From the NCBI GenBank assembly GCA_963827275.1, contig CAWHAA010000005.1, positions 689,474-753,473 of the forward strand: a stretch of DNA of 64,000 nt, in the 5' to 3' direction. The translations under genes were made by a program, and so were the position numbers. The stretch comes from an uncultured Spirochaetota bacterium. GTDB lineage: Bacteria > Spirochaetota > UBA4802 > UBA5550. Position 1 is the stretch's first letter, and each line of letters opens with the position of its first letter. Of the stretch, positions 1-64,000 are shown piece after piece. Below the pieces are notes generated by a model. The model did not search any database. It was not told the DNA's origin and saw nothing but the letters and a program-made list of their open reading frames with translations.

Positions 1-23
1 TTATTCTAAAACGGAAAAGATAT

Positions 24-851
24 ATGAAAAAATCGATGCAATACTATGAAGATAATTACGAAGATTATTTTAATGGTTGGTCAAAAGATCACATCCATTA
101 TGGATTCTGGTTTGATGATACCGGGTCCCATGAAGAATCACTTGAGAACCATACCCGAGAAGTGATAAAGCATTTGAATATCCAACCGGGAAACCGTGTT
201 TTAGATGCAGGGTGCGGCTCAGGTGGTTCCAGCAGATATATTGTTGAAAACTTTGCGGTAGAAACTGTTGGGGTAATGCTCTCGCCGACACTCCTCAAGG
301 CGGCCACTGAATTGTCAAAAAACCTCCCGAACAGTCACATGCTGAGGTTTTATAATCAAGATTACACAAATTCTGACTTTCAAGATGCATCTTTTGACCG
401 CATATTTTCGATTGAAAGCGTATGCCAGGAACCGGCAAAAGATAAATTTATTTCAGAAGCATACCGCCTGCTGCGTCCTCAAGGCCGTCTGGTGGTCGCC
501 GATTTCTTTCTTCTTCGAAACAACTTGAATGAAAAAGAATTACGCAGTTACCGGGAATGGTGCAATGGATGGTTCATTCCCGATCTTGCAACAACGGATG
601 AATTCCGTGAAATGCTTACACGGCAGGGGTTTGTAAATATTGAATATCATGACAAGACAAATCTCCTGAAAAAAAGCGGCAAAATGATGCATGATGCGGC
701 AAAAGAACGACTCCCGGAAGTATATCTTCAGTATAATCGCGGAAATCTGCCGCAATCCAGGCTTGCGCATGTCATTGCCACATACCGGCAATGGGAATGC
801 ATCGAGTGGAAAATATGGTGCTTTGGCATGTTTGTGGCGGATAAATTATAA
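24..851 (+). CDS. Class I SAM-dependent methyltransferase (tocopherol/sterol methyltransferase-like)
   Basis: HIHYGFW, motif I VLDAGCGSGG, FDRIFSIES, LRPQGRLVVADF; AT-richer than downstream genes. Confidence 0.85.
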   Translation: MKKSMQYYEDNYEDYFNGWSKDHIHYGFWFDDTGSHEESLENHTREVIKHLNIQPGNRVLDAGCGSGGSSRYIVENFAVETVGVMLSPTLLKAATELSKNLPNSHMLRFYNQDYTNSDFQDASFDRIFSIESVCQEPAKDKFISEAYRLLRPQGRLVVADFFLLRNNLNEKELRSYREWCNGWFIPDLATTDEFREMLTRQGFVNIEYHDKTNLLKKSGKMMHDAAKERLPEVYLQYNRGNLPQSRLAHVIATYRQWECIEWKIWCFGMFVADKL

Positions 852-970
852 CTCTTCCGCTTAGTTTCTGACAAGACAGAGTCAACTCTAATAACACGAT
901 TTTAGCTTGACGATGCTGCTGGCATCTATATGCTCCTATTGATAATCGCTGATCTTTTTCAACAGCAATC

Positions 971-1951
971 ATGAGTATTAAAACACAAATCTTCCAAACA
1001 TGCTCGTCCATTAGATTCGACACCGTGCCGATAGTCGATACCGACATGTATCGCAGCCTGAACGAACAGCTTATGCTGTTATGCCGCTCCCTTCCCCGGA
1101 GCATGCAGGCGGAGGCAATGATGTTCCTGATGGAATATTTCCGGCTCCAGGTGGGGGAGCCCCTCGACTTCTTCAGGCACTATTACGCGCCCGCCTGGTC
1201 CGCGTTATACTGGATTGCGGGAGCTCCCCGCTCCGCCGCGGGCTTTTCCGATACTGACCTGGATGCCGCGCTCTGCGGCCAGGCCATGGCCATGCTGCTC
1301 CATTCCCTTGACGACCATCTGGTGGACGGGGGCATCCCCGTGTCGCACCTCGCGCTCCTGGTGCGGTCGCAAGCATGGCGCCGCATGAGCGGGGCCACTG
1401 ACCGCTTCTGCGCCGGCCTCGCGGGCGGGAGCGACATCGCCGCGGCCCTCATCGACAATTATTACAGCGGCATAACAGAGCGCGATGCGCCGTCATCGCT
1501 CGACGCCTACTGCGACCTCTTTCGCCGGCAGATGGCCACCTGGGTGGTCATGCCGGTCCTGGCCGCGCTGAAGACCGGCGGCGATGACGCGTTCGTCGCG
1601 GGGGTGCGGAGCGCGTACGAGTCCTTCGGCATCGCCTGGCGGCTCCTCGACGACCTCCAGGACCTGGAATCGGACATGGCTGACGGCACCAGGAGCGCCG
1701 TGTATGTCTGCATGGACGACAACGGCCGCCGCCTGTGGGACTCGGTCAGAGCGGGCGGAAAGCGATCAGCGGGCACAACAGCGGACAGGCTATGCGCGCA
1801 GATACAGGGCGCATCAATCACTGAAACAATCGCCCGCCGGATTGTGGGCGAGCTCGACAATGCCTCGTCCATTGCCGACCGGCTGGAACTGCCCGGCCTC
1901 GCCGGTGAATTCAGGGCCCTCGCAGGGCCGATAGCTGAACGGCAGGCCTGA
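971..1951 (+). CDS. Class I isoprenoid-biosynthesis-fold enzyme (prenyltransferase/terpene synthase-like)
   Basis: Two Asp-rich motifs HSLDDHLVD and FGIAWRLLDDLQD; start may be ATG at 1046. Confidence 0.7.
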   Translation: MSIKTQIFQTCSSIRFDTVPIVDTDMYRSLNEQLMLLCRSLPRSMQAEAMMFLMEYFRLQVGEPLDFFRHYYAPAWSALYWIAGAPRSAAGFSDTDLDAALCGQAMAMLLHSLDDHLVDGGIPVSHLALLVRSQAWRRMSGATDRFCAGLAGGSDIAAALIDNYYSGITERDAPSSLDAYCDLFRRQMATWVVMPVLAALKTGGDDAFVAGVRSAYESFGIAWRLLDDLQDLESDMADGTRSAVYVCMDDNGRRLWDSVRAGGKRSAGTTADRLCAQIQGASITETIARRIVGELDNASSIADRLELPGLAGEFRALAGPIAERQA

Positions 1952-1952
1952 C

Positions 1953-3002
1953 ATGAACAGCGGGATACCGGACGCCATACGCGAGGCCATAGAGCATGAC
2001 CTTCTCGGCATCGAGGTGACCACGCGGTGCAACAGCGCGTGCTCCCACTGCTTCGCCCGCGCCGGCAGGACCGGCGCGCGTGAGCTTTCCGCCGATACGG
2101 TCGCGGCGATCGCCGCCGAGGGATGGCAGCTCGGGTACCGCGCCCTGCACCTCACCGGCGGAGAGCCGCTCCTCTGGGGGCCGCCCGGAGGCTGCATCGA
2201 GCGCGTGCTCGAACTCGGGTACGAGCGGGTCTTCATCAACACCAACGGCACCCTCCTCACCGGGGAGAAGGCCCGGGCCCTGGCCGGGTTCGGGGGGCGG
2301 ATCACGATCTCCATCAGCCTGCAGGGACCGGAGGAGCTGCACGACTCCGTGCGGGGCCGCGGCTCATTCCGCGCGGCAATCGCGGGTCTTGAACAGGCAC
2401 TGGCTGCCGGGCTCACCGTGAGTATTTTCACCTCAGTGGGGAAACGCCTTGTCCCGCAGCTCCCCCGTTTCGCTGAATTCCTGTTCAGGGAGTACCCCGG
2501 GATACAGGACCTCACCCTCATACAGCTTATCCGCGTGCCCGGCGACGCCATCGACCTGTCCGGAGAGCTCCTTGCGCCCGGGGACTTCATCGCCATGGTG
2601 CGCGCGGCGGCCCTGCTGAACCTGTATGGCTGCCGCGTGAACGTGCTCCAGAACCCCCTCGCGGTGGCCGTGTCCCGGGCCATGGGCATGCCCTGGCTCG
2701 CGCCCGCGCCCCACCTGCACCGGGGCGGCGGCGTCATCGTCATGGCGGACCTGAGCATCACCCTTGCCCATTCCACGCGGGAATCGTTCGGCGCCTATGC
2801 GCCGGGCATGCTGGGCACGGTGCTTGCCTCACCGGAGTACCTGGAAGCGGTTGCGCCTGACGACAATGCCTGCGCCGGGTGCGGGTTTCTGGCCATTTGC
2901 AGGGAAAACGGCATGCTCCAGCCATCGGAGTGGTTCAGAAGCATGGGGTCAGAGTACTTTTGCCGGGAGGTGCTCGCTCTTGCCGGTTCGGGGTCAGAGT
3001 AA
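1953..3002 (+). CDS. Radical SAM protein with Cys-containing C-terminal (SPASM/twitch-like) domain
   Basis: CNSACSHC (CX3CX2C), LTGGEPLL, INTNGTLL, HDSVRG, C-terminal CAGCGFLAIC...FC; starts 1 nt after upstream stop. Confidence 0.88.
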   Translation: MNSGIPDAIREAIEHDLLGIEVTTRCNSACSHCFARAGRTGARELSADTVAAIAAEGWQLGYRALHLTGGEPLLWGPPGGCIERVLELGYERVFINTNGTLLTGEKARALAGFGGRITISISLQGPEELHDSVRGRGSFRAAIAGLEQALAAGLTVSIFTSVGKRLVPQLPRFAEFLFREYPGIQDLTLIQLIRVPGDAIDLSGELLAPGDFIAMVRAAALLNLYGCRVNVLQNPLAVAVSRAMGMPWLAPAPHLHRGGGVIVMADLSITLAHSTRESFGAYAPGMLGTVLASPEYLEAVAPDDNACAGCGFLAICRENGMLQPSEWFRSMGSEYFCREVLALAGSGSE

Positions 3003-3140
3003 AAGGGGCTGTCTACCGATAACTATCGGCCGTGAAGTGGGGGGTCAGAGCAAGCCGGTTACCGATAACTATCGGCCTCCCGGGGGGTCAGAGTAAATCC
3101 ACTACCGATAACTATCGGTCCTCCACGGGGGTCAGAGTAA
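2945..3140. repeat. Tandem array of GGGGTCAGAG(T/C)A blocks alternating with TACCGATAACTATCGG palindromes (REP/BIME-like)
   Basis: GGGGTCAGAG at 2945, 2990, 3041, 3084, 3128; CCGATA-AC-TATCGG at 3016, 3062, 3105; variable linkers. Confidence 0.9.
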
Positions 3141-3142
3141 GG

Positions 3143-3610
3143 CTACTGCATCTTCAGGTGCCTGATCACTTCCTCGATATCGGGGATTTCAGGGATTTCG
3201 TAGACCCTGATCCAGTCGATCTTCCCGTCCTCATCAACAAGTATATTCGCCCTGCCGGATATCCCCGCCTTTTCAATGAAAAGGCCGTATTTCTTCGCCA
3301 TGTCCCCGTGCGGCCAGAAGTCGGAGAGGATGTCGGTGTTTTCCAGCTCGAGGTACTCGGACCATTCCTTCTTGCAGGGCACGCTGTCGACGCTGATACC
3401 CAGCGCCACGGTATTGAGCTTTTCGAGGTCGGCGTGTTTCGCTTCAAGGCTCCGCATCTGTATCTCGCACACCGACGTCCACGCCAGGGGATGAAACGAG
3501 ATGAGCAGCTTCTTCCCCTTAAAAGACGATAATGATATCTCCTGCCCGTACTGGTTTTTCAGCGTAAAATCAGGGGCCGCATCGCCAACCTTTAATTGTA
3601 TCTCTCTCAT
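3143..3610 (-). CDS. Peroxiredoxin (AhpC/TSA family, AhpE-like)
   Basis: VGDAAPDFTL, FHPLAWTSVC peroxidatic motif, LSDFWPHG; GGAGG RBS before ATG at 3610. Confidence 0.9.
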   Translation of the reverse strand: MREIQLKVGDAAPDFTLKNQYGQEISLSSFKGKKLLISFHPLAWTSVCEIQMRSLEAKHADLEKLNTVALGISVDSVPCKKEWSEYLELENTDILSDFWPHGDMAKKYGLFIEKAGISGRANILVDEDGKIDWIRVYEIPEIPDIEEVIRHLKMQ

Positions 3611-3785
3611 AAGCTGCCTCCATAGTATGACAAATATAACAGATATTGTATAAAACATACAGAAAATTTGGTAAAGCGGCAAGAACTAATTAGAATTTAA
3701 TTAAATTATAAAATTAACGGGATGCCGTTCCTGCCGGTGAAGTGACGGTGCGAGTGCCCAAATCTTCATGGCCCAAGTATAATTG

Positions 3786-3817
3786 TTGACACGATGACAT
3801 GTATGTCATTTTATACT
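3786..3817 (+). promoter_or_regulatory. Palindromic candidate operator in the promoter region of the FGGY-lyase operon
   Basis: ATGACAT-GT-ATGTCAT inverted repeat at 3794-3809 between TTGACA (3786) and TATACT (3812); the 20-bp spacing is non-ideal. Confidence 0.55.
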
Positions 3818-3881
3818 TAATCGGGCCGGGCGTATCACACTCACCGCATCACCATTCCCCGCCGGCACAACAGGGGGCGCT

Positions 3882-5474
3882 ATGTCGAACGGCAGACAGA
3901 AATATATCCTCGCTATCGACCTGGGCACGTCAGGTCCAAAATCAGTCATCGTGTCAACCGACGGCGAAGTGGTCGACTCCGAGTTTCAGGAGGTCCACCT
4001 GCACATGTTCCCCGGGGGCGGGGCGGAGCAGGACCCGGATGAATGGTGGAGCACCATCATGGCCACGGCAAAAACAGTGCTGGCGCGCAGCAGGATCGCT
4101 CCCGGCGACATCGCGGCGGTATCCTGCACCACGCAATGGTCCGGCACGGTGGCGGTGGATGAAAACGGCCATCACCTCATGAACGCCATCATCTGGCTGG
4201 ACACCCGCGGCCACCAGGAAACACGAAAGGTAGTGAAAGGAATCGTCAATATAGAAGGGATGGGGCTGCTCAAGGCAACCAGATGGGTGTGGCTCACGGG
4301 CGGCATCCCCAGCCCTGCGGGCAAGGACCCCTTCTGTCACATCCTCTACATCCGGAACGAGCACCCGGACATATACCGGAAGACCTATAAGTTCCTGGAG
4401 CCGAAGGACTACATCAACCTTCGCTTCACCGGGAAGTTCTTCGCCTCGTATGACTCCATCGCCCTCCACTGGGTCACGAACAACCGGAACATCAACAACG
4501 TCTTCTACGGGAAAAAGCTGATCAAGTGGTCGACCATCGACCCCGCCAAGCTCCCTGACCTGAAGCGGGCGGTTGATATCTGCGGACCCATCAGGCCGGA
4601 GATCGCAGACGAGCTGGGTCTCCCCCGGGGCCTGCCGGTGGTCATGGGGTGCCCCGACATCCACTCCGCCGCCATCGGCTCCGGCGCGGTAAAGGACTTC
4701 GAGGGCCATATCTATATCGGCACGTCATCCTGGATCATCTGCCACGTGCCCTTCAAAAAGACGGACATCTTCCATAATTTCGCCTCGCTCCCCTCGGCCC
4801 TGCCCGGAAGGTACCTGGTCTCGAACGAACAGGAGACTGCCGGAAAGTGCCTCATGTATTTAAGAGACAACCTTCTCTATTGCAAGGACGGGCTTTCCGG
4901 CGCAGCCGCACCGGATGACATTTACCGGAGATTCGACGCCGTCGTCGCAGACGCCCCCGCAGGGAGCAACAAGATGATATTCACCCCCTGGCTTTTCGGC
5001 GAGCGCACTCCGGCGGAGAACGAATCGGTGCGGGGAGCCTTCCTGAACCTTTCCCTCGACACCAACAGGGCCTGCATGATACGGTCCGTGTACGAGGGCG
5101 TGGCCTTCAACAACCGCTGGCTCATGGGCTTCATAGAAAAATTCAACCGGAGGAAGTTTCCGTACCTCAACTTTATCGGCGGCGGCGCGAACTCCGACGT
5201 CTGGAGCCAGATACTGGCGGACGTGCTCGACCGCAAGATCAGGCAGGTAAAGGACCCCATCGTCGCCAACGCACGGGGCGCCGCCTTCCTCGCCTCCATC
5301 GCGCTCGGGTACCTGACCATCGACCAGGTGTCGGAGCGGATAGCGATCAAAAAAGAATACGAGCCGAACCCTGAAAACAGGAAGGTTTACGACGAGCTCT
5401 TCGGGGAATTCGTGAATTTCTATCATACGGTAAAAAAGATATACCGGCGGCTGAACAAAAGGGATGATCAATAA
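3882..5474 (+). CDS. FGGY-family carbohydrate kinase (xylulokinase-like)
   Basis: [57 protein letters not shown]. Confidence 0.9.
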
Positions 5475-5488
5475 AACGGAGCGTTCAC

Positions 5489-7000
5489 ATGGACATCAAC
5501 ACGATCGAACAATATTTAAAGCGCTTTGATCCGCGCATCGTCGCGTTCGCGCTGAAGATAATAAAGAAGGTCCCGTATTTCAGACTCATGATCAAGCGGA
5601 TGGTGGCGAAAGAGGCCGCCGGGATAATGGAGGAGCTGGAGGGCTCGCTCAAGCCTTACCGGGGCGCCTACCCCGCCTATGCCGCCCTGCCGTCAACGGG
5701 ACGGCCCCGCACGGAGATACTCAGGCTGATGGAACAGCTGAAAAAACGCGAGGAGGGCAAGTGGGAGAAGGGCTTCGTGTCAGGCGCGGTGTACCACGGC
5801 GACCGGGACCACATCGAGTTTCTGAACCGCGTTTACGCGGTGAATTCCCAGAGCAACCCGCTCCACTCCGACGTGTGGCCCAGCATCGCCAAGTACGAGG
5901 CGGAGATCGTCTCCATGACCGCCGCCATGCTGGGCGCCGGCGACGCCGGCATCTGCGGCACGGTCACCTCGGGCGGCACCGAGAGCATCCTGCTCGCCAT
6001 GAAAGCCTACCGTGACCGCGCCCGGGCGGAGCGGGGCATCCGCCGGCCGGAGATGATCGTGCCGGTGACGGTCCACGCCGCCTTCGACAAGGCGGCCCAG
6101 TACTTCAACATAAAAATGGTAAAGGTGCCGGTGGACGGCATGCTCAGGGCCGACGTGGGCGCCGTGCGGAAGGCGATCACCCGCCGCACCATCGTGATCG
6201 TCGGCTCCGCGCCCTCGTTCCCGCACGGCATGGTGGACCCGATCGAGGAGCTTTCCGGGCTGGCCCTGGAAAAAGGCATCGGCTTCCACACCGACGCGTG
6301 CCTGGGCGGCTTTATCCTTCCCTGGCTCGCGAAGCTCGGCCGCACGGTCCCCGCCTTCGATTTCCGCCTCCCGGGCGTGACCTCGATCTCGGCCGACACC
6401 CACAAGTACGGGTACGCGGCCAAGGGGACCTCGGTGGTGCTCTACCGCGACCCGGAGCTCCGCCACTACCAGTTCTACAAGACGACCGAATGGCCCGGCG
6501 GCCTCTACTTCTCCCCTACCTTCGCCGGGAGCAGGCCCGGGGCCCTCTCCGCATCCTGCTGGGCCGCGATGGTGTCGCTGGGCGAAAAGGGCTACACCGA
6601 CGCGGCGCGCCGCATCATCACGACCGCGGACAAAATAAAGGAGGGCGTCGCGGCAATCCCGGGGCTCCGCATCATGGGAGACCCGCTCTGGGTCATCGCC
6701 TTCGCCTCCGATGAATTCAACATCTACCGCGTCATGGACTTCATGGCGCACCGGGGCTGGAGCCTGAACGGGCTCCACAAACCTTCGTGCGTGCACCTCT
6801 GCGTCACCCTGCGCCACACCAGGCCCGGCGTTGCCGGCCGTTTTATCAAGGACCTGAAAGCCGGGGTGGAGTACGTGAAAAAAAATCCGGGTGAAAAGGG
6901 GTCCATGGCGCCGGTGTACGGCCTGGCGGCGACCTTCCCGGACCGCGCCGCCGTGTCGGACATCTTGGATGCATACCTGGACACGCTGTATAAAGTATGA
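5489..7000 (+). CDS. Sphingosine-1-phosphate lyase-like PLP-dependent enzyme
   Basis: [45 protein letters not shown] (PLP Lys), WPGGLY, GSRPG. Confidence 0.88.
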
Positions 7001-7190
7001 CCGGGCTGATCAGGATGCCTCCTGATCAGCATGAAACAAGTCCGGATCATATTTTAACAATTAAATATTTCTTGCTAAATACTGCGCCGTTTTTTTACAT
7101 ACCAAACCGGCACTGGATCGGACTGACGGATATGACCCCGGAAGCCCCGTATCCATGCCATCCAGACAGAAGAACAGCGAGGATAATATC

Positions 7191-8264
7191 ATGAAGATCG
7201 GCATCATGGGCCTGCCGCAGTCAGGCAGGCGTACGGTATATGCGCTTCTCACCGGCGGCGACGGCACGCCGGCGCACGCTGACGGCAAAGAGCAGGTGGT
7301 GGGCATCGCGCCGGTGCTCGACCCGCGCTTTGACGACCTGGTTTCGCGCTACCACCCGAAGAAGGAGACGCGCGCGCGGATCACCGTAGAGCTCATCCCC
7401 TCCCTGGAGGAAAACGCGGTGAAGGAAGGCGCAATCTTCAGGGACATCGCCGGCACGGACGCGCTCTGCCTGGTGGCGCGGGACTTCAAAGACGACAGTG
7501 TGTACCACGCACGGGGGAGCGTTGACGCCCTCCGCGACATCGACTCGGTGATGTCGGAGCTCGTGCTCCACGACCTCATCCTGATAGAGAAACGCCTCGA
7601 GAGGATCGCCGAGGCGAAGAAGCGGGGCAAGGACGACCAGGGGCAGAAGGAGGAGCCGCTCTTCATCAAAATGCGCGAGCATTTAGAGAATGACCTCCCC
7701 CTCCGCGTCATGGAGATTTCCCCTGAAGAGAGAAAGCTCCTGACCGGCTACTCCTTCATCACCATGAAGGAGATGATCGTCGCCCTGAACGCGGGCGAGT
7801 CGGCCATAGCGGACACGGCGCTGGCGAAAAAGGCGGAGGAGAAGTACCGCGGCAGGGCCGTCACCTTCGTGCGGCTCTCGGCGCGCCTGGAGGCGGAGAT
7901 CGCGGCGCTCGACTCCGATGAGGACCGGGCCGCGTTCATGAAGGAGGCGGGCATCGCCGAACCGGCGCTCGCCCTGCTGACCAGGACCCTCATGGCGTCG
8001 CTGGGGCTGATCTCGTTCTTCACGGTGGGCGAGGACGAGGTGCGCCAGTGGATGATACGGCGCGGGTCGAGCGCCCCCGAGGCCGCGGGCGCGATCCACA
8101 GCGACATCCAGCGCGGCTTCATCCGCGCGGAGGTGCTGAAATACGACGACCTGTGCGCCCTCGGCTCGGAGGATGCGGTGAAGAAGGCGGGCAGGCAGCA
8201 CGTCATGGGAAAAGAGTACATCGTCGAGGACGGCGACATCATCAACTTCAGGTTCAACGTATAG
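7191..8264 (+). CDS. ychF: YchF-family ATPase (divergent P-loop)
   Basis: KIGIMGLPQSG N-terminus; C-terminal FFTVGEDEVRQW, AAGAIHSDIQRGFIRAEV, YIVEDGDIINFRFNV. Confidence 0.85.
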   Translation: MKIGIMGLPQSGRRTVYALLTGGDGTPAHADGKEQVVGIAPVLDPRFDDLVSRYHPKKETRARITVELIPSLEENAVKEGAIFRDIAGTDALCLVARDFKDDSVYHARGSVDALRDIDSVMSELVLHDLILIEKRLERIAEAKKRGKDDQGQKEEPLFIKMREHLENDLPLRVMEISPEERKLLTGYSFITMKEMIVALNAGESAIADTALAKKAEEKYRGRAVTFVRLSARLEAEIAALDSDEDRAAFMKEAGIAEPALALLTRTLMASLGLISFFTVGEDEVRQWMIRRGSSAPEAAGAIHSDIQRGFIRAEVLKYDDLCALGSEDAVKKAGRQHVMGKEYIVEDGDIINFRFNV

Positions 8265-8279
8265 AGACGGCGCTCCGGG

Positions 8280-8904
8280 CTAATCGCAGCGCGTGAACAC
8301 CAGGTCCGCGCTCGCCGTGCCGCCCTCTTTGAACGCGCACTTCAGCGAGAGGCTCCCTTCGACCAGCGCGGATTTCGTTTACCAGCATGCCGGTCCGAGA
8401 CACCGAGAGCTTGAACTTCTCGCACTGGGACGGCACAATCTCCACGACCCTGCATTTTTCATAATCGGGCGGCTCGCAGCTCCCCGGCACCTCCACCTTG
8501 ACGATCTTGCCGCGCACCGCGTCCTCGATCACCAGGATGGCGCCGTCCTGCTCTCCCTTGCCCAGGAGCGCCGCGCCGAAAAAGCTCATGCGCTGGCCGG
8601 AGCGGCACTGCGCGGGCGTGAAGGTGAAGTCCCCGAGCGGCGCGCCTGCCGCGGTGAAGGACCCTTCTATGGACGAACATCCCTTGAAGCCGAACATGTA
8701 CACCGCCCCGGCCACCAGCGCCACATTCGCGAGGGCGATGACACCGACCATTCCCTTCTTCTTCTGTTTCATCGGGCCGGCCGGCCCTCCCGCCGCAGCA
8801 GGCACCGGTCCGGTCACCGGTACCGCGGCAAGGTCCTTGCCGCACATCCGGCAGAAGCGGTCGGTATCATCGGCCTTTGCCCCGCAATTCGGACAATATC
8901 CCAT
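8280..8904 (-). CDS. Zinc-ribbon-domain membrane protein (one apparent frameshift near 8370)
   Basis: YCPNCG...FCRMCG, one TM helix; alternative frame continues LVEGSLSLKCAFKEGGTASADLVFTRCD to TAG at 8280. Confidence 0.65.
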
Positions 8905-8941
8905 ATCCCACCCCCTTGTTGATCAACATGTTATTAACGCC

Positions 8942-9301
8942 TCATGCCTGCGGCGTGTCGCTCTTTTCTTCCCGCTTCTCGTCCTTCTTCTCTTCTTTAT
9001 CCTTGTAACAGTACCTGCACCCGTGTATCAGGATCTTCTTCTTCCCGTTCTCCTCGGTCTCGGACGCGTACAGGGCCTCGTATTTCGAGAGCTCCTTGCC
9101 GCACAGGGGGCAGAGCCTGGTCCCCGGCGCGCGCTTCACGCTGAAATAATCGATCCGCTCCGGATTAACGGACGGCTCCGGCGGCTTCTTTCCCGCGCGC
9201 AGCTCCTTCAGCTTCTCCTTCCCCGTCTGGAACGAGGAGTAAAGATAGATGAACACCGTGGCGCCGATCAGCAGCCCTATGAGGTAAAGGATTTCCGACA
9301 T
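8942..9301 (-). CDS. Hypothetical membrane-anchored protein with two CxxC pairs
   Basis: N-terminal TM MSEILYLIGLLIG, CPLC and CRYC; start overlaps upstream stop. Confidence 0.7.
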   Translation of the reverse strand: MSEILYLIGLLIGATVFIYLYSSFQTGKEKLKELRAGKKPPEPSVNPERIDYFSVKRAPGTRLCPLCGKELSKYEALYASETEENGKKKILIHGCRYCYKDKEEKKDEKREEKSDTPQA

Positions 9302-10023
9302 CAGGCCCTCTCGGTTATGAAATTTATCATGATGGTATCGTCCCGCGGCGGGCCGAAGGTGTAGTCGCCGCACACGTCCCGCACGGCGAGCCCCGCATCG
9401 GCGAGGAGCCCGCGGATCTCGTCCGCGGAGTAGATCCGCTGCACATGCTCCTCCTCGGAGACCGCGCCGCCGCGGTCAAGGCGCAGTGTCGAGGTGATCA
9501 GCTTCGTTTCGGCATCATAGCGGTTGCCCCACTCGATGGAGCCGTTCCGTATCCTGCTCTTCGTGGTCTTCCCGTCGAAGTTGCGGTAGATGTTGTGCTC
9601 CGTGGTGATATCGAACATGAAAACGCTCTCCCCGTGCATGGCGTCCCGCACGCAGCGGAACATGTTAACAATATCGGAATATTCAAGCAGATAATTCACG
9701 GTGTCGTGCACCGAAAAGATGAAATCGACCGGCGCCGCCAGGCGAAACGTGGTGATATCGGCGCAGAAGATCCGGAAGTTCATGAACGCCCGCTCCTTCG
9801 CGACGCGGAGCATGTCGAGCGACCGGTCAACGCCGTACACGGTGTAGCCGTCGCCCGAGAATTTCGCGCCGAAGCGTCCGGTGCCGCACCCGAGCTCAAG
9901 TATGCTCCCGCGGCGCGGCGCGTGGCGCTCCATCACGGCGAGGAGGTACTCGTACCACTCCTGGTAATCGACATGGCGCAGGATGGTGTCGTAGTACGGC
10001 GCTATGACGCTGTAGGGTTCCAT
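9301..10023 (-). CDS. Class I SAM-dependent methyltransferase
   Basis: APYYD, ILELGCGTG, VDRSLDML, DTVNYL, EEHVQRIY. Confidence 0.88.
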   Translation of the reverse strand: MEPYSVIAPYYDTILRHVDYQEWYEYLLAVMERHAPRRGSILELGCGTGRFGAKFSGDGYTVYGVDRSLDMLRVAKERAFMNFRIFCADITTFRLAAPVDFIFSVHDTVNYLLEYSDIVNMFRCVRDAMHGESVFMFDITTEHNIYRNFDGKTTKSRIRNGSIEWGNRYDAETKLITSTLRLDRGGAVSEEEHVQRIYSADEIRGLLADAGLAVRDVCGDYTFGPPRDDTIMINFITERA

Positions 10024-10039
10024 GCCGCCCGTGGTCCCG

Positions 10040-10699
10040 CTACATCGCGAATTCGAGCATATACTGGTTGGGAAGGAACCCGTGGTTTTTGATGAAACGG
10101 TACCCCGCGTTTGAAAATTCTTCAATCACCCGGCGATCCTCCAGCTTGAAGGCCGCGGGCGGCCCGCCTTTTGAATTCTTCCGGTAATCGACGATGACCA
10201 CGCGGCCGTCCTTCTTCAGCGCCGGCTTCAGGCGTGACAGGTAGGCGGCCCTGTTGTCCATGTGGTGATAGGTATTGCAGATGAAGACCATGTCAAACGG
10301 CAATTTCCCCAGGTCAGGCAGGTCCGGGGATATGAGCAGCGCACGGTAATTTCCGATCTTTCTTTTTGCCGCGTCTTCCTTCATGTAAGCGACCATGCCC
10401 GGGTCCACGTCGTAACCGACCGCCTCGCCCCCGGGCGCTACGGCCGCGGCGAACCGCCGCGTGAAGTACCCGCTGCCGGCCCCGATATCCGCGACGCGCT
10501 GGCCCTTTTTCAGGCCGAGCGCCCTGATTATCTCGTCCGGCTTCTGCCACTCGCCGCGGTCCGGCGCTTCAAACATTCGTACATAATATCCGGTGTCCTT
10601 TTTTGTGCCCTGTTTTTCATCCTCCACCATCGAGCCCCTGTCGCAGCCGCCACCTGACACAATGATGGAAAAGCACAGGAACGCAATCATCCGCCGCAT
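10040..10699 (-). CDS. Exported class I SAM-dependent methyltransferase
   Basis: Signal/lipoprotein-like N-terminus, RGEWQKPDE, VADIGAGSGYFT, NTYHHM, LKKDGRVVIVDY. Confidence 0.85.
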   Translation of the reverse strand: MRRMIAFLCFSIIVSGGGCDRGSMVEDEKQGTKKDTGYYVRMFEAPDRGEWQKPDEIIRALGLKKGQRVADIGAGSGYFTRRFAAAVAPGGEAVGYDVDPGMVAYMKEDAAKRKIGNYRALLISPDLPDLGKLPFDMVFICNTYHHMDNRAAYLSRLKPALKKDGRVVIVDYRKNSKGGPPAAFKLEDRRVIEEFSNAGYRFIKNHGFLPNQYMLEFAM

Positions 10700-10927
10700 G
10701 CCGTCCTCCTTTTTATACAACAGTTGTGATGATGCTGACGCCATCGGCGAGGATGTCAACGAAGAAATCATCCGTTACGCGCCGCGCGCCGGTACAATCT
10801 GTCACAATCCCGATTTTTTTCTTGCTTTATATGCGGTTTTTATTATTTTGATATAGACCGGCGGCGGATGTAACATTCAGCCGCCTCCTTAACCATACTC
10901 ATACGTACTATCAACCGGGAGGAATCG

Positions 10928-11521
10928 ATGAACAAAAGATTGTCAATAGTGGCATCCATAATGGTACTCGCCGTCATGACGGCAACGGGCTGCGGGTATA
11001 ATACAATGCAGAAGCAGGAAGAAGAGGTGTTCCAGGCATGGGGCGACCTTGAATCAGCGCTCCAGCGGAGGGCCGACCTGATCCCGAACCTGGTGCAGAC
11101 GGTCAAGGGATACGCGAAGCATGAGAAGGACACCCTCACCGCCGTCATAGAAGCGCGCGCCAAGGCCACGTCGATCCAGGTCAATCCCAAGGACCTCGGC
11201 AACGTCGAAGCACTCCAGAAGTTCCAGCAGGCGCAGGGACAGCTCTCGACGGCACTCGGGCGCCTGATGGTGGTGGTGGAGCGGTACCCGGACCTCAAGG
11301 CGAACGAACAGTTCCGGGACCTTATGCACCAGCTCGAAGGAACGGAGAACAGGATCAACGTCGCGCGGACCCGCTACAACGAGGCGGTGAAGAACTTCAA
11401 CTTTTCGATCCGCAGCTTCCCCAACAGCCTGACGAACTCGATACTGCTCCACCTGGAGAAAAAAGAGTACTTCAAGGCTGACGAGGGGGCGAAAAAAGCG
11501 CCCGAAGTCAAGTTCGAGTGA
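10928..11521 (+). CDS. lemA: LemA family protein
   Basis: [48 protein letters not shown]. Confidence 0.95.
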
Positions 11522-12378
11522 CCGGGGAGCGGCCGATGAAACGCCCCCTTGCCCGGCTTGCGCCGCTCCTCGTGCTGCTGGCCCTGCCGCTGGCCGCCCT
11601 TGACGTGCCGCAGCTGAAGGGCCGCGTCAATGATTACGCCGGCATCCTCTCGCCGGGCACGGTCAGCGCGCTCGAATCCCGCCTCGCCGAGTTCGAGCGG
11701 ACGGATTCGACCCAGGTGGTGGTCCTCACCGTCCCCTCGCTCCAGGGCGACGCGATCGAGGACTTTTCCATCAGGGTCGCCGGGCAATGGAAGATCGGCC
11801 AGAAAAAGCTGGATAACGGCGCCATCATGGTCGTCGCGAAAGAGGACCGGAGGATGCGCATCGAGGTCGGGTACGGTCTCGAAGGAACCCTCACCGACCT
11901 CCGCGCGGGAAGGATCATCGACAACATCATGAAGCCGGCGTTCAGGGCGGGCGATTTCGACAAGGGGGTCTCGGACGGCGTTGACGCCATCATAGGGACG
12001 GTCAGGGGCGAGTTCAAGGCGTCCGACGCGCCCATGGCGGACAAGATGCGCACCGACCCCCTGTCATTGATGACGCCCGCGCTGTTCGCGTTTTTCTTTA
12101 TCGGCATCATCGGCAAGATAAAGCGGACACTCGGCGGGGCCGCCGGCGCCGCGATCGCGCCGATAGGCGGCGGCATCCTCTTCGGGCTTTCGCCCTGGAT
12201 CCTGCTGCTCATTCCGATCGGCTTTGTCATCGGCCTGATCATCCCCACGCTCATGACCCTCTTCCTGCTGACGGGAGGGGGACGGGGCGGCGGGTTCGGC
12301 GGCGGATTCAGCGGGGGCGGCGGCTTCGGCGGCGGGGGCGGCGGATTCGGCGGCGGCGGGGCCTCCGGCAGCTGGTAA
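11518..12378 (+). CDS. TPM-domain (YgcG-like) membrane protein with Gly-rich tail
   Basis: [20 protein letters not shown]-terminal [13 protein letters not shown]; follows lemA. Confidence 0.92.
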
Positions 12379-12393
12379 CGGGTGAGGAACAAC

Positions 12394-13047
12394 ATGAAAG
12401 ACCTGGTAAAAAAATTTCTTTCCGAACAAGACATGGCGATGATATCCGATTCGGTAAAAAAGGCCGAGGCGTCCACCGCGGGCGAGATCGTGCCCATGGT
12501 GGTGTCATCGAGCGGCGAATACCCGCTTGCCGCCGTCATCGGCGCGCTTGCCCTTTCGGTCCCGCTCTCCATGATCGGCACCTATTTCGCGGGCCCGCTC
12601 TTTGACCTGTTCATGAGGGACATGTGGGTCTTCCTCGGGATCGAGGCCATCCTCTTCATCATCTCCTACCTGCTGGTAAAAAACCTGCTCTGGCTCAGGA
12701 GGGCCTTCACCTCCCGCGCGGAGATTGAAGACCAGGTCTGCAGGGCGGCGGTGGCGAACTTCTACCTGAGCGGCCTGTACCGCACCAAGGATGAAACCGG
12801 CGTACTGATTTTCATATCGATATTCGAGCGCACGGTATGGGTCCTCGGGGACCGCGGCATCAATGAAAAAGTCAGGCAGGACGCCTGGGGCGAGCTCGTA
12901 TCGATAATCACCGGGGGGATAAAGAGCGGAAACCAGGCGGACGCGATCTGCAGGGCGGTGGAGCGCGCCGGCGAGATCCTGCATGACCACTTCCCCATCT
13001 CCCCCGACGACAAAAACGAGCTCCCCGACCTGATCGCCGGCAGATGA
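12394..13047 (+). CDS. TPM-domain membrane protein (lemA operon)
   Basis: AEASTAGEIV, TGVLIFISIFER, GDRGIN, NELPD. Confidence 0.85.
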   Translation: MKDLVKKFLSEQDMAMISDSVKKAEASTAGEIVPMVVSSSGEYPLAAVIGALALSVPLSMIGTYFAGPLFDLFMRDMWVFLGIEAILFIISYLLVKNLLWLRRAFTSRAEIEDQVCRAAVANFYLSGLYRTKDETGVLIFISIFERTVWVLGDRGINEKVRQDAWGELVSIITGGIKSGNQADAICRAVERAGEILHDHFPISPDDKNELPDLIAGR

Positions 13048-13127
13048 TGAAAATGTATTGACCCCTGCGCCCCCTTCTTCCACTATCATACCGCCGTGTC
13101 AGCGGACCGGCCCGACATTTTTAACAT

Positions 13128-15789
13128 ATGGACAAACCAATGGAACTCCCTTCTTCATACGATCCGAAACAGGTCGAGGAAAAATGGTACAAAATATGGG
13201 AAGGCGGCGGCTATTTCCACGCGCGCGAGGATGACGGCAGGGAGCCTTACTGCATCGTCATCCCGCCGCCCAACGTGACCGGCAACCTCCACATCGGGCC
13301 ACGCCCTGAACAATACGCTCCAGGACATCCTGACGCGCTGGCAGCGGATGATGGGCAAGTCGGCGCTCTGGATGCCCGGCATGGACCATGCCGGCATCGC
13401 CACGCAGAACGTGGTGGAGCGCCTCCTGAAAGAAGAGGGCAAGACGCAAGGACGACCTGGGCCGCGAGAAGTTCGAGGAGCGGGTCTGGGAATGGAAGGA
13501 GCATTCCGGCGGCAAGATACAGAACCAGCTCCGCCGGCTCGGCTGCTCCTGCGACTGGGAGCGCGAGCGCTTCACCCTGGACAAGGGCCTTTCGCGCGCG
13601 GTGCACACGGTCTTCGCCACGCTGTACAAGGAAGGGCTCATCTACCAGGGATACCGCATCATCAACTGGTGCCCGCGCTGCGAGACGGCGCTCTCCGACA
13701 TCGAGACCGAATACCAGGACCTTGAGGGCCACCTCTGGCACATCAGCTACCCGATCGCCGGCTCGAAGGACTTCATCGTGGTGGCCACCACCCGGCCCGA
13801 GACCATGCTGGGCGACACCGGCGTGGCGGTGAACCCCGACGACGAGCGCTACAAGGACCTCGTCGGGAAGAAGGTCATCCTCCCCCTCATGAACAGGGAG
13901 ATCCCGGTCTTCGCCGACCACTTCGTCGACAAGGAATTCGGCACCGGCCTGGTGAAGGTCACGCCCGGCCCACGACCCGAACGACTTCGAGATGGGCAAG
14001 CGGCACAACCTCGGAGAGATCAACATCCTGGACAAGAACGGCAACATCAACGAAAACGGCGGGCCGTACCAGGGCCTGTCGCGCTTCGACGCGCGCAAGA
14101 AGGTCGTGGAGGACCTTGAGAAGCTCGGCCTCCTCGTCAAGATCGAAAAGCACCTCCACGCGGTGGGGCACTGCTACCGGTGCCACACCATCATCGAGCC
14201 GTACCTGTCGAAGCAGTGGTTCGTGAAGATCAAGCCGCTTGCCGACGAGGCGATCAAGGCCGTCGAGGACGGCAGGATCCGCTTCGTGCCGAAGAACTGG
14301 GAAAAGACCTACTTCGAATGGATGCACAACATCCGCGACTGGTGCATCTCCCGCCAGCTCTGGTGGGGCCACCGCATCCCGGCCTTCTACTGCGACGACT
14401 GCGGCACATCACCGTGCAGGTCGACGATCCGACCGAATGCGAAAAATGCGGATCAAAGAAGATCCGGCAGGACGAGGACGTGCTGGACACCTGGTTCTCC
14501 TCCGGGCTCTGGCCCTTCTCGACGCTGGGCTGGCCGGACAAGACCCCGGCCCTCGAAAAATATTATCCCACCAGCGTGCTGGTGACCGCCTTCGACATCA
14601 TCTTTTTCTGGGTGGCGCGCATGATCATGATGGGCCTCAAGTTCATGGGCGACGTCCCGTTCCGCGACGTCTACATCCACGCCCTGATCCGCGACGAACA
14701 GGGCGCGAAGATGAGCAAGTCGAAGGGGAACGTCATCGATCCGCTCATCATGATGGACCAGTACGGCACCGACGCGCTCCGCTTCACCCTGGCCATGCTG
14801 GCCGCCCAGGGGCGGGACATCATACTCTCCGAGAAGCGGATCGAGGGATACCGCACCTTCTGCAACAAGATATGGAACGCCACCCGCTTCATCCTGATGA
14901 ACCTGGGAGAGGGCTTCCAGGAGCGCGAGCTTGCCGCCGGCCGAGCTCGAGCCCTTCGACCGCTGGATACTCCACCGCCTCAACGAGACGGTGCGCGGCG
15001 TGCAGCGCGGCGTTCGAGGAATACAAGTTCAACGACGCGGCGCATGCCATCTACACCTTCTGGTGGCACGAGTTCTGCGACTGGTACATCGAGCTGACCA
15101 AGCAGCGCCTCTACGGGACAGGCCCCGACATGGCACAGAGCTCCGACACCGCGAAGCAGGTGCTGTTCTACGTGCTGAAAAAATCGATACAGCTTCTCCA
15201 TCCCTTCATGCCCTTCATCACCGAGGAGATCTGGGACAGGATCAAGGGAAAGGACGACGGCCTCATCCTGGTGTCGTCCTGGCCGGAGCCGCGCGCCGAG
15301 TTCGATTTCGTGAAGGAATCGGAGGAGACGGCGCTCTTCCAGGAGATCGTGTACCGCATCAGGAACATCCGGGGCGAGATGAACGTCCCCCCCGACAGGA
15401 AGGCGTCTGTCGTTTTCAAGACCTCCAGCGAGAAGATCGCTTCGATCATCCGGCGCGAGGACCTGCATATCAAGGCGCTGGCGAAGGTCGACGCCGTGAC
15501 GATAGACCCCGCCTATGCGCCGGCGGGCACGGACGCGTCGGCGGTCATCGCCGACATGGAGATATTCCTGCCGCTCAAGGGGCTGATCGATTTCGACAAA
15601 GAGCGGGCGCGCATCGACAAGGAGATCGAGAAGACCCGCGCCGACCTTGCGAAGGTGGACGCGAAGCTCGCGAACGAGAACTTCACGGGCCGGGCGCCGG
15701 CGGACGTGATCGAGAACGAAAAAACGAAGCGCGCCGGCTTCGCCGAGATACTCGCGAAGCTCGAGGCCAGCCGGGCGAAACTGGGGTGA
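13128..15789 (+). CDS. valS: Valyl-tRNA synthetase, broken by about 6 single-base frameshifts (probably sequence errors)
   Basis: [63 protein letters not shown] and C-terminal coiled coil, spread over successive frames. Confidence 0.93.
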
Positions 15790-15867
15790 GAACAGCCACA
15801 AAACCGCCCCACCCCATCACCCCCCCCCCGCTCCTTAATTATCGCAGAATATGCTTTTCATGGATGA

Positions 15868-16030
15868 ATGCCGCAATTATGCCGCGAAAAAGCGATACGA
15901 TACTATGGGATATACGCGCATGGCATTAAACATACGTTCGATCAGATAACGCGAAAGACCCGGGCGCACGCGATAGAGCATTCTTTCGACACAAATCCGG
16001 AGCACTCCCCGGACTACTGTATATATCCCT
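15868..16030 (+). mobile_element. Remnant of an IS91-family (HUH/Y2) transposase C-terminus
   Basis: IRYYGIYA followed by a degenerate W(A)xxI...F..DP..CP.C-type tail (RAHAIEHSFDTNPEHSPDYC); no N-terminal part. Confidence 0.5.
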
Positions 16031-16281
16031 TGAAAGATTCGGGGCTGAGACATGGATGTCGAAGTCCCGGCGCGCGGCAGGATGCCGCGAAAAACGCCGG
16101 GAGAAGACCCACCTGCTCCATGCCGGATATTTCAGAATAAAGAAGGGGCCGTAATGCTTGATTTCTCTCAAAAATTCCCGAAAATTTCTTGCTATTTGGA
16201 CAAACCGCTGTTGTACTAGTCAACGGGTAGGCATTCTTTTCACAATTTCAAAAATTTTTCTCAATTTTCAAGTCGAGCGCA

Positions 16282-16376
16282 AAAATTTAAGCCTCTGTCC
16301 AGCGCTTTTTGTGTTAGAAAGGGCCTTATTTGAGAGGTGGCAGGTTCAGATAAAACGTATTGTGTCCCCTGGGCCT
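16282..16376. repeat. ~95-bp imperfect direct repeat, copy 1
   Basis: AAGCCTCTGTCCAGCGCTTTTT...TGAGAGG...AAACG(T)ATTGTGTCCC(C)TGGGCC aligns colinearly with 17052-17146. Confidence 0.9.
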
Positions 16377-16406
16377 TTACCTGAGAGGGAGCAGATTCTT
16401 AGAAAG

Positions 16407-16766
16407 TTATAAGAATTTTTCGACAGACGTATTGAACAAATCAGCCAGCTTCTTGGCGACATGCTTCCCGATGGGGCGTCGGCTGTTTTCCATATCGGAA
16501 ATATGATGACGGGAAATACCACCGAGCTTCTTCCCAAGCTGATCTTGGGTCAAACCCCTTGTTTCGCGGTAAACCCTCATGTGGTCTCCCGGTTTCATTT
16601 CAGCCGTAATTTTCTTGTACCAATCCATATTCTTGGCAAGTTCATATTCATCGTCTTCAACAATAAGCTTGTCGCCAAAATCTTCTTTCAAGACCTTTAG
16701 GAGTTTGCCTGAAATAACTCCCTCGATATTTATTTTAGTACGGGGCGTTTTCACGTGAACCTGCAT
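16407..16766 (-). CDS. XRE-family HTH antitoxin (HigA-like)
   Basis: YRETRGLTQDQLGKKLGGISRHHISDMENSRRPIG HTH; overlaps and lies downstream of the toxin gene. Confidence 0.85.
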   Translation of the reverse strand: MQVHVKTPRTKINIEGVISGKLLKVLKEDFGDKLIVEDDEYELAKNMDWYKKITAEMKPGDHMRVYRETRGLTQDQLGKKLGGISRHHISDMENSRRPIGKHVAKKLADLFNTSVEKFL

Positions 16767-17001
16767 AATATACCTCGATTATTATAGAATTATTCTCGTT
16801 TTTCCAACAAGCTACCCAGCTATAAGCTAAATGACAATGATAATCATTTTCCCCTAATTTGCTGTAATTGCTCCATTCTCTCCGTTCTGGACCATTTTCT
16901 TCCAAATCATCAACAAGTCGCTTCATTTTCATTCGAATTGCTTTCGGCATTTTCTCTATATTTTTTTTCGATTTCTTGTTGATGTATACTTCATGTTTCA
17001 T
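16735..17001 (-). CDS. RelE/HigB-like toxin
   Basis: 88-aa basic protein, WSNYSKL..YHCHL..WVACW..IEVYYAGSRENAPY; toxin-before-HTH gene order. Confidence 0.78.
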   Translation of the reverse strand: MKHEVYINKKSKKNIEKMPKAIRMKMKRLVDDLEENGPERREWSNYSKLGENDYHCHLAYSWVACWKNENNSIIIEVYYAGSRENAPY

Positions 17002-17007
17002 ACTGAT

Positions 17008-17036
17008 AATGTACCCAATTACGGGAACAATGTCAA
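17008..17036 (-). promoter_or_regulatory. Sigma70 promoter of the TA operon with internal palindromic operator
   Basis: TTGACA-17bp-TACATT on the minus strand; TGTACCC-AATTAC-GGGAACA imperfect inverted repeat across the spacer. Confidence 0.75.
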
Positions 17037-17051
17037 GCATTATTTTTCTGT

Positions 17052-17146
17052 AAAATTTCAAGCCTCTGTCCAGCGCTTTTTCTGCCGGAGGGGGCTTGAT
17101 GTGAGAGGGGGCGGCTTCACATTAAACGCATTGTGTCCCGTGGGCC
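17052..17146. repeat. ~95-bp imperfect direct repeat, copy 2
   Basis: Colinear with 16282-16376; internal stems TCAAGCC..GGCTTGA and ATGTGA..TCACAT. Confidence 0.9.
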
Positions 17147-17193
17147 TATTCTTATGAGGATGCAATTCCCCAAAAGCAAAAAGCCATAGCGAG

Positions 17194-17682
17194 TTATTTC
17201 CCGCAGCCGCCCCCGTCCTTCTCCGCGATGCGCTCCGCGAGCCTGCGCTTCCGCCGCTCCTGCGCCTCGCAGCTCCGCCGTTTCTCGTCCTCCGTCTCGA
17301 AGCTGACGGGGGGGATCACGGTCGGCCTCCCCTCCGCGTCAAGCGCGACATAGGTGAGATACGCCGATGACGTGTGGCGCACCTCGCCCGTGATCATGTT
17401 TTCCGCCTCGACGCGCACCCCGATCTCCATGGAGGTCTTTCCGACATAGTTGATGCTCGCGGTGATCCGGATCAGGTTGCCCACGAAGACCGGGCTGTGG
17501 AAATCGAGCCGGTCTATGGATGCGGTGACCGGGTTTTTCCCGGTATGGCGCGCCGCCACGATCCCCGCGGTATTGTCGATCAGCTTCATGATGGTGCCGC
17601 CATGGACATTCCCGGCGAGGTTCGCGTCCATCTGGGTCATGTGCTGCACGATGGTGATGCTTGAATCCTTTACTGTTTTCAT
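17194..17682 (-). CDS. Acyl-CoA thioesterase (hotdog fold, YciA-like)
   Basis: DANLAGNVHGGTIMKLID, VTASIDRLDF, GKTSMEIGVRV. Confidence 0.92.
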   Translation of the reverse strand: MKTVKDSSITIVQHMTQMDANLAGNVHGGTIMKLIDNTAGIVAARHTGKNPVTASIDRLDFHSPVFVGNLIRITASINYVGKTSMEIGVRVEAENMITGEVRHTSSAYLTYVALDAEGRPTVIPPVSFETEDEKRRSCEAQERRKRRLAERIAEKDGGGCGK

Positions 17683-17692
17683 GCATTCCCCC

Positions 17693-18628
17693 TTAACGGC
17701 AGCAGGTCCCCGAATCGGAACAGATCCTGGTGTTCTCGACCTGGAGGGTCGTGTGCCGTATCCCGTATTTTTCTTCCAGCATTGTATTGACGCTTTTTAT
17801 TATCTCGTCGGTATCGCTCCCGTCGGCCTGCCCGCATACGCAGAGGTGGCACGAGAGGAACACCTCGTTCGAATTTATCGACCAGATATGGAGGCCGTGA
17901 ACATCCCCCACGTTCCCGACGCGTGAGATGTCGCGGAGGACCTCGTCCATGTCGATGTGGGCCGGCGTTCCCTGCAAAATTATCCGGGCGGATTCCCGTA
18001 TGATCGAGAAGGAGCTCGCGGCGATCATGAGGACAATCGCAAGGCTCATGATCAGGTCCACGATGGCGATCCCGGTGAGGTAGAGCACGATCCCCGCGGC
18101 GATGACGGCCGCGGAAGAGACGGTATCGTAGAGCAGGTGCAGGAACGCCGCCTTCAGGTTCAGGGTCCTCCCCCGCTCCTTCGCCAGCAGCAGCATCGAG
18201 AAGAGGTTCCCCGCCAGGCCGACCGCGGCCACCGGCAGCATGATGCTGACGTTGATCGGGACCGGGTGGAGGTAGCGCGCGGCCGCCTCGTACACGATAT
18301 AAAAACCGATCCCGAGCAGCGACACCGCGTTCACGAGCGCCACGATCACCTCGAAGCGCTTCAGGCCGAAGCTGAACTTCTTGTCCGGCTTTTTCTCCGA
18401 GATCCGCTCGCCGGCATAGCCGAGCGCCAGGGAGAGCACGTCGGAAAAGTTATGGCCGGCGTCCGATATGAGCGCAAGGCTGCCCGAAAGCACGCCGCCG
18501 ATGTATTCGGCCGCGGTGATGACCGCGTTAAAAAATATCACCAGCGCGAGCCTGGTGCCGCTTGCCGGGGCGCCGTGCCCGTGGACGCCATGGGAGTGGT
18601 CATTGTGCGCATGCCCGTATGCCGCCAT
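17693..18628 (-). CDS. CDF-family Zn/Co/Cd efflux transporter (CzcD/ZitB-like)
   Basis: His-rich N-terminus, SLALISDAGHNFSD, NLKAAFLHLLYD, LHIWSI, HTTLQVE. Confidence 0.93.
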   Translation of the reverse strand: MAAYGHAHNDHSHGVHGHGAPASGTRLALVIFFNAVITAAEYIGGVLSGSLALISDAGHNFSDVLSLALGYAGERISEKKPDKKFSFGLKRFEVIVALVNAVSLLGIGFYIVYEAAARYLHPVPINVSIMLPVAAVGLAGNLFSMLLLAKERGRTLNLKAAFLHLLYDTVSSAAVIAAGIVLYLTGIAIVDLIMSLAIVLMIAASSFSIIRESARIILQGTPAHIDMDEVLRDISRVGNVGDVHGLHIWSINSNEVFLSCHLCVCGQADGSDTDEIIKSVNTMLEEKYGIRHTTLQVENTRICSDSGTCCR

Positions 18629-18629
18629 A

Positions 18630-18986
18630 TCACCACCCCTCATTGATGTGCTCGAAGCCCTGCCCTATGATCTGCTTCACGTGGTCATCGTCCAGCGAAT
18701 AGAGTATGGACCTCCCCTCCCGCCGGTACTTCACGAGCCGCGACTGCTTCAGCACGCGCAGCTGGTGGGATACGGCGGACTGGCTCATTGCCACCAGCGC
18801 GGCGATATCATGGACGCACAGCTCGGAACGCGACAGGTGGAAGAGTATTTTTGTCCTGGTGACGTCCCCGAAGACCCGGAAAAACTCGGACAGCGCCATG
18901 AAGCGCGATTCGTCCGGCACCGTTTCCCTCTTTTTTTTATCATCCGGGCGCACCGCTCCGGCGGGCGCATGGCGTATTTTATTCAT
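18630..18986 (-). CDS. ArsR/SmtB-family metal-sensing repressor (CzrA/SmtB-like)
   Basis: FGDVTRTKIL, ELCVHDIA, SQSAVSHQLRVL, alpha5 DDDHV...EHINE. Confidence 0.93.
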   Translation of the reverse strand: MNKIRHAPAGAVRPDDKKKRETVPDESRFMALSEFFRVFGDVTRTKILFHLSRSELCVHDIAALVAMSQSAVSHQLRVLKQSRLVKYRREGRSILYSLDDDHVKQIIGQGFEHINEGW

Positions 18987-19010
18987 GACTTTGCCGCCTC
19001 TTATAACTCA

Positions 19011-19032
19011 TATATGAACATATAATCATATA
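19011..19032. promoter_or_regulatory. SmtB/CzrA-type operator
   Basis: TATATGA-ACATATAA-TCATATA inverted repeat between a minus-strand TTGACA (19042-19047) and the ArsR start. Confidence 0.8.
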
Positions 19033-19268
19033 TTAGTTATTTGTCAAGAAAAAAAAGCGGTTCCCCGCCGCTGGATTTCCGGCATGAGGCCCCCGAAGCC
19101 GCCCCGCGGGGCACGTAGAGGCAGACCGGCAGTTCTTCATCATCCGCCTGCCCCGTCCGTTCTCAGCCCGAGTGCCGCTGCCCGTACAAGGGCCATTCAA
19201 ATGGAAAGAAGAGGCCTAAACTCAAGAGGGGACCCGCACCGCATCAGCGCAGTATTTCACCCGGACAA

Positions 19269-20819
19269 TCAACCCGCGACGGTCATGGAGCGCGACAGGC
19301 CGCCAAGGCGTTCCGCCATGCCGGTAATTACCCCGAGTGCGTCTGATATCCTGGACGCGATCTCCACTATATGCTGCGAACCCTCGGAGATATGGCCCGA
19401 CGTGTTGTTCAGCTCCTCAGTCGAGGACTTCTGTTCTCCCATGGAGTATTCAATGGAGCCGCTTATGCTGTGGATCTTGTCGTTCAGCTTGGTAATGGAC
19501 ATCACCATATTGTTGATGTCGACGTTCAGCTTCGCCACCTCCGCCATCTCGTCCTTGATATTCAATATGAAATCATTGAGCCTGCCGATCATATCGGTCG
19601 ATTCGTCAATTATCATACTGCTGTCGTCGATGAGGACATGGTTCTTATTGATGATATTGGCTATTTCCTTCGAATTGCTTGTTGTGGCATCGGCGAGCTT
19701 CGATATTTCATCGGCGACAACGGCGAAGCCGCGGCCGTGCTCCCCGGCGCGGGCCGCCTCGATGGCCGCGTTGAGGGAGAGAAGGTTGACCTTGTCCGCA
19801 ATGTCATTGATAAGCTGGATGAAATTCGACATCTCCCTGCTTTGGTCCTTTAATATGGAAAACTTCTCGCGGGCATCCATGATCTTGTTTGATGACCGGG
19901 AGGAATGCGCCGCGATTTCCGCCAGGGCGTTGTTTATCTGGGTATTGCTGGTCTGCACCTTGTCGTTCACGGCCTTCATGTCATTGACCGACCTGACGTT
20001 GTCGCTCAATTCAGAGTGAAGGGACGACACTATATCACTCAAGGAATCGGAGTTGGTCGACAGCTCCTCGACCGCAGCCGACACCTCCTCGAGAGAGGCA
20101 GCCTGGTCCTGCGAAATGGCATTGAGTGATTCCGAAGTCACCCTGATGTTGCCTGTCTCGCCTTCAAGGATCCTGACGGCTTCCACGATCTCACCGGCAG
20201 CCGTTGTCAGGTCTTCGGAGTTCCTTCTCGCTTCTTCGTTCTTGATGATGGCAAGCTTCAGGATTTTTTTGGTGGCCTCGGATCCCACGGCCGCCCCGAT
20301 GCCCACCCAGAAGTAGACCAGGTACTTGATCACCATGTTGCTGGCCGGACCTCCCGGCATAAGTTCAGGCCTGAGGATAAACAATGACGTCTGTGATATG
20401 ATCACCATCACAAAACAAAATATTGATGTTTTCCAGTCAAAATAAAAAACACTTAATGACAGGGCGATGTAATGCAGGGCGGAAAGCTCTGTGGCGCCGT
20501 ATATGACATACTGGAAAAACCAGAGACAGGCCAGCACCCCGGTGATCGATATATAACTGGATACCTTTTTCCCCCTGGTCTTTCTTTCCAGGATGAATGT
20601 TACAAATAATACACCGACAATCAGAAAGGTTTCAATGGCGATATCGGCCCATTCAAGATATTGCGAACCCTTTCCGGCAAGCTTGATCAGGATAGTGGCG
20701 ATATTGGCCATCAGAAAAATTGATGTTATGGCCACGAGCATGCGTTTGTTGTTGCCGGCAAGGACATTTTCAAAGATCGGGTTGTTTTCCAGAGTCGTTT
20801 TTCCTATTGTTGACGCCAT
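19269..20819 (-). CDS. Methyl-accepting chemotaxis protein with multi-TM sensor region
   Basis: About 5 N-terminal TM helices; [37 protein letters not shown]. Confidence 0.93.
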
Positions 20820-21090
20820 ATAACACCTTTTAAAAACATGTAATTAATACATCTGTCTTGGCAATACGGTATTTCGTCAAGACAAAGATATTACCCGCGC
20901 ATAATGACCGAGAAGGGTCCGGTCTAAAAAAACGCATTGTATTCCGTGGCCTGCTTCCGTATCAGTCCACAATTCCCGGAAAGACCAAGAAACCTCTATA
21001 CACGCCCTCTGAGGGGGGTCTGCCCCCCGGCGGGGGCCTGGAAGATAAAAGTATTGATAAACCCCGCCGCATTTCCTAAAGTGTCTCACC

Positions 21091-22323
21091 ATGCTGGACA
21101 GAACGACCATGAAACGCTTTCTCACCATGCTTATCGCGGCGGCGCTCGCCGCCGGCCTTGCCGGCAGCGCGGCATCAAAGCCGACGATGAGAAAGACCGT
21201 AAAAAAGAAAAACAGCATCGCCGTCGTCAAGAGCAAGTACGACGATGTCGACCTGGTGCTGTCCAATTTCCACATACCGCACGACCTCCTGGCCTACCGC
21301 GACCTGGAGTATCCCGAGCGGGTGCTCGGGTACCGCTCTCTCTTTGTCCCCAGCGGCATCGACAATCCCATAGAAGAGATGATCGACGTGCGCTCAAGCA
21401 GCGTCAGGTTGAAATCCGTCGCCCTCAAGCCCGACTTCTACGAAGTGAACAGGGACAAGGTCGCCCGCACCCTGCGGCGCTTCGTGCGGAAGGGGGGAGC
21501 CGCGTATTTCTCCGGCTACTCGTATGAATTTATCCAGAGGGCCTTCGGGATGCTCGAGTTTTTCGACAATTTTCCCTACATGGGCATGCCGGCGCGGCTG
21601 GAAGCGAAGGTTACCGGCGACCTCTCCCGCTTCAGCAGAAAAAACATGGTCGCCCTGTACATGGACCACCCCGGCTGGATCGCGGTCAAGTCCGCTCGCG
21701 GCGCGGAGGTGCTGGCCAGCGCCCGTTATGAAACGCCCCGGGGCGTCCGTTCCGGACCGGTCAACTTCATCGCCCGGCGGGGGAGCGGGGAGCTGCTCTA
21801 CACCAGCTACGACAGCACCGTGTACAGCGCATTCCGCCGCTTCAACATCTACCGCATAGCGGGAGCGCACCTGATCGAGACGTACGAGGACAGGGCCTTC
21901 CGCTGGGGGCAGTCGGTGACCGGCAGGCTGGTCAACGCGGTCCAGGGCGGCGAGTACGCGGCATATCACCGCATCGACATCGAGAAGGGGAGCAACACCA
22001 TATATTTTTACTCCGAGAGCGACCCCTTCCAGGTCGACATCGTGGACCGGGGCTACTCGCTGATTGAATCCCGCGACATCCTCGCGCGCGAGCAGATGTT
22101 TACCGTAAAGGCGGAGCGCAGTGACCACTGCTATATCAGATTATATCCTTCCACCAGCGGCAGGTACGGCCTCTATACCGTGGTCTCCGCGTCAGGCAGG
22201 AGGATATTCCCCTACCTGTACCACGTCCTGATAGCTCTCGGGATCGCGGCCGTGGCCGCGGCGGCTTTTTTTATCTTCAAGTTCTTCCCCGTTTCAGGAT
22301 ACCGGGGGCGCTGGCGGGGATAG
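21091..22323 (+). CDS. Hypothetical exported protein with C-terminal TM anchor (possible GATase-like N-domain)
   Basis: Signal peptide, LRRFVRKGGAAYFS, GSGELLYTS, C-terminal hydrophobic helix and basic tail. Confidence 0.65.
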   Translation: MLDRTTMKRFLTMLIAAALAAGLAGSAASKPTMRKTVKKKNSIAVVKSKYDDVDLVLSNFHIPHDLLAYRDLEYPERVLGYRSLFVPSGIDNPIEEMIDVRSSSVRLKSVALKPDFYEVNRDKVARTLRRFVRKGGAAYFSGYSYEFIQRAFGMLEFFDNFPYMGMPARLEAKVTGDLSRFSRKNMVALYMDHPGWIAVKSARGAEVLASARYETPRGVRSGPVNFIARRGSGELLYTSYDSTVYSAFRRFNIYRIAGAHLIETYEDRAFRWGQSVTGRLVNAVQGGEYAAYHRIDIEKGSNTIYFYSESDPFQVDIVDRGYSLIESRDILAREQMFTVKAERSDHCYIRLYPSTSGRYGLYTVVSASGRRIFPYLYHVLIALGIAAVAAAAFFIFKFFPVSGYRGRWRG

Positions 22324-22327
22324 CGGC

Positions 22328-22897
22328 TTACCGTTTCTTCTGGAGGCTGCCGAGGAAGGCGATGAACTGCCGGTAAAAGTCCTTGAATTCGTCATTCCTG
22401 CGCAGCTCGTGCAGGTCGGGGTCCTTCCCGTTCATGACGTCGTCCATGTGCCGTGACAGGAGCAGGATTGGGCCCGACATCCGGCCCGTGAGGCGGATCA
22501 GGTAGATGAAGAGAAACACACCGAGCAGGACACCGGTGACGATCATCAGGGTGAAGAGGAGCCTGTTCCTGTCCAGGATCTTATTTAACCGGGTCACGCT
22601 CTCCTGCATCATCGCAATGCTCTCGAGGTGGTCCCCGAGGAGCCGTTCCCGTTCGGGCGCAAGGACCGCATCGCGCCTGTTCTTCGCGGCGGAGGCAAGA
22701 AGGTCGGCCGTCTTCTTGTCCCGCTCGATATGCCTGTTGAGCTCATCGATGGTGCCGGTGATGGCCCGGTTATTATGGGTGGATACGATTCCCGTCACCG
22801 CGATGATCAGGATGAAGGCGATGATGAATATCCCGATGACGCGGAAGGTTGTCTTCAGCTGGAAATTCCTGTCGACTATCGCTTTTCTCTTCAACAT
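22328..22897 (-). CDS. Hypothetical 2-TM protein with HAMP-like C-terminus
   Basis: KRKAIVDRNFQLK, two TM helices, RMSGPI...LRRNDEF. Confidence 0.7.
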   Translation of the reverse strand: MLKRKAIVDRNFQLKTTFRVIGIFIIAFILIIAVTGIVSTHNNRAITGTIDELNRHIERDKKTADLLASAAKNRRDAVLAPERERLLGDHLESIAMMQESVTRLNKILDRNRLLFTLMIVTGVLLGVFLFIYLIRLTGRMSGPILLLSRHMDDVMNGKDPDLHELRRNDEFKDFYRQFIAFLGSLQKKR

Positions 22898-23099
22898 GGC
22901 CTCACCGCCGCTTGTGGATATGCGCCCGCGCCGTCCGTCAGCGCGGAACAATGCTACGGCGATCCTACGGCCGATTTTTGCCGCCTGTCAAGCAGAATTA
23001 GTCGCCGTTCCGGCGCGGTCGCGGCGGCCGATTTTTTAGAAAAGTAGTTGCATTCAGGCCATGCTCTAAAATAGTAATGATACAGTACTGGAGCTGCGG

Positions 23100-23861
23100 A
23101 TGGGAAAGGTGATATCGGTCTCCAACCAGAAGGGCGGAGTGGGGAAAACTACGACAACGGTGAACGTTGCCGCGTTTATCGCCGAAAAAGGGAAGCGCGT
23201 GCTCATCATCGATATCGACCCGCAGGCCAACGCGGGCTTCGGCGTGGGCGTAAGCGCCGGGGAGGACGACCCGTCGATCTACGAGGTCCTCATCGGCTCG
23301 ACGCCGATCCGCGAGGCCATCAAGCAGACCGGCATCAACGGCCTGTACCTGATCCCGTCGAACATCCACCTGGCCGGCGCCCAGGTGGACCTCCTTGACG
23401 CGGAGCGGAAGGAATTCATCCTCCGCAGCGCGATGAAGGACATCCGGGAGGAGTTCGATTATATCTTCATCGACTGCCCGCCCTCGCTGGGCATCCTGAC
23501 GCTGAACGGCCTGGTCGCCGCGGACTCGGTGATGATACCGCTCCAGTGCGAATACTACGCGCTGGAGGGACTGAGCCAGCTGCTCCGCATCATCGCGATG
23601 GTGCAGGAAAACCTGAACAGGGGCCTGTCCATCGAAGGGGTGGTCCTCACCATGTACGATTCCCGGACCAACCTGTCGCAGCAGGTGGTCTCCGACGTGC
23701 GGGAATATTTTTCGGACAAGGTCTTCAAGACGATCATCCCGAGGAACGTACGGCTTTCCGAGGCCCCCTCGTTCGGAAAGCCGATCGGCCATTACGACAA
23801 GGGGAGCATCGGCAGCGTGACCTATGAGAATCTGGCAAAAGAGGTTTTAAAGAATGGCTAA
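23100..23861 (+). CDS. parA: Chromosome partitioning ATPase ParA/Soj
   Basis: NQKGGVGKTTT, DIDPQAN, IDCPPSLG, QCEYYALEGL, IPRNVRLSEAPSFG. Confidence 0.96.
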   Translation: MGKVISVSNQKGGVGKTTTTVNVAAFIAEKGKRVLIIDIDPQANAGFGVGVSAGEDDPSIYEVLIGSTPIREAIKQTGINGLYLIPSNIHLAGAQVDLLDAERKEFILRSAMKDIREEFDYIFIDCPPSLGILTLNGLVAADSVMIPLQCEYYALEGLSQLLRIIAMVQENLNRGLSIEGVVLTMYDSRTNLSQQVVSDVREYFSDKVFKTIIPRNVRLSEAPSFGKPIGHYDKGSIGSVTYENLAKEVLKNG

Positions 23862-24723
23862 GAAGGTTCTTGGCAAGGGGCTCTCCGCGATCATCACCGC
23901 GTCTCCGACGCCGGTCGAGGCCCTGGAAAAGGGGATCGTCCAGAACGCGGAAACCATCGCGGAGCTGGACGTCGAATCGGTCCTGCCCAACCCGGACCAG
24001 CCGCGCACGGTGTTCGATGAATCCGAGATACGGGGGCTCGCGGCATCCATCCAGGCGGTGGGGCTCCTGCAGCCGATCATCGTACGGCGTGCGGAGAGCA
24101 ACTACTACGTGGTCGCGGGCGAACGGCGGCTCAGGGCCGCGAAGCACGCCGGGCTGAAGAAGATCAGGGCCATCGTCATCGAGGCCGACGAGGTGAAGAA
24201 CCTGACCCTGGCGCTCATAGAAAACATCCAGCGGACCAACCTGAACCCCATCGAGGAGGCCGAGGCCTACCGGGTCCTGATCGACCGCTTCAGCCTCCGC
24301 CAGCAGGACATCGCGTCCCAGGTCGGAAAGGAGCGGGCGACCGTTGCCAACACCCTCCGCCTGCTCCAGCTCCCCGACGAGATACGGGGGTCGCTTGCCG
24401 CGGGAGACATCAGCGCCGGGCACGCGAAGGTCCTCCTGTCCGTGAGCGGCAGCCGCCAGATGGCGCTCTACCGCGATATCATCAGCAAGGCGGTCTCGGT
24501 CCGCGCCCTCGAGCAGATGGTACAGGACGGGGGAGCAACGCAGAAGCACGAGAAGAAAAAGCAGGCGAAAAACGCCCATATCCGCAAGATGGAAGAGGAG
24601 CTCGTGACCGCCCTCGGCACGAAGGTCGAGATCAAGCACGCCGGGGGCAAGGGCAAGATCGAGATCAGCTATTATTCGCTGGATGATTTTGACAGGATCG
24701 CCGATATAATAAGGAAAGGATAG
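23854..24723 (+). CDS. parB: Chromosome partitioning protein ParB/Spo0J
   Basis: LGKGLSA, PNPDQPR, VAGERRLRAA, ALIENIQR, HTH VANTLRLL. Confidence 0.96.
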   Translation: MAKKVLGKGLSAIITASPTPVEALEKGIVQNAETIAELDVESVLPNPDQPRTVFDESEIRGLAASIQAVGLLQPIIVRRAESNYYVVAGERRLRAAKHAGLKKIRAIVIEADEVKNLTLALIENIQRTNLNPIEEAEAYRVLIDRFSLRQQDIASQVGKERATVANTLRLLQLPDEIRGSLAAGDISAGHAKVLLSVSGSRQMALYRDIISKAVSVRALEQMVQDGGATQKHEKKKQAKNAHIRKMEEELVTALGTKVEIKHAGGKGKIEISYYSLDDFDRIADIIRKG

Positions 24724-24781
24724 CATCCGGGGCGCCCTGTGCGCCGTTGTATCCTCCTATCCATAACACGGGGAGCACGCA

Positions 24782-25330
24782 ATGGACCGTAAGGATGGAG
24801 CGCGCGAGTATTTCAACAAGCTGAAGATCGTTGAGAAGTTCTGCTCGGGCGACATCGAGACCGCCAAGAAGATCATGAAGGGCGAATTCGCCGATATCGT
24901 GGTCATCAAGGGCCGATTCAAGGACGGCGACGAGGAAAATTTCGGCCTCTTCGTGGTGTTCCTCAGCCGGCTGAGCCGCTCAGTCGTGAGCACGCGGTCG
25001 GTCATCTCCCGCACCGAGTCAGTGTTCCATCACAAGCCGTTCGACTCATGGAAGAATTTCCTGAGCAAGATCGAAAAAGAGACCAGCGAAGCCGAGGTTG
25101 ACGCGGAGAGGATCAAGACACTGGACGCCGTGCTGGGCCGCCTCGGAGAGCTCAAGTTCTTCGTCAGCGTCTTCGAGTGGATCGACAAAAACGACATCAT
25201 GAACCTCACCGACAAGTTCGAGAAGATCGTCAACAACGTCCTCGGCATAAGCGATTCGCACGTGGTCCTCGACTTCGAGAACATCACCTCCCTCGCGCTC
25301 TACGAGGAGAAGGGGATAAAGCCCCTCTAG
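24782..25330 (+). CDS. Hypothetical protein
   Basis: 182-aa ORF with GGGAG RBS and genome-typical codon usage, co-oriented after parB. Confidence 0.7.
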
Positions 25331-25344
25331 CCCATGTGTGCGCA

Positions 25345-25797
25345 ATGCGGATAATCGTTGACGCGGATTCATGCCCGGTCGTGATCAAGGAGATACTCTA
25401 CCGGGCGGCGGAACGCGTCCGCGTCCCCCTGGTCCTCGTGGCAAACCAGCGCCTGGCGGTCCCGGATTCGGCATACATCTCATGTATTGAAGTCCCCGCA
25501 GGTCCCGATGTCGCGGATGACCGCATCGCCATGATGGCGGCGGCGGAGGACCTTGTCATTACCGCCGACCTGCCCCTCGCGGACCGCGTTGTCCGTAAGG
25601 GCGCCTGCGCGCTCAATCCCCGGGGCGAGCTGTACACGGCAGCGAACATAAAGGACCGCCTCGCCACGCGCGACCTGATGGAGGTCCTGAGAAACAGCGG
25701 CGTGGATACGGGCGGGCCCTCCGCCTTCAGCATGAGAGACCGCCAGTCCTTTGCCGGTCAGCTGGACCGCTTCCTTGTGAAACATGGCCATAGATGA
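25345..25797 (+). CDS. YaiI/YqxD family protein (UPF0178)
   Basis: [36 protein letters not shown]. Confidence 0.9.
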
Positions 25798-25810
25798 AGG
25801 GAGGCGCTTC

Positions 25811-25948
25811 ATGAAAAAGATGATGATACCGAAAATCCAGTACATCACCCATGACCGGGGCGCCGACCAGATGGGCCTCTTCTTCCCTGACATCGACAAG
25901 CGCAGGGACCTCCCCGGCGGCAAGGGATGGGCGGCGGCGAGCCTGTAA
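25811..25948 (+). CDS. Small hypothetical protein (45 aa)
   Basis: GGGAGG RBS then MKKMMIPKIQYITHDRGADQMGLFFPDIDKRRDLPGGKGWAAASL*; too short for the supplied ORF track. Confidence 0.4.
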   Translation: MKKMMIPKIQYITHDRGADQMGLFFPDIDKRRDLPGGKGWAAASL

Positions 25949-26021
25949 GGTGCGCATGGCGCATTATGCTTGCCATCGGCGGCAGGATGGCTTTGTGTGA
26001 CAGAGGAGAGAATTTCTGACG

Positions 26022-27080
26022 ATGCCTGCCATTCGCGAAATACAGCCCGGGATATTCCTTGTCAGGGAGCGGGGCGGCTGGGGCCCCCTGCGGCCGCAGA
26101 TGAACATCTATGTCCTCACCGGTGACGAGGGGCTTGTGTATGATGCCGGTTACGGCACCAGGGGGTCCGTGCGGCACCTCGCCAGGGAGGTCCGGCGCAT
26201 AGAAAACCACTGCCGGGACCGCGGCGAGCCATGTTCAATCACGCGGGTACTGCCCAGCCATGTCCACCCGGACCATTTCTCCGGTCTCGCGGGGCTCAGG
26301 GAAGAGCTCGGCCTGCGCATCCTGCTCACCCGCCGCATGGCGGCAACGATCCGTTCCAGGGACGCCTACCGCGATTCCTACCGGGACTTCACCGGGGAGG
26401 AGGCCTGCGGCCTGAGGCGCATCGTCCGGGAGCGCATCACCGGCCCGGCCGCGTCCCGCTTTTACGAGGCGCTGTACGGGACCAGGTTCGTCGCCGCTCC
26501 CGACGAGATTATCGGCGACAGCGGCGCGATCGCTGCCGGGGGCAGGACCTGGCGCATCATCGCCACTCCCGGGCATTCGCCTGACCACCTGTCCCTGTAC
26601 GATGAGGCGTCAGGAGTGCTCCTGGGCGGGGACAACGTCCTCAGCGGCATCACTACCTGGCTCGGGCCGCCCAAGTCCGACATTGCGATCTACCTGCGCA
26701 CCCTGGAACGCCTGCGCGCCCTCCCCGGCCTGCGCCTGATCCTGGGAGCGCACGGGGGCCCGGTCGAGGACCCCGGTGCGCGTATAGCTGAAATCATCCA
26801 GTGGCGCGCCCGGCGTCTCGAACACGTGTACGACGCGGTCAGGGCAAGCGGCACCGCGGGGACCGGCAAGCGGGAAGTGATACGCGCTCTCTACAGGGGG
26901 GAAGGCTTTATGAAACGTTTTATGGCGGACGGCTGGATCGACCTTTCGCTCCGCTGCCTGATTGAAGACGGGCGCATCAGGGAACTGTCCCGGGGAAGGT
27001 ACGGCGCCGGCCGGTCCTGCCGCCAGGGGCCTGCTTCATGTACGCAAGCGGGGCCTACAGGATCTCGTAACAGGTCTTGA
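26022..27080 (+). CDS. MBL-fold metallo-hydrolase
   Basis: SHVHPDHFSG (HxHxDH), TPGHSPDH, GDNVL, GAHG. Confidence 0.9.
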   Translation: MPAIREIQPGIFLVRERGGWGPLRPQMNIYVLTGDEGLVYDAGYGTRGSVRHLAREVRRIENHCRDRGEPCSITRVLPSHVHPDHFSGLAGLREELGLRILLTRRMAATIRSRDAYRDSYRDFTGEEACGLRRIVRERITGPAASRFYEALYGTRFVAAPDEIIGDSGAIAAGGRTWRIIATPGHSPDHLSLYDEASGVLLGGDNVLSGITTWLGPPKSDIAIYLRTLERLRALPGLRLILGAHGGPVEDPGARIAEIIQWRARRLEHVYDAVRASGTAGTGKREVIRALYRGEGFMKRFMADGWIDLSLRCLIEDGRIRELSRGRYGAGRSCRQGPASCTQAGPTGSRNRS

Positions 27081-27345
27081 TGTCCAGTCCCGGCTCGAGC
27101 AGGGGAAACAGCTTCTCCAGGGTCTTCGGCAGGTTCTCGGAATGGATTTTCAGCGCATCCTTGTCGCGGTATTTTTCATAGATCAGTATGGCGTGGTCGT
27201 CGCCGCGGACCTTGTGCGGGATGTAGGCGAGGCACCCGGGCTCCGATTCTTTCAGCTTCGGAACGACATTTTTCAGTATCTCCACGGCTTCGTCCATTTT
27301 CCCGTTCTTGACGTTTAATTTCGCGATCAATGTAATCATCGTCAT
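27055..27345 (-). CDS. ABM/putative quinol monooxygenase family protein
   Basis: EPGCLAY, IYEKYRDKDALKIH; ~96 aa. Confidence 0.8.
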   Translation of the reverse strand: MTMITLIAKLNVKNGKMDEAVEILKNVVPKLKESEPGCLAYIPHKVRGDDHAILIYEKYRDKDALKIHSENLPKTLEKLFPLLEPGLDIKTCYEIL

Positions 27346-27453
27346 CCCCCAGGGGTGGTTTCAAATATTCTTATCAAACATGGAAAATACGCGCGGAATT
27401 GCAAACAAGAAATTGTTCCGGAACGGAATTATTGTGCGGCCGGAGGCGGGCCG

Positions 27454-28707
27454 TCATGACGCTGCCGCCGTCCCCGCCGCGTACCCGGTGCTCCAGCAGA
27501 CCTGGAGGTTGTACCCGCCCGTGGGCCCGTCAATATCGATGATCTCGCCGGCGAAATAGAGGTTTTCGACGAGGCGCGAGCGCATGGTGCGCATGTCGAT
27601 CTCGTCGAGCGATACGCCGCCCGCGGTCACGATGGCGCTGTCATAGCCGTCGAGCCCGGCCACCCCGGTACGGAGGTCTTTTAAAAGGCCGACGAGCCTC
27701 TTCCGCTCGTCGCGCGCCAGGTGGCTCACGCTCTTCAGCGGGTCGATACCGGCAAGGCGCACGACCACCGGGATGAGGGACGCGGGCAGGAGCCGCCCGA
27801 GGCTGTTCTTGAATTGCCGCGTCGGATTTTCGCCGAAGTCCCGGCGTATCCGCGCGTCAAGCGCGGCGTGGTCGAGCGCGGGCTTCAGGTCAATCGAGAG
27901 CTCGAGCTTCGCGGGAAGGAGCTCGCCGATCACGCGGCTCAGGTCGAGCAGTACCGGTCCGCTCATGCCGTTGGACGTGAAGAGCGCCTCGCCGAACTCG
28001 CGCGCCGCGGTCCTGCCGTCGCGGATGACCGACACCGATACGTTCTTGAGGCTCAGCCCCTCGAGCTCCGCGATCCATGCCTCGCGGAGCCTGACCGGCA
28101 CCAGTGACGGCCGCGGCGGGACGACGGTGTGACCGAGCGCGCGGGCTATGGCGAAGCCGGCCCCGGTCGATCCGGTTGCGGGGTAGGAAAGCCCCCCGGT
28201 GCAGAGAATAAAGCGGCCGGCCTCGACCGTCCCATGGTCGGTGATGGCCCGCGATACCAGGTCTCCGCCCCGTATCATCTCCCGTATATCGAATCCGTCC
28301 TTTACCCGCACGCCGTTTTCCTTCATGTAGTCGCGCAGCACCCGCACCACGTCGGCCGCGCTGTCGGAGACGGGGAACACGCGGTTCCCGCGCTCCACCT
28401 TGAGCGGGAGGCCGCGCTCCGAAAAAAAATTCATGGCGTCCTCCACCCCGAAGGCGTGCAGGACTGAATTCAGGTACCGCCCCTTTTTCCCGAAATGATC
28501 GAGGAAGGTACGCACATTGTAATCGGCATTGGTGATGTTGCACCGCCCCTTCCCGGTCAGGAGGAGCTTCCTGCCGGGACGGCTGTTTTTTTCAAGGAGC
28601 ACGACGCCGGCGCCCAGCCGCGCCGCGGTCCCCGCGGCCATCATGCCCGCCGGGCCGCCCCCGATCACCGCGACATCGCAGGTGATGATTGCTGAATCAG
28701 ACGACAT
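27454..28707 (-). CDS. HI0933/YhiN-family NAD(P)/FAD-dependent oxidoreductase
   Basis: IGGGPAGMMAA, GRKLLLTGKGRCNITN, TGGLSYPATGSTG, GPTGGYNLQ. Confidence 0.93.
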   Translation of the reverse strand: MSSDSAIITCDVAVIGGGPAGMMAAGTAARLGAGVVLLEKNSRPGRKLLLTGKGRCNITNADYNVRTFLDHFGKKGRYLNSVLHAFGVEDAMNFFSERGLPLKVERGNRVFPVSDSAADVVRVLRDYMKENGVRVKDGFDIREMIRGGDLVSRAITDHGTVEAGRFILCTGGLSYPATGSTGAGFAIARALGHTVVPPRPSLVPVRLREAWIAELEGLSLKNVSVSVIRDGRTAAREFGEALFTSNGMSGPVLLDLSRVIGELLPAKLELSIDLKPALDHAALDARIRRDFGENPTRQFKNSLGRLLPASLIPVVVRLAGIDPLKSVSHLARDERKRLVGLLKDLRTGVAGLDGYDSAIVTAGGVSLDEIDMRTMRSRLVENLYFAGEIIDIDGPTGGYNLQVCWSTGYAAGTAAAS

Positions 28708-28868
28708 ACTGCTGTTCTCCCGCGGGTAGTGAACATCACAGATCACGGCGATGACAACCCTATTTTGCATCATAATAAAAATTTTATCTCACCATAAACG
28801 CCATGGCCGGCACCTCTGACACAAAAAGTTCTTGAATTGCATTCATACTGATTGTTACACCGTCTATC

Positions 28869-29735
28869 ATGGCACCGAAGATCAAAATGCGGAGTCAGTG
28901 CGCCGGGACTGCCGCGGCAACTGTCATGGCTGCCGCCCTGGTCATGTGCGGATCAGCGACACCGGCCGGTGAGCCGTCCCCCGTGGACGAGGCGCTCATC
29001 TGGCTGCAGACAAAGAGCTATGAGCGTGAATACCGGAAGAACATGCGAAAGGCGGTCCTCCTTGAGCTCTATTTGTCCCAAACGAAGCCTGACCCCGGCA
29101 TATGGACAAAAGAGTCACCCGTGCACCGGGACCGCCTGGCCGGATTCACGGCCGGCCTCCCCGGCGCGCCGAAGGGGGACACCATCGCGTTCGGGGATTC
29201 TCTGATAGACCTTACCAGGAACAGGCTCCGTTCGGTACCGAGCCGGCTTAATTTTGCTATCAGCGGCTCCTGGGCCAACCATATGGCGCAGATGGCGTCG
29301 GACATCCGGCCGGTCCTGGAGCGGACCGGCATCTACCGGTCCGTAGCGTATGTCGTCGTCGGGAGCCTGGGCGGGAACCCGCTCCTGATGCGCCAGCCGG
29401 TTGACCGGACGATAGAAGAAAGCCGCAAGGCCCTGGACACGATCCGGCGCCTCTACCCCGGGGCGCGAATCATCGTTTTCGGAATACCGCCGACAATAAG
29501 CATGTATGTCAACAGGAACGCCCTCTCCTTTGAAGCGGCACTCTACCGCTGGGTGCTCGCGGACCGCGATGCAGTCCTGCTCCCCCTCCAGCAGCGCTTC
29601 GCCGGACCCCTGGGGCTCTTCCCGAAGGCGATCATGTCAGTAGACGGTGTTCATTTCTCCGCGCAGGGCGCGGTTGAATTGGACCGACTCTTTGAAAAAG
29701 CAAAACATGCACCGCCGAAATCGCTCATCGACTGA
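28869..29735 (+). CDS. SGNH/GDSL hydrolase (exported)
   Basis: AFGDSL block I, NFAISG block II, GGN block III, DGVH block V. Confidence 0.85.
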   Translation: MAPKIKMRSQCAGTAAATVMAAALVMCGSATPAGEPSPVDEALIWLQTKSYEREYRKNMRKAVLLELYLSQTKPDPGIWTKESPVHRDRLAGFTAGLPGAPKGDTIAFGDSLIDLTRNRLRSVPSRLNFAISGSWANHMAQMASDIRPVLERTGIYRSVAYVVVGSLGGNPLLMRQPVDRTIEESRKALDTIRRLYPGARIIVFGIPPTISMYVNRNALSFEAALYRWVLADRDAVLLPLQQRFAGPLGLFPKAIMSVDGVHFSAQGAVELDRLFEKAKHAPPKSLID

Positions 29736-29817
29736 ATTATCACCCTCAACTGGCCCTCTATAATTAAAATTATCACTTTCTGGCAGATCATCGATCCTGT
29801 TTATTTTCATCTTGATT

Positions 29818-29831
29818 TCTGATATATCAGA
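29818..29831. promoter_or_regulatory. Perfect 14-bp palindrome, candidate operator
   Basis: TCTGATATATCAGA immediately after TTGATT, in the AT-rich region upstream of the B12 radical SAM gene. Confidence 0.5.
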
Positions 29832-29957
29832 TATTGGCGTGATCCGGCCTATAATTATGTTATTATTTAACCAGTCGTTAAATAATTCGCAATATTTATA
29901 CCGGCTGGACGGTTTAAATAGATATAATTCAATTATTGATAACTATCATCGGAGGCA

Positions 29958-31568
29958 ATGAAAAAAATGAAGACGAAAGTATTAATGGTTTATCCCGAAA
30001 TCCCGAACACCTTCTGGAACTTCCAAAGTTTAATGCCGGTCCTGGGCAAAAAGGCTATGTTCCCGCCCCTCGGGCTGCTGACCATCGCCGCACTCATGCC
30101 CGATAACTATGACATCAAGCTCATAGACCTGAACGCGTACCCTCTCACGAAACTTGACGTAGAAGCAGCGGACCTGGTCTTCATATCGGCCATGGGCGTG
30201 CAGCAGGATTCATTCGTCAAGGTGGTGGACCTCTGTGCCGAATGCGGGAAGACCATGGTCGCGGGGGGCCCTCTCATCTGGTCGGCGCATGATCTCGGCG
30301 TGCTGAATATAGACAAGATTGACCACCTTGTGCTCAACGAGGCTGAAACGATCCTGCCGCAATTCCTCAAGGATTATGAAAACGGGACCGCCCGGCGCAT
30401 CTATTCGACTTCCGAAAAGCCGGACATGACGATGTCCCCTCTTCCCCGGTACGACCTGGTGGACCTGAACGACTATGCGATGGTCCCGGTCCAGTATTCA
30501 CGCGGCTGCCCCTTCCAGTGTGAATTCTGCGACATCATCGAGATGAACGGCAGGCAGGTACGGACAAAAACCCCGGAACAGTTTTTACGCGAGCTCGACT
30601 TCATCCTTGACAGCGGGTACCGGGGCGAGGTGTTCATCGTTGACGACAATTTTATCGGGCACGTCCCCAAAACAAAAGCCATGCTCAGGAAGCTCCTTGA
30701 ATGGCAGGAAGCGCATGAGTTTCCCTTTTATTTCATAACCCAGGTCAGCATTAACATGGCACACGATGAAGAGCTGCTGAACCTCGTCGCCGACACCAAT
30801 TTCGGGATGGTCTTCGTAGGGATCGAGACCCCGGACACAGCCACCCTGGCGAACATCAACAAAAACCAGAATGTCAAAGAGAACATGATTGAGAGCATAA
30901 AGCGGATCCAGTCTAAACGAATAATGGTCATGGGCGGCTTCATCATCGGGTTCGACACCGACACCGAGGACATCTTTGACCGGCAGATTGATTTTGTCCA
31001 GAAGGCGGGGATCCCGATCGCCATGGTGGGCCTGCTGGGGGCGATGCCGAACACGCAGCTCTACCGCCGCCTGAAAAAAGAGAACCGGATAATCGGTAAC
31101 GGATGGCACTCCTACAACAACATCGACCTGTGCCTGAACTTCACCCCGCGGATGGATGAGCAGACCCTCATCGAAGGGTACAAGCGGGTCATCGCGGAGA
31201 TATACAGCCCGCGCCGCTGGTTCGAACGCAACCTGAAGCTGCTGGAGCACTTTTCGCAGAAACCGTCGCCCCGCACGGTAAAGATTTTCAAGGATGACGC
31301 GACCCTCCGGCACAAGGTAACATGCATCACGAAGGACCTGTTCTTCTTTTTAAAACAGATATTCTCCTCTTACGGACTTGAATATATCAGGTTCATGATA
31401 CAGGCCAGGAAGGTCAACAGGGCAAACTTCCTTTCCGGGGTCGCATTTGCCGGGACCTTCCCCCATTATCATTCTATCGCCAAAAGAATCATGGACAGCA
31501 AATATATCTTCAGGGACCGTAACGGGGAATGCCACAGTGTAACACATGAAGGAAAAATCGCGATATGA
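29958..31568 (+). CDS. B12-binding radical SAM protein (HpnP/DUF4070-like)
   Basis: PNTFW, PPLGLLTIAA, SRGCPFQCEFCDI, VDDNFIG, GFIIGFD. Confidence 0.9.
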   Translation: MKKMKTKVLMVYPEIPNTFWNFQSLMPVLGKKAMFPPLGLLTIAALMPDNYDIKLIDLNAYPLTKLDVEAADLVFISAMGVQQDSFVKVVDLCAECGKTMVAGGPLIWSAHDLGVLNIDKIDHLVLNEAETILPQFLKDYENGTARRIYSTSEKPDMTMSPLPRYDLVDLNDYAMVPVQYSRGCPFQCEFCDIIEMNGRQVRTKTPEQFLRELDFILDSGYRGEVFIVDDNFIGHVPKTKAMLRKLLEWQEAHEFPFYFITQVSINMAHDEELLNLVADTNFGMVFVGIETPDTATLANINKNQNVKENMIESIKRIQSKRIMVMGGFIIGFDTDTEDIFDRQIDFVQKAGIPIAMVGLLGAMPNTQLYRRLKKENRIIGNGWHSYNNIDLCLNFTPRMDEQTLIEGYKRVIAEIYSPRRWFERNLKLLEHFSQKPSPRTVKIFKDDATLRHKVTCITKDLFFFLKQIFSSYGLEYIRFMIQARKVNRANFLSGVAFAGTFPHYHSIAKRIMDSKYIFRDRNGECHSVTHEGKIAI

Positions 31569-31704
31569 CCGGGGAACGGGCCGACGCGGGCATAATCGTC
31601 ATGTAAAACCCGGACGGGTCATGATGACAAAAAAACGCGCGGCGAACATGAGGTCCGCCGCGCATAACCCAGTTATCTGTAATATGCAGATACTCCACAT
31701 CAGT

Positions 31705-33318
31705 TTAACGGCGTTCTTTCAGGTCCGAGTTAAACGTCCTGAAAAAAGCCCTGCCCAAACCGTACAGACCCTTGATGCGGTATACAAGGGTTTTCCCGTA
31801 TAAAAAATTGACCACGCCGCGCACCCCTCCATATATGGCATGGCTGTGGGGATGCCACCAGAATTGTTTTCTCGCGAAAGGCAGGATGTCGTTCACAATC
31901 ACCATCGGCTGGGTCATTTCGGCAAAGCCGATATCGCCGTGCGACCTGCCGATGCTGGATTGCTTGAACCCGCCCCACGGCGTCTCCGCCAGGCCGTGGC
32001 TCATCAGGTGGTCATTTATGGTCATGGCCCCGCTCTGTACTTCCCGGGCTATCTTCATGGCTTTCTTCCTGTTTTTCGACCATACCGAACCGGTCAGTCC
32101 AAGGTAGGAATCGTTGGCCAGCTCTATCGCCTCTTCAATACTGTCCACCTTCATGACCGCAACGACCGGGCCGAATGTTTCATCTTTCATGGTGATCATA
32201 TCATGATCAACATCGGTCAGCACGATGCAGGGCATGAAATTACCCTTGTGGTTTCGCGGGGGATCGGATTTTGCGAATATCGTGGCGCCTTTATCCAGTG
32301 CGTCCCTGATATGCGCTTCGACCGTTGCCATCTGGCGCTTTGTCGTGAGCGCGCCGATATCCGTGTCGAAATTCCTGTCCTCACCTACCACAAGGGATTC
32401 CACGCCCTGTTTGAGCAGGTCCAGGAACCTGTCATACACGTTTTTATGCACATAGATCCGCTCAACGCCTCCGCATGACTGCCCGGCGTTCTGCATGCCG
32501 GCCCATATCGCCCCCATGGCCGCCCGGTGCAGGTCCGCATCCTCGCAGACGATCATCGGGTCGTTTCCGCCCAGCTCGAGCGAAAGCGGCGTCAGAGTCT
32601 CCGAGGCCTTTTTCATCAGATATTGGCCGACGGGCGTTGACCCGGTAAAAAACAGCTTGTCCACGCCTGATTCGAGGAACGCGTCGCCCGCGAGGCTCCC
32701 CGGCATGTTTATATAGGTGAACACCCCTTCCGGCAGCCCGGCGGACCCGATGCACTCTTTCAGCTTGTGGCCGACGGCCTGGGTTTCCGAAGCAGCCTTC
32801 AGGATGACCGCGTTGCCGGCAAGCAGCGCCATGATCACTTCCGAATAAGGGATCGCGAACGGATAGTTCCAGGGGGATATGATGCCGACGACGCCCCACG
32901 GGACGCGCACGATCTTGCTCCTCTTAAAAAAGAACATGATGTTGCCCAGGGGCAGTTTCCGGTCCTTCATGAATTTCGCGGCGTTTTTACAGTAGTACGT
33001 GGTGGCCATGGCGGTCGTCAATACGTCAGTCGTAAGGGCGTCCGTCCTCGTTTTTCCGTTGTCGCGCGATACGATCTCCGCGATCTCGTCCATATGCTCG
33101 ACGATATAAGCGCGGATCTTCAAAATCATCTTCGCCCGCTGCTTCACCGGGACCCTGGACCATTCTTTCTGCGCTTCCCGCGCCCGTTCAACGGCCCTGC
33201 GCACATCGCCCGCCGTGTTGACCTTGAATTCCCCGATGATCTCCCCATTAGCCGGATTAATGCTGATCGTTCTAACGTCATCTATATTTATGACTTTTTT
33301 CTTCGGTGCTTCTGTCAT
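31705..33318 (-). CDS. Aldehyde dehydrogenase
   Basis: ISPWNYP, FTGST, LELGGNDP, NAGQSCG, ETFGPV, PWGGFKQS. Confidence 0.95.
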   Translation of the reverse strand: MTEAPKKKVINIDDVRTISINPANGEIIGEFKVNTAGDVRRAVERAREAQKEWSRVPVKQRAKMILKIRAYIVEHMDEIAEIVSRDNGKTRTDALTTDVLTTAMATTYYCKNAAKFMKDRKLPLGNIMFFFKRSKIVRVPWGVVGIISPWNYPFAIPYSEVIMALLAGNAVILKAASETQAVGHKLKECIGSAGLPEGVFTYINMPGSLAGDAFLESGVDKLFFTGSTPVGQYLMKKASETLTPLSLELGGNDPMIVCEDADLHRAAMGAIWAGMQNAGQSCGGVERIYVHKNVYDRFLDLLKQGVESLVVGEDRNFDTDIGALTTKRQMATVEAHIRDALDKGATIFAKSDPPRNHKGNFMPCIVLTDVDHDMITMKDETFGPVVAVMKVDSIEEAIELANDSYLGLTGSVWSKNRKKAMKIAREVQSGAMTINDHLMSHGLAETPWGGFKQSSIGRSHGDIGFAEMTQPMVIVNDILPFARKQFWWHPHSHAIYGGVRGVVNFLYGKTLVYRIKGLYGLGRAFFRTFNSDLKERR

Positions 33319-33350
33319 GATCGACCTCCTCTTTTATGCATAGATATGAA

Positions 33351-34580
33351 TTAATACGCCGCCTTTAACAGCGCCAGGGCCTCTTCGTAGCTGACTTCAA
33401 CGGGAGAAAACGCGATCGCGCCGTCATTGATCGTCGCCTGTGCGATGCCGGGAAGCTTATCCTCCGTTACGCCCGCCTGGCCCAGCTTCACCGGGAGGCC
33501 GCAGATCCTGTTCAGGTTGGCGGTCATGTCGCGTATCGCCTTCACCGCAGCCTGCGCTCTTTCCCTGGCCGGGACCTTCACATATTCTTCCGGACCGGCA
33601 AGCGGCAGCAACAGGTTCTCGATGCTCTTTTTCAGGTGCAGGGCTTTCCTGGCTTCACCTGACTTCCTTATATAGAACTCAAGCCCGAACGGCAGCATGA
33701 TGGAATTCGCCACGCCGTGCGGCACGTGGCAGACCCCGCCCGCCGCATGCGCCGCAGCATGGACAATCCCGACCATGGAGTTGGAGAAGGCGAGCCCCGC
33801 CAGGAGCGCCGCATTGGACATGGCGAGCCGCGCCTCCCTGTCGCCACCGCTCTTGACCGCGGTAACGACGTGCTTCCTGATGAGCTCGATCGCTGCGGCG
33901 GCAAAGGCGTCGCTTACCGGGTTCTTCTGGGGGCCGATATAGGACTCAACCGCGTGGGTCAGCGCGTCCATCGCCGTTGCTGCCGTGATCTTCGGCGGCA
34001 TGCTCATCGTCATCCGGGGATCGAGGACGGCGAACTTCGGCAGCATCAGGGCGGAGGTGAACTGCATCTTGACGTTTTTCGCCGGGTTTGCTATGACCGC
34101 GGCCATGGTCACTTCTGAACCGGTGCCGGCCGTCGTAGGTATGACGATAAACGGCTTCTGGGGCTTTGTCAGCCGGTTGTTTCCCATTAATTTCAGGAGG
34201 TCGTCGGTATCCTCGGAAATGACGATATTGACGCCCTTTGCCGTATCAATCGCGGAACCGCCGCCGACGGCAATAATGGAGTCGCACCCTTTCCTGCGAA
34301 AAATTTCGGCTATTTCGTCAACAACGACATTTGAGGAATCGACCGGGGTGTCATCATAGATGGCGCCTATCGTTGCCTTTGTGCCCTGAAAGCTTTTAAC
34401 GACATGCTTGATCAGCCCGGCCTTGACGATCCCCTTGTCGGTGATGATGATAGGCTTTTTCGCACCGAGCTGGCCGAGCTCGTACGGAATATTCTCCAGG
34501 GCCTTGTATCCTGAAATAACTTTTACTGAATTAAAAAATTCATAGTATTCCGGCAATGTATTATCATTAATGAAAAACAT
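33351..34580 (-). CDS. Iron-containing alcohol dehydrogenase
   Basis: GGGSAIDTAK, PTTAGTGSEVT, MDALTHAVE, VHAAAH, PHGVAN. Confidence 0.95.
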   Translation of the reverse strand: MFFINDNTLPEYYEFFNSVKVISGYKALENIPYELGQLGAKKPIIITDKGIVKAGLIKHVVKSFQGTKATIGAIYDDTPVDSSNVVVDEIAEIFRRKGCDSIIAVGGGSAIDTAKGVNIVISEDTDDLLKLMGNNRLTKPQKPFIVIPTTAGTGSEVTMAAVIANPAKNVKMQFTSALMLPKFAVLDPRMTMSMPPKITAATAMDALTHAVESYIGPQKNPVSDAFAAAAIELIRKHVVTAVKSGGDREARLAMSNAALLAGLAFSNSMVGIVHAAAHAAGGVCHVPHGVANSIMLPFGLEFYIRKSGEARKALHLKKSIENLLLPLAGPEEYVKVPARERAQAAVKAIRDMTANLNRICGLPVKLGQAGVTEDKLPGIAQATINDGAIAFSPVEVSYEEALALLKAAY

Positions 34581-34663
34581 ATTGTGTCGCTCCCTTTATG
34601 AAAAATTTACATGCGTCCCCGCACAGAGTTTTTGTAATTACATCGAGTATATTGTCGCTCTAC

Positions 34664-35206
34664 TTATTTAAAGGCCGAGAGCCCGAAGATATTGATATAC
34701 GCCACCACCCGGTTTAGCATTGTTCTGACGCTCAACCGGGGCACCTTTTTAATGTAGAACCGCACAATCGTATTGGGGAACAATAACGTCTGCGCGATAT
34801 TCAAGATCCTGATCATGGTCATCATGCAGGCAAGGTCACCTTTTACATACTGCCGGTAATGGTAGCCAAGGTTCGGCGTACTGATCCTTCCGGTCATGGC
34901 GAGATAGGTGTATTCAAGATTTTTAAACCGGAGCTCAAGGTCCGGATTGATCTTCTCGTTGACGACCCTGAGGTATTTCATCCTGCCCCCCCTCTTCTGC
35001 ACTGTCGCGCCGGGGCCGTCATGAATCCCGATAGTGAAGGTGAACGGGTCCGGCAGTGATACCATCTCCTTTTGTGCTCTCGGATCAAGGTTACACGCTT
35101 CCTGTATCCCCAGGCCCAGCAGGTAGAGCGTAATCCTGACAAGGGTTGATTTAAACCAGCTTCCTTCTCCGGGAGGAATCTCCTGGAACTCTTTCTTTTT
35201 TTTCAT
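34664..35206 (-). CDS. Hypothetical protein (possible SCP2-like lipid-binding fold)
   Basis: GGGGGGT RBS; PDLELRFK and YVKGDL resemble the SCP2 pattern; first gene of the ADH-ALDH run. Confidence 0.55.
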   Translation of the reverse strand: MKKKKEFQEIPPGEGSWFKSTLVRITLYLLGLGIQEACNLDPRAQKEMVSLPDPFTFTIGIHDGPGATVQKRGGRMKYLRVVNEKINPDLELRFKNLEYTYLAMTGRISTPNLGYHYRQYVKGDLACMMTMIRILNIAQTLLFPNTIVRFYIKKVPRLSVRTMLNRVVAYINIFGLSAFK

Positions 35207-35842
35207 TCGCCACCCCCCTCTCTTCTTGATATAATGTTATAAATAATGAGGCATTTTATTTAATCGCATGGCGCGTTTGTTGCTATTCCCATCAGAAGCC
35301 TCGACCATAATACACTGTTATCATTAAAACCGTCTGGACCGATTTTTTACATGAAAGATCAAAGTACAACTATAATTTACCTAATGTTAAAATTTTTTTC
35401 AATTTTTTCGTTATTATTTGTTATTTAAAGTTATTTTATGTAATTATTAGTAGTTTTTTATATTAATATAAATCAAAACATTAACATTTACTTTAAATTC
35501 AAGGCCGATTACTTGACAATTTTTTAATATTGTTAATAAATACACGGCCTTCAATTCCAAAACCCATATCTTAATCCATACATTGCGTGATACTGTGACC
35601 ATATCACCTTATTACCATCCAACTCTGAAATAATGTCCGCTTTCATTATCAGATGTGAAGGCTGGCGGGTTGACAATGAAACATGATGGTAATTTTCATG
35701 GATCAGATGAAGCCCTGCTCGCCATTGGCCGTATCCATATGATTACCGCAGTGTAAAATTTCCCCACCGCCGCTATTTTATATTGACATCATCAATCCTC
35801 CGCATTACCTCCTGATTACCATAAGAGGAGAGACCGCGACGC

Positions 35843-36928
35843 ATGCCGACACAAGCCTACCTGATACTTGAAGACGGAATGGAATTCGAAGGGGCCCTGT
35901 TCGGATACGGGGGGGACGCCATCGGCGAGGTCGTTTTCAACACCTCCATGAGCGGCTACCAGGAGGTCCTCACCGACCCTTCCTACAGCGGCCAGATCAT
36001 CGCCATGACCTATCCCATGATCGGGAACTACGGCGTAAACGGGGAAGACGTGGAATCCGACCGCGTCCAGGCCGCCGGTTTCGTGGTCAAGGAATACAGC
36101 AAGAGCTACTCCAATTTCAGGGCGACCGGATCACTGTCGGACTACCTCGTGCGCGAGAAGATCCCGGCCATCGAGGGGATCGACACGCGGAAGCTCACCC
36201 TCCACATACGGGACAAGGGGGCGCTGCGCGGCGGCATCTTCCTCGACCGGAAGGGCGCGGTCGACCGGCTCCTGGCGCACCCGAAGATGGAGGGCCTCGA
36301 CCTGGCGTCGGGCGTTTCCTGCAAAAAGCCGTACGATTTCGGCGCGATCGACCCGTCCCTGCCGCTGGTCGGCGTGTACGATTTCGGCGTGAAGACCAAC
36401 ATCCTGCGGCTCCTGGCCGCGTCCGGATTTTCCGTGCGGGTCTATCCGTCGAGCACGCCGCTGGAAAAGGTCCTGGGCGACGGCGCGAAGGGCATCTTCC
36501 TTTCAAACGGTCCCGGCGACCCGGACGTGGTGCCCGGCGGCAGGGAGCTCGTCCGCGGCGTGATGGACAAGGGGGTCCCCTGCTTCGGGATCTGCCTGGG
36601 GCACCAGATCATCGGCCTGGGGCTCGGCGGCCGCACCTACAAGCTCAAGTTCGGCCACCGCGGCGCGAACCAGCCGGTGAAGAACCTGTGCGACCGGCGC
36701 CGTTGAAATCACGTCGCAGAACCACGGGTTCGCGGTCGACTTCGAGACTCGCTCAAAGACAATCCCGGCGTGGAGCTGACCCACCTCAACCTGAACGACC
36801 GTACGGTCGAGGGGCTCCGCCACCGCGACCTTCCCCTCTTCAGCGTGCAGTACCACCCCGAGTCGAACCCGGGCCCCCAGGATTCGCGCTATCTCTTCGG
36901 CCAGTTCAGGAAAATGATAGCAGACTGA
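35843..36928 (+). CDS. carA: Carbamoyl-phosphate synthase small subunit (frameshifts near 36690 and 36750)
   Basis: [41 protein letters not shown], then [11 protein letters not shown] and SVQYHPE in shifted frames. Confidence 0.93.
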
Positions 36929-36946
36929 GGCGGGCCGCGCCGCGCG

Positions 36947-37795
36947 TCATTCCGCCGCAAGCTCCCTGAGCGTCACTATCAGCATGTCGATCTTTCCGAC
37001 CGCGTGTCTCCTCTGTTCCGGGGTCACCAGGTCGCGATCGAAACGAAGGAATTCCCGGGTCAATCTGCGGTCGCGCAGCTCCGCCGGTTTCCGATAATAA
37101 TCGGGAAACGATTGTTCCGGGTTGAGCGCGAGCTTCCCCAGAAAGGACTTGATGGCACGCCGGTCAGGCCCGCTCCTGAGCAGGGCGATAAACTCCGTAC
37201 TGCGGTCGCGGAACAGCCGCATTCTCAGCGGCCCGGTCTCCTCCAGGCCGCGCACCACGCGGGTTATCTCCTCGGTCTGCCGGTCGCTCAGCCCGCCATA
37301 GATGAACTCCATGATCCGCGCCGTGCTTTTCGCTTCCTCCCGGACCCGTTCCTCACGGTCCGCTGGCGCCTTCTTCTCGATCGCGGCAATACGCTGGCCC
37401 ATGCGCTGTTCAAGCCGGTTGACCTGCTTTTCGTCGAGGGTGACGAGAAACGCCGTGACATCATCCGCAATCTCTCCAAAAAAATCGGCCTCGTGGCGCC
37501 GGTACCGCGCCTGCGCCCACCCGGCGTCCGCTTCCCGCAGGCCGCGGCGCATGCGCTCCCGCAGGCCCTGCAGGGTCGCGGCGTATTTCAACAGCTCCGA
37601 CCGCCGGTGCCAGAGGGAGTACGAAGCTATTTTTTCCCTGAGAAAACGGTCCTGGTCAGCTGTCGGCTCAATATACCAGGTAACGGCCCGGTACATGAAC
37701 GTATCCATCGAGTTATAGAGCAGGCGGTAGACCGATTTTTCGCACCCGGTTGCCAGGATAAGCAGGGCGATAAGCGCGGGGATATATCTTTTCAT
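36947..37795 (-). CDS. Helical lipoprotein (DUF6279-like)
   Basis: Lipobox LATGC; LLYN...WY...Q...LWHRRSEL..Y pattern. Confidence 0.7.
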   Translation of the reverse strand: MKRYIPALIALLILATGCEKSVYRLLYNSMDTFMYRAVTWYIEPTADQDRFLREKIASYSLWHRRSELLKYAATLQGLRERMRRGLREADAGWAQARYRRHEADFFGEIADDVTAFLVTLDEKQVNRLEQRMGQRIAAIEKKAPADREERVREEAKSTARIMEFIYGGLSDRQTEEITRVVRGLEETGPLRMRLFRDRSTEFIALLRSGPDRRAIKSFLGKLALNPEQSFPDYYRKPAELRDRRLTREFLRFDRDLVTPEQRRHAVGKIDMLIVTLRELAAE

Positions 37796-38053
37796 TGCAC
37801 GTCTCCGGTAAAGGCCGCCGGCAAGGGCTGGAAGGCCCCGCAGGCAGGCATGTGTATGAGACAATCAGACAGGCGTTTTTGTTTCAATTCATTTCTACAA
37901 CCATTGTGCCCTGGCCCCTGTGCCGGCACCCGACGGGATGAATTTCTCTTCCGGGCAAACGTTCCTGGCGATGATCATGTGTCAGGAATGCGACCGTGTC
38001 GCCATCCGCCCCTCCAGGTCATGACGCACGGCGGGAGGATGCGTAGAAATATT

Positions 38054-38080
38054 AAAAGCCCGGCATTGCGCCGGGCTTTT
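38054..38080. terminator. Bidirectional intrinsic terminator
   Basis: AAAAGCCCGGC-ATTGC-GCCGGGCTTTT just downstream of the FecR lipoprotein stop. Confidence 0.85.
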
Positions 38081-38106
38081 AGCATCTGGGAAATGCCGCT
38101 ATTGTG

Positions 38107-39060
38107 TTACAGGGTATTCACGCTGGGCGGGGGCGACGACGGCCCATCATCCCTGCTTTCTTCCGATTTTTTCCTTTCTACCTGTTTGGGGAGCAATTTT
38201 TCCTTCTCAGGCTTACCGCGCAGCTCCCTTTCCCGGAGCTGCCTGTCGCGGAGCAGCTTCATGGCACGCTCTTTTTCCTGTTTCTCTTTTTCTATCTTCT
38301 CCCGCTCCTGTTTCTCTTTATCACGCTCCGCAGAATCGTCCGGGCCAAGCACTTTTTCCTTCACTTCCTTCCGGGCCTCGACATTCAGCTTCTCGATAAT
38401 TTCCGGCCTGATGTCTTTGACCTCTTCCCGGATCGCTTTCGCCTCCTCCGGTTTGAGCTCGGTCACCGTGAGCCCCTTTTTCTCGTCAACCGCCTCCTTC
38501 ACCGCCTTCTCGTCAAGCTCAACGGTCTGGTTCGTCTCCACGGTCGTCTCAACGGACGCGACGACGGCATTGTTCTGCACCGGGTTCACTCTCACCGCTC
38601 CGGTGACAACGTCAAGCCGCATGGCCTTCTCATCCGCCGTTATCCTGAAGGTGGTGCCGCGCACCGCAGCGACCGCCGTCCCCGTTTTTACGCGGAACTC
38701 GCCTTTTTTCAGCCTGGCGAGCGTCACGTTCATCCTGCCGGAGGACATGTCGATCTGGGTGTCGCCGGTTGCCTGGTCCATCAATGAAGCCATGGCTATA
38801 GTGGAGCCCGGCTGTATGCGTATGATGCCAGCGGTGCCGAACAGGACATCGGCGATTGAATTGTCCCCGGTCCGAATGCTGTCGCCGGCCGAAAGGATAT
38901 CTCCCACTGAAGCCCGCTTTTCAACGGCATTCGCGGTTATTGTGACCTCGCCGACGGTGCTGTAGACTTTGACGGTCCGGTCGGGGTCTTCCTTTTTACA
39001 GCCCGCCATTGCGGTGCAGATGGCAAGGCAGATAACGGCTGACGAGAATAGGTGCTTCAT
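38107..39060 (-). CDS. FecR-domain lipoprotein (LipL45-like) with charged coiled-coil tail
   Basis: Lipobox MAGC, GDSIRTG, TGTAVAAVRGTTF, LDVVTGAVRV. Confidence 0.82.
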   Translation of the reverse strand: MKHLFSSAVICLAICTAMAGCKKEDPDRTVKVYSTVGEVTITANAVEKRASVGDILSAGDSIRTGDNSIADVLFGTAGIIRIQPGSTIAMASLMDQATGDTQIDMSSGRMNVTLARLKKGEFRVKTGTAVAAVRGTTFRITADEKAMRLDVVTGAVRVNPVQNNAVVASVETTVETNQTVELDEKAVKEAVDEKKGLTVTELKPEEAKAIREEVKDIRPEIIEKLNVEARKEVKEKVLGPDDSAERDKEKQEREKIEKEKQEKERAMKLLRDRQLRERELRGKPEKEKLLPKQVERKKSEESRDDGPSSPPPSVNTL

Positions 39061-39116
39061 GGTTTCCTCCGGAAAAATATTTGCACGGGGTATAATAGAA
39101 ATCACCCTGTTTATGC

Positions 39117-40067
39117 TCAACTCTTTTTGCCAATATGGAACGTGTATATGGCGGACATGGTGATGCCGAAAAAGTGGTCGTATTTCCCGTCAATGATGTT
39201 CATGGCTACATCATTATAAAACAGATTGTTGTAGCGCTGCCTGTTAAACAGGATCTGGTACCTGCCGCCGAGCGATATCGAGGTGTTGATTTTTTTGATA
39301 TTATAGGCGAAGGAGAGCGACGCGCTCCCGCCGTAGGAAAAATACCTGCCCTTTTGCTGGACGACGGGCAGCGGGATGAATGACCCGTTGCTCACGGCGC
39401 ATGATTTCGATCTGTTGATATTAATGCTTTCGAACGACCAGAGCACCAGGCCGGAAGCGCTCATCATGAGATAAAAATCCGCGCCGAGCGGGATGGTCAG
39501 CCCCAGGCCGAGGCCGCCGCCGTAGGCCCTCACATAATCGACGAGCACCCTCCGGATAAACATGGGGTCCCCCGGCAGAAAATCATCGAGGCGCTCCTCA
39601 TACCGGTACCCCTGCCACTTGAATCCCGCGAAGATCTTCACCATCCTGTGCACCGCGCACCCGATCGAGGTGTCGCTGTCCCACTTGAGAATGTCCCGCG
39701 TGTATTTTTTATAGGACGGGGACATGCGAAATTCATTCGGGTTGAGACTCGCGTTCCAGGCCAACCCGCGGGTTGAAGACTGGAACCTTCCGATGGTGAA
39801 CACGGTCTGGATGGACCACCGCTGAAGGAAGCCGATTGAAAGCACCGGGCCCGCCATGGCATTCGAGGCCGGCTTGAAATCACGTGAATTTTCGACATAC
39901 AACCCCGGCTGTGGTGTAAAAATTGTGCTGGTTGACTTCGCGTCAGACCATGCCGGCGCCCACCAGGCGTACCAGGCGGTCCCGCCGATGCTCAGGTCAA
40001 CCGCCGCGAAGGAAGATGCAGTTTGCAGAAAGAAGATGATACCCAGCGAAATCCCGAACTTTTTCAT
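39117..40067 (-). CDS. Hypothetical exported protein, probable outer-membrane beta-barrel
   Basis: Signal peptide, aromatic-rich amphipathic strands, C-terminal FFGITMSAIYTF. Confidence 0.6.
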   Translation of the reverse strand: MKKFGISLGIIFFLQTASSFAAVDLSIGGTAWYAWWAPAWSDAKSTSTIFTPQPGLYVENSRDFKPASNAMAGPVLSIGFLQRWSIQTVFTIGRFQSSTRGLAWNASLNPNEFRMSPSYKKYTRDILKWDSDTSIGCAVHRMVKIFAGFKWQGYRYEERLDDFLPGDPMFIRRVLVDYVRAYGGGLGLGLTIPLGADFYLMMSASGLVLWSFESININRSKSCAVSNGSFIPLPVVQQKGRYFSYGGSASLSFAYNIKKINTSISLGGRYQILFNRQRYNNLFYNDVAMNIIDGKYDHFFGITMSAIYTFHIGKKS

Positions 40068-40331
40068 CTGTCGCACCGCCCATTTGAGTTATCTGGTCAT
40101 GCATGAAACCATGCAGCGGCCTCAATCCCCGCTATCCGGAGTGGAATGTGCATAGAGCGGAGAAAATCGCGCCGACAAAGTGATCGTACTGCCTATCGAT
40201 ATAGTAACAATAATAACAGTCATGTCAATACATAAACGGCGCGGGCTATTCCTTCGCGGCAGGTCCGCTAACGTGTGCTGATCCGGCTCGCTGAGCGGTT
40301 GTGCCGGTTGTTGCCGCAAGGGCGTATGGTT

Positions 40332-41426
40332 TCATTTCGCTGCGCCTCCCGTCCTGATGACATGCACCGACGTGGCCTTGAAGGAGGCGGTGAGGGCGAG
40401 CCCTTCGCGGATGCCCATCTCCTCCACGGAGCGGTTGGTGACATACGCCACCAGGGTAAACCCGCAGTCGAGGTATACTTTCCGGAAGAAACCGGCCGGC
40501 ACCGTTCTGGTGACCGTGCCCGGAAACGCGTTCCGCGCGCTCGACTCGGGACGGTTCAGCGAAAGGACGATATTCTCGGGATGCACGCAGAAGGTCACGG
40601 CGCCGCCCGGGACCTCGTCGCCGGCCGCCTCGACCGGGACGCCCTGCACCGACACGGTGAAGGTGCCGCCGCCCGAGCCGGTGACGGTCCCCGCGAGCAC
40701 GGTCTCGGCGCCCATGAAGGACGCGACGAACTCGCTGGCCGGGTACTGCGTGATCTCGCCCGGCGCGCCCGCCTGCACGATCGCGCCCCCGTTCATCACG
40801 AGGATCTGGTCCGCGAGGCGGAGCGCCTCGCCCCGGTCATGGGTGGTGAACAGGGCGGTGATCCCGCGCGCCCTGATGATGCGCTCGAGGTCGGCGATCA
40901 GCGACTCGCGGGTCGGCGCGTCAAGCGAGGAGAACGGCTCGTCCATGAGGAGGAGCTCGGGGCCCGCCGCGAGCGCCCGCGCCAGGTTGACGCGCTGTGC
41001 CTCGCCGCCGGAGAGCGCCCCGGCGTGCCGCTTCGCCAGGTGGGTTATTTTCAGAAGGCGCAGGCTCTCTTCCACCGCCGCTCGCGTCTCCTTCGTTCCC
41101 ATCCCCCGCAACCTCGGGCCGGAGGCAATGTTGTTATACACCGACGCGCTGAACAGGAGCGGCTCCTGGAACACCAGCGCCATCCTTCTCCGCAGCAGGT
41201 GGATTGATTTCCCGGGAAGGATTTTTTCCCCCCGGTACAGGACCTCTCCCGCGTCGGGCCGCACCAGGCGCATGAGCGAGAGGAGGAGCGTTGATTTGCC
41301 CGCGCCGTTGGGCCCGATGATTGAAACGATCCGCCCCTCCCCGATTTCAAGCGACGGGACGTCCAGGGCCGGCATGCCGTTCCTGACGACGAGCAGGCCG
41401 CGGACCTCTACCAGGGGCGCGCTCAT
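40332..41426 (-). CDS. tupC: Tungstate ABC transporter ATP-binding protein with TOBE domains
   Basis: GPNGAGKS, LSGGEAQR, LLLMDEPF, C-terminal SARN...FKATSV; downstream of tupAB. Confidence 0.85.
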   Translation of the reverse strand: MSAPLVEVRGLLVVRNGMPALDVPSLEIGEGRIVSIIGPNGAGKSTLLLSLMRLVRPDAGEVLYRGEKILPGKSIHLLRRRMALVFQEPLLFSASVYNNIASGPRLRGMGTKETRAAVEESLRLLKITHLAKRHAGALSGGEAQRVNLARALAAGPELLLMDEPFSSLDAPTRESLIADLERIIRARGITALFTTHDRGEALRLADQILVMNGGAIVQAGAPGEITQYPASEFVASFMGAETVLAGTVTGSGGGTFTVSVQGVPVEAAGDEVPGGAVTFCVHPENIVLSLNRPESSARNAFPGTVTRTVPAGFFRKVYLDCGFTLVAYVTNRSVEEMGIREGLALTASFKATSVHVIRTGGAAK

Positions 41427-42118
41427 TTCCCCCTCCGCTGCTGCACCGCGGTCAGGACATAGTTGACCGCGAAGGCCAGCACCAGCAGGATAACGCCCAG
41501 GGCGATCGCCACGTCGAAGCTGCCCCTTCCCGTCTCCATCACCGTCGCGGTGGTCAGCACGCGGGTGTAGCCTTTTATATTTCCCCCCACCATGATCGAC
41601 GCGCCGACCTCGGAGATGACGCCGCCGAAGCCGGCCATGACCGCGGTGAGCAGGGGCAGGCGCGCCTCCTTCATGAGGAGCCATACCATCTGCCGCCGCG
41701 TGGCGCCCAGCGCCAGTATCTGGAGGCGGAGCTTGCCCGGCAGGCGCTGCATCGCCGCGAGCGAGACCCCGGTGATGATGGGCGCCGCGATCACGGTCTG
41801 CGCGAGCACCATGGCCGCCGGCGTATAGAGGAGCCCGAGCGAGCCGAGGGGCCCGCTCCGCCAGATGAAGATGGTCACGAAAAGCCCCACCACGACCGGG
41901 GGAAGCCCCATGCCCGTGTTGACCATGCTGATGACGAAGCGCCTGCCGGGGAAGCGCGTGAGCGCGACCGCCGTGCCGGCGCCCACGCCGATAACGGTGC
42001 TGACCAGCGTCGCCGCCCCGGATATCTTGAGGGTGAGGAGCGTGACCTCCATGACCTCCCGGTCCCCGGAGGCGAGCAGCCGAAACGCCTCGATGATGCC
42101 GTTGAATATGAGTTCCAT
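41423..42118 (-). CDS. tupB: Tungstate ABC transporter permease
   Basis: MGLPPVVVGL, GPLGSLGLLYTP, ISEVGASIMVGGNI, TRVLTTA. Confidence 0.92.
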   Translation of the reverse strand: MELIFNGIIEAFRLLASGDREVMEVTLLTLKISGAATLVSTVIGVGAGTAVALTRFPGRRFVISMVNTGMGLPPVVVGLFVTIFIWRSGPLGSLGLLYTPAAMVLAQTVIAAPIITGVSLAAMQRLPGKLRLQILALGATRRQMVWLLMKEARLPLLTAVMAGFGGVISEVGASIMVGGNIKGYTRVLTTATVMETGRGSFDVAIALGVILLVLAFAVNYVLTAVQQRRGK

Positions 42119-42136
42119 TAATACATCCTGTTACGA

Positions 42137-42221
42137 CCCCCCTGTCCCCCGGAGGGGGCACGAGGGGAACGTTCCTTCACGCCCCCTTCGGGACGCCCCC
42201 CTGTCCCCCGCAGGGGGCACG
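42137..42221. repeat. Two direct copies of a GC-rich hairpin (REP-like) between tupA and tupB
   Basis: CCCCCCTGTCCCCCG(G/C)AGGGGGCACG at 42137 and 42196. Confidence 0.8.
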
Positions 42222-42253
42222 CGGGATGGGCGCCTCCGAACAGGGAAGGAGGC

Positions 42254-43078
42254 TTACTTCAGCGCGTCCGGGAAAAAAAGCACCGCGCCGTATTTTTTTA
42301 TCCCGAAGTCCTTTATCATCTTCTGCGTATCGGCGGCCACCCAGAAATCGGCGAATGCCTTTCCCCCCGCCGCGTTGGTCTTCGGAAATTTTTTCGCGTT
42401 CACTTCTATGACATGGTAGATGTTCAGGAGTGCCCCGTCGCCTTCGACGAGCACCGCGACGTCAATTTTGTTCTTCCGCGACAGGTAGGTCGCGCGGTCG
42501 CAAAGGGTGTAGCCTTTTTTTTCAACGACCACGGCCAGCGTCTGGCCCATACCGAGCCCGGTCTGCTGGTACCATTGTTCCCGTTCCGGGTCAAGCCCCG
42601 CCTTCTTCCAGAGCTTCAGCTCCATCACGTGGGTGCCAGACCGGTCGCCCCGGGAAATGAAGAGCGATTTCGATGCCGCGATCTTTTTGAACGCCCCGGT
42701 TGCGGTTTTGAGGCCCCTGATCTTCGCCGGATCGTCCTTCGGTCCCAGTATCACGAAATCGTTATGCATGACGATTCGCCGGTTCACGCCGAAGCCCTTT
42801 TTGATGAACTTCTCTTCAGCGTCCTTCGAATGCACAAGGAGAACGTCCGCCTCGCCCCGCTCGCCCATCGCCATGGCCTGGCCGGAGCCCACCGCGATCG
42901 TCTTGACCCGGTACCCGCTCTTTTTCTCGAACACGGGTATCAGCACGTCCAGCAGTCCCGTGTCCTGGGTGCTGGTGGTGGTGGCGAAGATGATGTCCTT
43001 CTGCTTCGCGTCGGCCTGGTGTGCGGCCAGGACCGCAAAAACAAGCACCGATAACAATCGGATTGTCATGTGGAACAT
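42254..43078 (-). CDS. tupA: Tungstate-binding protein TupA
   Basis: Signature ATTTS-TQDTGLL, AVGSGQA, SRGDRSGTH, GLGMGQTL. Confidence 0.95.
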   Translation of the reverse strand: MFHMTIRLLSVLVFAVLAAHQADAKQKDIIFATTTSTQDTGLLDVLIPVFEKKSGYRVKTIAVGSGQAMAMGERGEADVLLVHSKDAEEKFIKKGFGVNRRIVMHNDFVILGPKDDPAKIRGLKTATGAFKKIAASKSLFISRGDRSGTHVMELKLWKKAGLDPEREQWYQQTGLGMGQTLAVVVEKKGYTLCDRATYLSRKNKIDVAVLVEGDGALLNIYHVIEVNAKKFPKTNAAGGKAFADFWVAADTQKMIKDFGIKKYGAVLFFPDALK

Positions 43079-43269
43079 AGGTTACTCCTTATAATAATAT
43101 ACAAAGGATTAACGGGATCATTATTATCAAGCAGATCCTGCAAATCCAGTCAAAATACTGCCAGTATCAAGCATATAGGGATTTCGCCGTACAGATTTTT
43201 TTGCATTTTTTTACTTTTTAAGACTTTTTATTCTTGTAAGAATATTGGTCTATTAAAAAATCTTATAAT

Positions 43270-43330
43270 ATTACAAAATGTTACTATTTTTATCTAATTC
43301 CTTGACTGCCGGAAATAGCGTGCATACCAT
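43270..43330 (+). promoter_or_regulatory. Sigma70 promoter with phased RTTAC direct repeats upstream
   Basis: ATTAC 43270, GTTAC 43280, then TTGACT (43302)-17bp-TACCAT (43325). Confidence 0.65.
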
Positions 43331-43410
43331 AACTTTTCAAGAGCGATAATCGTATTAAAACCGGCAAAACAACATGGATATTATTTTAATGTTTTTTATG
43401 GTACTCCATC

Positions 43411-44098
43411 ATGATATATATCGGCCTTGATGACACAGATACGCTGAAATCACGGGGCACGGGGCGCCTTGCCAGAAACATCGCGACGATGCTCTCGTCG
43501 GATTTTACCGCTGCTCGGAGTGGTGCGCCATCAGCTCCTTCAGGATCCGCGTGTTCCCTTCACCAGCCACAACAGCAGCGCCACCATACTGCTGAATGAA
43601 AAATGCGATACTGACATTAATATATTATTCAAGAGAGTGAAGGCCCTGATGCTGGCCGATTTCCAGGTCGGCAGCGACCCCGGCCTGTGCGTGACGCGCG
43701 AGATACCGGACGCGGTCATTGAACACGGGCGCAATGCCCAGCAGAGGATCGTCACGCAGGCCGAGGCAAGGGAGCTCGCCCGGGAGCATGACATCGCCCT
43801 GGAAGGCCTTGGCGGCACCGAAGACGGCGTCATCGGCGCGCTGGCGTCGGTGGGCCTCACCGCGACCGGCAATGACGGGCGCTATCTCCTGACAGGCAGG
43901 GTGCGCGACCTGACAGGGCTCCTCCCGGTTGAGGCGGTGCTCGACGCGGGGGTGACGGAGGTGCGCACGATGGAGGGAGCGGCGGTCGCCTCGGGCATGG
44001 TGCTGTCGGACAAGATCAGGCCGGCGCGCCGCGGGGGCGCGCCCGTGGCCTATGTCGAATGGCGCGACGACCACTGGGAGCCGCTGAAGCTGAATTGA
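43411..44098 (+). CDS. TiaS N-terminal/Mmp11-like domain protein (frameshift near 43510)
   Basis: IYIGLDDTD..GTG, RHQLLQDPRVPFTSHNSS, SDPGLCV, GVIGALA; lacks the TiaS OB and Zn-ribbon domains. Confidence 0.65.
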
Positions 44099-44108
44099 GA
44101 TACACGGC

Positions 44109-45524
44109 ATGGTACAGATAAACGACCTAACCTACGCCTACCCCCAGAACGGCAGGGGGATCGGGCCCTACTCCTTCTCGGTGAAGACCGGGGAGATGCT
44201 GCACATCACCGGCACCTCCGGCTGCGGCAAGAGCACGCTGGCGCGCTGCATCACCGGGCTCATCCCCCACATATACACCGGAACGATGCGGGGGCGGGTC
44301 CGTGTCGGCGGTCATACAACAGAGGAGACCCCGCTCTGGAAGCTCTCGCGGACAGCGGGGTTCGTTTTCCAGAACCCGTCAATGCAGATGCTGGGCAACA
44401 GCATCGAGGAAGAGATACTCATCGGGCTGGAAAACCTCGGCCTTGACCGGGACGCGATGCGGGACCGGATGGAAGAGGCCCTCGGGCATTTCGGCCTCGG
44501 CGCGCTGCGCGGCAGGCGCCCCCAGACCCTTTCAGGCGGCGAGCAGCAGAAACTGGCGCTGGCGTCCATACTCGCGCGCCGGCCGCCGGTGCTGGTGCTG
44601 GACGAGCCTCTTTCAATGCTTGACGTTGTCGCTGCGTCGGAGCTCGCCGACCACCTGTCGGAGCTCGCGCGCGCCGGGGTGACCGTCATCGTGTTCGAAC
44701 ACCGGGCCGACTACCTTGCGGGAATCCCCGGGATACGCGTGATGCGCCTTGACCAGGCGACAGCGTCCGAACATGCATTCTTTCCTGCCCCGGGAAGGAT
44801 CGCGCCCGGACACGCCGCGGGAACGCGGCTCGACGTATCGGGCCTTGGCGTCAGGGCGGCCGGTAAAGAGCTGCTGAAAAACCTCAGCTTTTCGATTGAT
44901 CCGGGCGTCATCACCGCGGTGGTCGGCAGGAACGGGTGCGGAAAGACCACCATGCTCCGCGCGCTGGCCGGCCTGCAGAAACACGACGGGAGCGTGGCCG
45001 TTAACGGCAGGCGGCCGGACTTCGGCCAGGTCTATCAGAACGCCGACCTCCAGCTTTTCAACGCGTCAGTCCGCAGCGAGATACTCTACCGCGTGAAGGA
45101 CCCGGACATGACCCTCTACGCGTGGCTCCTGGAGACCCTGCGGCTCAAGCAGTACGAGAACACGCCGCCGCTCATACTGAGCGAGGGCGAGAAAAAGCGC
45201 GTGGCCCTGGCCGCGGTGCTGATGCACAACCCGGCCGACGGGATACTCCTTGATGAGCCGTCGCTGGGACAGGACATTGCCCACAAAACGATGCTCATGG
45301 AGATCTGCCGCGGCCTGGCGGCCCGGGGGAAGATCATAGTCATGACCACGCATGAACTGCATCTCGCGGCCATGGCGGACCGGCTGCTGCTCCTCGGCCC
45401 GGACGGCATCGCCGCCGACGGTACGCCGGAGAGGGTATTTCTCGACCGCGCCGCGTGGGAGCGGGCGGGGATGTTCGTTCCCGGCTGGATCGCGCCTCCC
45501 GGCGAGGAAGGCATCACGGCATGA
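44109..45524 (+). CDS. ECF transporter ATPase (fused A-A')
   Basis: Two ABC domains: GTSGCGKS/LSGGEQQK/LDEP and GRNGCGKT/LSEGEKKR/LDEP; FVFQNP Q-loop. Confidence 0.88.
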   Translation: MVQINDLTYAYPQNGRGIGPYSFSVKTGEMLHITGTSGCGKSTLARCITGLIPHIYTGTMRGRVRVGGHTTEETPLWKLSRTAGFVFQNPSMQMLGNSIEEEILIGLENLGLDRDAMRDRMEEALGHFGLGALRGRRPQTLSGGEQQKLALASILARRPPVLVLDEPLSMLDVVAASELADHLSELARAGVTVIVFEHRADYLAGIPGIRVMRLDQATASEHAFFPAPGRIAPGHAAGTRLDVSGLGVRAAGKELLKNLSFSIDPGVITAVVGRNGCGKTTMLRALAGLQKHDGSVAVNGRRPDFGQVYQNADLQLFNASVRSEILYRVKDPDMTLYAWLLETLRLKQYENTPPLILSEGEKKRVALAAVLMHNPADGILLDEPSLGQDIAHKTMLMEICRGLAARGKIIVMTTHELHLAAMADRLLLLGPDGIAADGTPERVFLDRAAWERAGMFVPGWIAPPGEEGITA

Positions 45525-46250
45525 TCGGCGGCTCCACCTACGGCATGACCGGCGCCATCGCGCTCGCGGAGGCTTCGCCCCTGCGCAGGGCGGACCCGCG
45601 CACCAAGCTGGCAATCTGCCTGTGCGCGTCGCTCGCCGTGATGCTCCCCCTTGAAAAGCTTGTTGCCTTTTTCCTCGTATATAGTATATTTATTACATGG
45701 GCGCGTCTTCTCCCTGAGGCGGTCCGGCAGGTCTGGAAGCTCAAATGGATACTGGGCGTGCTCTTCCTGGTTGACTGGATCGTGGTGTCGCCGGAGCTCG
45801 CCGTGGCCGTGACACTCAGGCTGGTGCTGATGGCCGGGGTATTCGCCATGTTCTTTTCCACGACCACGCCGTCCGAGTTGTGCTGCGCCCTGGTATGGCT
45901 GCGCGTGCCGTACCGTTACGCGTTCAGCATCGGCCTCTCCTTCCAGGCCGTGGGCAGCATCGACGATGAATGGCGCGGCATACTGGAGGCGCAGAGGGCC
46001 CGCGGCGCGTTCACGGCTCCTTCCGGGTGGCGCTACCTGACCGCAAAGGTACGGAACCTGGTATGCGCTCACCGTGCCGGCGGTGGTCCTCGCCGCGCGC
46101 CGGGCCTGGGCCATGACCGAGGCGGCGTACGCGCGCGGCTTCGATTCGCCGGACCGGAGCTCATACTCCCGGCTTTCCATGGGGGCGATCGACTGGCTCA
46201 TCATCGCCGGGGCATGCGTCATCGCCGCGGCATTAATATTGTGGAGGTAA
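45521..46250 (+). CDS. ECF transporter T component (CbiQ-like; frameshift near 46065)
   Basis: ADPRTKL, TTTPSEL, AQRARG and AYARGF (two ARG motifs). Confidence 0.85.
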
Positions 46251-46254
46251 CGAC

Positions 46255-46764
46255 ATGGGTACATCGCGTCGCATTCTTATCTCAGCAGGAATCATCATTC
46301 TGGCCGTTGTGACGATACTCGTCATCGATTCATTCCGCCGGGGCGGCGGTCTGTACCGCGCCCTGCACGAGGGAAAGGAAAAGTTTACCGCTGCATGCGT
46401 TCCGGTTTATTCAGGAGCGGCGCAGCCGGCCAGCTTCTGCGAGGCGGACGCGGCGAAGCTCGCTATAAAAAGCTTTGTGGACAAGGATGAGAACAAGAAG
46501 CAGGAAGGATGGCTCCTCCGCGACGTGGTGCTTCTCTCCGTCAAGAAGGAGAGCCTGAAGCCTGAAACACGGGTCCTGGTAGCAAGCTCAAGCCGCAACA
46601 AGAAGGCCGAACTGACCTGGAAGGACGTGTCCGACGAATCGAACATGGTCATCCTGGCGCCCACCAAGCAGGGCAGCCTGAAGCTCGCGTCGGCAATGAA
46701 GGGCCTCGATACCCGCGAGCAATGGGTCCAGGACGTTGACCGGATCGAGATCGTCCGTCAATGA
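46255..46764 (+). CDS. Membrane-anchored protein with molybdopterin-binding-oxidoreductase-like fold
   Basis: N-terminal TM; GWLLRDVV, VILA...G.LKL and C-terminal WVQDVDRIEI resemble the WVKWVxxIEV end of sulfite-oxidase-fold domains. Confidence 0.5.
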   Translation: MGTSRRILISAGIIILAVVTILVIDSFRRGGGLYRALHEGKEKFTAACVPVYSGAAQPASFCEADAAKLAIKSFVDKDENKKQEGWLLRDVVLLSVKKESLKPETRVLVASSSRNKKAELTWKDVSDESNMVILAPTKQGSLKLASAMKGLDTREQWVQDVDRIEIVRQ

Positions 46765-47307
46765 CCGAGCGCTACTTCTCCACGTTCCAGCTCTTCCTGC
46801 TCGCCCTCTTCGCGGCGCTCATCGTCGTGGCGAAGATCGCTCTGCACCTTCCCCTCCAGCTCTCCGGTCACTCCGGGATCTTCTGGATGGCGGTGATCAT
46901 CGTCGCCGCGCGGGTGGTGCCGAAGCGGGGCGCGGCAAGCCTGGTGGGGCTTACGTCGGGCATCATGGCCGCGTTCCTGGGCCTCGGCGACCTGGGCGGC
47001 CTGAACACCCTCTTGTCCTACACGATGGCGGGCGTCGGCGCGGACCTCGGACTGCTCCTCCTCCGCGACCCTGAAAACTACGCGTGCGCGGCGCTTGCCG
47101 GCACGTTCGGCCACCTGTGCAAGTTCATGGTGAAGTGGGCCTTCGGCATGATGTCGGGCGCACCGGTGGGGTTCGTCGCCCTCGGCCTCGCCAAGGCACT
47201 TGTCGGCTATCATCATCTTCGGCGCGCTGGGCGGCTTTTTAGGGGCCCTGACCCTCAGGGCGCTCAGGCGGGCGGGGTTTTTCACCTATTTGATGGAGAA
47301 AAAGTAA
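46761..47307 (+). CDS. ECF transporter substrate-specific S component (frameshift near 47210)
   Basis: About 180 aa, ~6 TM helices, ALFAAL, LSGHSGIFW, PKRGAASLVGL; same operon as the A and T components. Confidence 0.75.
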
Positions 47308-47403
47308 ATATCCGCATCAATCTCATCATATAGCAAATTGTCTTCATTGCTCAATTCGTTGAAATACAAAGGCAAAGTCTTCTCAAAAAATCAACCATAA
47401 AAA

Positions 47404-47559
47404 TGTCCGCCTGCAGGGCGGACAAACATATCGGGCGTCTGTCTGAAATCGAATCCCGCGAAGCGGGTTCGATGAGTTACGCCCGTAGCCAGTCGCGGCA
47501 CTTGAGCGACCGGGATGGGGGAGCGCGAGGGGGAAGGACGGAGTGTCCTTCACCCTCGC
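47404..47559. repeat. Multi-hairpin intergenic element (REP/MITE-like or ncRNA)
   Basis: Stems TGTCCGCC/GGCGGACA; CGGGCGT/ACGCCCG enclosing TCGAATCCCGC-GAA-GCGGGTTCGA; GTCGC/GCGAC; GCGAGGG.GAAGGAC/GTCCTTC.CCCTCGC. Confidence 0.65.
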
Positions 47560-47560
47560 C

Positions 47561-50068
47561 CTAAAGCTTCGCCTCGAATCCGCCGTAGCACATAAACCCA
47601 GGCCCGGGATTGAACGGGTCCGGGTTGTAATCATCGAGGATATTTTTAAAGAGCAGATACAGGGTAAAGTGCTCCCACATCTCCTGCGCCACCCGCACGT
47701 TCAGGTTGAACCGGTCATGCAGCCGCACCGCGGTAAAAAACTTCCTCGAATAATAGGCCGCGAACGGCGACGTCGGCTCGGGCGGCCGCACCTGCTGGGC
47801 GTACATGACCTGGTCGATAAGCGCGGTGCCCCAGAGCCCGAACGAGGTGCCGGTCGTGAATGAAAACCGGACGTCGGCGATGACCTGGTGGGCGGGCGTG
47901 TTTTCAAGGAATATCCCCTTGTTCACCGCCTCCTCCCACGAGGTGTCGCGGTTCCTTGCGTGGAGATAGACATAGGAGAGCGATGCATTGATGTCCATGA
48001 CGCCGGCGATATCCTTCTTTTCGTACGATACCGCCGTCTCCAGCCCGTGCGAGTCGACCCGCGAGATGTTCACCGGCGGCTCCTCGCCCCCGGCTATTTT
48101 TTCGATGCGGTTCTTCACGATGCTGAAAAAATAATCAGCGCCTAATTCGATTGACCCGTCCAGCAGGCTGAATTTCGGCCCGGCGTTGAAGTTATAGGAC
48201 CGCTCCGGCCTGAGGCCCCGGTCATAGAGAAGGTACGAGACCTTCTCGTACTCGCCCAGGGTCGGGAACCTCGTCTTCATGGAGAACGCGCCCCGGAGCT
48301 TCATTAGGTCCTTTACCGCGTCGAATACGATGCCCGCCACCGGGTTGAACGAGTCGCGCGTCCCCCAGATGAGCGAATCGTCCTTGACCATATACGCGCC
48401 GGTGTAAATATACGAATAATCAGCCGGCCGCGCTTTATGCGTGACAAAGTCCTGCGCGTCATAGGAGACGCCGGCGGTGATCTTCAGCCGGTCTTTGATG
48501 GATATCTCATCCTCTATGGCAACGGTGAGAAAATACGCCTTCAGGTAATTGACCTTGTACTTCGACATGCCGTAGAGCCTGTATGTCTCAAAGCTCCAGA
48601 GCGGCGACTTCGCCTGCTGGCGCGCGTCCATCTCGTCGCCGCGCCAGAGCAGGGCCATGGAAAGCCTGTTCCAGGACGCTATCCTGACCGACGGGTACAC
48701 CTGCACGCCGTAGGACACATAGGTCTTGTAGTCATACACGGGCTCATAGTAGGACGCGTCTTTTGAAAGGACCGCGGGCGGGTCCTTGGCATAGATGTGT
48801 GCGTTGTCGAGGTAACCCTCCTGCTTCGCGTAGGTCTGTGAGTAGAAGCCCTGCAGCTTCACGCTGAATATCCTGTGAGTGAATTTCAGGTAGGGCGACA
48901 CGCTGAACGCGTACTTCTCGGGCCAGGCAAAGGACCGGTTTGCCAGCGCGGCCTTTTTCAGGTCTTTGGGGATCATAAAATTGAAGACCGGCTCTCCCCA
49001 TGCCAGGTTATTGATCTTGTAGTCTCCGTAGCACCGGTTCTGGTAGGTGCTGGTATGCCCCGATCCGTAATTGAACCGCGCTGCAACGCCGACATCAAGG
49101 GCGTCGTTCAATTCATATCCCACCCGCGCGGAGGCGTTGTATTTCCTGTAATCGGCATGGTTCCAGCGTCCGGCATCGAGGAGGTACTGCCATGGCCCCG
49201 GTATGTTCATGGCCGCGGGGCCGGCGCCATATACATAATAGCGCACCAGCCTGTTCAGCCAGTCGAGCCGCTTCGCGCGGGTCAGGCTCCGTGATGGGCG
49301 GTATCCGTCCGAGTTCTGCGCCGAGCCGGTGACCCAGCCGTAGAAATTCTTGTAGGGTCCTCCCGCTGCCGCGTCGAAGGTATAGCTATTGTACATACCG
49401 TATTCGCCCCCGCCCTGCACGAACAGCCGGTCCGGTTTTTTCGAAACGATGTTGACCGCGCCCGCGGCGCCGCTCGTCCCGTAGAGCGCGGACGACACGC
49501 CCCGGTTCACGTAGATGCGCGAGATGTTCTTCACCGTGAGGTCGGAGATGTCGATGTCGGTCGCATACACGTCGGCCACCGGCACGCCGTCCACCAGGAT
49601 CGCTATCTTGTCCTGGTCGAAGCCGCGCATCTTCACGCGCTGGTGCCCCTTCTGGTGCGCCTCCACCTGCACGCCCGGCACCGTGGCGAGCGCCTCGTCG
49701 AGCGTCCGGTCCCCGTGCGCCTTCAGGTCCTTCTGTTTTAATTCGGTGGTAGTGGCGGCCTCGTCGATGTGGGCGATGGCCTCGCCCCGCACCACGATCT
49801 CGCCGATGGTGAAGACGCCGTGCTTTCCGCCCCTTCTCTTCCCGCGCTCGCCGTCTTCGCCATCTTTTTTTACGTCAGCGGGCGCATCTGCTTTCATATC
49901 TGCGGCGCTCTCAACAGCCGGCTTTTCTGCCGCCTCATCGGCCGGTCCAGGCTTTTGCGCGAAAAGCGGCGGTGATGACGCGAGTGCGATTATCGCCGCC
50001 AGAGCGGCAAGCACGACGCGCGCTTTCGCGCGCGACGTGCTTCTGAATGCTACCAGAGTCCAGCCCAT
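47561..50068 (-). CDS. TonB-dependent outer-membrane receptor 1
   Basis: TonB-box-like GEIVVRG, plug LATVPGV/MRGF/ILVDGVP/SALYG..GAVNIVSKKP, LRPERSYN, NILDDY. Confidence 0.92.
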   Translation of the reverse strand: MGWTLVAFRSTSRAKARVVLAALAAIIALASSPPLFAQKPGPADEAAEKPAVESAADMKADAPADVKKDGEDGERGKRRGGKHGVFTIGEIVVRGEAIAHIDEAATTTELKQKDLKAHGDRTLDEALATVPGVQVEAHQKGHQRVKMRGFDQDKIAILVDGVPVADVYATDIDISDLTVKNISRIYVNRGVSSALYGTSGAAGAVNIVSKKPDRLFVQGGGEYGMYNSYTFDAAAGGPYKNFYGWVTGSAQNSDGYRPSRSLTRAKRLDWLNRLVRYYVYGAGPAAMNIPGPWQYLLDAGRWNHADYRKYNASARVGYELNDALDVGVAARFNYGSGHTSTYQNRCYGDYKINNLAWGEPVFNFMIPKDLKKAALANRSFAWPEKYAFSVSPYLKFTHRIFSVKLQGFYSQTYAKQEGYLDNAHIYAKDPPAVLSKDASYYEPVYDYKTYVSYGVQVYPSVRIASWNRLSMALLWRGDEMDARQQAKSPLWSFETYRLYGMSKYKVNYLKAYFLTVAIEDEISIKDRLKITAGVSYDAQDFVTHKARPADYSYIYTGAYMVKDDSLIWGTRDSFNPVAGIVFDAVKDLMKLRGAFSMKTRFPTLGEYEKVSYLLYDRGLRPERSYNFNAGPKFSLLDGSIELGADYFFSIVKNRIEKIAGGEEPPVNISRVDSHGLETAVSYEKKDIAGVMDINASLSYVYLHARNRDTSWEEAVNKGIFLENTPAHQVIADVRFSFTTGTSFGLWGTALIDQVMYAQQVRPPEPTSPFAAYYSRKFFTAVRLHDRFNLNVRVAQEMWEHFTLYLLFKNILDDYNPDPFNPGPGFMCYGGFEAKL

Positions 50069-50094
50069 ACTGCAGACTTTTTCCGCTGCTTCGC

Positions 50095-51453
50095 TTAAGG
50101 AGCCACAAACAGACTGCCCGATTGCAGTTGCCAGTAACCATCGAAAGTGACTGATAACGGATTCGCACCGGAGTTTATTGTCAATGTCGAGGCCGTGCTG
50201 GTATATCCCACGCCATTATAAAGAATATACCGGTCATACCTGCCGTCAATATTGGTGCCAGTTCTATAATCATAGAATACAAGCACATAGTAAGAACCGG
50301 GAATTATATCCGCTACATCAATGGTGGCTGTACCGCCCGTTGTGGTGACAGGGCTCCCCGAAACGCCGGTGTAAATCGGCATGTACTGGTTGCGGGTTCC
50401 CGTCCCCAGCACACTGTATAAATACACACATATGTTCATGGTCCCCCGGTTCGCATCGTCAGGAGGAATAGGGCCATTATAGGTTGCACTCACGGAAAGA
50501 GTTCCACTTTCTGCCGTCGTAAGATAGGCTGCATCAGTCTGTAATACGCTTGTATCACCGAAGGTAATATCCGGCAATGTCATGTCTGCATTTACTACTA
50601 TGAATTGTTGCGCGTTCGCCCCATAGGGCGTGCCGGCAAAAAAAGTATACGGATCGTTCTCACTGTCGGGAGCAGTACCCTTGACTGAATCATAGAAAAC
50701 CAGAGCGTAATAACTCCCCGCCAGTACACCGTTCACGGGAATCGTATATTCAGTGCCGGGCGTTATTTCTGCCGTTGTGGAGGCAGAATTAATGGGTAAT
50801 GCCGGATTGGTCGTCGAAGTGCCCGGTGTCGAAGTATTGTAGAGATACACATAAATCCTCTTGCTGGCCTCGGATTCCGGCAAAGCTGCGGTGCCGGTAT
50901 ACGTGGCGTTAACTGTTACTGTATACGTAGTTGTTGACATAAAATAACTTTGAGTAAGAAGCACATTAGCATCAGTAAATGTTATTCCGCTCAATGTCAC
51001 ATCGCCGCTGATATTCACCTTTGAAGCAGAGGTTGTGTATGGGGTATTAGTGTACAGGACATAGGGATCGGTTTGATTGGCTTTATTTTCATTGTCGCCC
51101 CCATTAAGATCAAAGAAAACAAGAACAGAATAGTCGCCATCGCAGATACCGTTAATTGTAATACTGCTCAATCCCCCACTAACGATCGGGTCGGTCGTCG
51201 ATCCTCTATATACCGGCGCCGGGTCCCTGGTAGTGAGGCCAAGACTCCTGTATAAATACACATACATCTTGCCAGTTCCCACCGGTGTACCGGTTAGCGT
51301 TGTTGAGCCGGTATAGGTCGCCGTCACGGTCAGGGATGACTCGCCCTGACATTGTTGGAGAAAAAGCAGCGGATTGATCTCGTTGCTCTGTTCCTTGCAG
51401 GATGCGGCAAATAATATTATTCCAATGCACGCCAGTTGTATGATCTTTTTCAT
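50095..51453 (-). CDS. Surface lipoprotein with three tandem ~140-aa beta-rich repeats
   Basis: Lipobox FAASC; three copies of ATY.G...VYLY...G.Y..LVF.D...D.Y; AT-richer than neighbours. Confidence 0.82.
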   Translation of the reverse strand: MKKIIQLACIGIILFAASCKEQSNEINPLLFLQQCQGESSLTVTATYTGSTTLTGTPVGTGKMYVYLYRSLGLTTRDPAPVYRGSTTDPIVSGGLSSITINGICDGDYSVLVFFDLNGGDNENKANQTDPYVLYTNTPYTTSASKVNISGDVTLSGITFTDANVLLTQSYFMSTTTYTVTVNATYTGTAALPESEASKRIYVYLYNTSTPGTSTTNPALPINSASTTAEITPGTEYTIPVNGVLAGSYYALVFYDSVKGTAPDSENDPYTFFAGTPYGANAQQFIVVNADMTLPDITFGDTSVLQTDAAYLTTAESGTLSVSATYNGPIPPDDANRGTMNICVYLYSVLGTGTRNQYMPIYTGVSGSPVTTTGGTATIDVADIIPGSYYVLVFYDYRTGTNIDGRYDRYILYNGVGYTSTASTLTINSGANPLSVTFDGYWQLQSGSLFVAP

Positions 51454-51570
51454 TCCAGCCTCCATTTTATATCATTACAGAGTAAAACTGTAATAATTTC
51501 ACTTTATGTCAATGATAAATTGTAGCTATTAGTTAACAAATAGCTGTATTTATATCTATATTTTTTTATT

Positions 51571-51628
51571 TTCACTATTAATTACATTTAGTTACTAATT
51601 GTTACAAATTATTACAATTTTCTTGACA
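51571..51628 (+). promoter_or_regulatory. Phased 10-bp direct repeats abutting a -35 box
   Basis: ttcactatta/ATTACattta/GTTACtaatt/GTTACaaatt/ATTACaattt then TTGACA at 51623; a well-spaced -10 is not obvious. Confidence 0.7.
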
Positions 51629-51722
51629 AATTAATTCCATAAATAATGTTTTACATATGTTTAATATAACATAATTGGCCGGCTTTTATCAGCCATTATG
51701 CCTATGATCTTGTGGAGGATTT

Positions 51723-54197
51723 ATGAGAAAATTCATTATCGGTATCATTGCATTGTCTGCAGCGGCCGTGATCGGCGCCATGCCGGTCTCGGCGCAGGAG
51801 AAAAAGGGGGCTGAAGTGAAAGACCAGCCCGCAGCGGAGCAGGAGCAACAGCAGCCCGCTGAAGAAAAAAAGGACGTTACGGCACAGAAGTCTGACGTCT
51901 ATACCATCGGCGAGATCGTCATCCGCGAAAAGGCGATCGCCAACGTGGAGGACGCCGCCACGACGACCGAGCTTACGCCGGAAAGCCTGAAGGCGCGCTC
52001 CGCGCATACGCTGGACCAGGCGCTCGAGACAGTGCCGGGCATGATCGTGAAGCAGGGACAGAAGGGCCAGATGAACTTTGACATGCGCGGGTTCAGGCAC
52101 AACACGCTCGCCATCCTCGTGGACGGCCTCCCGTTCGAGGAGGTGTATGACGGCGGCGGGGGCGACATCTCCCGGATCCTGGTCATGAACGCGTCGAAAG
52201 TCGTCGTGAACCGGGGCACCTCGTCCGCGCTGTACGGCTCGCGCGGCGCCTTCGGCTCCATCAACGTGGTCACGAAAAAGCCGGAGCGCCTGAACTTCAA
52301 GGGCGGCGTCGAGGTCGACCAGTACGGCGGGTTCACCGTGAACGCATCGGGCGGCGCGGCATACAAGAATTTTTATTTCTGGCTCTCCGCCGCGGTCATG
52401 AAAAACAACAGCTACGAGATATCGAACCAGCTCGGAAGATCGAAAGCGCTCCGGTGGATGAACCGGCTTCATCCCCTGGTACGTGTACGGACATGACCAG
52501 CGGATCATACACGCCGGCAATCGACCATATTCACGGCGATGGGAATGGAATATATCCTCGACGACGACAGGTGGAACCACACCAATTCCATGAAATACTA
52601 CGCGTCGGGCAAGGCCGGGTACACGGTCAACGACAATATCGAGTTCGGCCTGTCCGCCTCATACTACCAGGGCGAGATGAACTTCAACGGGTTTGAGATC
52701 AGCAGCTACTCGTCATACGTCCTGGACGGGACCTGGGACGATCCCCGGAACAGCGAACATGTTCCAGAACCGCGCCTGGACACTGGCCCAAGGATTACCG
52801 GGTCAACGTGGCCCCCTACCTCACCCTCGAATTCGGCGACTTCTACATGAAGGCCATGTATTACTTCACCAGACAGGCGAACGTCCTCGAGGGATGGACG
52901 AACCAGGCGCAGTCAGCCATGTTCGACAGGGGCAAGATGTCCGAGCACGACGAGACAAGCAACGGCTTTTACATTTATCCCTCGTATAAATTCGCGCCGT
53001 GGAACAAGCTGAACGCGCTCGATCCACTACCGCATCGACCAGTTTTTAGAAATATAAAAAACGCCTTGCGCCCGTACGCGTCCGGCACCGCCAACTGGTA
53101 TACGCCCTGGTTCAAGACGGCCGAGATGTCGGCAAAGTACGTCGATGTCGCGCTGGAGGATGAATTCAAATTCAACACGCCGGCGGGCGACCTGCGTTTT
53201 CCCTCGGCATCTCGTATGACGCGCAGAAGCTGTCGACAAACCGGGGCGGCCGCTACAACATCAACGGCGACGAGGACATCACCGGGCTCCTTCGCTCGAC
53301 CGCATGAAACCGGAGAACACCTCCCTGATATGGGGCACCGGCGACGGGTTCAACCCGGTCTTCGCGCTGGTGTACGAGCCGGTCAAGGACATGCTGAAGA
53401 TCAGGGGCACCTTGTCGCAGAAGATCAAAGTTCCCGACCCTGCACGAGTACGCGGATTCCTCCGACTATATCGACGAATACTTCATGAGCGATCCCGGCG
53501 CTGCTGCCGCTGGTGATCAAGCTGAACCAGATCAAGCCGGAAACATCGTACAACGCCAACGCGGGATTCGAGCTCGACCTCCTCGACAAGAGCCCTGAAC
53601 CTGAGAGGGCGATTATTTCTACGCCTTCTATAAAAACAAGATCGAGAGCGTCTCCGACCCGAATGCCGCGGTGGGCAACCAGACACGCTATACGAACATC
53701 AAGGGGCGGGAGGTACACGGCGTGGAGAGCCACGTCGGCGCCACGATAGGCAAAAACCTGCTGAAAATCCTCGACATGAAGCCCTCCGCGACCTACGTAT
53801 TCACCGCACGCGCGCGACTGGTACGACGCGCCGGTGGTGAAGGGGGCGAAGGTCGCAGGAGACCCCGGCCCACCAGCTGATACTCCAGCTGAAGCTGGAT
53901 TTCATATCGGGAACGGGCCTCAACCTCTGGACAACGCCACCTTCAACCAGATGATGTACGTGCAGCAGATACCGACGACGCATACTCGGCGTCCGGTCTC
54001 TCGTACTTCCACGCAGGTGTACACGACCAAGAAACTCCACGATCCCTTCATGTTCAACATCACGGATATCGCAGCGGATCGTGGACCACTTTGAGCTCTG
54101 GGTGATGTGCAAGAACATGCTCGACGACTACAATGCCGACCCCTTCAACCCGGGTCCCGGCAGGACCTGGTATTTCGGCGGGGACGCGGAGTTTTAA
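51723..54197 (+). CDS. TonB-dependent receptor 2, paralog of receptor 1, with many frameshifts after ~52480 (errors or pseudogene)
   Basis: GGAGG RBS, GEIVIRE, LETVPG, MRGF, ILVDGLP, SALYG, IKPETSYN, NMLDDYNADPFNPGPG..GGDAEF*. Confidence 0.82.
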
Positions 54198-54212
54198 TCC
54201 TTGACAAAGCAG

Positions 54213-54247
54213 ACCGCGTGGGGCGACATGCCTCCACGCGGTTTTTT
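54213..54247 (+). terminator. Intrinsic terminator after receptor 2
   Basis: ACCGCGTGGGGC..GCCTCCACGCGGT followed by a T-run. Confidence 0.8.
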
Positions 54248-54289
54248 CATCACGCACCACTATCTGACAATTCATTGACAGGTACAATC

Positions 54290-55358
54290 ATGAAACAAGT
54301 CACTATGCATACTAACCTACCGCCCTTGCTGCTCTCATGCGTTGTCCCCTTCACCGGCTGCGGGCAGAAGATCACCGAGATCATGACGGTCACCGGGGCG
54401 ACGCCGCTCGCGCTGCAGGAATCCGTGCCTTCCGGCAGGTCGCTCACTATCACCGGACTGGTCAAAAAGGAATATGATCTTTCTTCGTACACGCTGAACA
54501 AGTTCGCGACGACCCGCATCCGCACCAGGGAAGTTTCCGCCGGCAGGGGAATTCGAGGGGGCATATGTGTATACCGGCATCCCGCTCTACAACATACTCG
54601 AAGGGAGTGTCGCCGCAGAAGCCGAAAAGCGCCGTCTTCGACAGGCCGCTTGACATCCTTGTCACGTTCCATGCCGCTTCCGGGAAAACGTCACGGTTCA
54701 GCTACTGGCGAGCTGATCATGACCGACGACCGCCATCCCTTCACGCTCGCGTTCCACCGCCGGCAGGTGCTCCCGCATAAAAACCCGGAACAATACACGA
54801 AAAACAGATATAAAGACAATATCCAGGGGCTCAGGCTCATCTGCCCGCGCGACCCGGACACCTCGCGCTACCTTGATGACGTGACGAAGATAACCTTTTC
54901 AGTGTTTAAGACGCCGGACGACATCCTCCCCGTTACGAAGAAAGGAAAGAAATGCTCGTCAGACGGAATAACGGTCATCCGCGGCGGCACCGCAGGGCCG
55001 GCTTCGTTCGTGAACGTCGCCAGGTCAAAGGCAGCCGGCTGGGTGCGCATCGGCCACGGCCAGGGGTTCAAGGGGATATCGGGGGCGGAGGGATACGAGC
55101 CTCCGTTCATTCCTTAAAAAAAACTTCAGGGATTGCGGTCCTGACAGCTTCTTTATCTTCGTCGCCTGCGACGGGTACCGCGCCCTCTTCTCCGGCCGCG
55201 AGATATTCCTCTCCGGCGACGGGGCGTCATACATGATCGTTGACTCGCTTGACGGGAAGAAGGCGACCGGCAACTACATGCTCGCGCCGGTGGACGACTA
55301 TTTCGTGGACCGCGACGTGTGGGGGCTCACCCACGTCGTCATGCTCGACGTAAAGTGA
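54290..55358 (+). CDS. Putative lipoprotein with tandem molybdopterin-binding-oxidoreductase-like domains (about 3-4 frameshifts)
   Basis: FTGC lipobox-like; YTGIPLYNILE, RFSYGEL, LRLICPRD..RYLDDV; second domain ACDGYRALFSGREIF, DYFVDRDVWGL. Confidence 0.6.
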
Positions 55359-55365
55359 GGGGGCC

Positions 55366-56112
55366 ATGTTCACGACCAACAACCACCTGTATCTCTATGT
55401 CGCGGTCGGCATGTTTGCCGTCTCCCTCGCCCTCTGCCTGGCCAGGGCGCGGTCGGCCGGGTTGACCGCGTTCCTTCCCGGCCTGGCCCTCTATTCCCTC
55501 TACCTCGCCGGCAGGGCATGGATCGCCGGGACCTTCATTCCGAACCCGGTGATTGAGGGGCCCTACCTGCTCCCCTGGTGCCTCGGCGTCATCGCGCTGC
55601 TCATGATCGCGCGGCGCGACGGCCGCTGGTGGTACGTCCTTGTCCCGCTCCTGGTCTTCTCAGGGTTCGCGCTCTATTACGCGAGGGGGATCATCCCCCC
55701 GACGCCGAACAAGCTGACGCCGTGGATCATCGCATTTTTCGTCCCGGAGGTGTTCGCGCACGCCTGCTTCTACTGCGGCGCGGTGTTCGCCGCGTTCCTC
55801 CTCGCCGGACGCGAGCGGGCTGAAACCTTCCACCGGTTCATGGTGTGGGGCTTCGTGCTCTACTCCGTGGCCCAGGTGACCGGCGCGGTATGGTGCTACC
55901 TTGGCTGGGGCAACACCTTCCAGTGGGGGCCCCGTCACATGAGCTCCGCCGCGGTCTGGCTCATCTGTGCCGCCTATATCCACCTGAAATACATCCCCGG
56001 CTGGAACGGCAGGCGCCGGGCCTGGTTCGCGATCGCCGCCGCGGTCGTGGTGCTCGCGGTGACGAGCAATTCTTACCTGCGCGAAATGAACTTTCCCCGG
56101 ATCGGAGGCTGA
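55366..56112 (+). CDS. CcsA/ResC-like membrane protein (heme-handling family)
   Basis: Multi-TM; GAVWCYLGWGNTFQWGPRH in the position of the WWD motif; AHACF and YIHLK histidines. Confidence 0.75.
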   Translation: MFTTNNHLYLYVAVGMFAVSLALCLARARSAGLTAFLPGLALYSLYLAGRAWIAGTFIPNPVIEGPYLLPWCLGVIALLMIARRDGRWWYVLVPLLVFSGFALYYARGIIPPTPNKLTPWIIAFFVPEVFAHACFYCGAVFAAFLLAGRERAETFHRFMVWGFVLYSVAQVTGAVWCYLGWGNTFQWGPRHMSSAAVWLICAAYIHLKYIPGWNGRRRAWFAIAAAVVVLAVTSNSYLREMNFPRIGG

Positions 56113-56113
56113 C

Positions 56114-56971
56114 ATGATACGAAAACTCTGGAATGTAATCGGCGATATCAGGCTCTCCTTCTGGCTGCTCCTTGCCGCAGCGGCCCTGTTTTTCACCGGG
56201 TCCTTATATACATCACTCGATTTTTCCTATTTCAAAGCGATGAACGAGCTCAGGATACAGGACTGGCTGTCCCGGGAATTGCCGGCCCGTCCCGGCGCCA
56301 ACTGGTGGCTGGTCCCGCTTTTTGCCGTTCTGTTCCTCCTCGGGGTGAATACCGTCATCTGTACGCTGAATCGCGTCATCGCGCTCTTTTCAGCACGCAC
56401 GAAAACCGACTACCGGTTCGTACTAGCGCTCCTCCCCTCGGTGGTCCACCTCCTCTTCATCACGGTCATGCTCGGTCACGCGGTGACCATAACGATGGGG
56501 TCCTGGAACAGGCTCCCCCTGGCCGAAGGGGCCGTGCTGCAGATCGACCCGTCAGTCCCTCCCCTGACCGTGGGCACAATCAAGGACGAATTCTTCCAGG
56601 AAGGATCATTCCTCGCGAACAGGATCAGGCAGACCACGGTCCCGCTTGCCGGCGCCGGCGACGAGATACGGCTCTCCTACCTCGATTCCATCAAATATCA
56701 TGGATACCGACTCCACCTCGACATGGTGAAGAAAAAAACCCCCGGCAATCATGAAAACCGGCACGCGCAGATGGCCGACAGCAAGGAGACCTGCAACAGG
56801 TCGGAAACATTCCGGTCGGGTAAGCGAACGCGGGAGCCGGCGCAGGAGCTTTACCTCCTTGCCATTGCAGACCCGGGCCTCCCGGTAATCCTTGCCTCAT
56901 TTTCGCTCATTCTTGTCATAATGACCTGGTATTTCATAGAATCAATGCGGCGTCGCGACCGGGAAGCATGA
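56114..56971 (+). CDS. CcsB/ResB-like membrane protein
   Basis: IRLSFWLL, LGVNTVICTLNR, VVHLLF..LGH, periplasmic domain, C-terminal DPGLPVI plus TM. Confidence 0.7.
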   Translation: MIRKLWNVIGDIRLSFWLLLAAAALFFTGSLYTSLDFSYFKAMNELRIQDWLSRELPARPGANWWLVPLFAVLFLLGVNTVICTLNRVIALFSARTKTDYRFVLALLPSVVHLLFITVMLGHAVTITMGSWNRLPLAEGAVLQIDPSVPPLTVGTIKDEFFQEGSFLANRIRQTTVPLAGAGDEIRLSYLDSIKYHGYRLHLDMVKKKTPGNHENRHAQMADSKETCNRSETFRSGKRTREPAQELYLLAIADPGLPVILASFSLILVIMTWYFIESMRRRDREA

Positions 56972-57007
56972 GCAGGGATACGGTTTTATCATGGCGCATT
57001 TTATGAG

Positions 57008-57036
57008 TTGAAAAAAATACTCGTTGTTTGTATATT
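57008..57036 (+). promoter_or_regulatory. Sigma70 promoter for mop and the regulator
   Basis: TTGAAA-17bp-TATATT, a GTTAC at 57038, and AAGGAGG RBS downstream. Confidence 0.6.
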
Positions 57037-57067
57037 TGTTACATCTCTAAATTAAGGAGGTGCGGCA

Positions 57068-57277
57068 ATGAAAATCAGCGCCCGTAACGTGATCAAGGGA
57101 ACGATAACAAAGATCGTCCAGGGCTCGGTGAACAACGAGGTATACATCGGGCTCCCGGGCGGGAACGAGATCGTTTCCATAATAACAAAGACTTCGGCGA
57201 AAACGCTCGGCCTCAAGAAAGGCAAGCAGGTGTACGCGGTCGTCAAGGCCTCGAACGTGATGATCGCGGTTGACTGA
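57068..57277 (+). CDS. mop: Molbindin (Mop/TOBE molybdate-tungstate-binding protein)
   Basis: MKISARNVIKG...SIITKTS..LGL..GKQVYAVVKASNVM; 69 aa. Confidence 0.93.
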   Translation: MKISARNVIKGTITKIVQGSVNNEVYIGLPGGNEIVSIITKTSAKTLGLKKGKQVYAVVKASNVMIAVD

Positions 57278-57279
57278 CC

Positions 57280-58185
57280 ATGCCTGAAGAATTCATGAGC
57301 ACCAAAGAAGTGGCGGAGTACCTGGGGATAAACGAGAAGCAGGTCTATGCCCTCATCAAGGCCGGGAAAATGCCCTGCACCAGGGTCACCGGGAAATGGG
57401 TGTTCCCGAAAAACATCATCGACGAATGGATCAACAAGAACGCCAGGGGCAGCCTCAAGCCGGTCGCGACAAGCGATCGTGACCCGGGCCGCATCCTGGC
57501 GGCGGGGAGCAACGACCCGGTCCTTGACCTCCTGATAAGCCAGAATTATGACAATGTCAATATCTTCTCCTGCAATACGGGGAGCACCGAGGGCCTCCGC
57601 CTCCTGTCCGAATCCAGGGCCGATATCGCCTGGTGCCATCTTTTTGACCCCGAAACAGGGACATACAACATACCCTACATCGAGTCGCACTTCGCGGACC
57701 GGAAGGTCGCGATGGTCCACCTGTTTTACCGGGAGATCGGGCTCCTTGTCGCGCCCGACCATGTAAAAAGAATAAAGAAGCTCCAGGATATTTCGTCCGG
57801 TATACGGTTCATCAACCGCCAGAAGGGATCGGGCATCCGGCTGTTCCTGGATTACCACCTGAAAAAAGCCGGCATCGATCCCGCGTCGATCACCGGGTAT
57901 GATAGCGAGGTGTACACCCACTTCGAGATAGGGCTGTCAATCCTTGCCGGCAAGGCGGACGCGGGGATTTCCTCCGTGGCGATCTCAAAGCTCATGGGGA
58001 TCCCCTTTGTGCCCCTGGCCAGGGAGAGCTTCGACATGGTGCTCGGCAAGGACACCTTCTTCGAGAAGGGGATCCAGGCCTTCATCGAGACACTCCAGTC
58101 GAAAAAATTCAGGAAGACCGTGGAGCCGCTCGGCGATTACAGCTTTTCAGATTCGGGGAAAATACTCTATTCAACGGCGGGGTGA
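57280..58185 (+). CDS. Excisionase-like HTH plus PBP-domain transcription factor (TaoR-like Mo/W regulator)
   Basis: MSTKEVAEYL..KQVYALIKAGKMP..GKWVFP; AGSND, GSTEGL, FINRQKGSGIR, YTHFEI. Confidence 0.85.
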   Translation: MPEEFMSTKEVAEYLGINEKQVYALIKAGKMPCTRVTGKWVFPKNIIDEWINKNARGSLKPVATSDRDPGRILAAGSNDPVLDLLISQNYDNVNIFSCNTGSTEGLRLLSESRADIAWCHLFDPETGTYNIPYIESHFADRKVAMVHLFYREIGLLVAPDHVKRIKKLQDISSGIRFINRQKGSGIRLFLDYHLKKAGIDPASITGYDSEVYTHFEIGLSILAGKADAGISSVAISKLMGIPFVPLARESFDMVLGKDTFFEKGIQAFIETLQSKKFRKTVEPLGDYSFSDSGKILYSTAG

Positions 58186-59279
58186 CCGGCCCCCTGCCTG
58201 GCGGAAAAGCCTGAAATGTAGCTTACAATCTCACCGATATTCATGACCATGTCCGCCGCGCCGATTTTTATCGCTTCCCGCGGCATGCCGAAGACGACCG
58301 ATGACGCCTCGTCCTGGGCCACCGTTTTCGATCCGGCCTCCTTCATCTCGAAAAGGCCGGCCGCGCCGTCCGAGCCCATCCCCGTCAACAGGACGCCGAC
58401 CGCATTGCGCCCCGCGACCTGCGCCACGGAACGGAAGAGCACGTCCACGGACGGCCGGTGGCGATTGACCGGCAGGCCGTCATTGATCTCCACGTAGTAG
58501 CCCCTCGCATCAGACCTGAGGAGCATGTGCCTGTTCCCGGGGGCGATGAGCGCCATGCCGGCGTAGAGCCGGTCGCCGTTCTCCGCCTCCTTCACCGCCG
58601 GCCGGGCGAACCCGTTGATCCGGTCCGCGAAGGCCCTGGTGAATTTTTCCGGCATGTGCTGCACGATAACGATGCCGGGGACATCCTCGGGCAGCCCCTT
58701 GAAAATTTCCGCGATCGCCTCGGTCCCCCCCGTGGACGCCCCCATGGCGATGACCGTGCCGCCCTGCCGCGCCGGGGGCGCCGGCTTCCTTTTGGGGAGT
58801 ATGACTTCGGCGGAATATTTCTTCAGCGTATCGGCGGGGGCCCCGGTGATACGGCCGGCGGCGGGCAGGCCCCGCGGCCTCGCCTGGCTTGCCGCTATCA
58901 CCTTTTCGACCAGCTCGGCGGAAAAATCGACCTTCGCGTCATCGCTGCTGATGGCCGGCTTCAGGATAAAATCAACGGCGCCCAGCTCCAGGGCCTTCAT
59001 GGTGATGCGCGCGCCCGTCTCGGTGAAGGAACTCACCATGATGACGGGCAGCGGGCGGGCGATCATGAGTTTCGAGAGGAACGTCAGGCCGTCCATGCGC
59101 GGCATCTCGAAATCCAGCGTTATGACGTCAGGGCTGTACTTCTTGATCTTTGTCACGGCGATAATGGGATCGAGCGCGGTCGCGATGACCTCGATCCGCC
59201 CCGAGCGAGAGAGCGCTTCCGTAAGGAATTTCCGGGCGACCGCCGAATCGTCAATGACCAGGACCTTTATTTTTTTCAT
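58167..59279 (-). CDS. cheB: Chemotaxis methylesterase CheB
   Basis: Receiver VIDDS/TLDFEMPRMDG; GASTGG, VQHMP, HRPSVDVLF, LTGMGSDGA. Confidence 0.96.
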   Translation of the reverse strand: MKKIKVLVIDDSAVARKFLTEALSRSGRIEVIATALDPIIAVTKIKKYSPDVITLDFEMPRMDGLTFLSKLMIARPLPVIMVSSFTETGARITMKALELGAVDFILKPAISSDDAKVDFSAELVEKVIAASQARPRGLPAAGRITGAPADTLKKYSAEVILPKRKPAPPARQGGTVIAMGASTGGTEAIAEIFKGLPEDVPGIVIVQHMPEKFTRAFADRINGFARPAVKEAENGDRLYAGMALIAPGNRHMLLRSDARGYYVEINDGLPVNRHRPSVDVLFRSVAQVAGRNAVGVLLTGMGSDGAAGLFEMKEAGSKTVAQDEASSVVFGMPREAIKIGAADMVMNIGEIVSYISGFSARQGAGHPAVE

Positions 59280-59310
59280 GCCCCGATCCTGGCCCCCGGC
59301 GCTTTCACGG

Positions 59311-59829
59311 TCACCGGCCTCTTTCCCGGCTCTCGCCGCGGCGGATATACTTCATGAACACCTTCCCGGTTTTTACGTCCATCAGGATCTTGCGGGCGGT
59401 GTCTCCTCCCACCTTCATTTCAACAATCGGGATGTCTTCCATCTCGATCAGGGCCCGCGCGAGGCGCACGTTGTCCATCGGGATAGTGCTGGAATCGAGG
59501 GCGGTGTATATGACGTGACCGCCCCCGAAGATCTTGGCCACCAGGTCCCTGCGGACAGCGCCCCGCCGCTCCATCATCCCCAGCAGATCGGTTATCGCGC
59601 TGACGCCATACCGGGCCGACCCCGCGCTGAAAAGATCGTTCTTCACCATCCTTCCCGGGAGCATGAAATGGTTCATTCCCGAAATGCGGCGTACCGGGTC
59701 GTGCAGGCACACCGCCACGCATGACCCGAGCAGGGTGCCTATCATCTCGTCCTGGTCGGAAACGTGGTACTCGCCCGGCTGGATGATCGTGATATGCTTG
59801 TCAAATTGCCTTCTGTGCGGTATGTGCAT
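59311..59829 (-). CDS. cheD: Chemoreceptor glutamine deamidase CheD (copy 1)
   Basis: TLLGSCVAVCL, GMNHFMLP, ARYG, AKIFGGG. Confidence 0.92.
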   Translation of the reverse strand: MHIPHRRQFDKHITIIQPGEYHVSDQDEMIGTLLGSCVAVCLHDPVRRISGMNHFMLPGRMVKNDLFSAGSARYGVSAITDLLGMMERRGAVRRDLVAKIFGGGHVIYTALDSSTIPMDNVRLARALIEMEDIPIVEMKVGGDTARKILMDVKTGKVFMKYIRRGESRERGR

Positions 59830-59830
59830 G

Positions 59831-60679
59831 CTATACGACCTTCCTGTAAATCGTGTTGCCGATAAAGCTGAACCTGTTGGTCAGTCCGGTAAGCGTCTCG
59901 GAATGGCCCATGATCAGGTACCCGTCATCGTTCAGGAACCTTTCAAACTTTTCGAACAGCTTCTTCCTCGACGCCGTATCAAAATAGATTATGACATTTC
60001 TGCAGAATATAATATCAAACGTTCTTTTCATCGGGTAGCAATCATCGAGAAGGTTCAGCCTGCCGAACGTTATCAGGCCGCGCACCGCTTCCGTCACCTT
60101 GAACAATCCCGCATTATCGCCGCGTCCCCTCTTGAAATACCTCCTCACGATATCGATATCCACGTTCTCCAGTTCCGCCGCGCCGAAGACGCCCGCTTCC
60201 GCCTTGCGCAGCACCTGGGTGTCGATATCGGTCGCGAGGATCCTGACATCGGGAAACATCCTGTCCCGGAAATATTCGCGGATGCTGATCGCGATGGTAT
60301 AGGGCTCCGCGCCGTTCGAGCAGCCGGCGCTCCAGATCCTGAGGGCCTTCCTGCCGGCGCGCTCGAATTCGGGCAGCGCGGTCTCCTTCATGAAGTCAAA
60401 ATGCCTCGGCTCCCTGAAAAAATCGGTCTTGTTGGTGGTGATGCAGTTGATGAGATTCACTATCTCCGCATCGTAGTTGTCGGCCAGATAGCCGCAGTAT
60501 GATTCATAATCGGGGATCTTGAGCTCCCGGAGCCGCTTCATGACCCGGGACTGCACAAGGGCCTTTTTCATATCGGTAAGATTGATCCCGCTCTCTTTAT
60601 AGACGACCTCGCGGATGAGATTGAACTCACCGTCATTGAGCGCCCTGATTCCGGATATGGCGATCACCGCACACCTCAA
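59831..60679 (-). CDS. cheR: Chemotaxis methyltransferase CheR
   Basis: TTNKTDFFRE, IWSAGCSNGAEPY, ILATDID, IFCRNVIIYFD, GHSE. Confidence 0.96.
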   Translation of the reverse strand: MRCAVIAISGIRALNDGEFNLIREVVYKESGINLTDMKKALVQSRVMKRLRELKIPDYESYCGYLADNYDAEIVNLINCITTNKTDFFREPRHFDFMKETALPEFERAGRKALRIWSAGCSNGAEPYTIAISIREYFRDRMFPDVRILATDIDTQVLRKAEAGVFGAAELENVDIDIVRRYFKRGRGDNAGLFKVTEAVRGLITFGRLNLLDDCYPMKRTFDIIFCRNVIIYFDTASRKKLFEKFERFLNDDGYLIMGHSETLTGLTNRFSFIGNTIYRKVV

Positions 60680-61263
60680 TCAAACAGTATTACCCTGCCG
60701 TACTTCTCTTTGCTCGTGAACATGTAGGCGATATACTCGTTCTCAAGCTTCATGAACTCAGAATGATCATGGTTGTTATTCAGGAACTTTCTGTACGAGA
60801 CCCCGGTCTGGGGGCAAAAGAAAATTTTTCTCCGCTGGTTGCCGCCCAGGTCCTCCCGGTGAACCTCGATTTTTTCGTAGCCGAAATATTCATGCAGGAA
60901 CCGTATATTGCCGCCCGAGGTCGCGCCCATTGACCCGTTGTTGCCGAACACTCCCGCCCCATACAGGATCGCGCGCAGCGACTTCCTCGTGCTGCCCTGC
61001 TTCACCATCTCCCCCATGAGCTGCTCCATGCAGGCGATGCCCTGCTTGGCCACCTCGTCGGCGACGATCCCCTCCGTGCCCATCGCCCCGGGAAGGATGA
61101 AGTGCCCCATCCCGCCGATGTTCCTGATCCTGTCATGCAGGCACACCACCACGCAGGAGCCGGTAACGGTCGCAAGGAGGCTCGGGCCCGACGTTGCGAA
61201 ATAATCTCCCGGGTAAAGGAGGTACAGGGTTTTCCCGAACCTGTTTGATTCGCTCCGTATCAT
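60676..61263 (-). CDS. cheD: CheD-like protein (copy 2)
   Basis: TVTGSCVVVCL, GMGHFILP, EDLGG..RKI. Confidence 0.85.
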   Translation of the reverse strand: MIRSESNRFGKTLYLLYPGDYFATSGPSLLATVTGSCVVVCLHDRIRNIGGMGHFILPGAMGTEGIVADEVAKQGIACMEQLMGEMVKQGSTRKSLRAILYGAGVFGNNGSMGATSGGNIRFLHEYFGYEKIEVHREDLGGNQRRKIFFCPQTGVSYRKFLNNNHDHSEFMKLENEYIAYMFTSKEKYGRVILFD

Positions 61264-61266
61264 GCG

Positions 61267-61779
61267 CTATTCCGTTTCGTCCTGTTCCATCGTCTTCATC
61301 TCATCGGCGGAAAATATCTCATCGATGTCGAGGAGAATGACGAGCTTTTCGTTGATCTGCCCGATCCCGGCGATAAATTGCGTGTCTATCTTCGCGGTAA
61401 AATGGGGCGTGTCGTGGATGCCGGCCTCCGGTATCCCCACAACGTCGGACACGGAATCAACGATCATTCCCACCAGCATCTTTTTTATCTCAACGATTAT
61501 GATGACCGTAAACATGTCATACTGCCGCTCCTCCATGTGAAAGCGCTTCCGCATATCGACAACGGGCACGACCGATCCGCGCAGGTTGATGACGCCCTTC
61601 ATGAAATCGGGGCTGTTTGGCACAAATACGATCCCGGTCATGCCGATAATTTCCTGGACCTTCAGCACTTCGACCCCGTAATTCTCTTCGGCAATTACAA
61701 AGGTCACGAACTGCCTGTCGGCCTGGAGGAGGCCTTCTTTCTTTCTCTCGGTTGTATCATTCAGCGCCATGGTATTCAT
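61267..61779 (-). CDS. cheW: Chemotaxis coupling protein CheW
   Basis: YGVEVLKVQEII, GVINLRGSVVPVVD, GMIVDSVSDV. Confidence 0.95.
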   Translation of the reverse strand: MNTMALNDTTERKKEGLLQADRQFVTFVIAEENYGVEVLKVQEIIGMTGIVFVPNSPDFMKGVINLRGSVVPVVDMRKRFHMEERQYDMFTVIIIVEIKKMLVGMIVDSVSDVVGIPEAGIHDTPHFTAKIDTQFIAGIGQINEKLVILLDIDEIFSADEMKTMEQDETE

Positions 61780-61857
61780 TATCTTCTTCCTCCTTGGTTC
61801 ATTAATCAGTTAACATATGACATCAGCTCTAACCGGCCTTTACCGCGGGCGGTCACC

Positions 61858-62229
61858 CTAGCGGATCAACCGCTGGACGACCTTTACCATGTCCTGGTTG
61901 CTGAACGGTTTGACGATCCACCCCGAAGCGCCCGCATCCTTCCCGGCCCGTATCTTCTGTTCCTCGCTCTCCGTCGTCAGCACAAGGACCGGCGTGAACT
62001 TGTCGGTCTTGCGAAATTCGCCGATGAAGGTTATCCCGTCCATCACCGGCATGTTCACATCGACAATGCAGAGCGCCACGTCGTCCCCCTTGCCCTTGAT
62101 GCCCTTTATCTTTTCAAGGGCATCCGATCCGTTCTCCGCATTGTCCATGGGATAGCCCAGGCCCATCAGGGCGTATTCAACGCTCGTCCGTATGGTTGGG
62201 GAATCGTCTATTATCATTATATGCTTCAT
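61858..62229 (-). CDS. cheY: Single-domain response regulator (CheY-like)
   Basis: IIDDS, VDVNMPVMDG, LTTES, GASGWIVKPF. Confidence 0.9.
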   Translation of the reverse strand: MKHIMIIDDSPTIRTSVEYALMGLGYPMDNAENGSDALEKIKGIKGKGDDVALCIVDVNMPVMDGITFIGEFRKTDKFTPVLVLTTESEEQKIRAGKDAGASGWIVKPFSNQDMVKVVQRLIR

Positions 62230-62316
62230 ACACCCTACCTCATCTGAATACTATGCTGCCACTGACAGCGTTTAACAAAACCCGCACCCGCTTCGCGGGG
62301 GTACGCGCCGCCGCAT

Positions 62317-62577
62317 CTACCCGCCCTGTTGAATTCCCGCGTACGCCAGGAGCCGCGCCGTCGCCTCGTTCATGTTTCTGATCATGCAGTTCCCGCCTTT
62401 ACGGGCGCACTCGCGCCGCAACGCGAGCAGCACCTGCACGACCGAACAATCGACCCGGTTTGCTTTTGAAAAATCAACGATGCAATCGGCTCCCGCCTCG
62501 ACCGTCAACAGGGCGGTTTCATGCAGCCTCCTTGACATCTTGACCCCGACATCACCGACAAGCTTGATTGTTTTCAT
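62317..62577 (-). CDS. STAS-domain protein
   Basis: 86 aa, VDFSKANRVDCSVVQVLLAL. Confidence 0.8.
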   Translation of the reverse strand: MKTIKLVGDVGVKMSRRLHETALLTVEAGADCIVDFSKANRVDCSVVQVLLALRRECARKGGNCMIRNMNEATARLLAYAGIQQGG

Positions 62578-62601
62578 GCTCCGCCCTCGCCTTCGCCTCT
62601 A

Positions 62602-64000
62602 TTAAAATATTATAACACTGTCTTTCGACTTTTCCGAGCCCAGGTCCCTGCACAGCTCCGTCAGCAATGATTCCGCCCCGGGGCTGGCCGGCGATTCCCG
62701 GAGCCGCTGCAGCTCGGCCGTCGCATCAAACGCGGAATCGCCGTATTCGATTTCGTTATATGCATGGACAGCCGCGATGATGTCGCGGAGCGACTCCCCC
62801 GCCTCATGCAGCCCGATGGTATTGCAGTTCTCATTGTTGAACAAAAGCACCTTCTGGCAGCTGCGCCCTATCTCGTTTGAAATGTCCCAGTAATATTTCT
62901 GCGACTCGTACAGCTTGACCGAAACCTTTTTCATTGAGCTGATGCAGCCGGCCAGCACCTCCTCCTGAAGCTTGAAGTTCCCCGCGTACTGCGCGACCGC
63001 CCCCTCCATGTTTTTCCTGATGCCCTGGTACATGGAGATCGATTCCTCAAGCACGCGCTTCATTGTGTCGGGGAGGGTCATGACGGAAGTCAGGGCCCCG
63101 CCCAGCTTCCGCGACAGCACCGTATGGCGCGCCAGCTCGATCCTGGTTATCATGTTCAGCGCCTCGAAGCGGCGGATGATGTCCGAAATGGCGTTAAAGA
63201 GCATTTCAAATTCATTCAGGACGTCTATGATAGACCCGGAGAGGCCCAGGAGCTTTCTCTTGCTTGTGATGATCTCTTCCATGTATCCTATATACTCGTC
63301 CTTCATCTCCTCAATCCGCTGATACACCGCGTCCATCCTGTCCTGTTGATCTTCATCAGCCATTTCACCGCCCGGATTAATGCGTGCCTGGATCTCGTTG
63401 AGGAGGCCGGACAGGCGGTCGCAGCATCCGCGGATCTCCTGATCCTGCGCCGCAACATCGCCAAGGAGGTCCGCGAGCTGTTCCGTGATGACATACATGA
63501 TCGCGGGACCATAGTCATCCGATGCATTCCGGCGCCCGTCATCCGCTTCAGCATCGCGCTCCTCAAGGTAAAACAGTATCCTTTCCATCTTCTGGCGGAT
63601 AACGTCCTCCATCTGGATGTTGTTGACGAAGCTCTTCATCGACGTTTCAAGCTCACTTGAGCTTGCGAGTATCCCGTTCACCTGTTCCGAAACCCTATGC
63701 AGCTCGCCTATCATATCATTGAATTTTACCGAAATATTCAGCTTCATTTTTGTCAGATAGTTTTCGCCTATCACATCGATCCTGTCGCGGACGGCGTTGA
63801 ACTCCTCCCGTGAAGCGTCCAGCTTCCCGAGATATTCGCTGAACCTGGCGCCGATCCCGTTCACCACCCGGGCCATCGCGCCCATCTCGCTGGAAATGCG
63901 CGCGAGGGCCTTCCCCTCGTCTCCGTACTTCGTCGATATGATCAGCATGTTCTCGGAATAGATATCGATCTCGTCGATGAGGCCGAGGATCATGTCCACG
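62602..64000 (-). CDS. MCP-like coiled-coil chemotaxis protein, 5' end outside the window
   Basis: Degenerate signalling-hairpin segments and IQMEDVIRQKMERI; ORF is open to the window edge. Confidence 0.65.
   Translation of the reverse strand, partial: VDMILGLIDEIDIYSENMLIISTKYGDEGKALARISSEMGAMARVVNGIGARFSEYLGKLDASREEFNAVRDRIDVIGENYLTKMKLNISVKFNDMIGELHRVSEQVNGILASSSELETSMKSFVNNIQMEDVIRQKMERILFYLEERDAEADDGRRNASDDYGPAIMYVITEQLADLLGDVAAQDQEIRGCCDRLSGLLNEIQARINPGGEMADEDQQDRMDAVYQRIEEMKDEYIGYMEEIITSKRKLLGLSGSIIDVLNEFEMLFNAISDIIRRFEALNMITRIELARHTVLSRKLGGALTSVMTLPDTMKRVLEESISMYQGIRKNMEGAVAQYAGNFKLQEEVLAGCISSMKKVSVKLYESQKYYWDISNEIGRSCQKVLLFNNENCNTIGLHEAGESLRDIIAAVHAYNEIEYGDSAFDATAELQRLRESPASPGAESLLTELCRDLGSEKSKDSVIIF

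Follow-up and report, generated by a model that had tools for sequence, protein, structure and literature searches.

The window analyzed here is the whole stretch of 64,000 nucleotides of the Spirochaetota contig; positions 40332–58185 hold an island of about 16 genes. It is preceded by carA, DUF6279, and FecR-like genes and followed by a che cluster. A sequence-only reading had listed tupABC, an ECF transporter, a TiaS-like gene, two receptors, a lipoprotein, a CcsA/CcsB-like pair, mop, and a regulator, and all of these are present where it placed them. It had also claimed that the block contains no catalytic Mo/W enzyme or Moco synthesis gene, and none was found within 40332–58185.

The tup genes lie on the minus strand. 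The tupC gene (40332–41426) encodes an ABC ATPase (PF00005, E 4.6e-32) with a C-terminal TOBE domain (PF03459, E 2.3e-10); its orthologs are 63%–68% identical and adjoin tupB and tupA in relatives. The permease gene tupB (41423–42118) is a membrane ORF of 231 aa; relatives have, between tupA and tupC, a gene 79%–88% identical to it. The periplasmic tungstate-binding protein is encoded by tupA (42254–43078; PBP_like_2, PF12849, E 1.6e-48), with TupA NF041772 as best NCBIfam match (E 1.5e-72; 244 bits, below the 400-bit cut-off); the product carries a signal peptide and contains the stretch ATTTST, taken here as the TTTS motif of TupA proteins. At the other end, on the plus strand, mop (57068–57277) encodes a molbindin-type protein of 69 aa (Mop/TOBE assignment made by eye on the translated ORF) and the next gene (57280–58185) a regulator with an excisionase-type HTH (PF12728, E 5.7e-14) and a PBP_like domain (PF12727, E 2.6e-59; NF011068 C-terminal domain, E 2.1e-61). 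Copies of mop 67%–80% identical precede the regulator in four relatives (G014, G008, G013, G037), and of the 13 loci in relatives, 12 have a regulator ortholog adjoining TBDR1, tup, or mop. The link to the TaoR family proposed earlier is not retained: the HTH_17 and PBP_like pair is TunR-type, with no TaoR-type architecture.

Two divergent promoters contain operator-like repeats. Between tupA and the TiaS-like gene (43268–43310), one reads ATTACAA-aat-GTTACTA, followed by TTGACT; between the lipoprotein and TBDR2 genes (51597–51625), the direct repeat GTTACAA-att-ATTACAA abuts a TTGACA −35 box, an arrangement recurring in L013, L017, L019, L025, and L026. Island promoter regions (7.2 kb in all) contain 20 copies of the motif RTTACAA; the other promoter-facing intergenic DNA at the same loci, 15.9 kb, has seven. 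The regulator may bind at the RTTACAA repeats.

The TiaS-TCKD-like or methanogenesis-marker-11-like cytoplasmic enzyme is encoded on the plus strand (43411–44098; TIGR03280, E 7.4e-8; NF040849, E 0.0017), with a frame change near 43490–43512 in the window assembly; the intact ortholog of G007 matches PF22641 (E 0.0048) and TIGR03280 (E 2.4e-13). The ECF module follows on the same strand. Its fused A-A ATPase (44109–45524) has two ABC_tran domains and matches TIGR04520, ECF_ATPase_1 (E 6.4e-81; 271.7 bits, below the 315-bit cut-off). The T component (45455–46250; PF02361, CbiQ, E 8.3e-10) has a frame change near 46063, where the intact G007 T component splits in tblastn into two frames (46063/46065). 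The S component (46761–47300; PF09819, ABC_cobalt, E 3.7e-8; 34 bits, cut-off 25.2 bits) shares 93% identity with its G007 ortholog across 150 aa; its tail lies in a different frame (change near 47200). Always between ecfT and ecfS in relatives is orf169 (46255–46764, plus strand), encoding an N-terminal membrane anchor and one periplasmic PruR/sulfite-oxidase-fold domain. Its AlphaFold2 model (pLDDT 77.5) has a helix at residues 3–30 and then a beta domain, for which Foldseek gives PruR as top match (7kom, TM-target 0.66) and sulfite oxidases next. ECF transporters carry vitamins and Co or Ni; to our knowledge, they are not known for oxyanions.

The first TonB-dependent receptor, TBDR1 (47561–50068, minus strand; Plug, E 4.5e-22), is intact with 835 aa, and its orthologs are 54%–79% identical within the genus. 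Its alignments with models of TonB receptor subfamilies are long, every score lying far below the cut-off, and the best are with haem/transferrin and siderophore subfamilies. Its partner (50095–51465, minus strand) is a lipoprotein with three repeats of ∼140 aa, lipobox and repeats being visible in the translation; it matches DUF2141 weakly (E 1.2e-5) and adjoins TBDR1 in eight relatives (G014, G010, G001, G015, G007, G011, G003, G020). The second receptor, TBDR2 (51723–54197, plus strand; Plug, E 4.6e-19), ends in '...GGDAEF' and is interrupted in the window assembly by an in-frame TGA at 52494 and several frame changes; its ortholog in G014 is intact (834 aa).

Downstream on the plus strand, protein x (54290–55358) has two sulfite-oxidase/PruR-like domains, a Sec/lipoprotein export signal, and an ApbE flavinylation motif; the window copy reads '...FTGCGQKITEIMTVTGATPLAL' and has a frame change near 55100. 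The model of the G014 ortholog (pLDDT 94.2) matches in Foldseek the Moco domains of SoxC, SorA, and YedY, together with pterin-binding PruR proteins, and PF00174 matches 21 of 66 family members. The two exported molybdopterin-binding-fold proteins announced by the sequence-only reading are x and orf169. This pterin/Moco-binding fold differs from the known oxyanion-binding folds, which counts against a W/Mo oxyanion as cargo. Signal peptides of x are of lipoprotein or Sec type, with an RR pair in only 2/66 N-termini. Directly behind the signal peptide, 19 of the 66 members (among them 14 of the 20 closest) have the motif [ST]GA[ST], which occurs only once in the other 17,103 residues; 47 of the 66 have no strict flavinylation motif. 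ApbE is encoded by the host, and x probably carries covalent FMN, to judge from the motif. Sec export combined with an ApbE motif suggests that redox chemistry or release takes place in the periplasm.

Two membrane proteins complete this group, both on the plus strand. The CcsA-like protein (55366–56112; PF01578, E 4e-10; TIGR03144, E 1.8e-14, below cut-off) has W176, W181, W187, H191, and H206 conserved in 40 orthologs. The CcsA family handles haem, a point against a W/Mo reading. The gene for the short ResB-like protein (56114–56971) always follows in relatives, with H116, H126, and C87 invariant in 34 orthologs; the name is given from position and topology only, Pfam and NCBIfam searches having returned no match.

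The same modules are linked in the loci of 13 relatives, so that the arrangement is not a chance one. The TBDR2-x-ccsA-resB group is divergent from tupABC in G016, G010, G001, G008, and G013, it is followed by mop and the regulator in G014, G008, G013, and G037, and tup adjoins the ECF module in G007 and G011. Across genera, the linkage with tup, mop, and TunR is kept through rearrangements.

More widely, the receptor and x recur as a core pair in 80 loci with several phylum labels. Among 41 loci in Spirochaetota, a receptor is present in 36, ccsA/resB in 35, and tupA, tupB, mop, or TunR within 10 kb of x in 21, counts that overstate the support since kin are not independent. Among the 39 other loci, a receptor occurs in 18 and tup, mop, or TunR within 10 kb in only four. 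In other phyla, x lies near FecCD/Peripla_BP_2 importers and DUF364, and relatives' islands carry corrin-type methylase-fold genes. The TiaS-like gene, in the 19 Desulfobacterota loci examined, occurs within tupABC operons (L177, L178), MolBCA-like operons (L193–L195), receptor and ECF operons (L181, L183, L188), and behind a riboswitch (L189). In G020, the binding protein adjoining it matches MolA HI_1472 (E 5.7e-28).

Following a model scan of 95 sources, matches to RF01055 (Rfam) above gathering number 16, in 15 loci. In 14 loci of other lineages, the riboswitch is on the same strand and directly before receptor-x or x, and in L121 the order is riboswitch-receptor-x-tupA-tupB-tupC. The P3 stem is absent from all 16 matches; P3-less Moco RNAs have been linked to organisms using the tungsten cofactor (part of Regulski 2008, PMC2408646). 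No riboswitch was present in the seven Desulfobacterota loci scanned, and no cobalamin riboswitch in the window or 30 loci scanned.

These data show that the link of the island to W/Mo is real, and they uphold a second route beside TupABC, tied to W/Mo through the linkage in relatives, the riboswitches in 14 loci, the operons housing the TiaS-like gene, the sulfite-oxidase/PruR pterin-binding fold of both exported proteins, and the operator-like repeats shared among island promoters. The sequence-only reading, sound as to the W/Mo tie and additional TonB routes, went further: an intact metal-pterin or W/Mo-ligand complex would be taken up or salvaged, with a cytoplasmic activating enzyme. On the pterin reading, an intact W- or Mo-pterin or a precursor (MPT, cPMP) from neighboring anaerobes would be imported and re-activated by the TiaS-like enzyme. 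The fold of x and orf169 speaks for this, since sulfite oxidases use it to bind Moco and PruR to bind free pterins (part of PMC11194511), and so does the export of x in unfolded form, any ligand being met in the periplasm. Vitamins are the typical cargo of ECF transporters, and the carriers belong to uncultured anaerobe lineages, where oxygen-labile pterins could survive. A cofactor riboswitch before an uptake system, as in the 14 loci, is moreover the known pattern for B12, TPP, and FMN. Against it, the host encodes both MoaC and MoeA, which salvage would lead one to expect to be missing, along with three AOR genes and eight matches to Mo/W-bisPGD. MoaC is encoded in 49/50 carrier genomes and AOR-N in 48/50 (versus 106/401 in a Spirochaetota sample); there is no need of salvage, and the cargo is more likely a W/Mo species than an intact metal-pterin. 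The TiaS-like gene also travels within operons for transport of the bare oxyanion (tupABC and MolBCA-like), and receptor-x is coupled directly to tupABC in L121. Moco riboswitches control molybdate pumps too (part of PMC2408646), and PruR itself is described as being without the deep cleft needed for Moco (part of PMC11194511). We consider import of an intact pterin unlikely.

Less probable still, at perhaps an outside chance, is a decaying remnant with only TupABC and TBDR1 working and five true pseudogenes. Five of the ∼16 genes (the TiaS-like gene, ecfT, ecfS, TBDR2, and x) are indeed out of frame in the window assembly, TBDR2 has both a TGA and several shifts, and the shifts lie outside long homopolymers. 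The orthologs of all five are intact in relatives. However, a 22.9-kb contig from one public run covers 51700–55400 (200 mismatches, 43 gaps), the same single-base differences in the TBDR2 region recur in contigs of three to four runs from different studies, and the adjoining 54800–55400 is ∼99% identical in two of these runs, a pattern pointing to a locally error-rich consensus. Housekeeping carA has two frame changes inside 100 bases, and outside the island two of the 17 conserved genes tested (ribonucleotide reductase and another) are split. The contigs and the broken carA suggest assembly errors in the five genes. That the receptors, x, CcsA/ResB, and ECF form an iron, haem, or corrinoid locus merely lying beside tungsten genes in this lineage, as the best receptor-model matches of TBDR1, the haem handling of the CcsA family, the FecCD/Peripla_BP_2 and DUF364 neighbors, and the methylase-fold genes might hint, is very improbable, given receptor matches far below cut-offs, 16 Moco riboswitches against no cobalamin one, tup/mop/TunR linkage surviving rearrangements, a MolA-like binding protein in the FecCD-type importer adjoining the TiaS-like gene, and signal peptides on the methylase-fold proteins, which are thus unlikely to be SAM-dependent tetrapyrrole methylases.

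The island is, in our judgment, probably a W (or Mo) acquisition regulon with two TonB-energized outer-membrane routes beside TupABC. In one, cargo taken by TBDR1 and the surface repeat lipoprotein would go on to orf169, which is PruR-like and membrane-anchored, and to the ECF transporter; once in the cytoplasm, the metal would be acted on by the ATP-using TiaS-kinase-like enzyme. In the other, formed by TBDR2, x, and the CcsA/ResB-like pair, the receptor would bring porin-excluded W/Mo species into the periplasm, possibly a chelate, a thio- or poly-anion, or trace-level oxyanion. There the cargo would be bound and processed by x, most likely through redox chemistry or release; electrons may come from the CcsA/ResB-like pair, which keeps candidate haem-ligand histidines, and the freed oxyanion would then be captured by TupA. 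Mop and the TunR-type regulator would switch the whole set, probably via the RTTACAA repeats, a role that in other lineages would fall to the tungsten-cofactor-type riboswitch. As the sequence-only reading had supposed, a literature search found no characterized uptake system of this kind, and the block looks like an apparently undescribed, energy-driven outer-membrane uptake of scarce W/Mo by anaerobes.

The block at 40332–58185 is probably a metal-acquisition system for tungsten or molybdenum. Its gene content is that given by the sequence-only reading: all the elements described there are found, and neither a catalytic Mo/W enzyme nor a gene of Moco synthesis is found inside 40332–58185. 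On the minus strand lie tupC (with ABC_tran and TOBE domains), tupB, and tupA. After tupA, a divergent operon carries a gene resembling TiaS-TCKD and methanogenesis marker 11 (TiaS-like), a fused ECF A-A ATPase, an ECF T component, orf169 (169 amino acids, membrane-anchored, 46255–46764, plus strand), and an ECF S component (PF09819). The minus strand then has a TonB-dependent receptor with a Plug domain (TBDR1, 835 amino acids, 47561–50068) and a three-repeat lipoprotein. On the plus strand are found a second receptor (TBDR2, 51723–54197), an exported protein called x (54290–55358), a CcsA-like and a short ResB-like gene, mop (69 amino acids), and a regulator with HTH_17 and PBP_like domains. 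The island is flanked upstream by carA, DUF6279, and FecR-like genes and downstream by a che cluster. The region 36947–40076 (minus strand), upstream of tupC, contains the DUF6279 gene, the FecR-like gene (PF04773, E = 3.6e-17), and a 319-amino-acid ORF that has no family match and a relative near tupC in genome G011; no sigma factor is identified within this region. In the chemotaxis cluster (58167–61779, minus strand), the order is cheB, cheD, cheR, cheD, cheW, with two CheD paralogs flanking cheR.

TupA has its best match in NF041772 (E = 1.5e-72 over 258 of 266 positions, 244 bits vs. a cut-off of 400 bits), and the adjoining permease ORF (tupB) and ABC_tran–TOBE ATPase (tupC) are present. 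The Plug domain is recognized at E = 4.5e-22 in TBDR1 and 4.6e-19 in TBDR2; in the barrel region, residues 100–725 of TBDR1 align to TIGR01786, and the barrel of TBDR2 is seen through an intact ortholog only. The ECF set is complete, with the A-A fusion matching TIGR04520 (E = 6.4e-81, below the cut-off), the T component PF02361 (39 bits vs. 25), and the S component PF09819 (34 bits vs. a 25.2-bit cut-off). The regulator matches PF12728 and PF12727 and adjoins tup, mop, or receptor genes in 12 of the 13 relatives' loci; judged by the domain pair and the W/Mo transport neighbors, it is of the TunR type, with putative oxyanion binding.

Five genes are interrupted in this assembly (the TiaS-like gene, ecfT, ecfS, TBDR2, and x), with frameshifts at 43490–43512, ∼46063, ∼47200, 52400–54700, and ∼55100; TBDR2 also contains an in-frame TGA (52494). 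The segment 51700–55400 was compared with contigs from related strains, taken from four public runs, each belonging to a different study. One contig of 22.9 kb covers it with 200 mismatches and 43 gaps, identical single-base differences from the assembly recur in three or four runs, and 54800–55400 is ∼99% identical in two of those runs. In carA (35843–36970), two frame changes occur within ∼100 bases (36690–36800), where the GATase domain switches frame and then returns, a sign that the assembly consensus is locally in error. Among the conserved genes outside the island that can be compared with relatives, 2 of 17 are split. Because of the recurrent run differences, the carA frame changes, and the split genes elsewhere, we read the island frameshifts as probable assembly errors rather than decay. 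When the source reads were sought among public runs, at most 0.18 of the sampled words were found in any run. Elsewhere in the host genome (G000), the coding sequence of a class II-type ribonucleotide reductase is divided among three frames (C5:763653–766000; PF02867 and TSCPD in the G014 ortholog), and one AOR gene out of three is in two pieces (C5:436182–436764).

Relatives of x (234 at E ≤ 0.001, HMMER, 1.84 billion representatives) fall into two sizes, ∼350 and ∼590 amino acids; in the longer form, the x-like part is fused to a tetrapyrrole-methylase-fold domain. An alignment of 66 sequences (eight locus orthologs and 58 of the 150 matches listed, of ∼320–400 amino acids only) gives an AlphaFold2 model with a pLDDT of 94.2. 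Against the PDB, Foldseek matches this model to the Moco domains of SoxC, sulfite dehydrogenases, sulfite oxidase, nitrate reductase, and YedY, with probability 1.00 to the Moco-binding fold of 2xts, 2c9x, 1sox, and 1xdq, and also to the small periplasmic pterin-binding PruR proteins (TM-target 0.59–0.65). Because of the model and these matches, x is, as modeled, a tandem of two sulfite-oxidase/PruR-like domains. PF00174 matches 21 of the 66 relatives and not x itself. The N-termini of the family carry lipoprotein or Sec signals (an RR pair is seen in 2 of 66) and no invariant cysteine is present in the 20- or 66-sequence alignments, so that a Tat-exported Moco enzyme is ruled out. The target motif of ApbE flavinylation is given as [S/T]GA[S/T] in PMC8238504. 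This motif stands directly behind the signal peptide in 19 of the 66 relatives, among them 14 of the 20 closest and the window copy (TVTGAT after the lipobox), and occurs elsewhere in the set once in the remaining 17,103 residues. The host has an ApbE (265 bits), and x is predicted to carry covalent FMN.

The model of orf169 (nine orthologs, pLDDT 77.5) has one transmembrane helix and one domain, with PruR 7kom as the best structural match (TM-target 0.66), followed by sulfite oxidases; the flavinylation motif is absent from its sequence. The gene lies between ECF T and S in all relatives carrying the module, and we infer that orf169 works with the ECF transporter as an external binding domain. 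Canonical CcsA has a WWD domain flanked by two periplasmic histidines. In the CcsA-like protein of the island (PF01578, 40 bits vs. 29.9), W176, W181, W187, H191, and H206 are conserved (40 orthologs), and the conserved columns contain neither the WWD aspartate nor a histidine preceding the motif. The ResB-like protein (285 amino acids) keeps H116 and H126 (34 orthologs); it has no Pfam or NCBIfam match and does not display the large periplasmic domain of ResB/CcsB.

Proteins of the corrin/tetrapyrrole-methylase fold (PF00590) with N-terminal signal peptides are found, some stand-alone (299 amino acids) and others fused behind an x-like double SUOX domain (∼590 amino acids). They occur in the host (C5:360321–361220) and in loci of other genomes (L016:3066–4829; L031:13203–14969; L020:291–2111; L079:5153–6919; L072:4429–6231). 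When exported, this fold is without access to SAM and, therefore, these proteins are probably not methyltransferases. The stand-alone gene of the host adjoins an FmdE-like gene, a second ABC transporter of mod/wtp type, and formate dehydrogenase genes; the fused gene of relatives, used as a query, was not found in the host genome.

Synteny was followed by searching the loci of 13 relatives with 20 window proteins (tblastn). The genes TBDR2–x–ccsA–resB are divergent from tupABC in G016, G010, G001, G008, and G013, and they are followed by mop and the regulator in G014, G008, G013, and G037. The ECF module adjoins tupABC in G007 and G011, and TBDR1 with the lipoprotein adjoins the regulator in eight genomes. 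Genes for exbB, exbD, and tonB, none of which occurs in the window block, lie within the operon in G008, G013, and G020, and complete the TBDR2 operon in the first two. The modules are reshuffled yet stay together, which argues for function and not for inheritance of one arrangement.

Beyond these relatives, one genome per species was scanned with the 20-sequence alignment of x; of 117 confirmed places, 80 loci were kept. By record title, 41 of the 80 are Spirochaetota, and the others are Desulfobacterota, Acidobacteriota, Aminicenantes, "Clostridia," Fibrobacteraceae, Omnitrophota, Bacteroidetes, Krumholzibacteriia, and records without a taxon name. Neighbors were labeled by the best phmmer match at E ≤ 1e-5, on gene calls that are greedy longest ORFs, sometimes antisense, in the foreign loci. 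In the 41 Spirochaetota loci, a receptor is a neighbor in 36, ccsA/resB in 35, and tupA, tupB, mop, or TunR in 21, and in the 39 other loci the same neighbors occur in 18, 7, and 4, respectively; these counts are lower bounds (many contigs are short), and kin are not independent. ExbB/ExbD/TonB genes lie in the operon at 14 of the 80 loci and Peripla_BP_2, FecCD, and ABC ATPase genes are neighbors at 11; DUF364, a radical-SAM/binding-protein fusion, and a class I methyltransferase are also recurrent. One carrier, Desulfosarcina alkanivorans PL12 (L088), is cultured and has a complete genome. That locus reads exbBD–receptor–x–ccsA–resB and, farther on, FecCD–ABC–DUF364; between the ResB-like gene and the latter genes, directly after resB, lies a group II intron domain (RF00029, 55.7 bits; 12648–12720, minus strand). 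In a Desulfosarcina MAG (L080), a TPP riboswitch (69 bits; 16079–16187) lies a few kb downstream of a receptor–x–FecCD cluster and precedes another ABC ATPase gene. The Acidobacteriota loci L110 and L125 show several PBP_like/TunR-like genes around receptor–x and no riboswitch; in L125, a TunR-like ORF of 649 amino acids and a TupA-like ORF of 564 amino acids suggest fusions.

The Moco RNA motif (RF01055, Rfam gathering threshold) precedes receptor–x in four loci with three phylum labels. A model built from these four was scanned over 95 sources, made up of the window, the loci of 20 relatives, and 74 x loci; the remaining six of the 80 are duplicates of loci already included. Rfam confirms 16 matches in 15 loci, a count that leaves out weak model matches below gathering in L072 (36 bits) and L059 (E = 0.26). 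In 14 loci, one of which (G037) belongs to the window's own order, the motif is on the same strand and directly before receptor–x or x; in L085, the neighboring motif is divergent. The order in L121 is riboswitch, receptor, x, tupA, tupB, tupC. The motif controls x alone in L113, L115, L117, and L120, with housekeeping flanks in L113, L115, and L120. The P3 stem is absent in all 16 matches (five alignments, all sequences). P3-less Moco RNAs have been linked to organisms with the tungsten cofactor (Regulski et al. 2008; PMC2408646), in a paper whose main text does not contain the term "TonB." In L126, there are two P3-less Moco riboswitches, one (630–756) preceding a 541-amino-acid aldehyde-dehydrogenase-like gene and x, and the other (3782–3906), right after x, preceding the receptor. 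No RF01055 match occurs in the window (30000–64000, E ≤ 1), nor with the model from the four loci, and no Moco riboswitch is found in seven Desulfobacterota and four other loci.

In the window, two divergent promoter regions contain RTTACAA direct repeats with 3-base spacing (43268–43310 and 51597–51625), beside −35-like TTGACA/TTGACT boxes. Within the genus, 20 copies of RTTACAA fall in 7.2 kb of island promoter regions and 7 copies in 15.9 kb of promoter-facing intergenic DNA elsewhere in these loci, in an exploratory k-mer search where AT-rich promoters share many words and only RTTACAA by the −35 boxes is consistent. We infer that the TunR-type regulator binds these repeats.

The TiaS-like gene is present in 17 of the 401 sampled Spirochaetota genomes, all in the window's family. 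Other genera of the family have it with TBDR1, the lipoprotein, exbBD–tonB, and a FecCD-type importer, the binding protein of which matches MolA (HI_1472, PDB 3psa; E = 5.7e-28), and a TunR-type regulator adjoins (including in G020). The gene is also found in 20 of 301 Desulfobacterota genomes, of which 19 loci were examined. It is the last gene of tupA–tupA–tupB–tupC operons (L177, L178), comes after FecCD–ABC–MolA-like genes (L193–L195) or after receptor and ECF genes (L181, L183; nearby in L188), stands behind a Moco-type RNA (L189), or lies near tup, mod, or TunR genes (L179, L185, L186, L187, L191). In L192, it is beside methylase-fold genes, and 3 of the 19 loci (L180, L182, L190) contain no W/Mo partner. 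The gene travels with three unrelated kinds of importer, and for two of these the bare oxyanion is the known cargo, so that the enzyme most simply acts on the imported metal. Identity with full TiaS (TCKD, FLD, OB, and zinc ribbon) is rejected: the 228-amino-acid protein covers only positions 2–152 of the 422 of NF040849 (E = 1.6e-4), at 20 bits versus a 600-bit cut-off.

In the metal-acquisition reading, the receptors would import tungsten or molybdenum species, and x, with covalent FMN, would bind and process this cargo. The CcsA/ResB-like pair, which keeps H191/H206 and H116/H126, may pass electrons. Carriage inward would be by TupABC, the ECF transporter, or MolBCA-like importers, and the TiaS-like enzyme would handle the imported product in the cytoplasm.

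The import of an intact W/Mo-pterin instead of a metal species appears unlikely to us, with x and orf169 having a pterin/Moco-binding fold and cofactor riboswitches classically guarding cofactor importers on the side of such a cargo. In its complete form, which we hold to be rather improbable, the receptors would import W/Mo-pterin (or MPT/cPMP) from neighbors, x and orf169 would pass it on as PruR-like periplasmic carriers, the ECF transporter would move it, the TiaS-like enzyme would re-activate the product by an ATP-dependent step, and the flavin of x would keep the dithiolene-pterin, which is labile to oxygen and redox changes, reduced on the way. An uptake of this type would be the first pathway for the molybdenum/tungsten cofactor. 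The auxotrophy that the sequence-only reading had asked to be looked for is not there. The host genome has MoaC and MoeA, with three AOR-family genes and eight Mo/W-bisPGD matches, four of which have an in-frame TGA as in selenocysteine enzymes. Among 50 of the 80 carrier loci, picked without regard to the result, MoaC is present in 49 genomes and AOR-N in 48, a single genome having as many as 20 AOR-N matches; AOR-N occurs in 106 of the 401 sampled Spirochaetota, a contrast with the carriers that is inflated by kinship. A cobalamin or heme cargo is set aside, as scans of the window and of 30 loci found no cobalamin riboswitch.

The metal-acquisition reading can be set against known systems. 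With TupABC under a TunR-type regulator, as in Desulfovibrio, the island shares tupA/tupB/tupC, the TOBE ATPase, the HTH_17–PBP_like regulator, and a Mop gene; the known system is not known to include an outer-membrane step or periplasmic and cytoplasmic helpers, and the island adds ∼11 genes. BtuB–BtuF–BtuCD behind a cobalamin riboswitch, and analogous TonB-dependent siderophore and heme systems, follow a common logic of energized receptor, periplasmic carrier, inner-membrane importer, and repression by a riboswitch for the end-product cofactor. Here, however, the cargo class is that of a W/Mo regulon, the periplasmic protein has the SUOX fold and not the class III binding-protein fold, and the inner-membrane partner varies (TupABC, MolBCA-like, or ECF). 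MolBC-A (HI1470–1472) is reportedly a type II molybdate/tungstate importer of Haemophilus influenzae. A FecCD-type importer with a MolA-like binding protein is found by the TiaS-like gene and TBDR1-type receptors in G020 and Desulfobacterota, where the window has the ECF transporter; MolBC-A itself is not known to have a receptor, TiaS-like enzyme, or sulfite-oxidase-fold partner. MsrPQ (YedYZ), in which a heme membrane protein feeds a periplasmic SUOX-family enzyme, also combines a SUOX-fold protein with a histidine-keeping membrane partner. MsrP is Tat-exported with Moco, whereas x is a Sec lipoprotein with predicted covalent FMN, and its partner is CcsA/ResB-like and not MsrQ-like. ECF transporters are by definition without an extracytoplasmic binding protein; here orf169 is encoded between T and S.

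PruR of Agrobacterium (7kou, 7rkb, 7kom, 7kp2), described in PMC11194511, is exported without a Tat signal (noncatalytic in that sense) and has a degenerate SUOX fold. It consists of one soluble domain, shares its locus with the gene of the c-di-GMP enzyme DcpA, and acts in signaling. Among the structural matches of orf169 and of the two halves of x, PruR ranks first or close to first. In contrast to PruR, x is a lipoprotein of two tandem domains that carries a flavinylation motif, orf169 is membrane-anchored, and both are in transport operons, with transport genes and not a DcpA-type enzyme as neighbors. With the ApbE-flavinylated extracytosolic proteins (Meheust et al. 2021; PMC8238504), x has in common the motif after the signal peptide and an ApbE in the genome; molybdopterin, Oxidored_molyb, CcsA, and ResB are absent from the main text of that paper.

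Among the papers accessible to a literature search on TonB-dependent tungstate or molybdate uptake, or on Moco riboswitches with TonB, none describes such a system, and a search on the TunR family found only unrelated uses of the name. To our knowledge, current accounts let tungstate and molybdate enter the periplasm without help and make the inner-membrane step (ModABC, TupABC, WtpABC, MolBC-A) the only active one. The proposal is testable, since a cultured carrier with a complete genome (D. alkanivorans PL12) exists. It offers roles for four uncharacterized families (the tandem SUOX-fold lipoprotein, the bacterial TiaS-kinase-like enzyme, the short CcsA/ResB-like pair, and the exported corrin-methylase-fold proteins) and a first candidate for an ECF transporter working with an external binding domain. 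If true, a receptor route under a W-cofactor riboswitch or tungstate-type regulators would mean that anaerobes actively compete for trace tungsten, and would explain the metal supply of AOR-rich organisms (up to 20 matches per genome) in sulfidic habitats, where tungsten is in short supply or tied up in other chemical forms.
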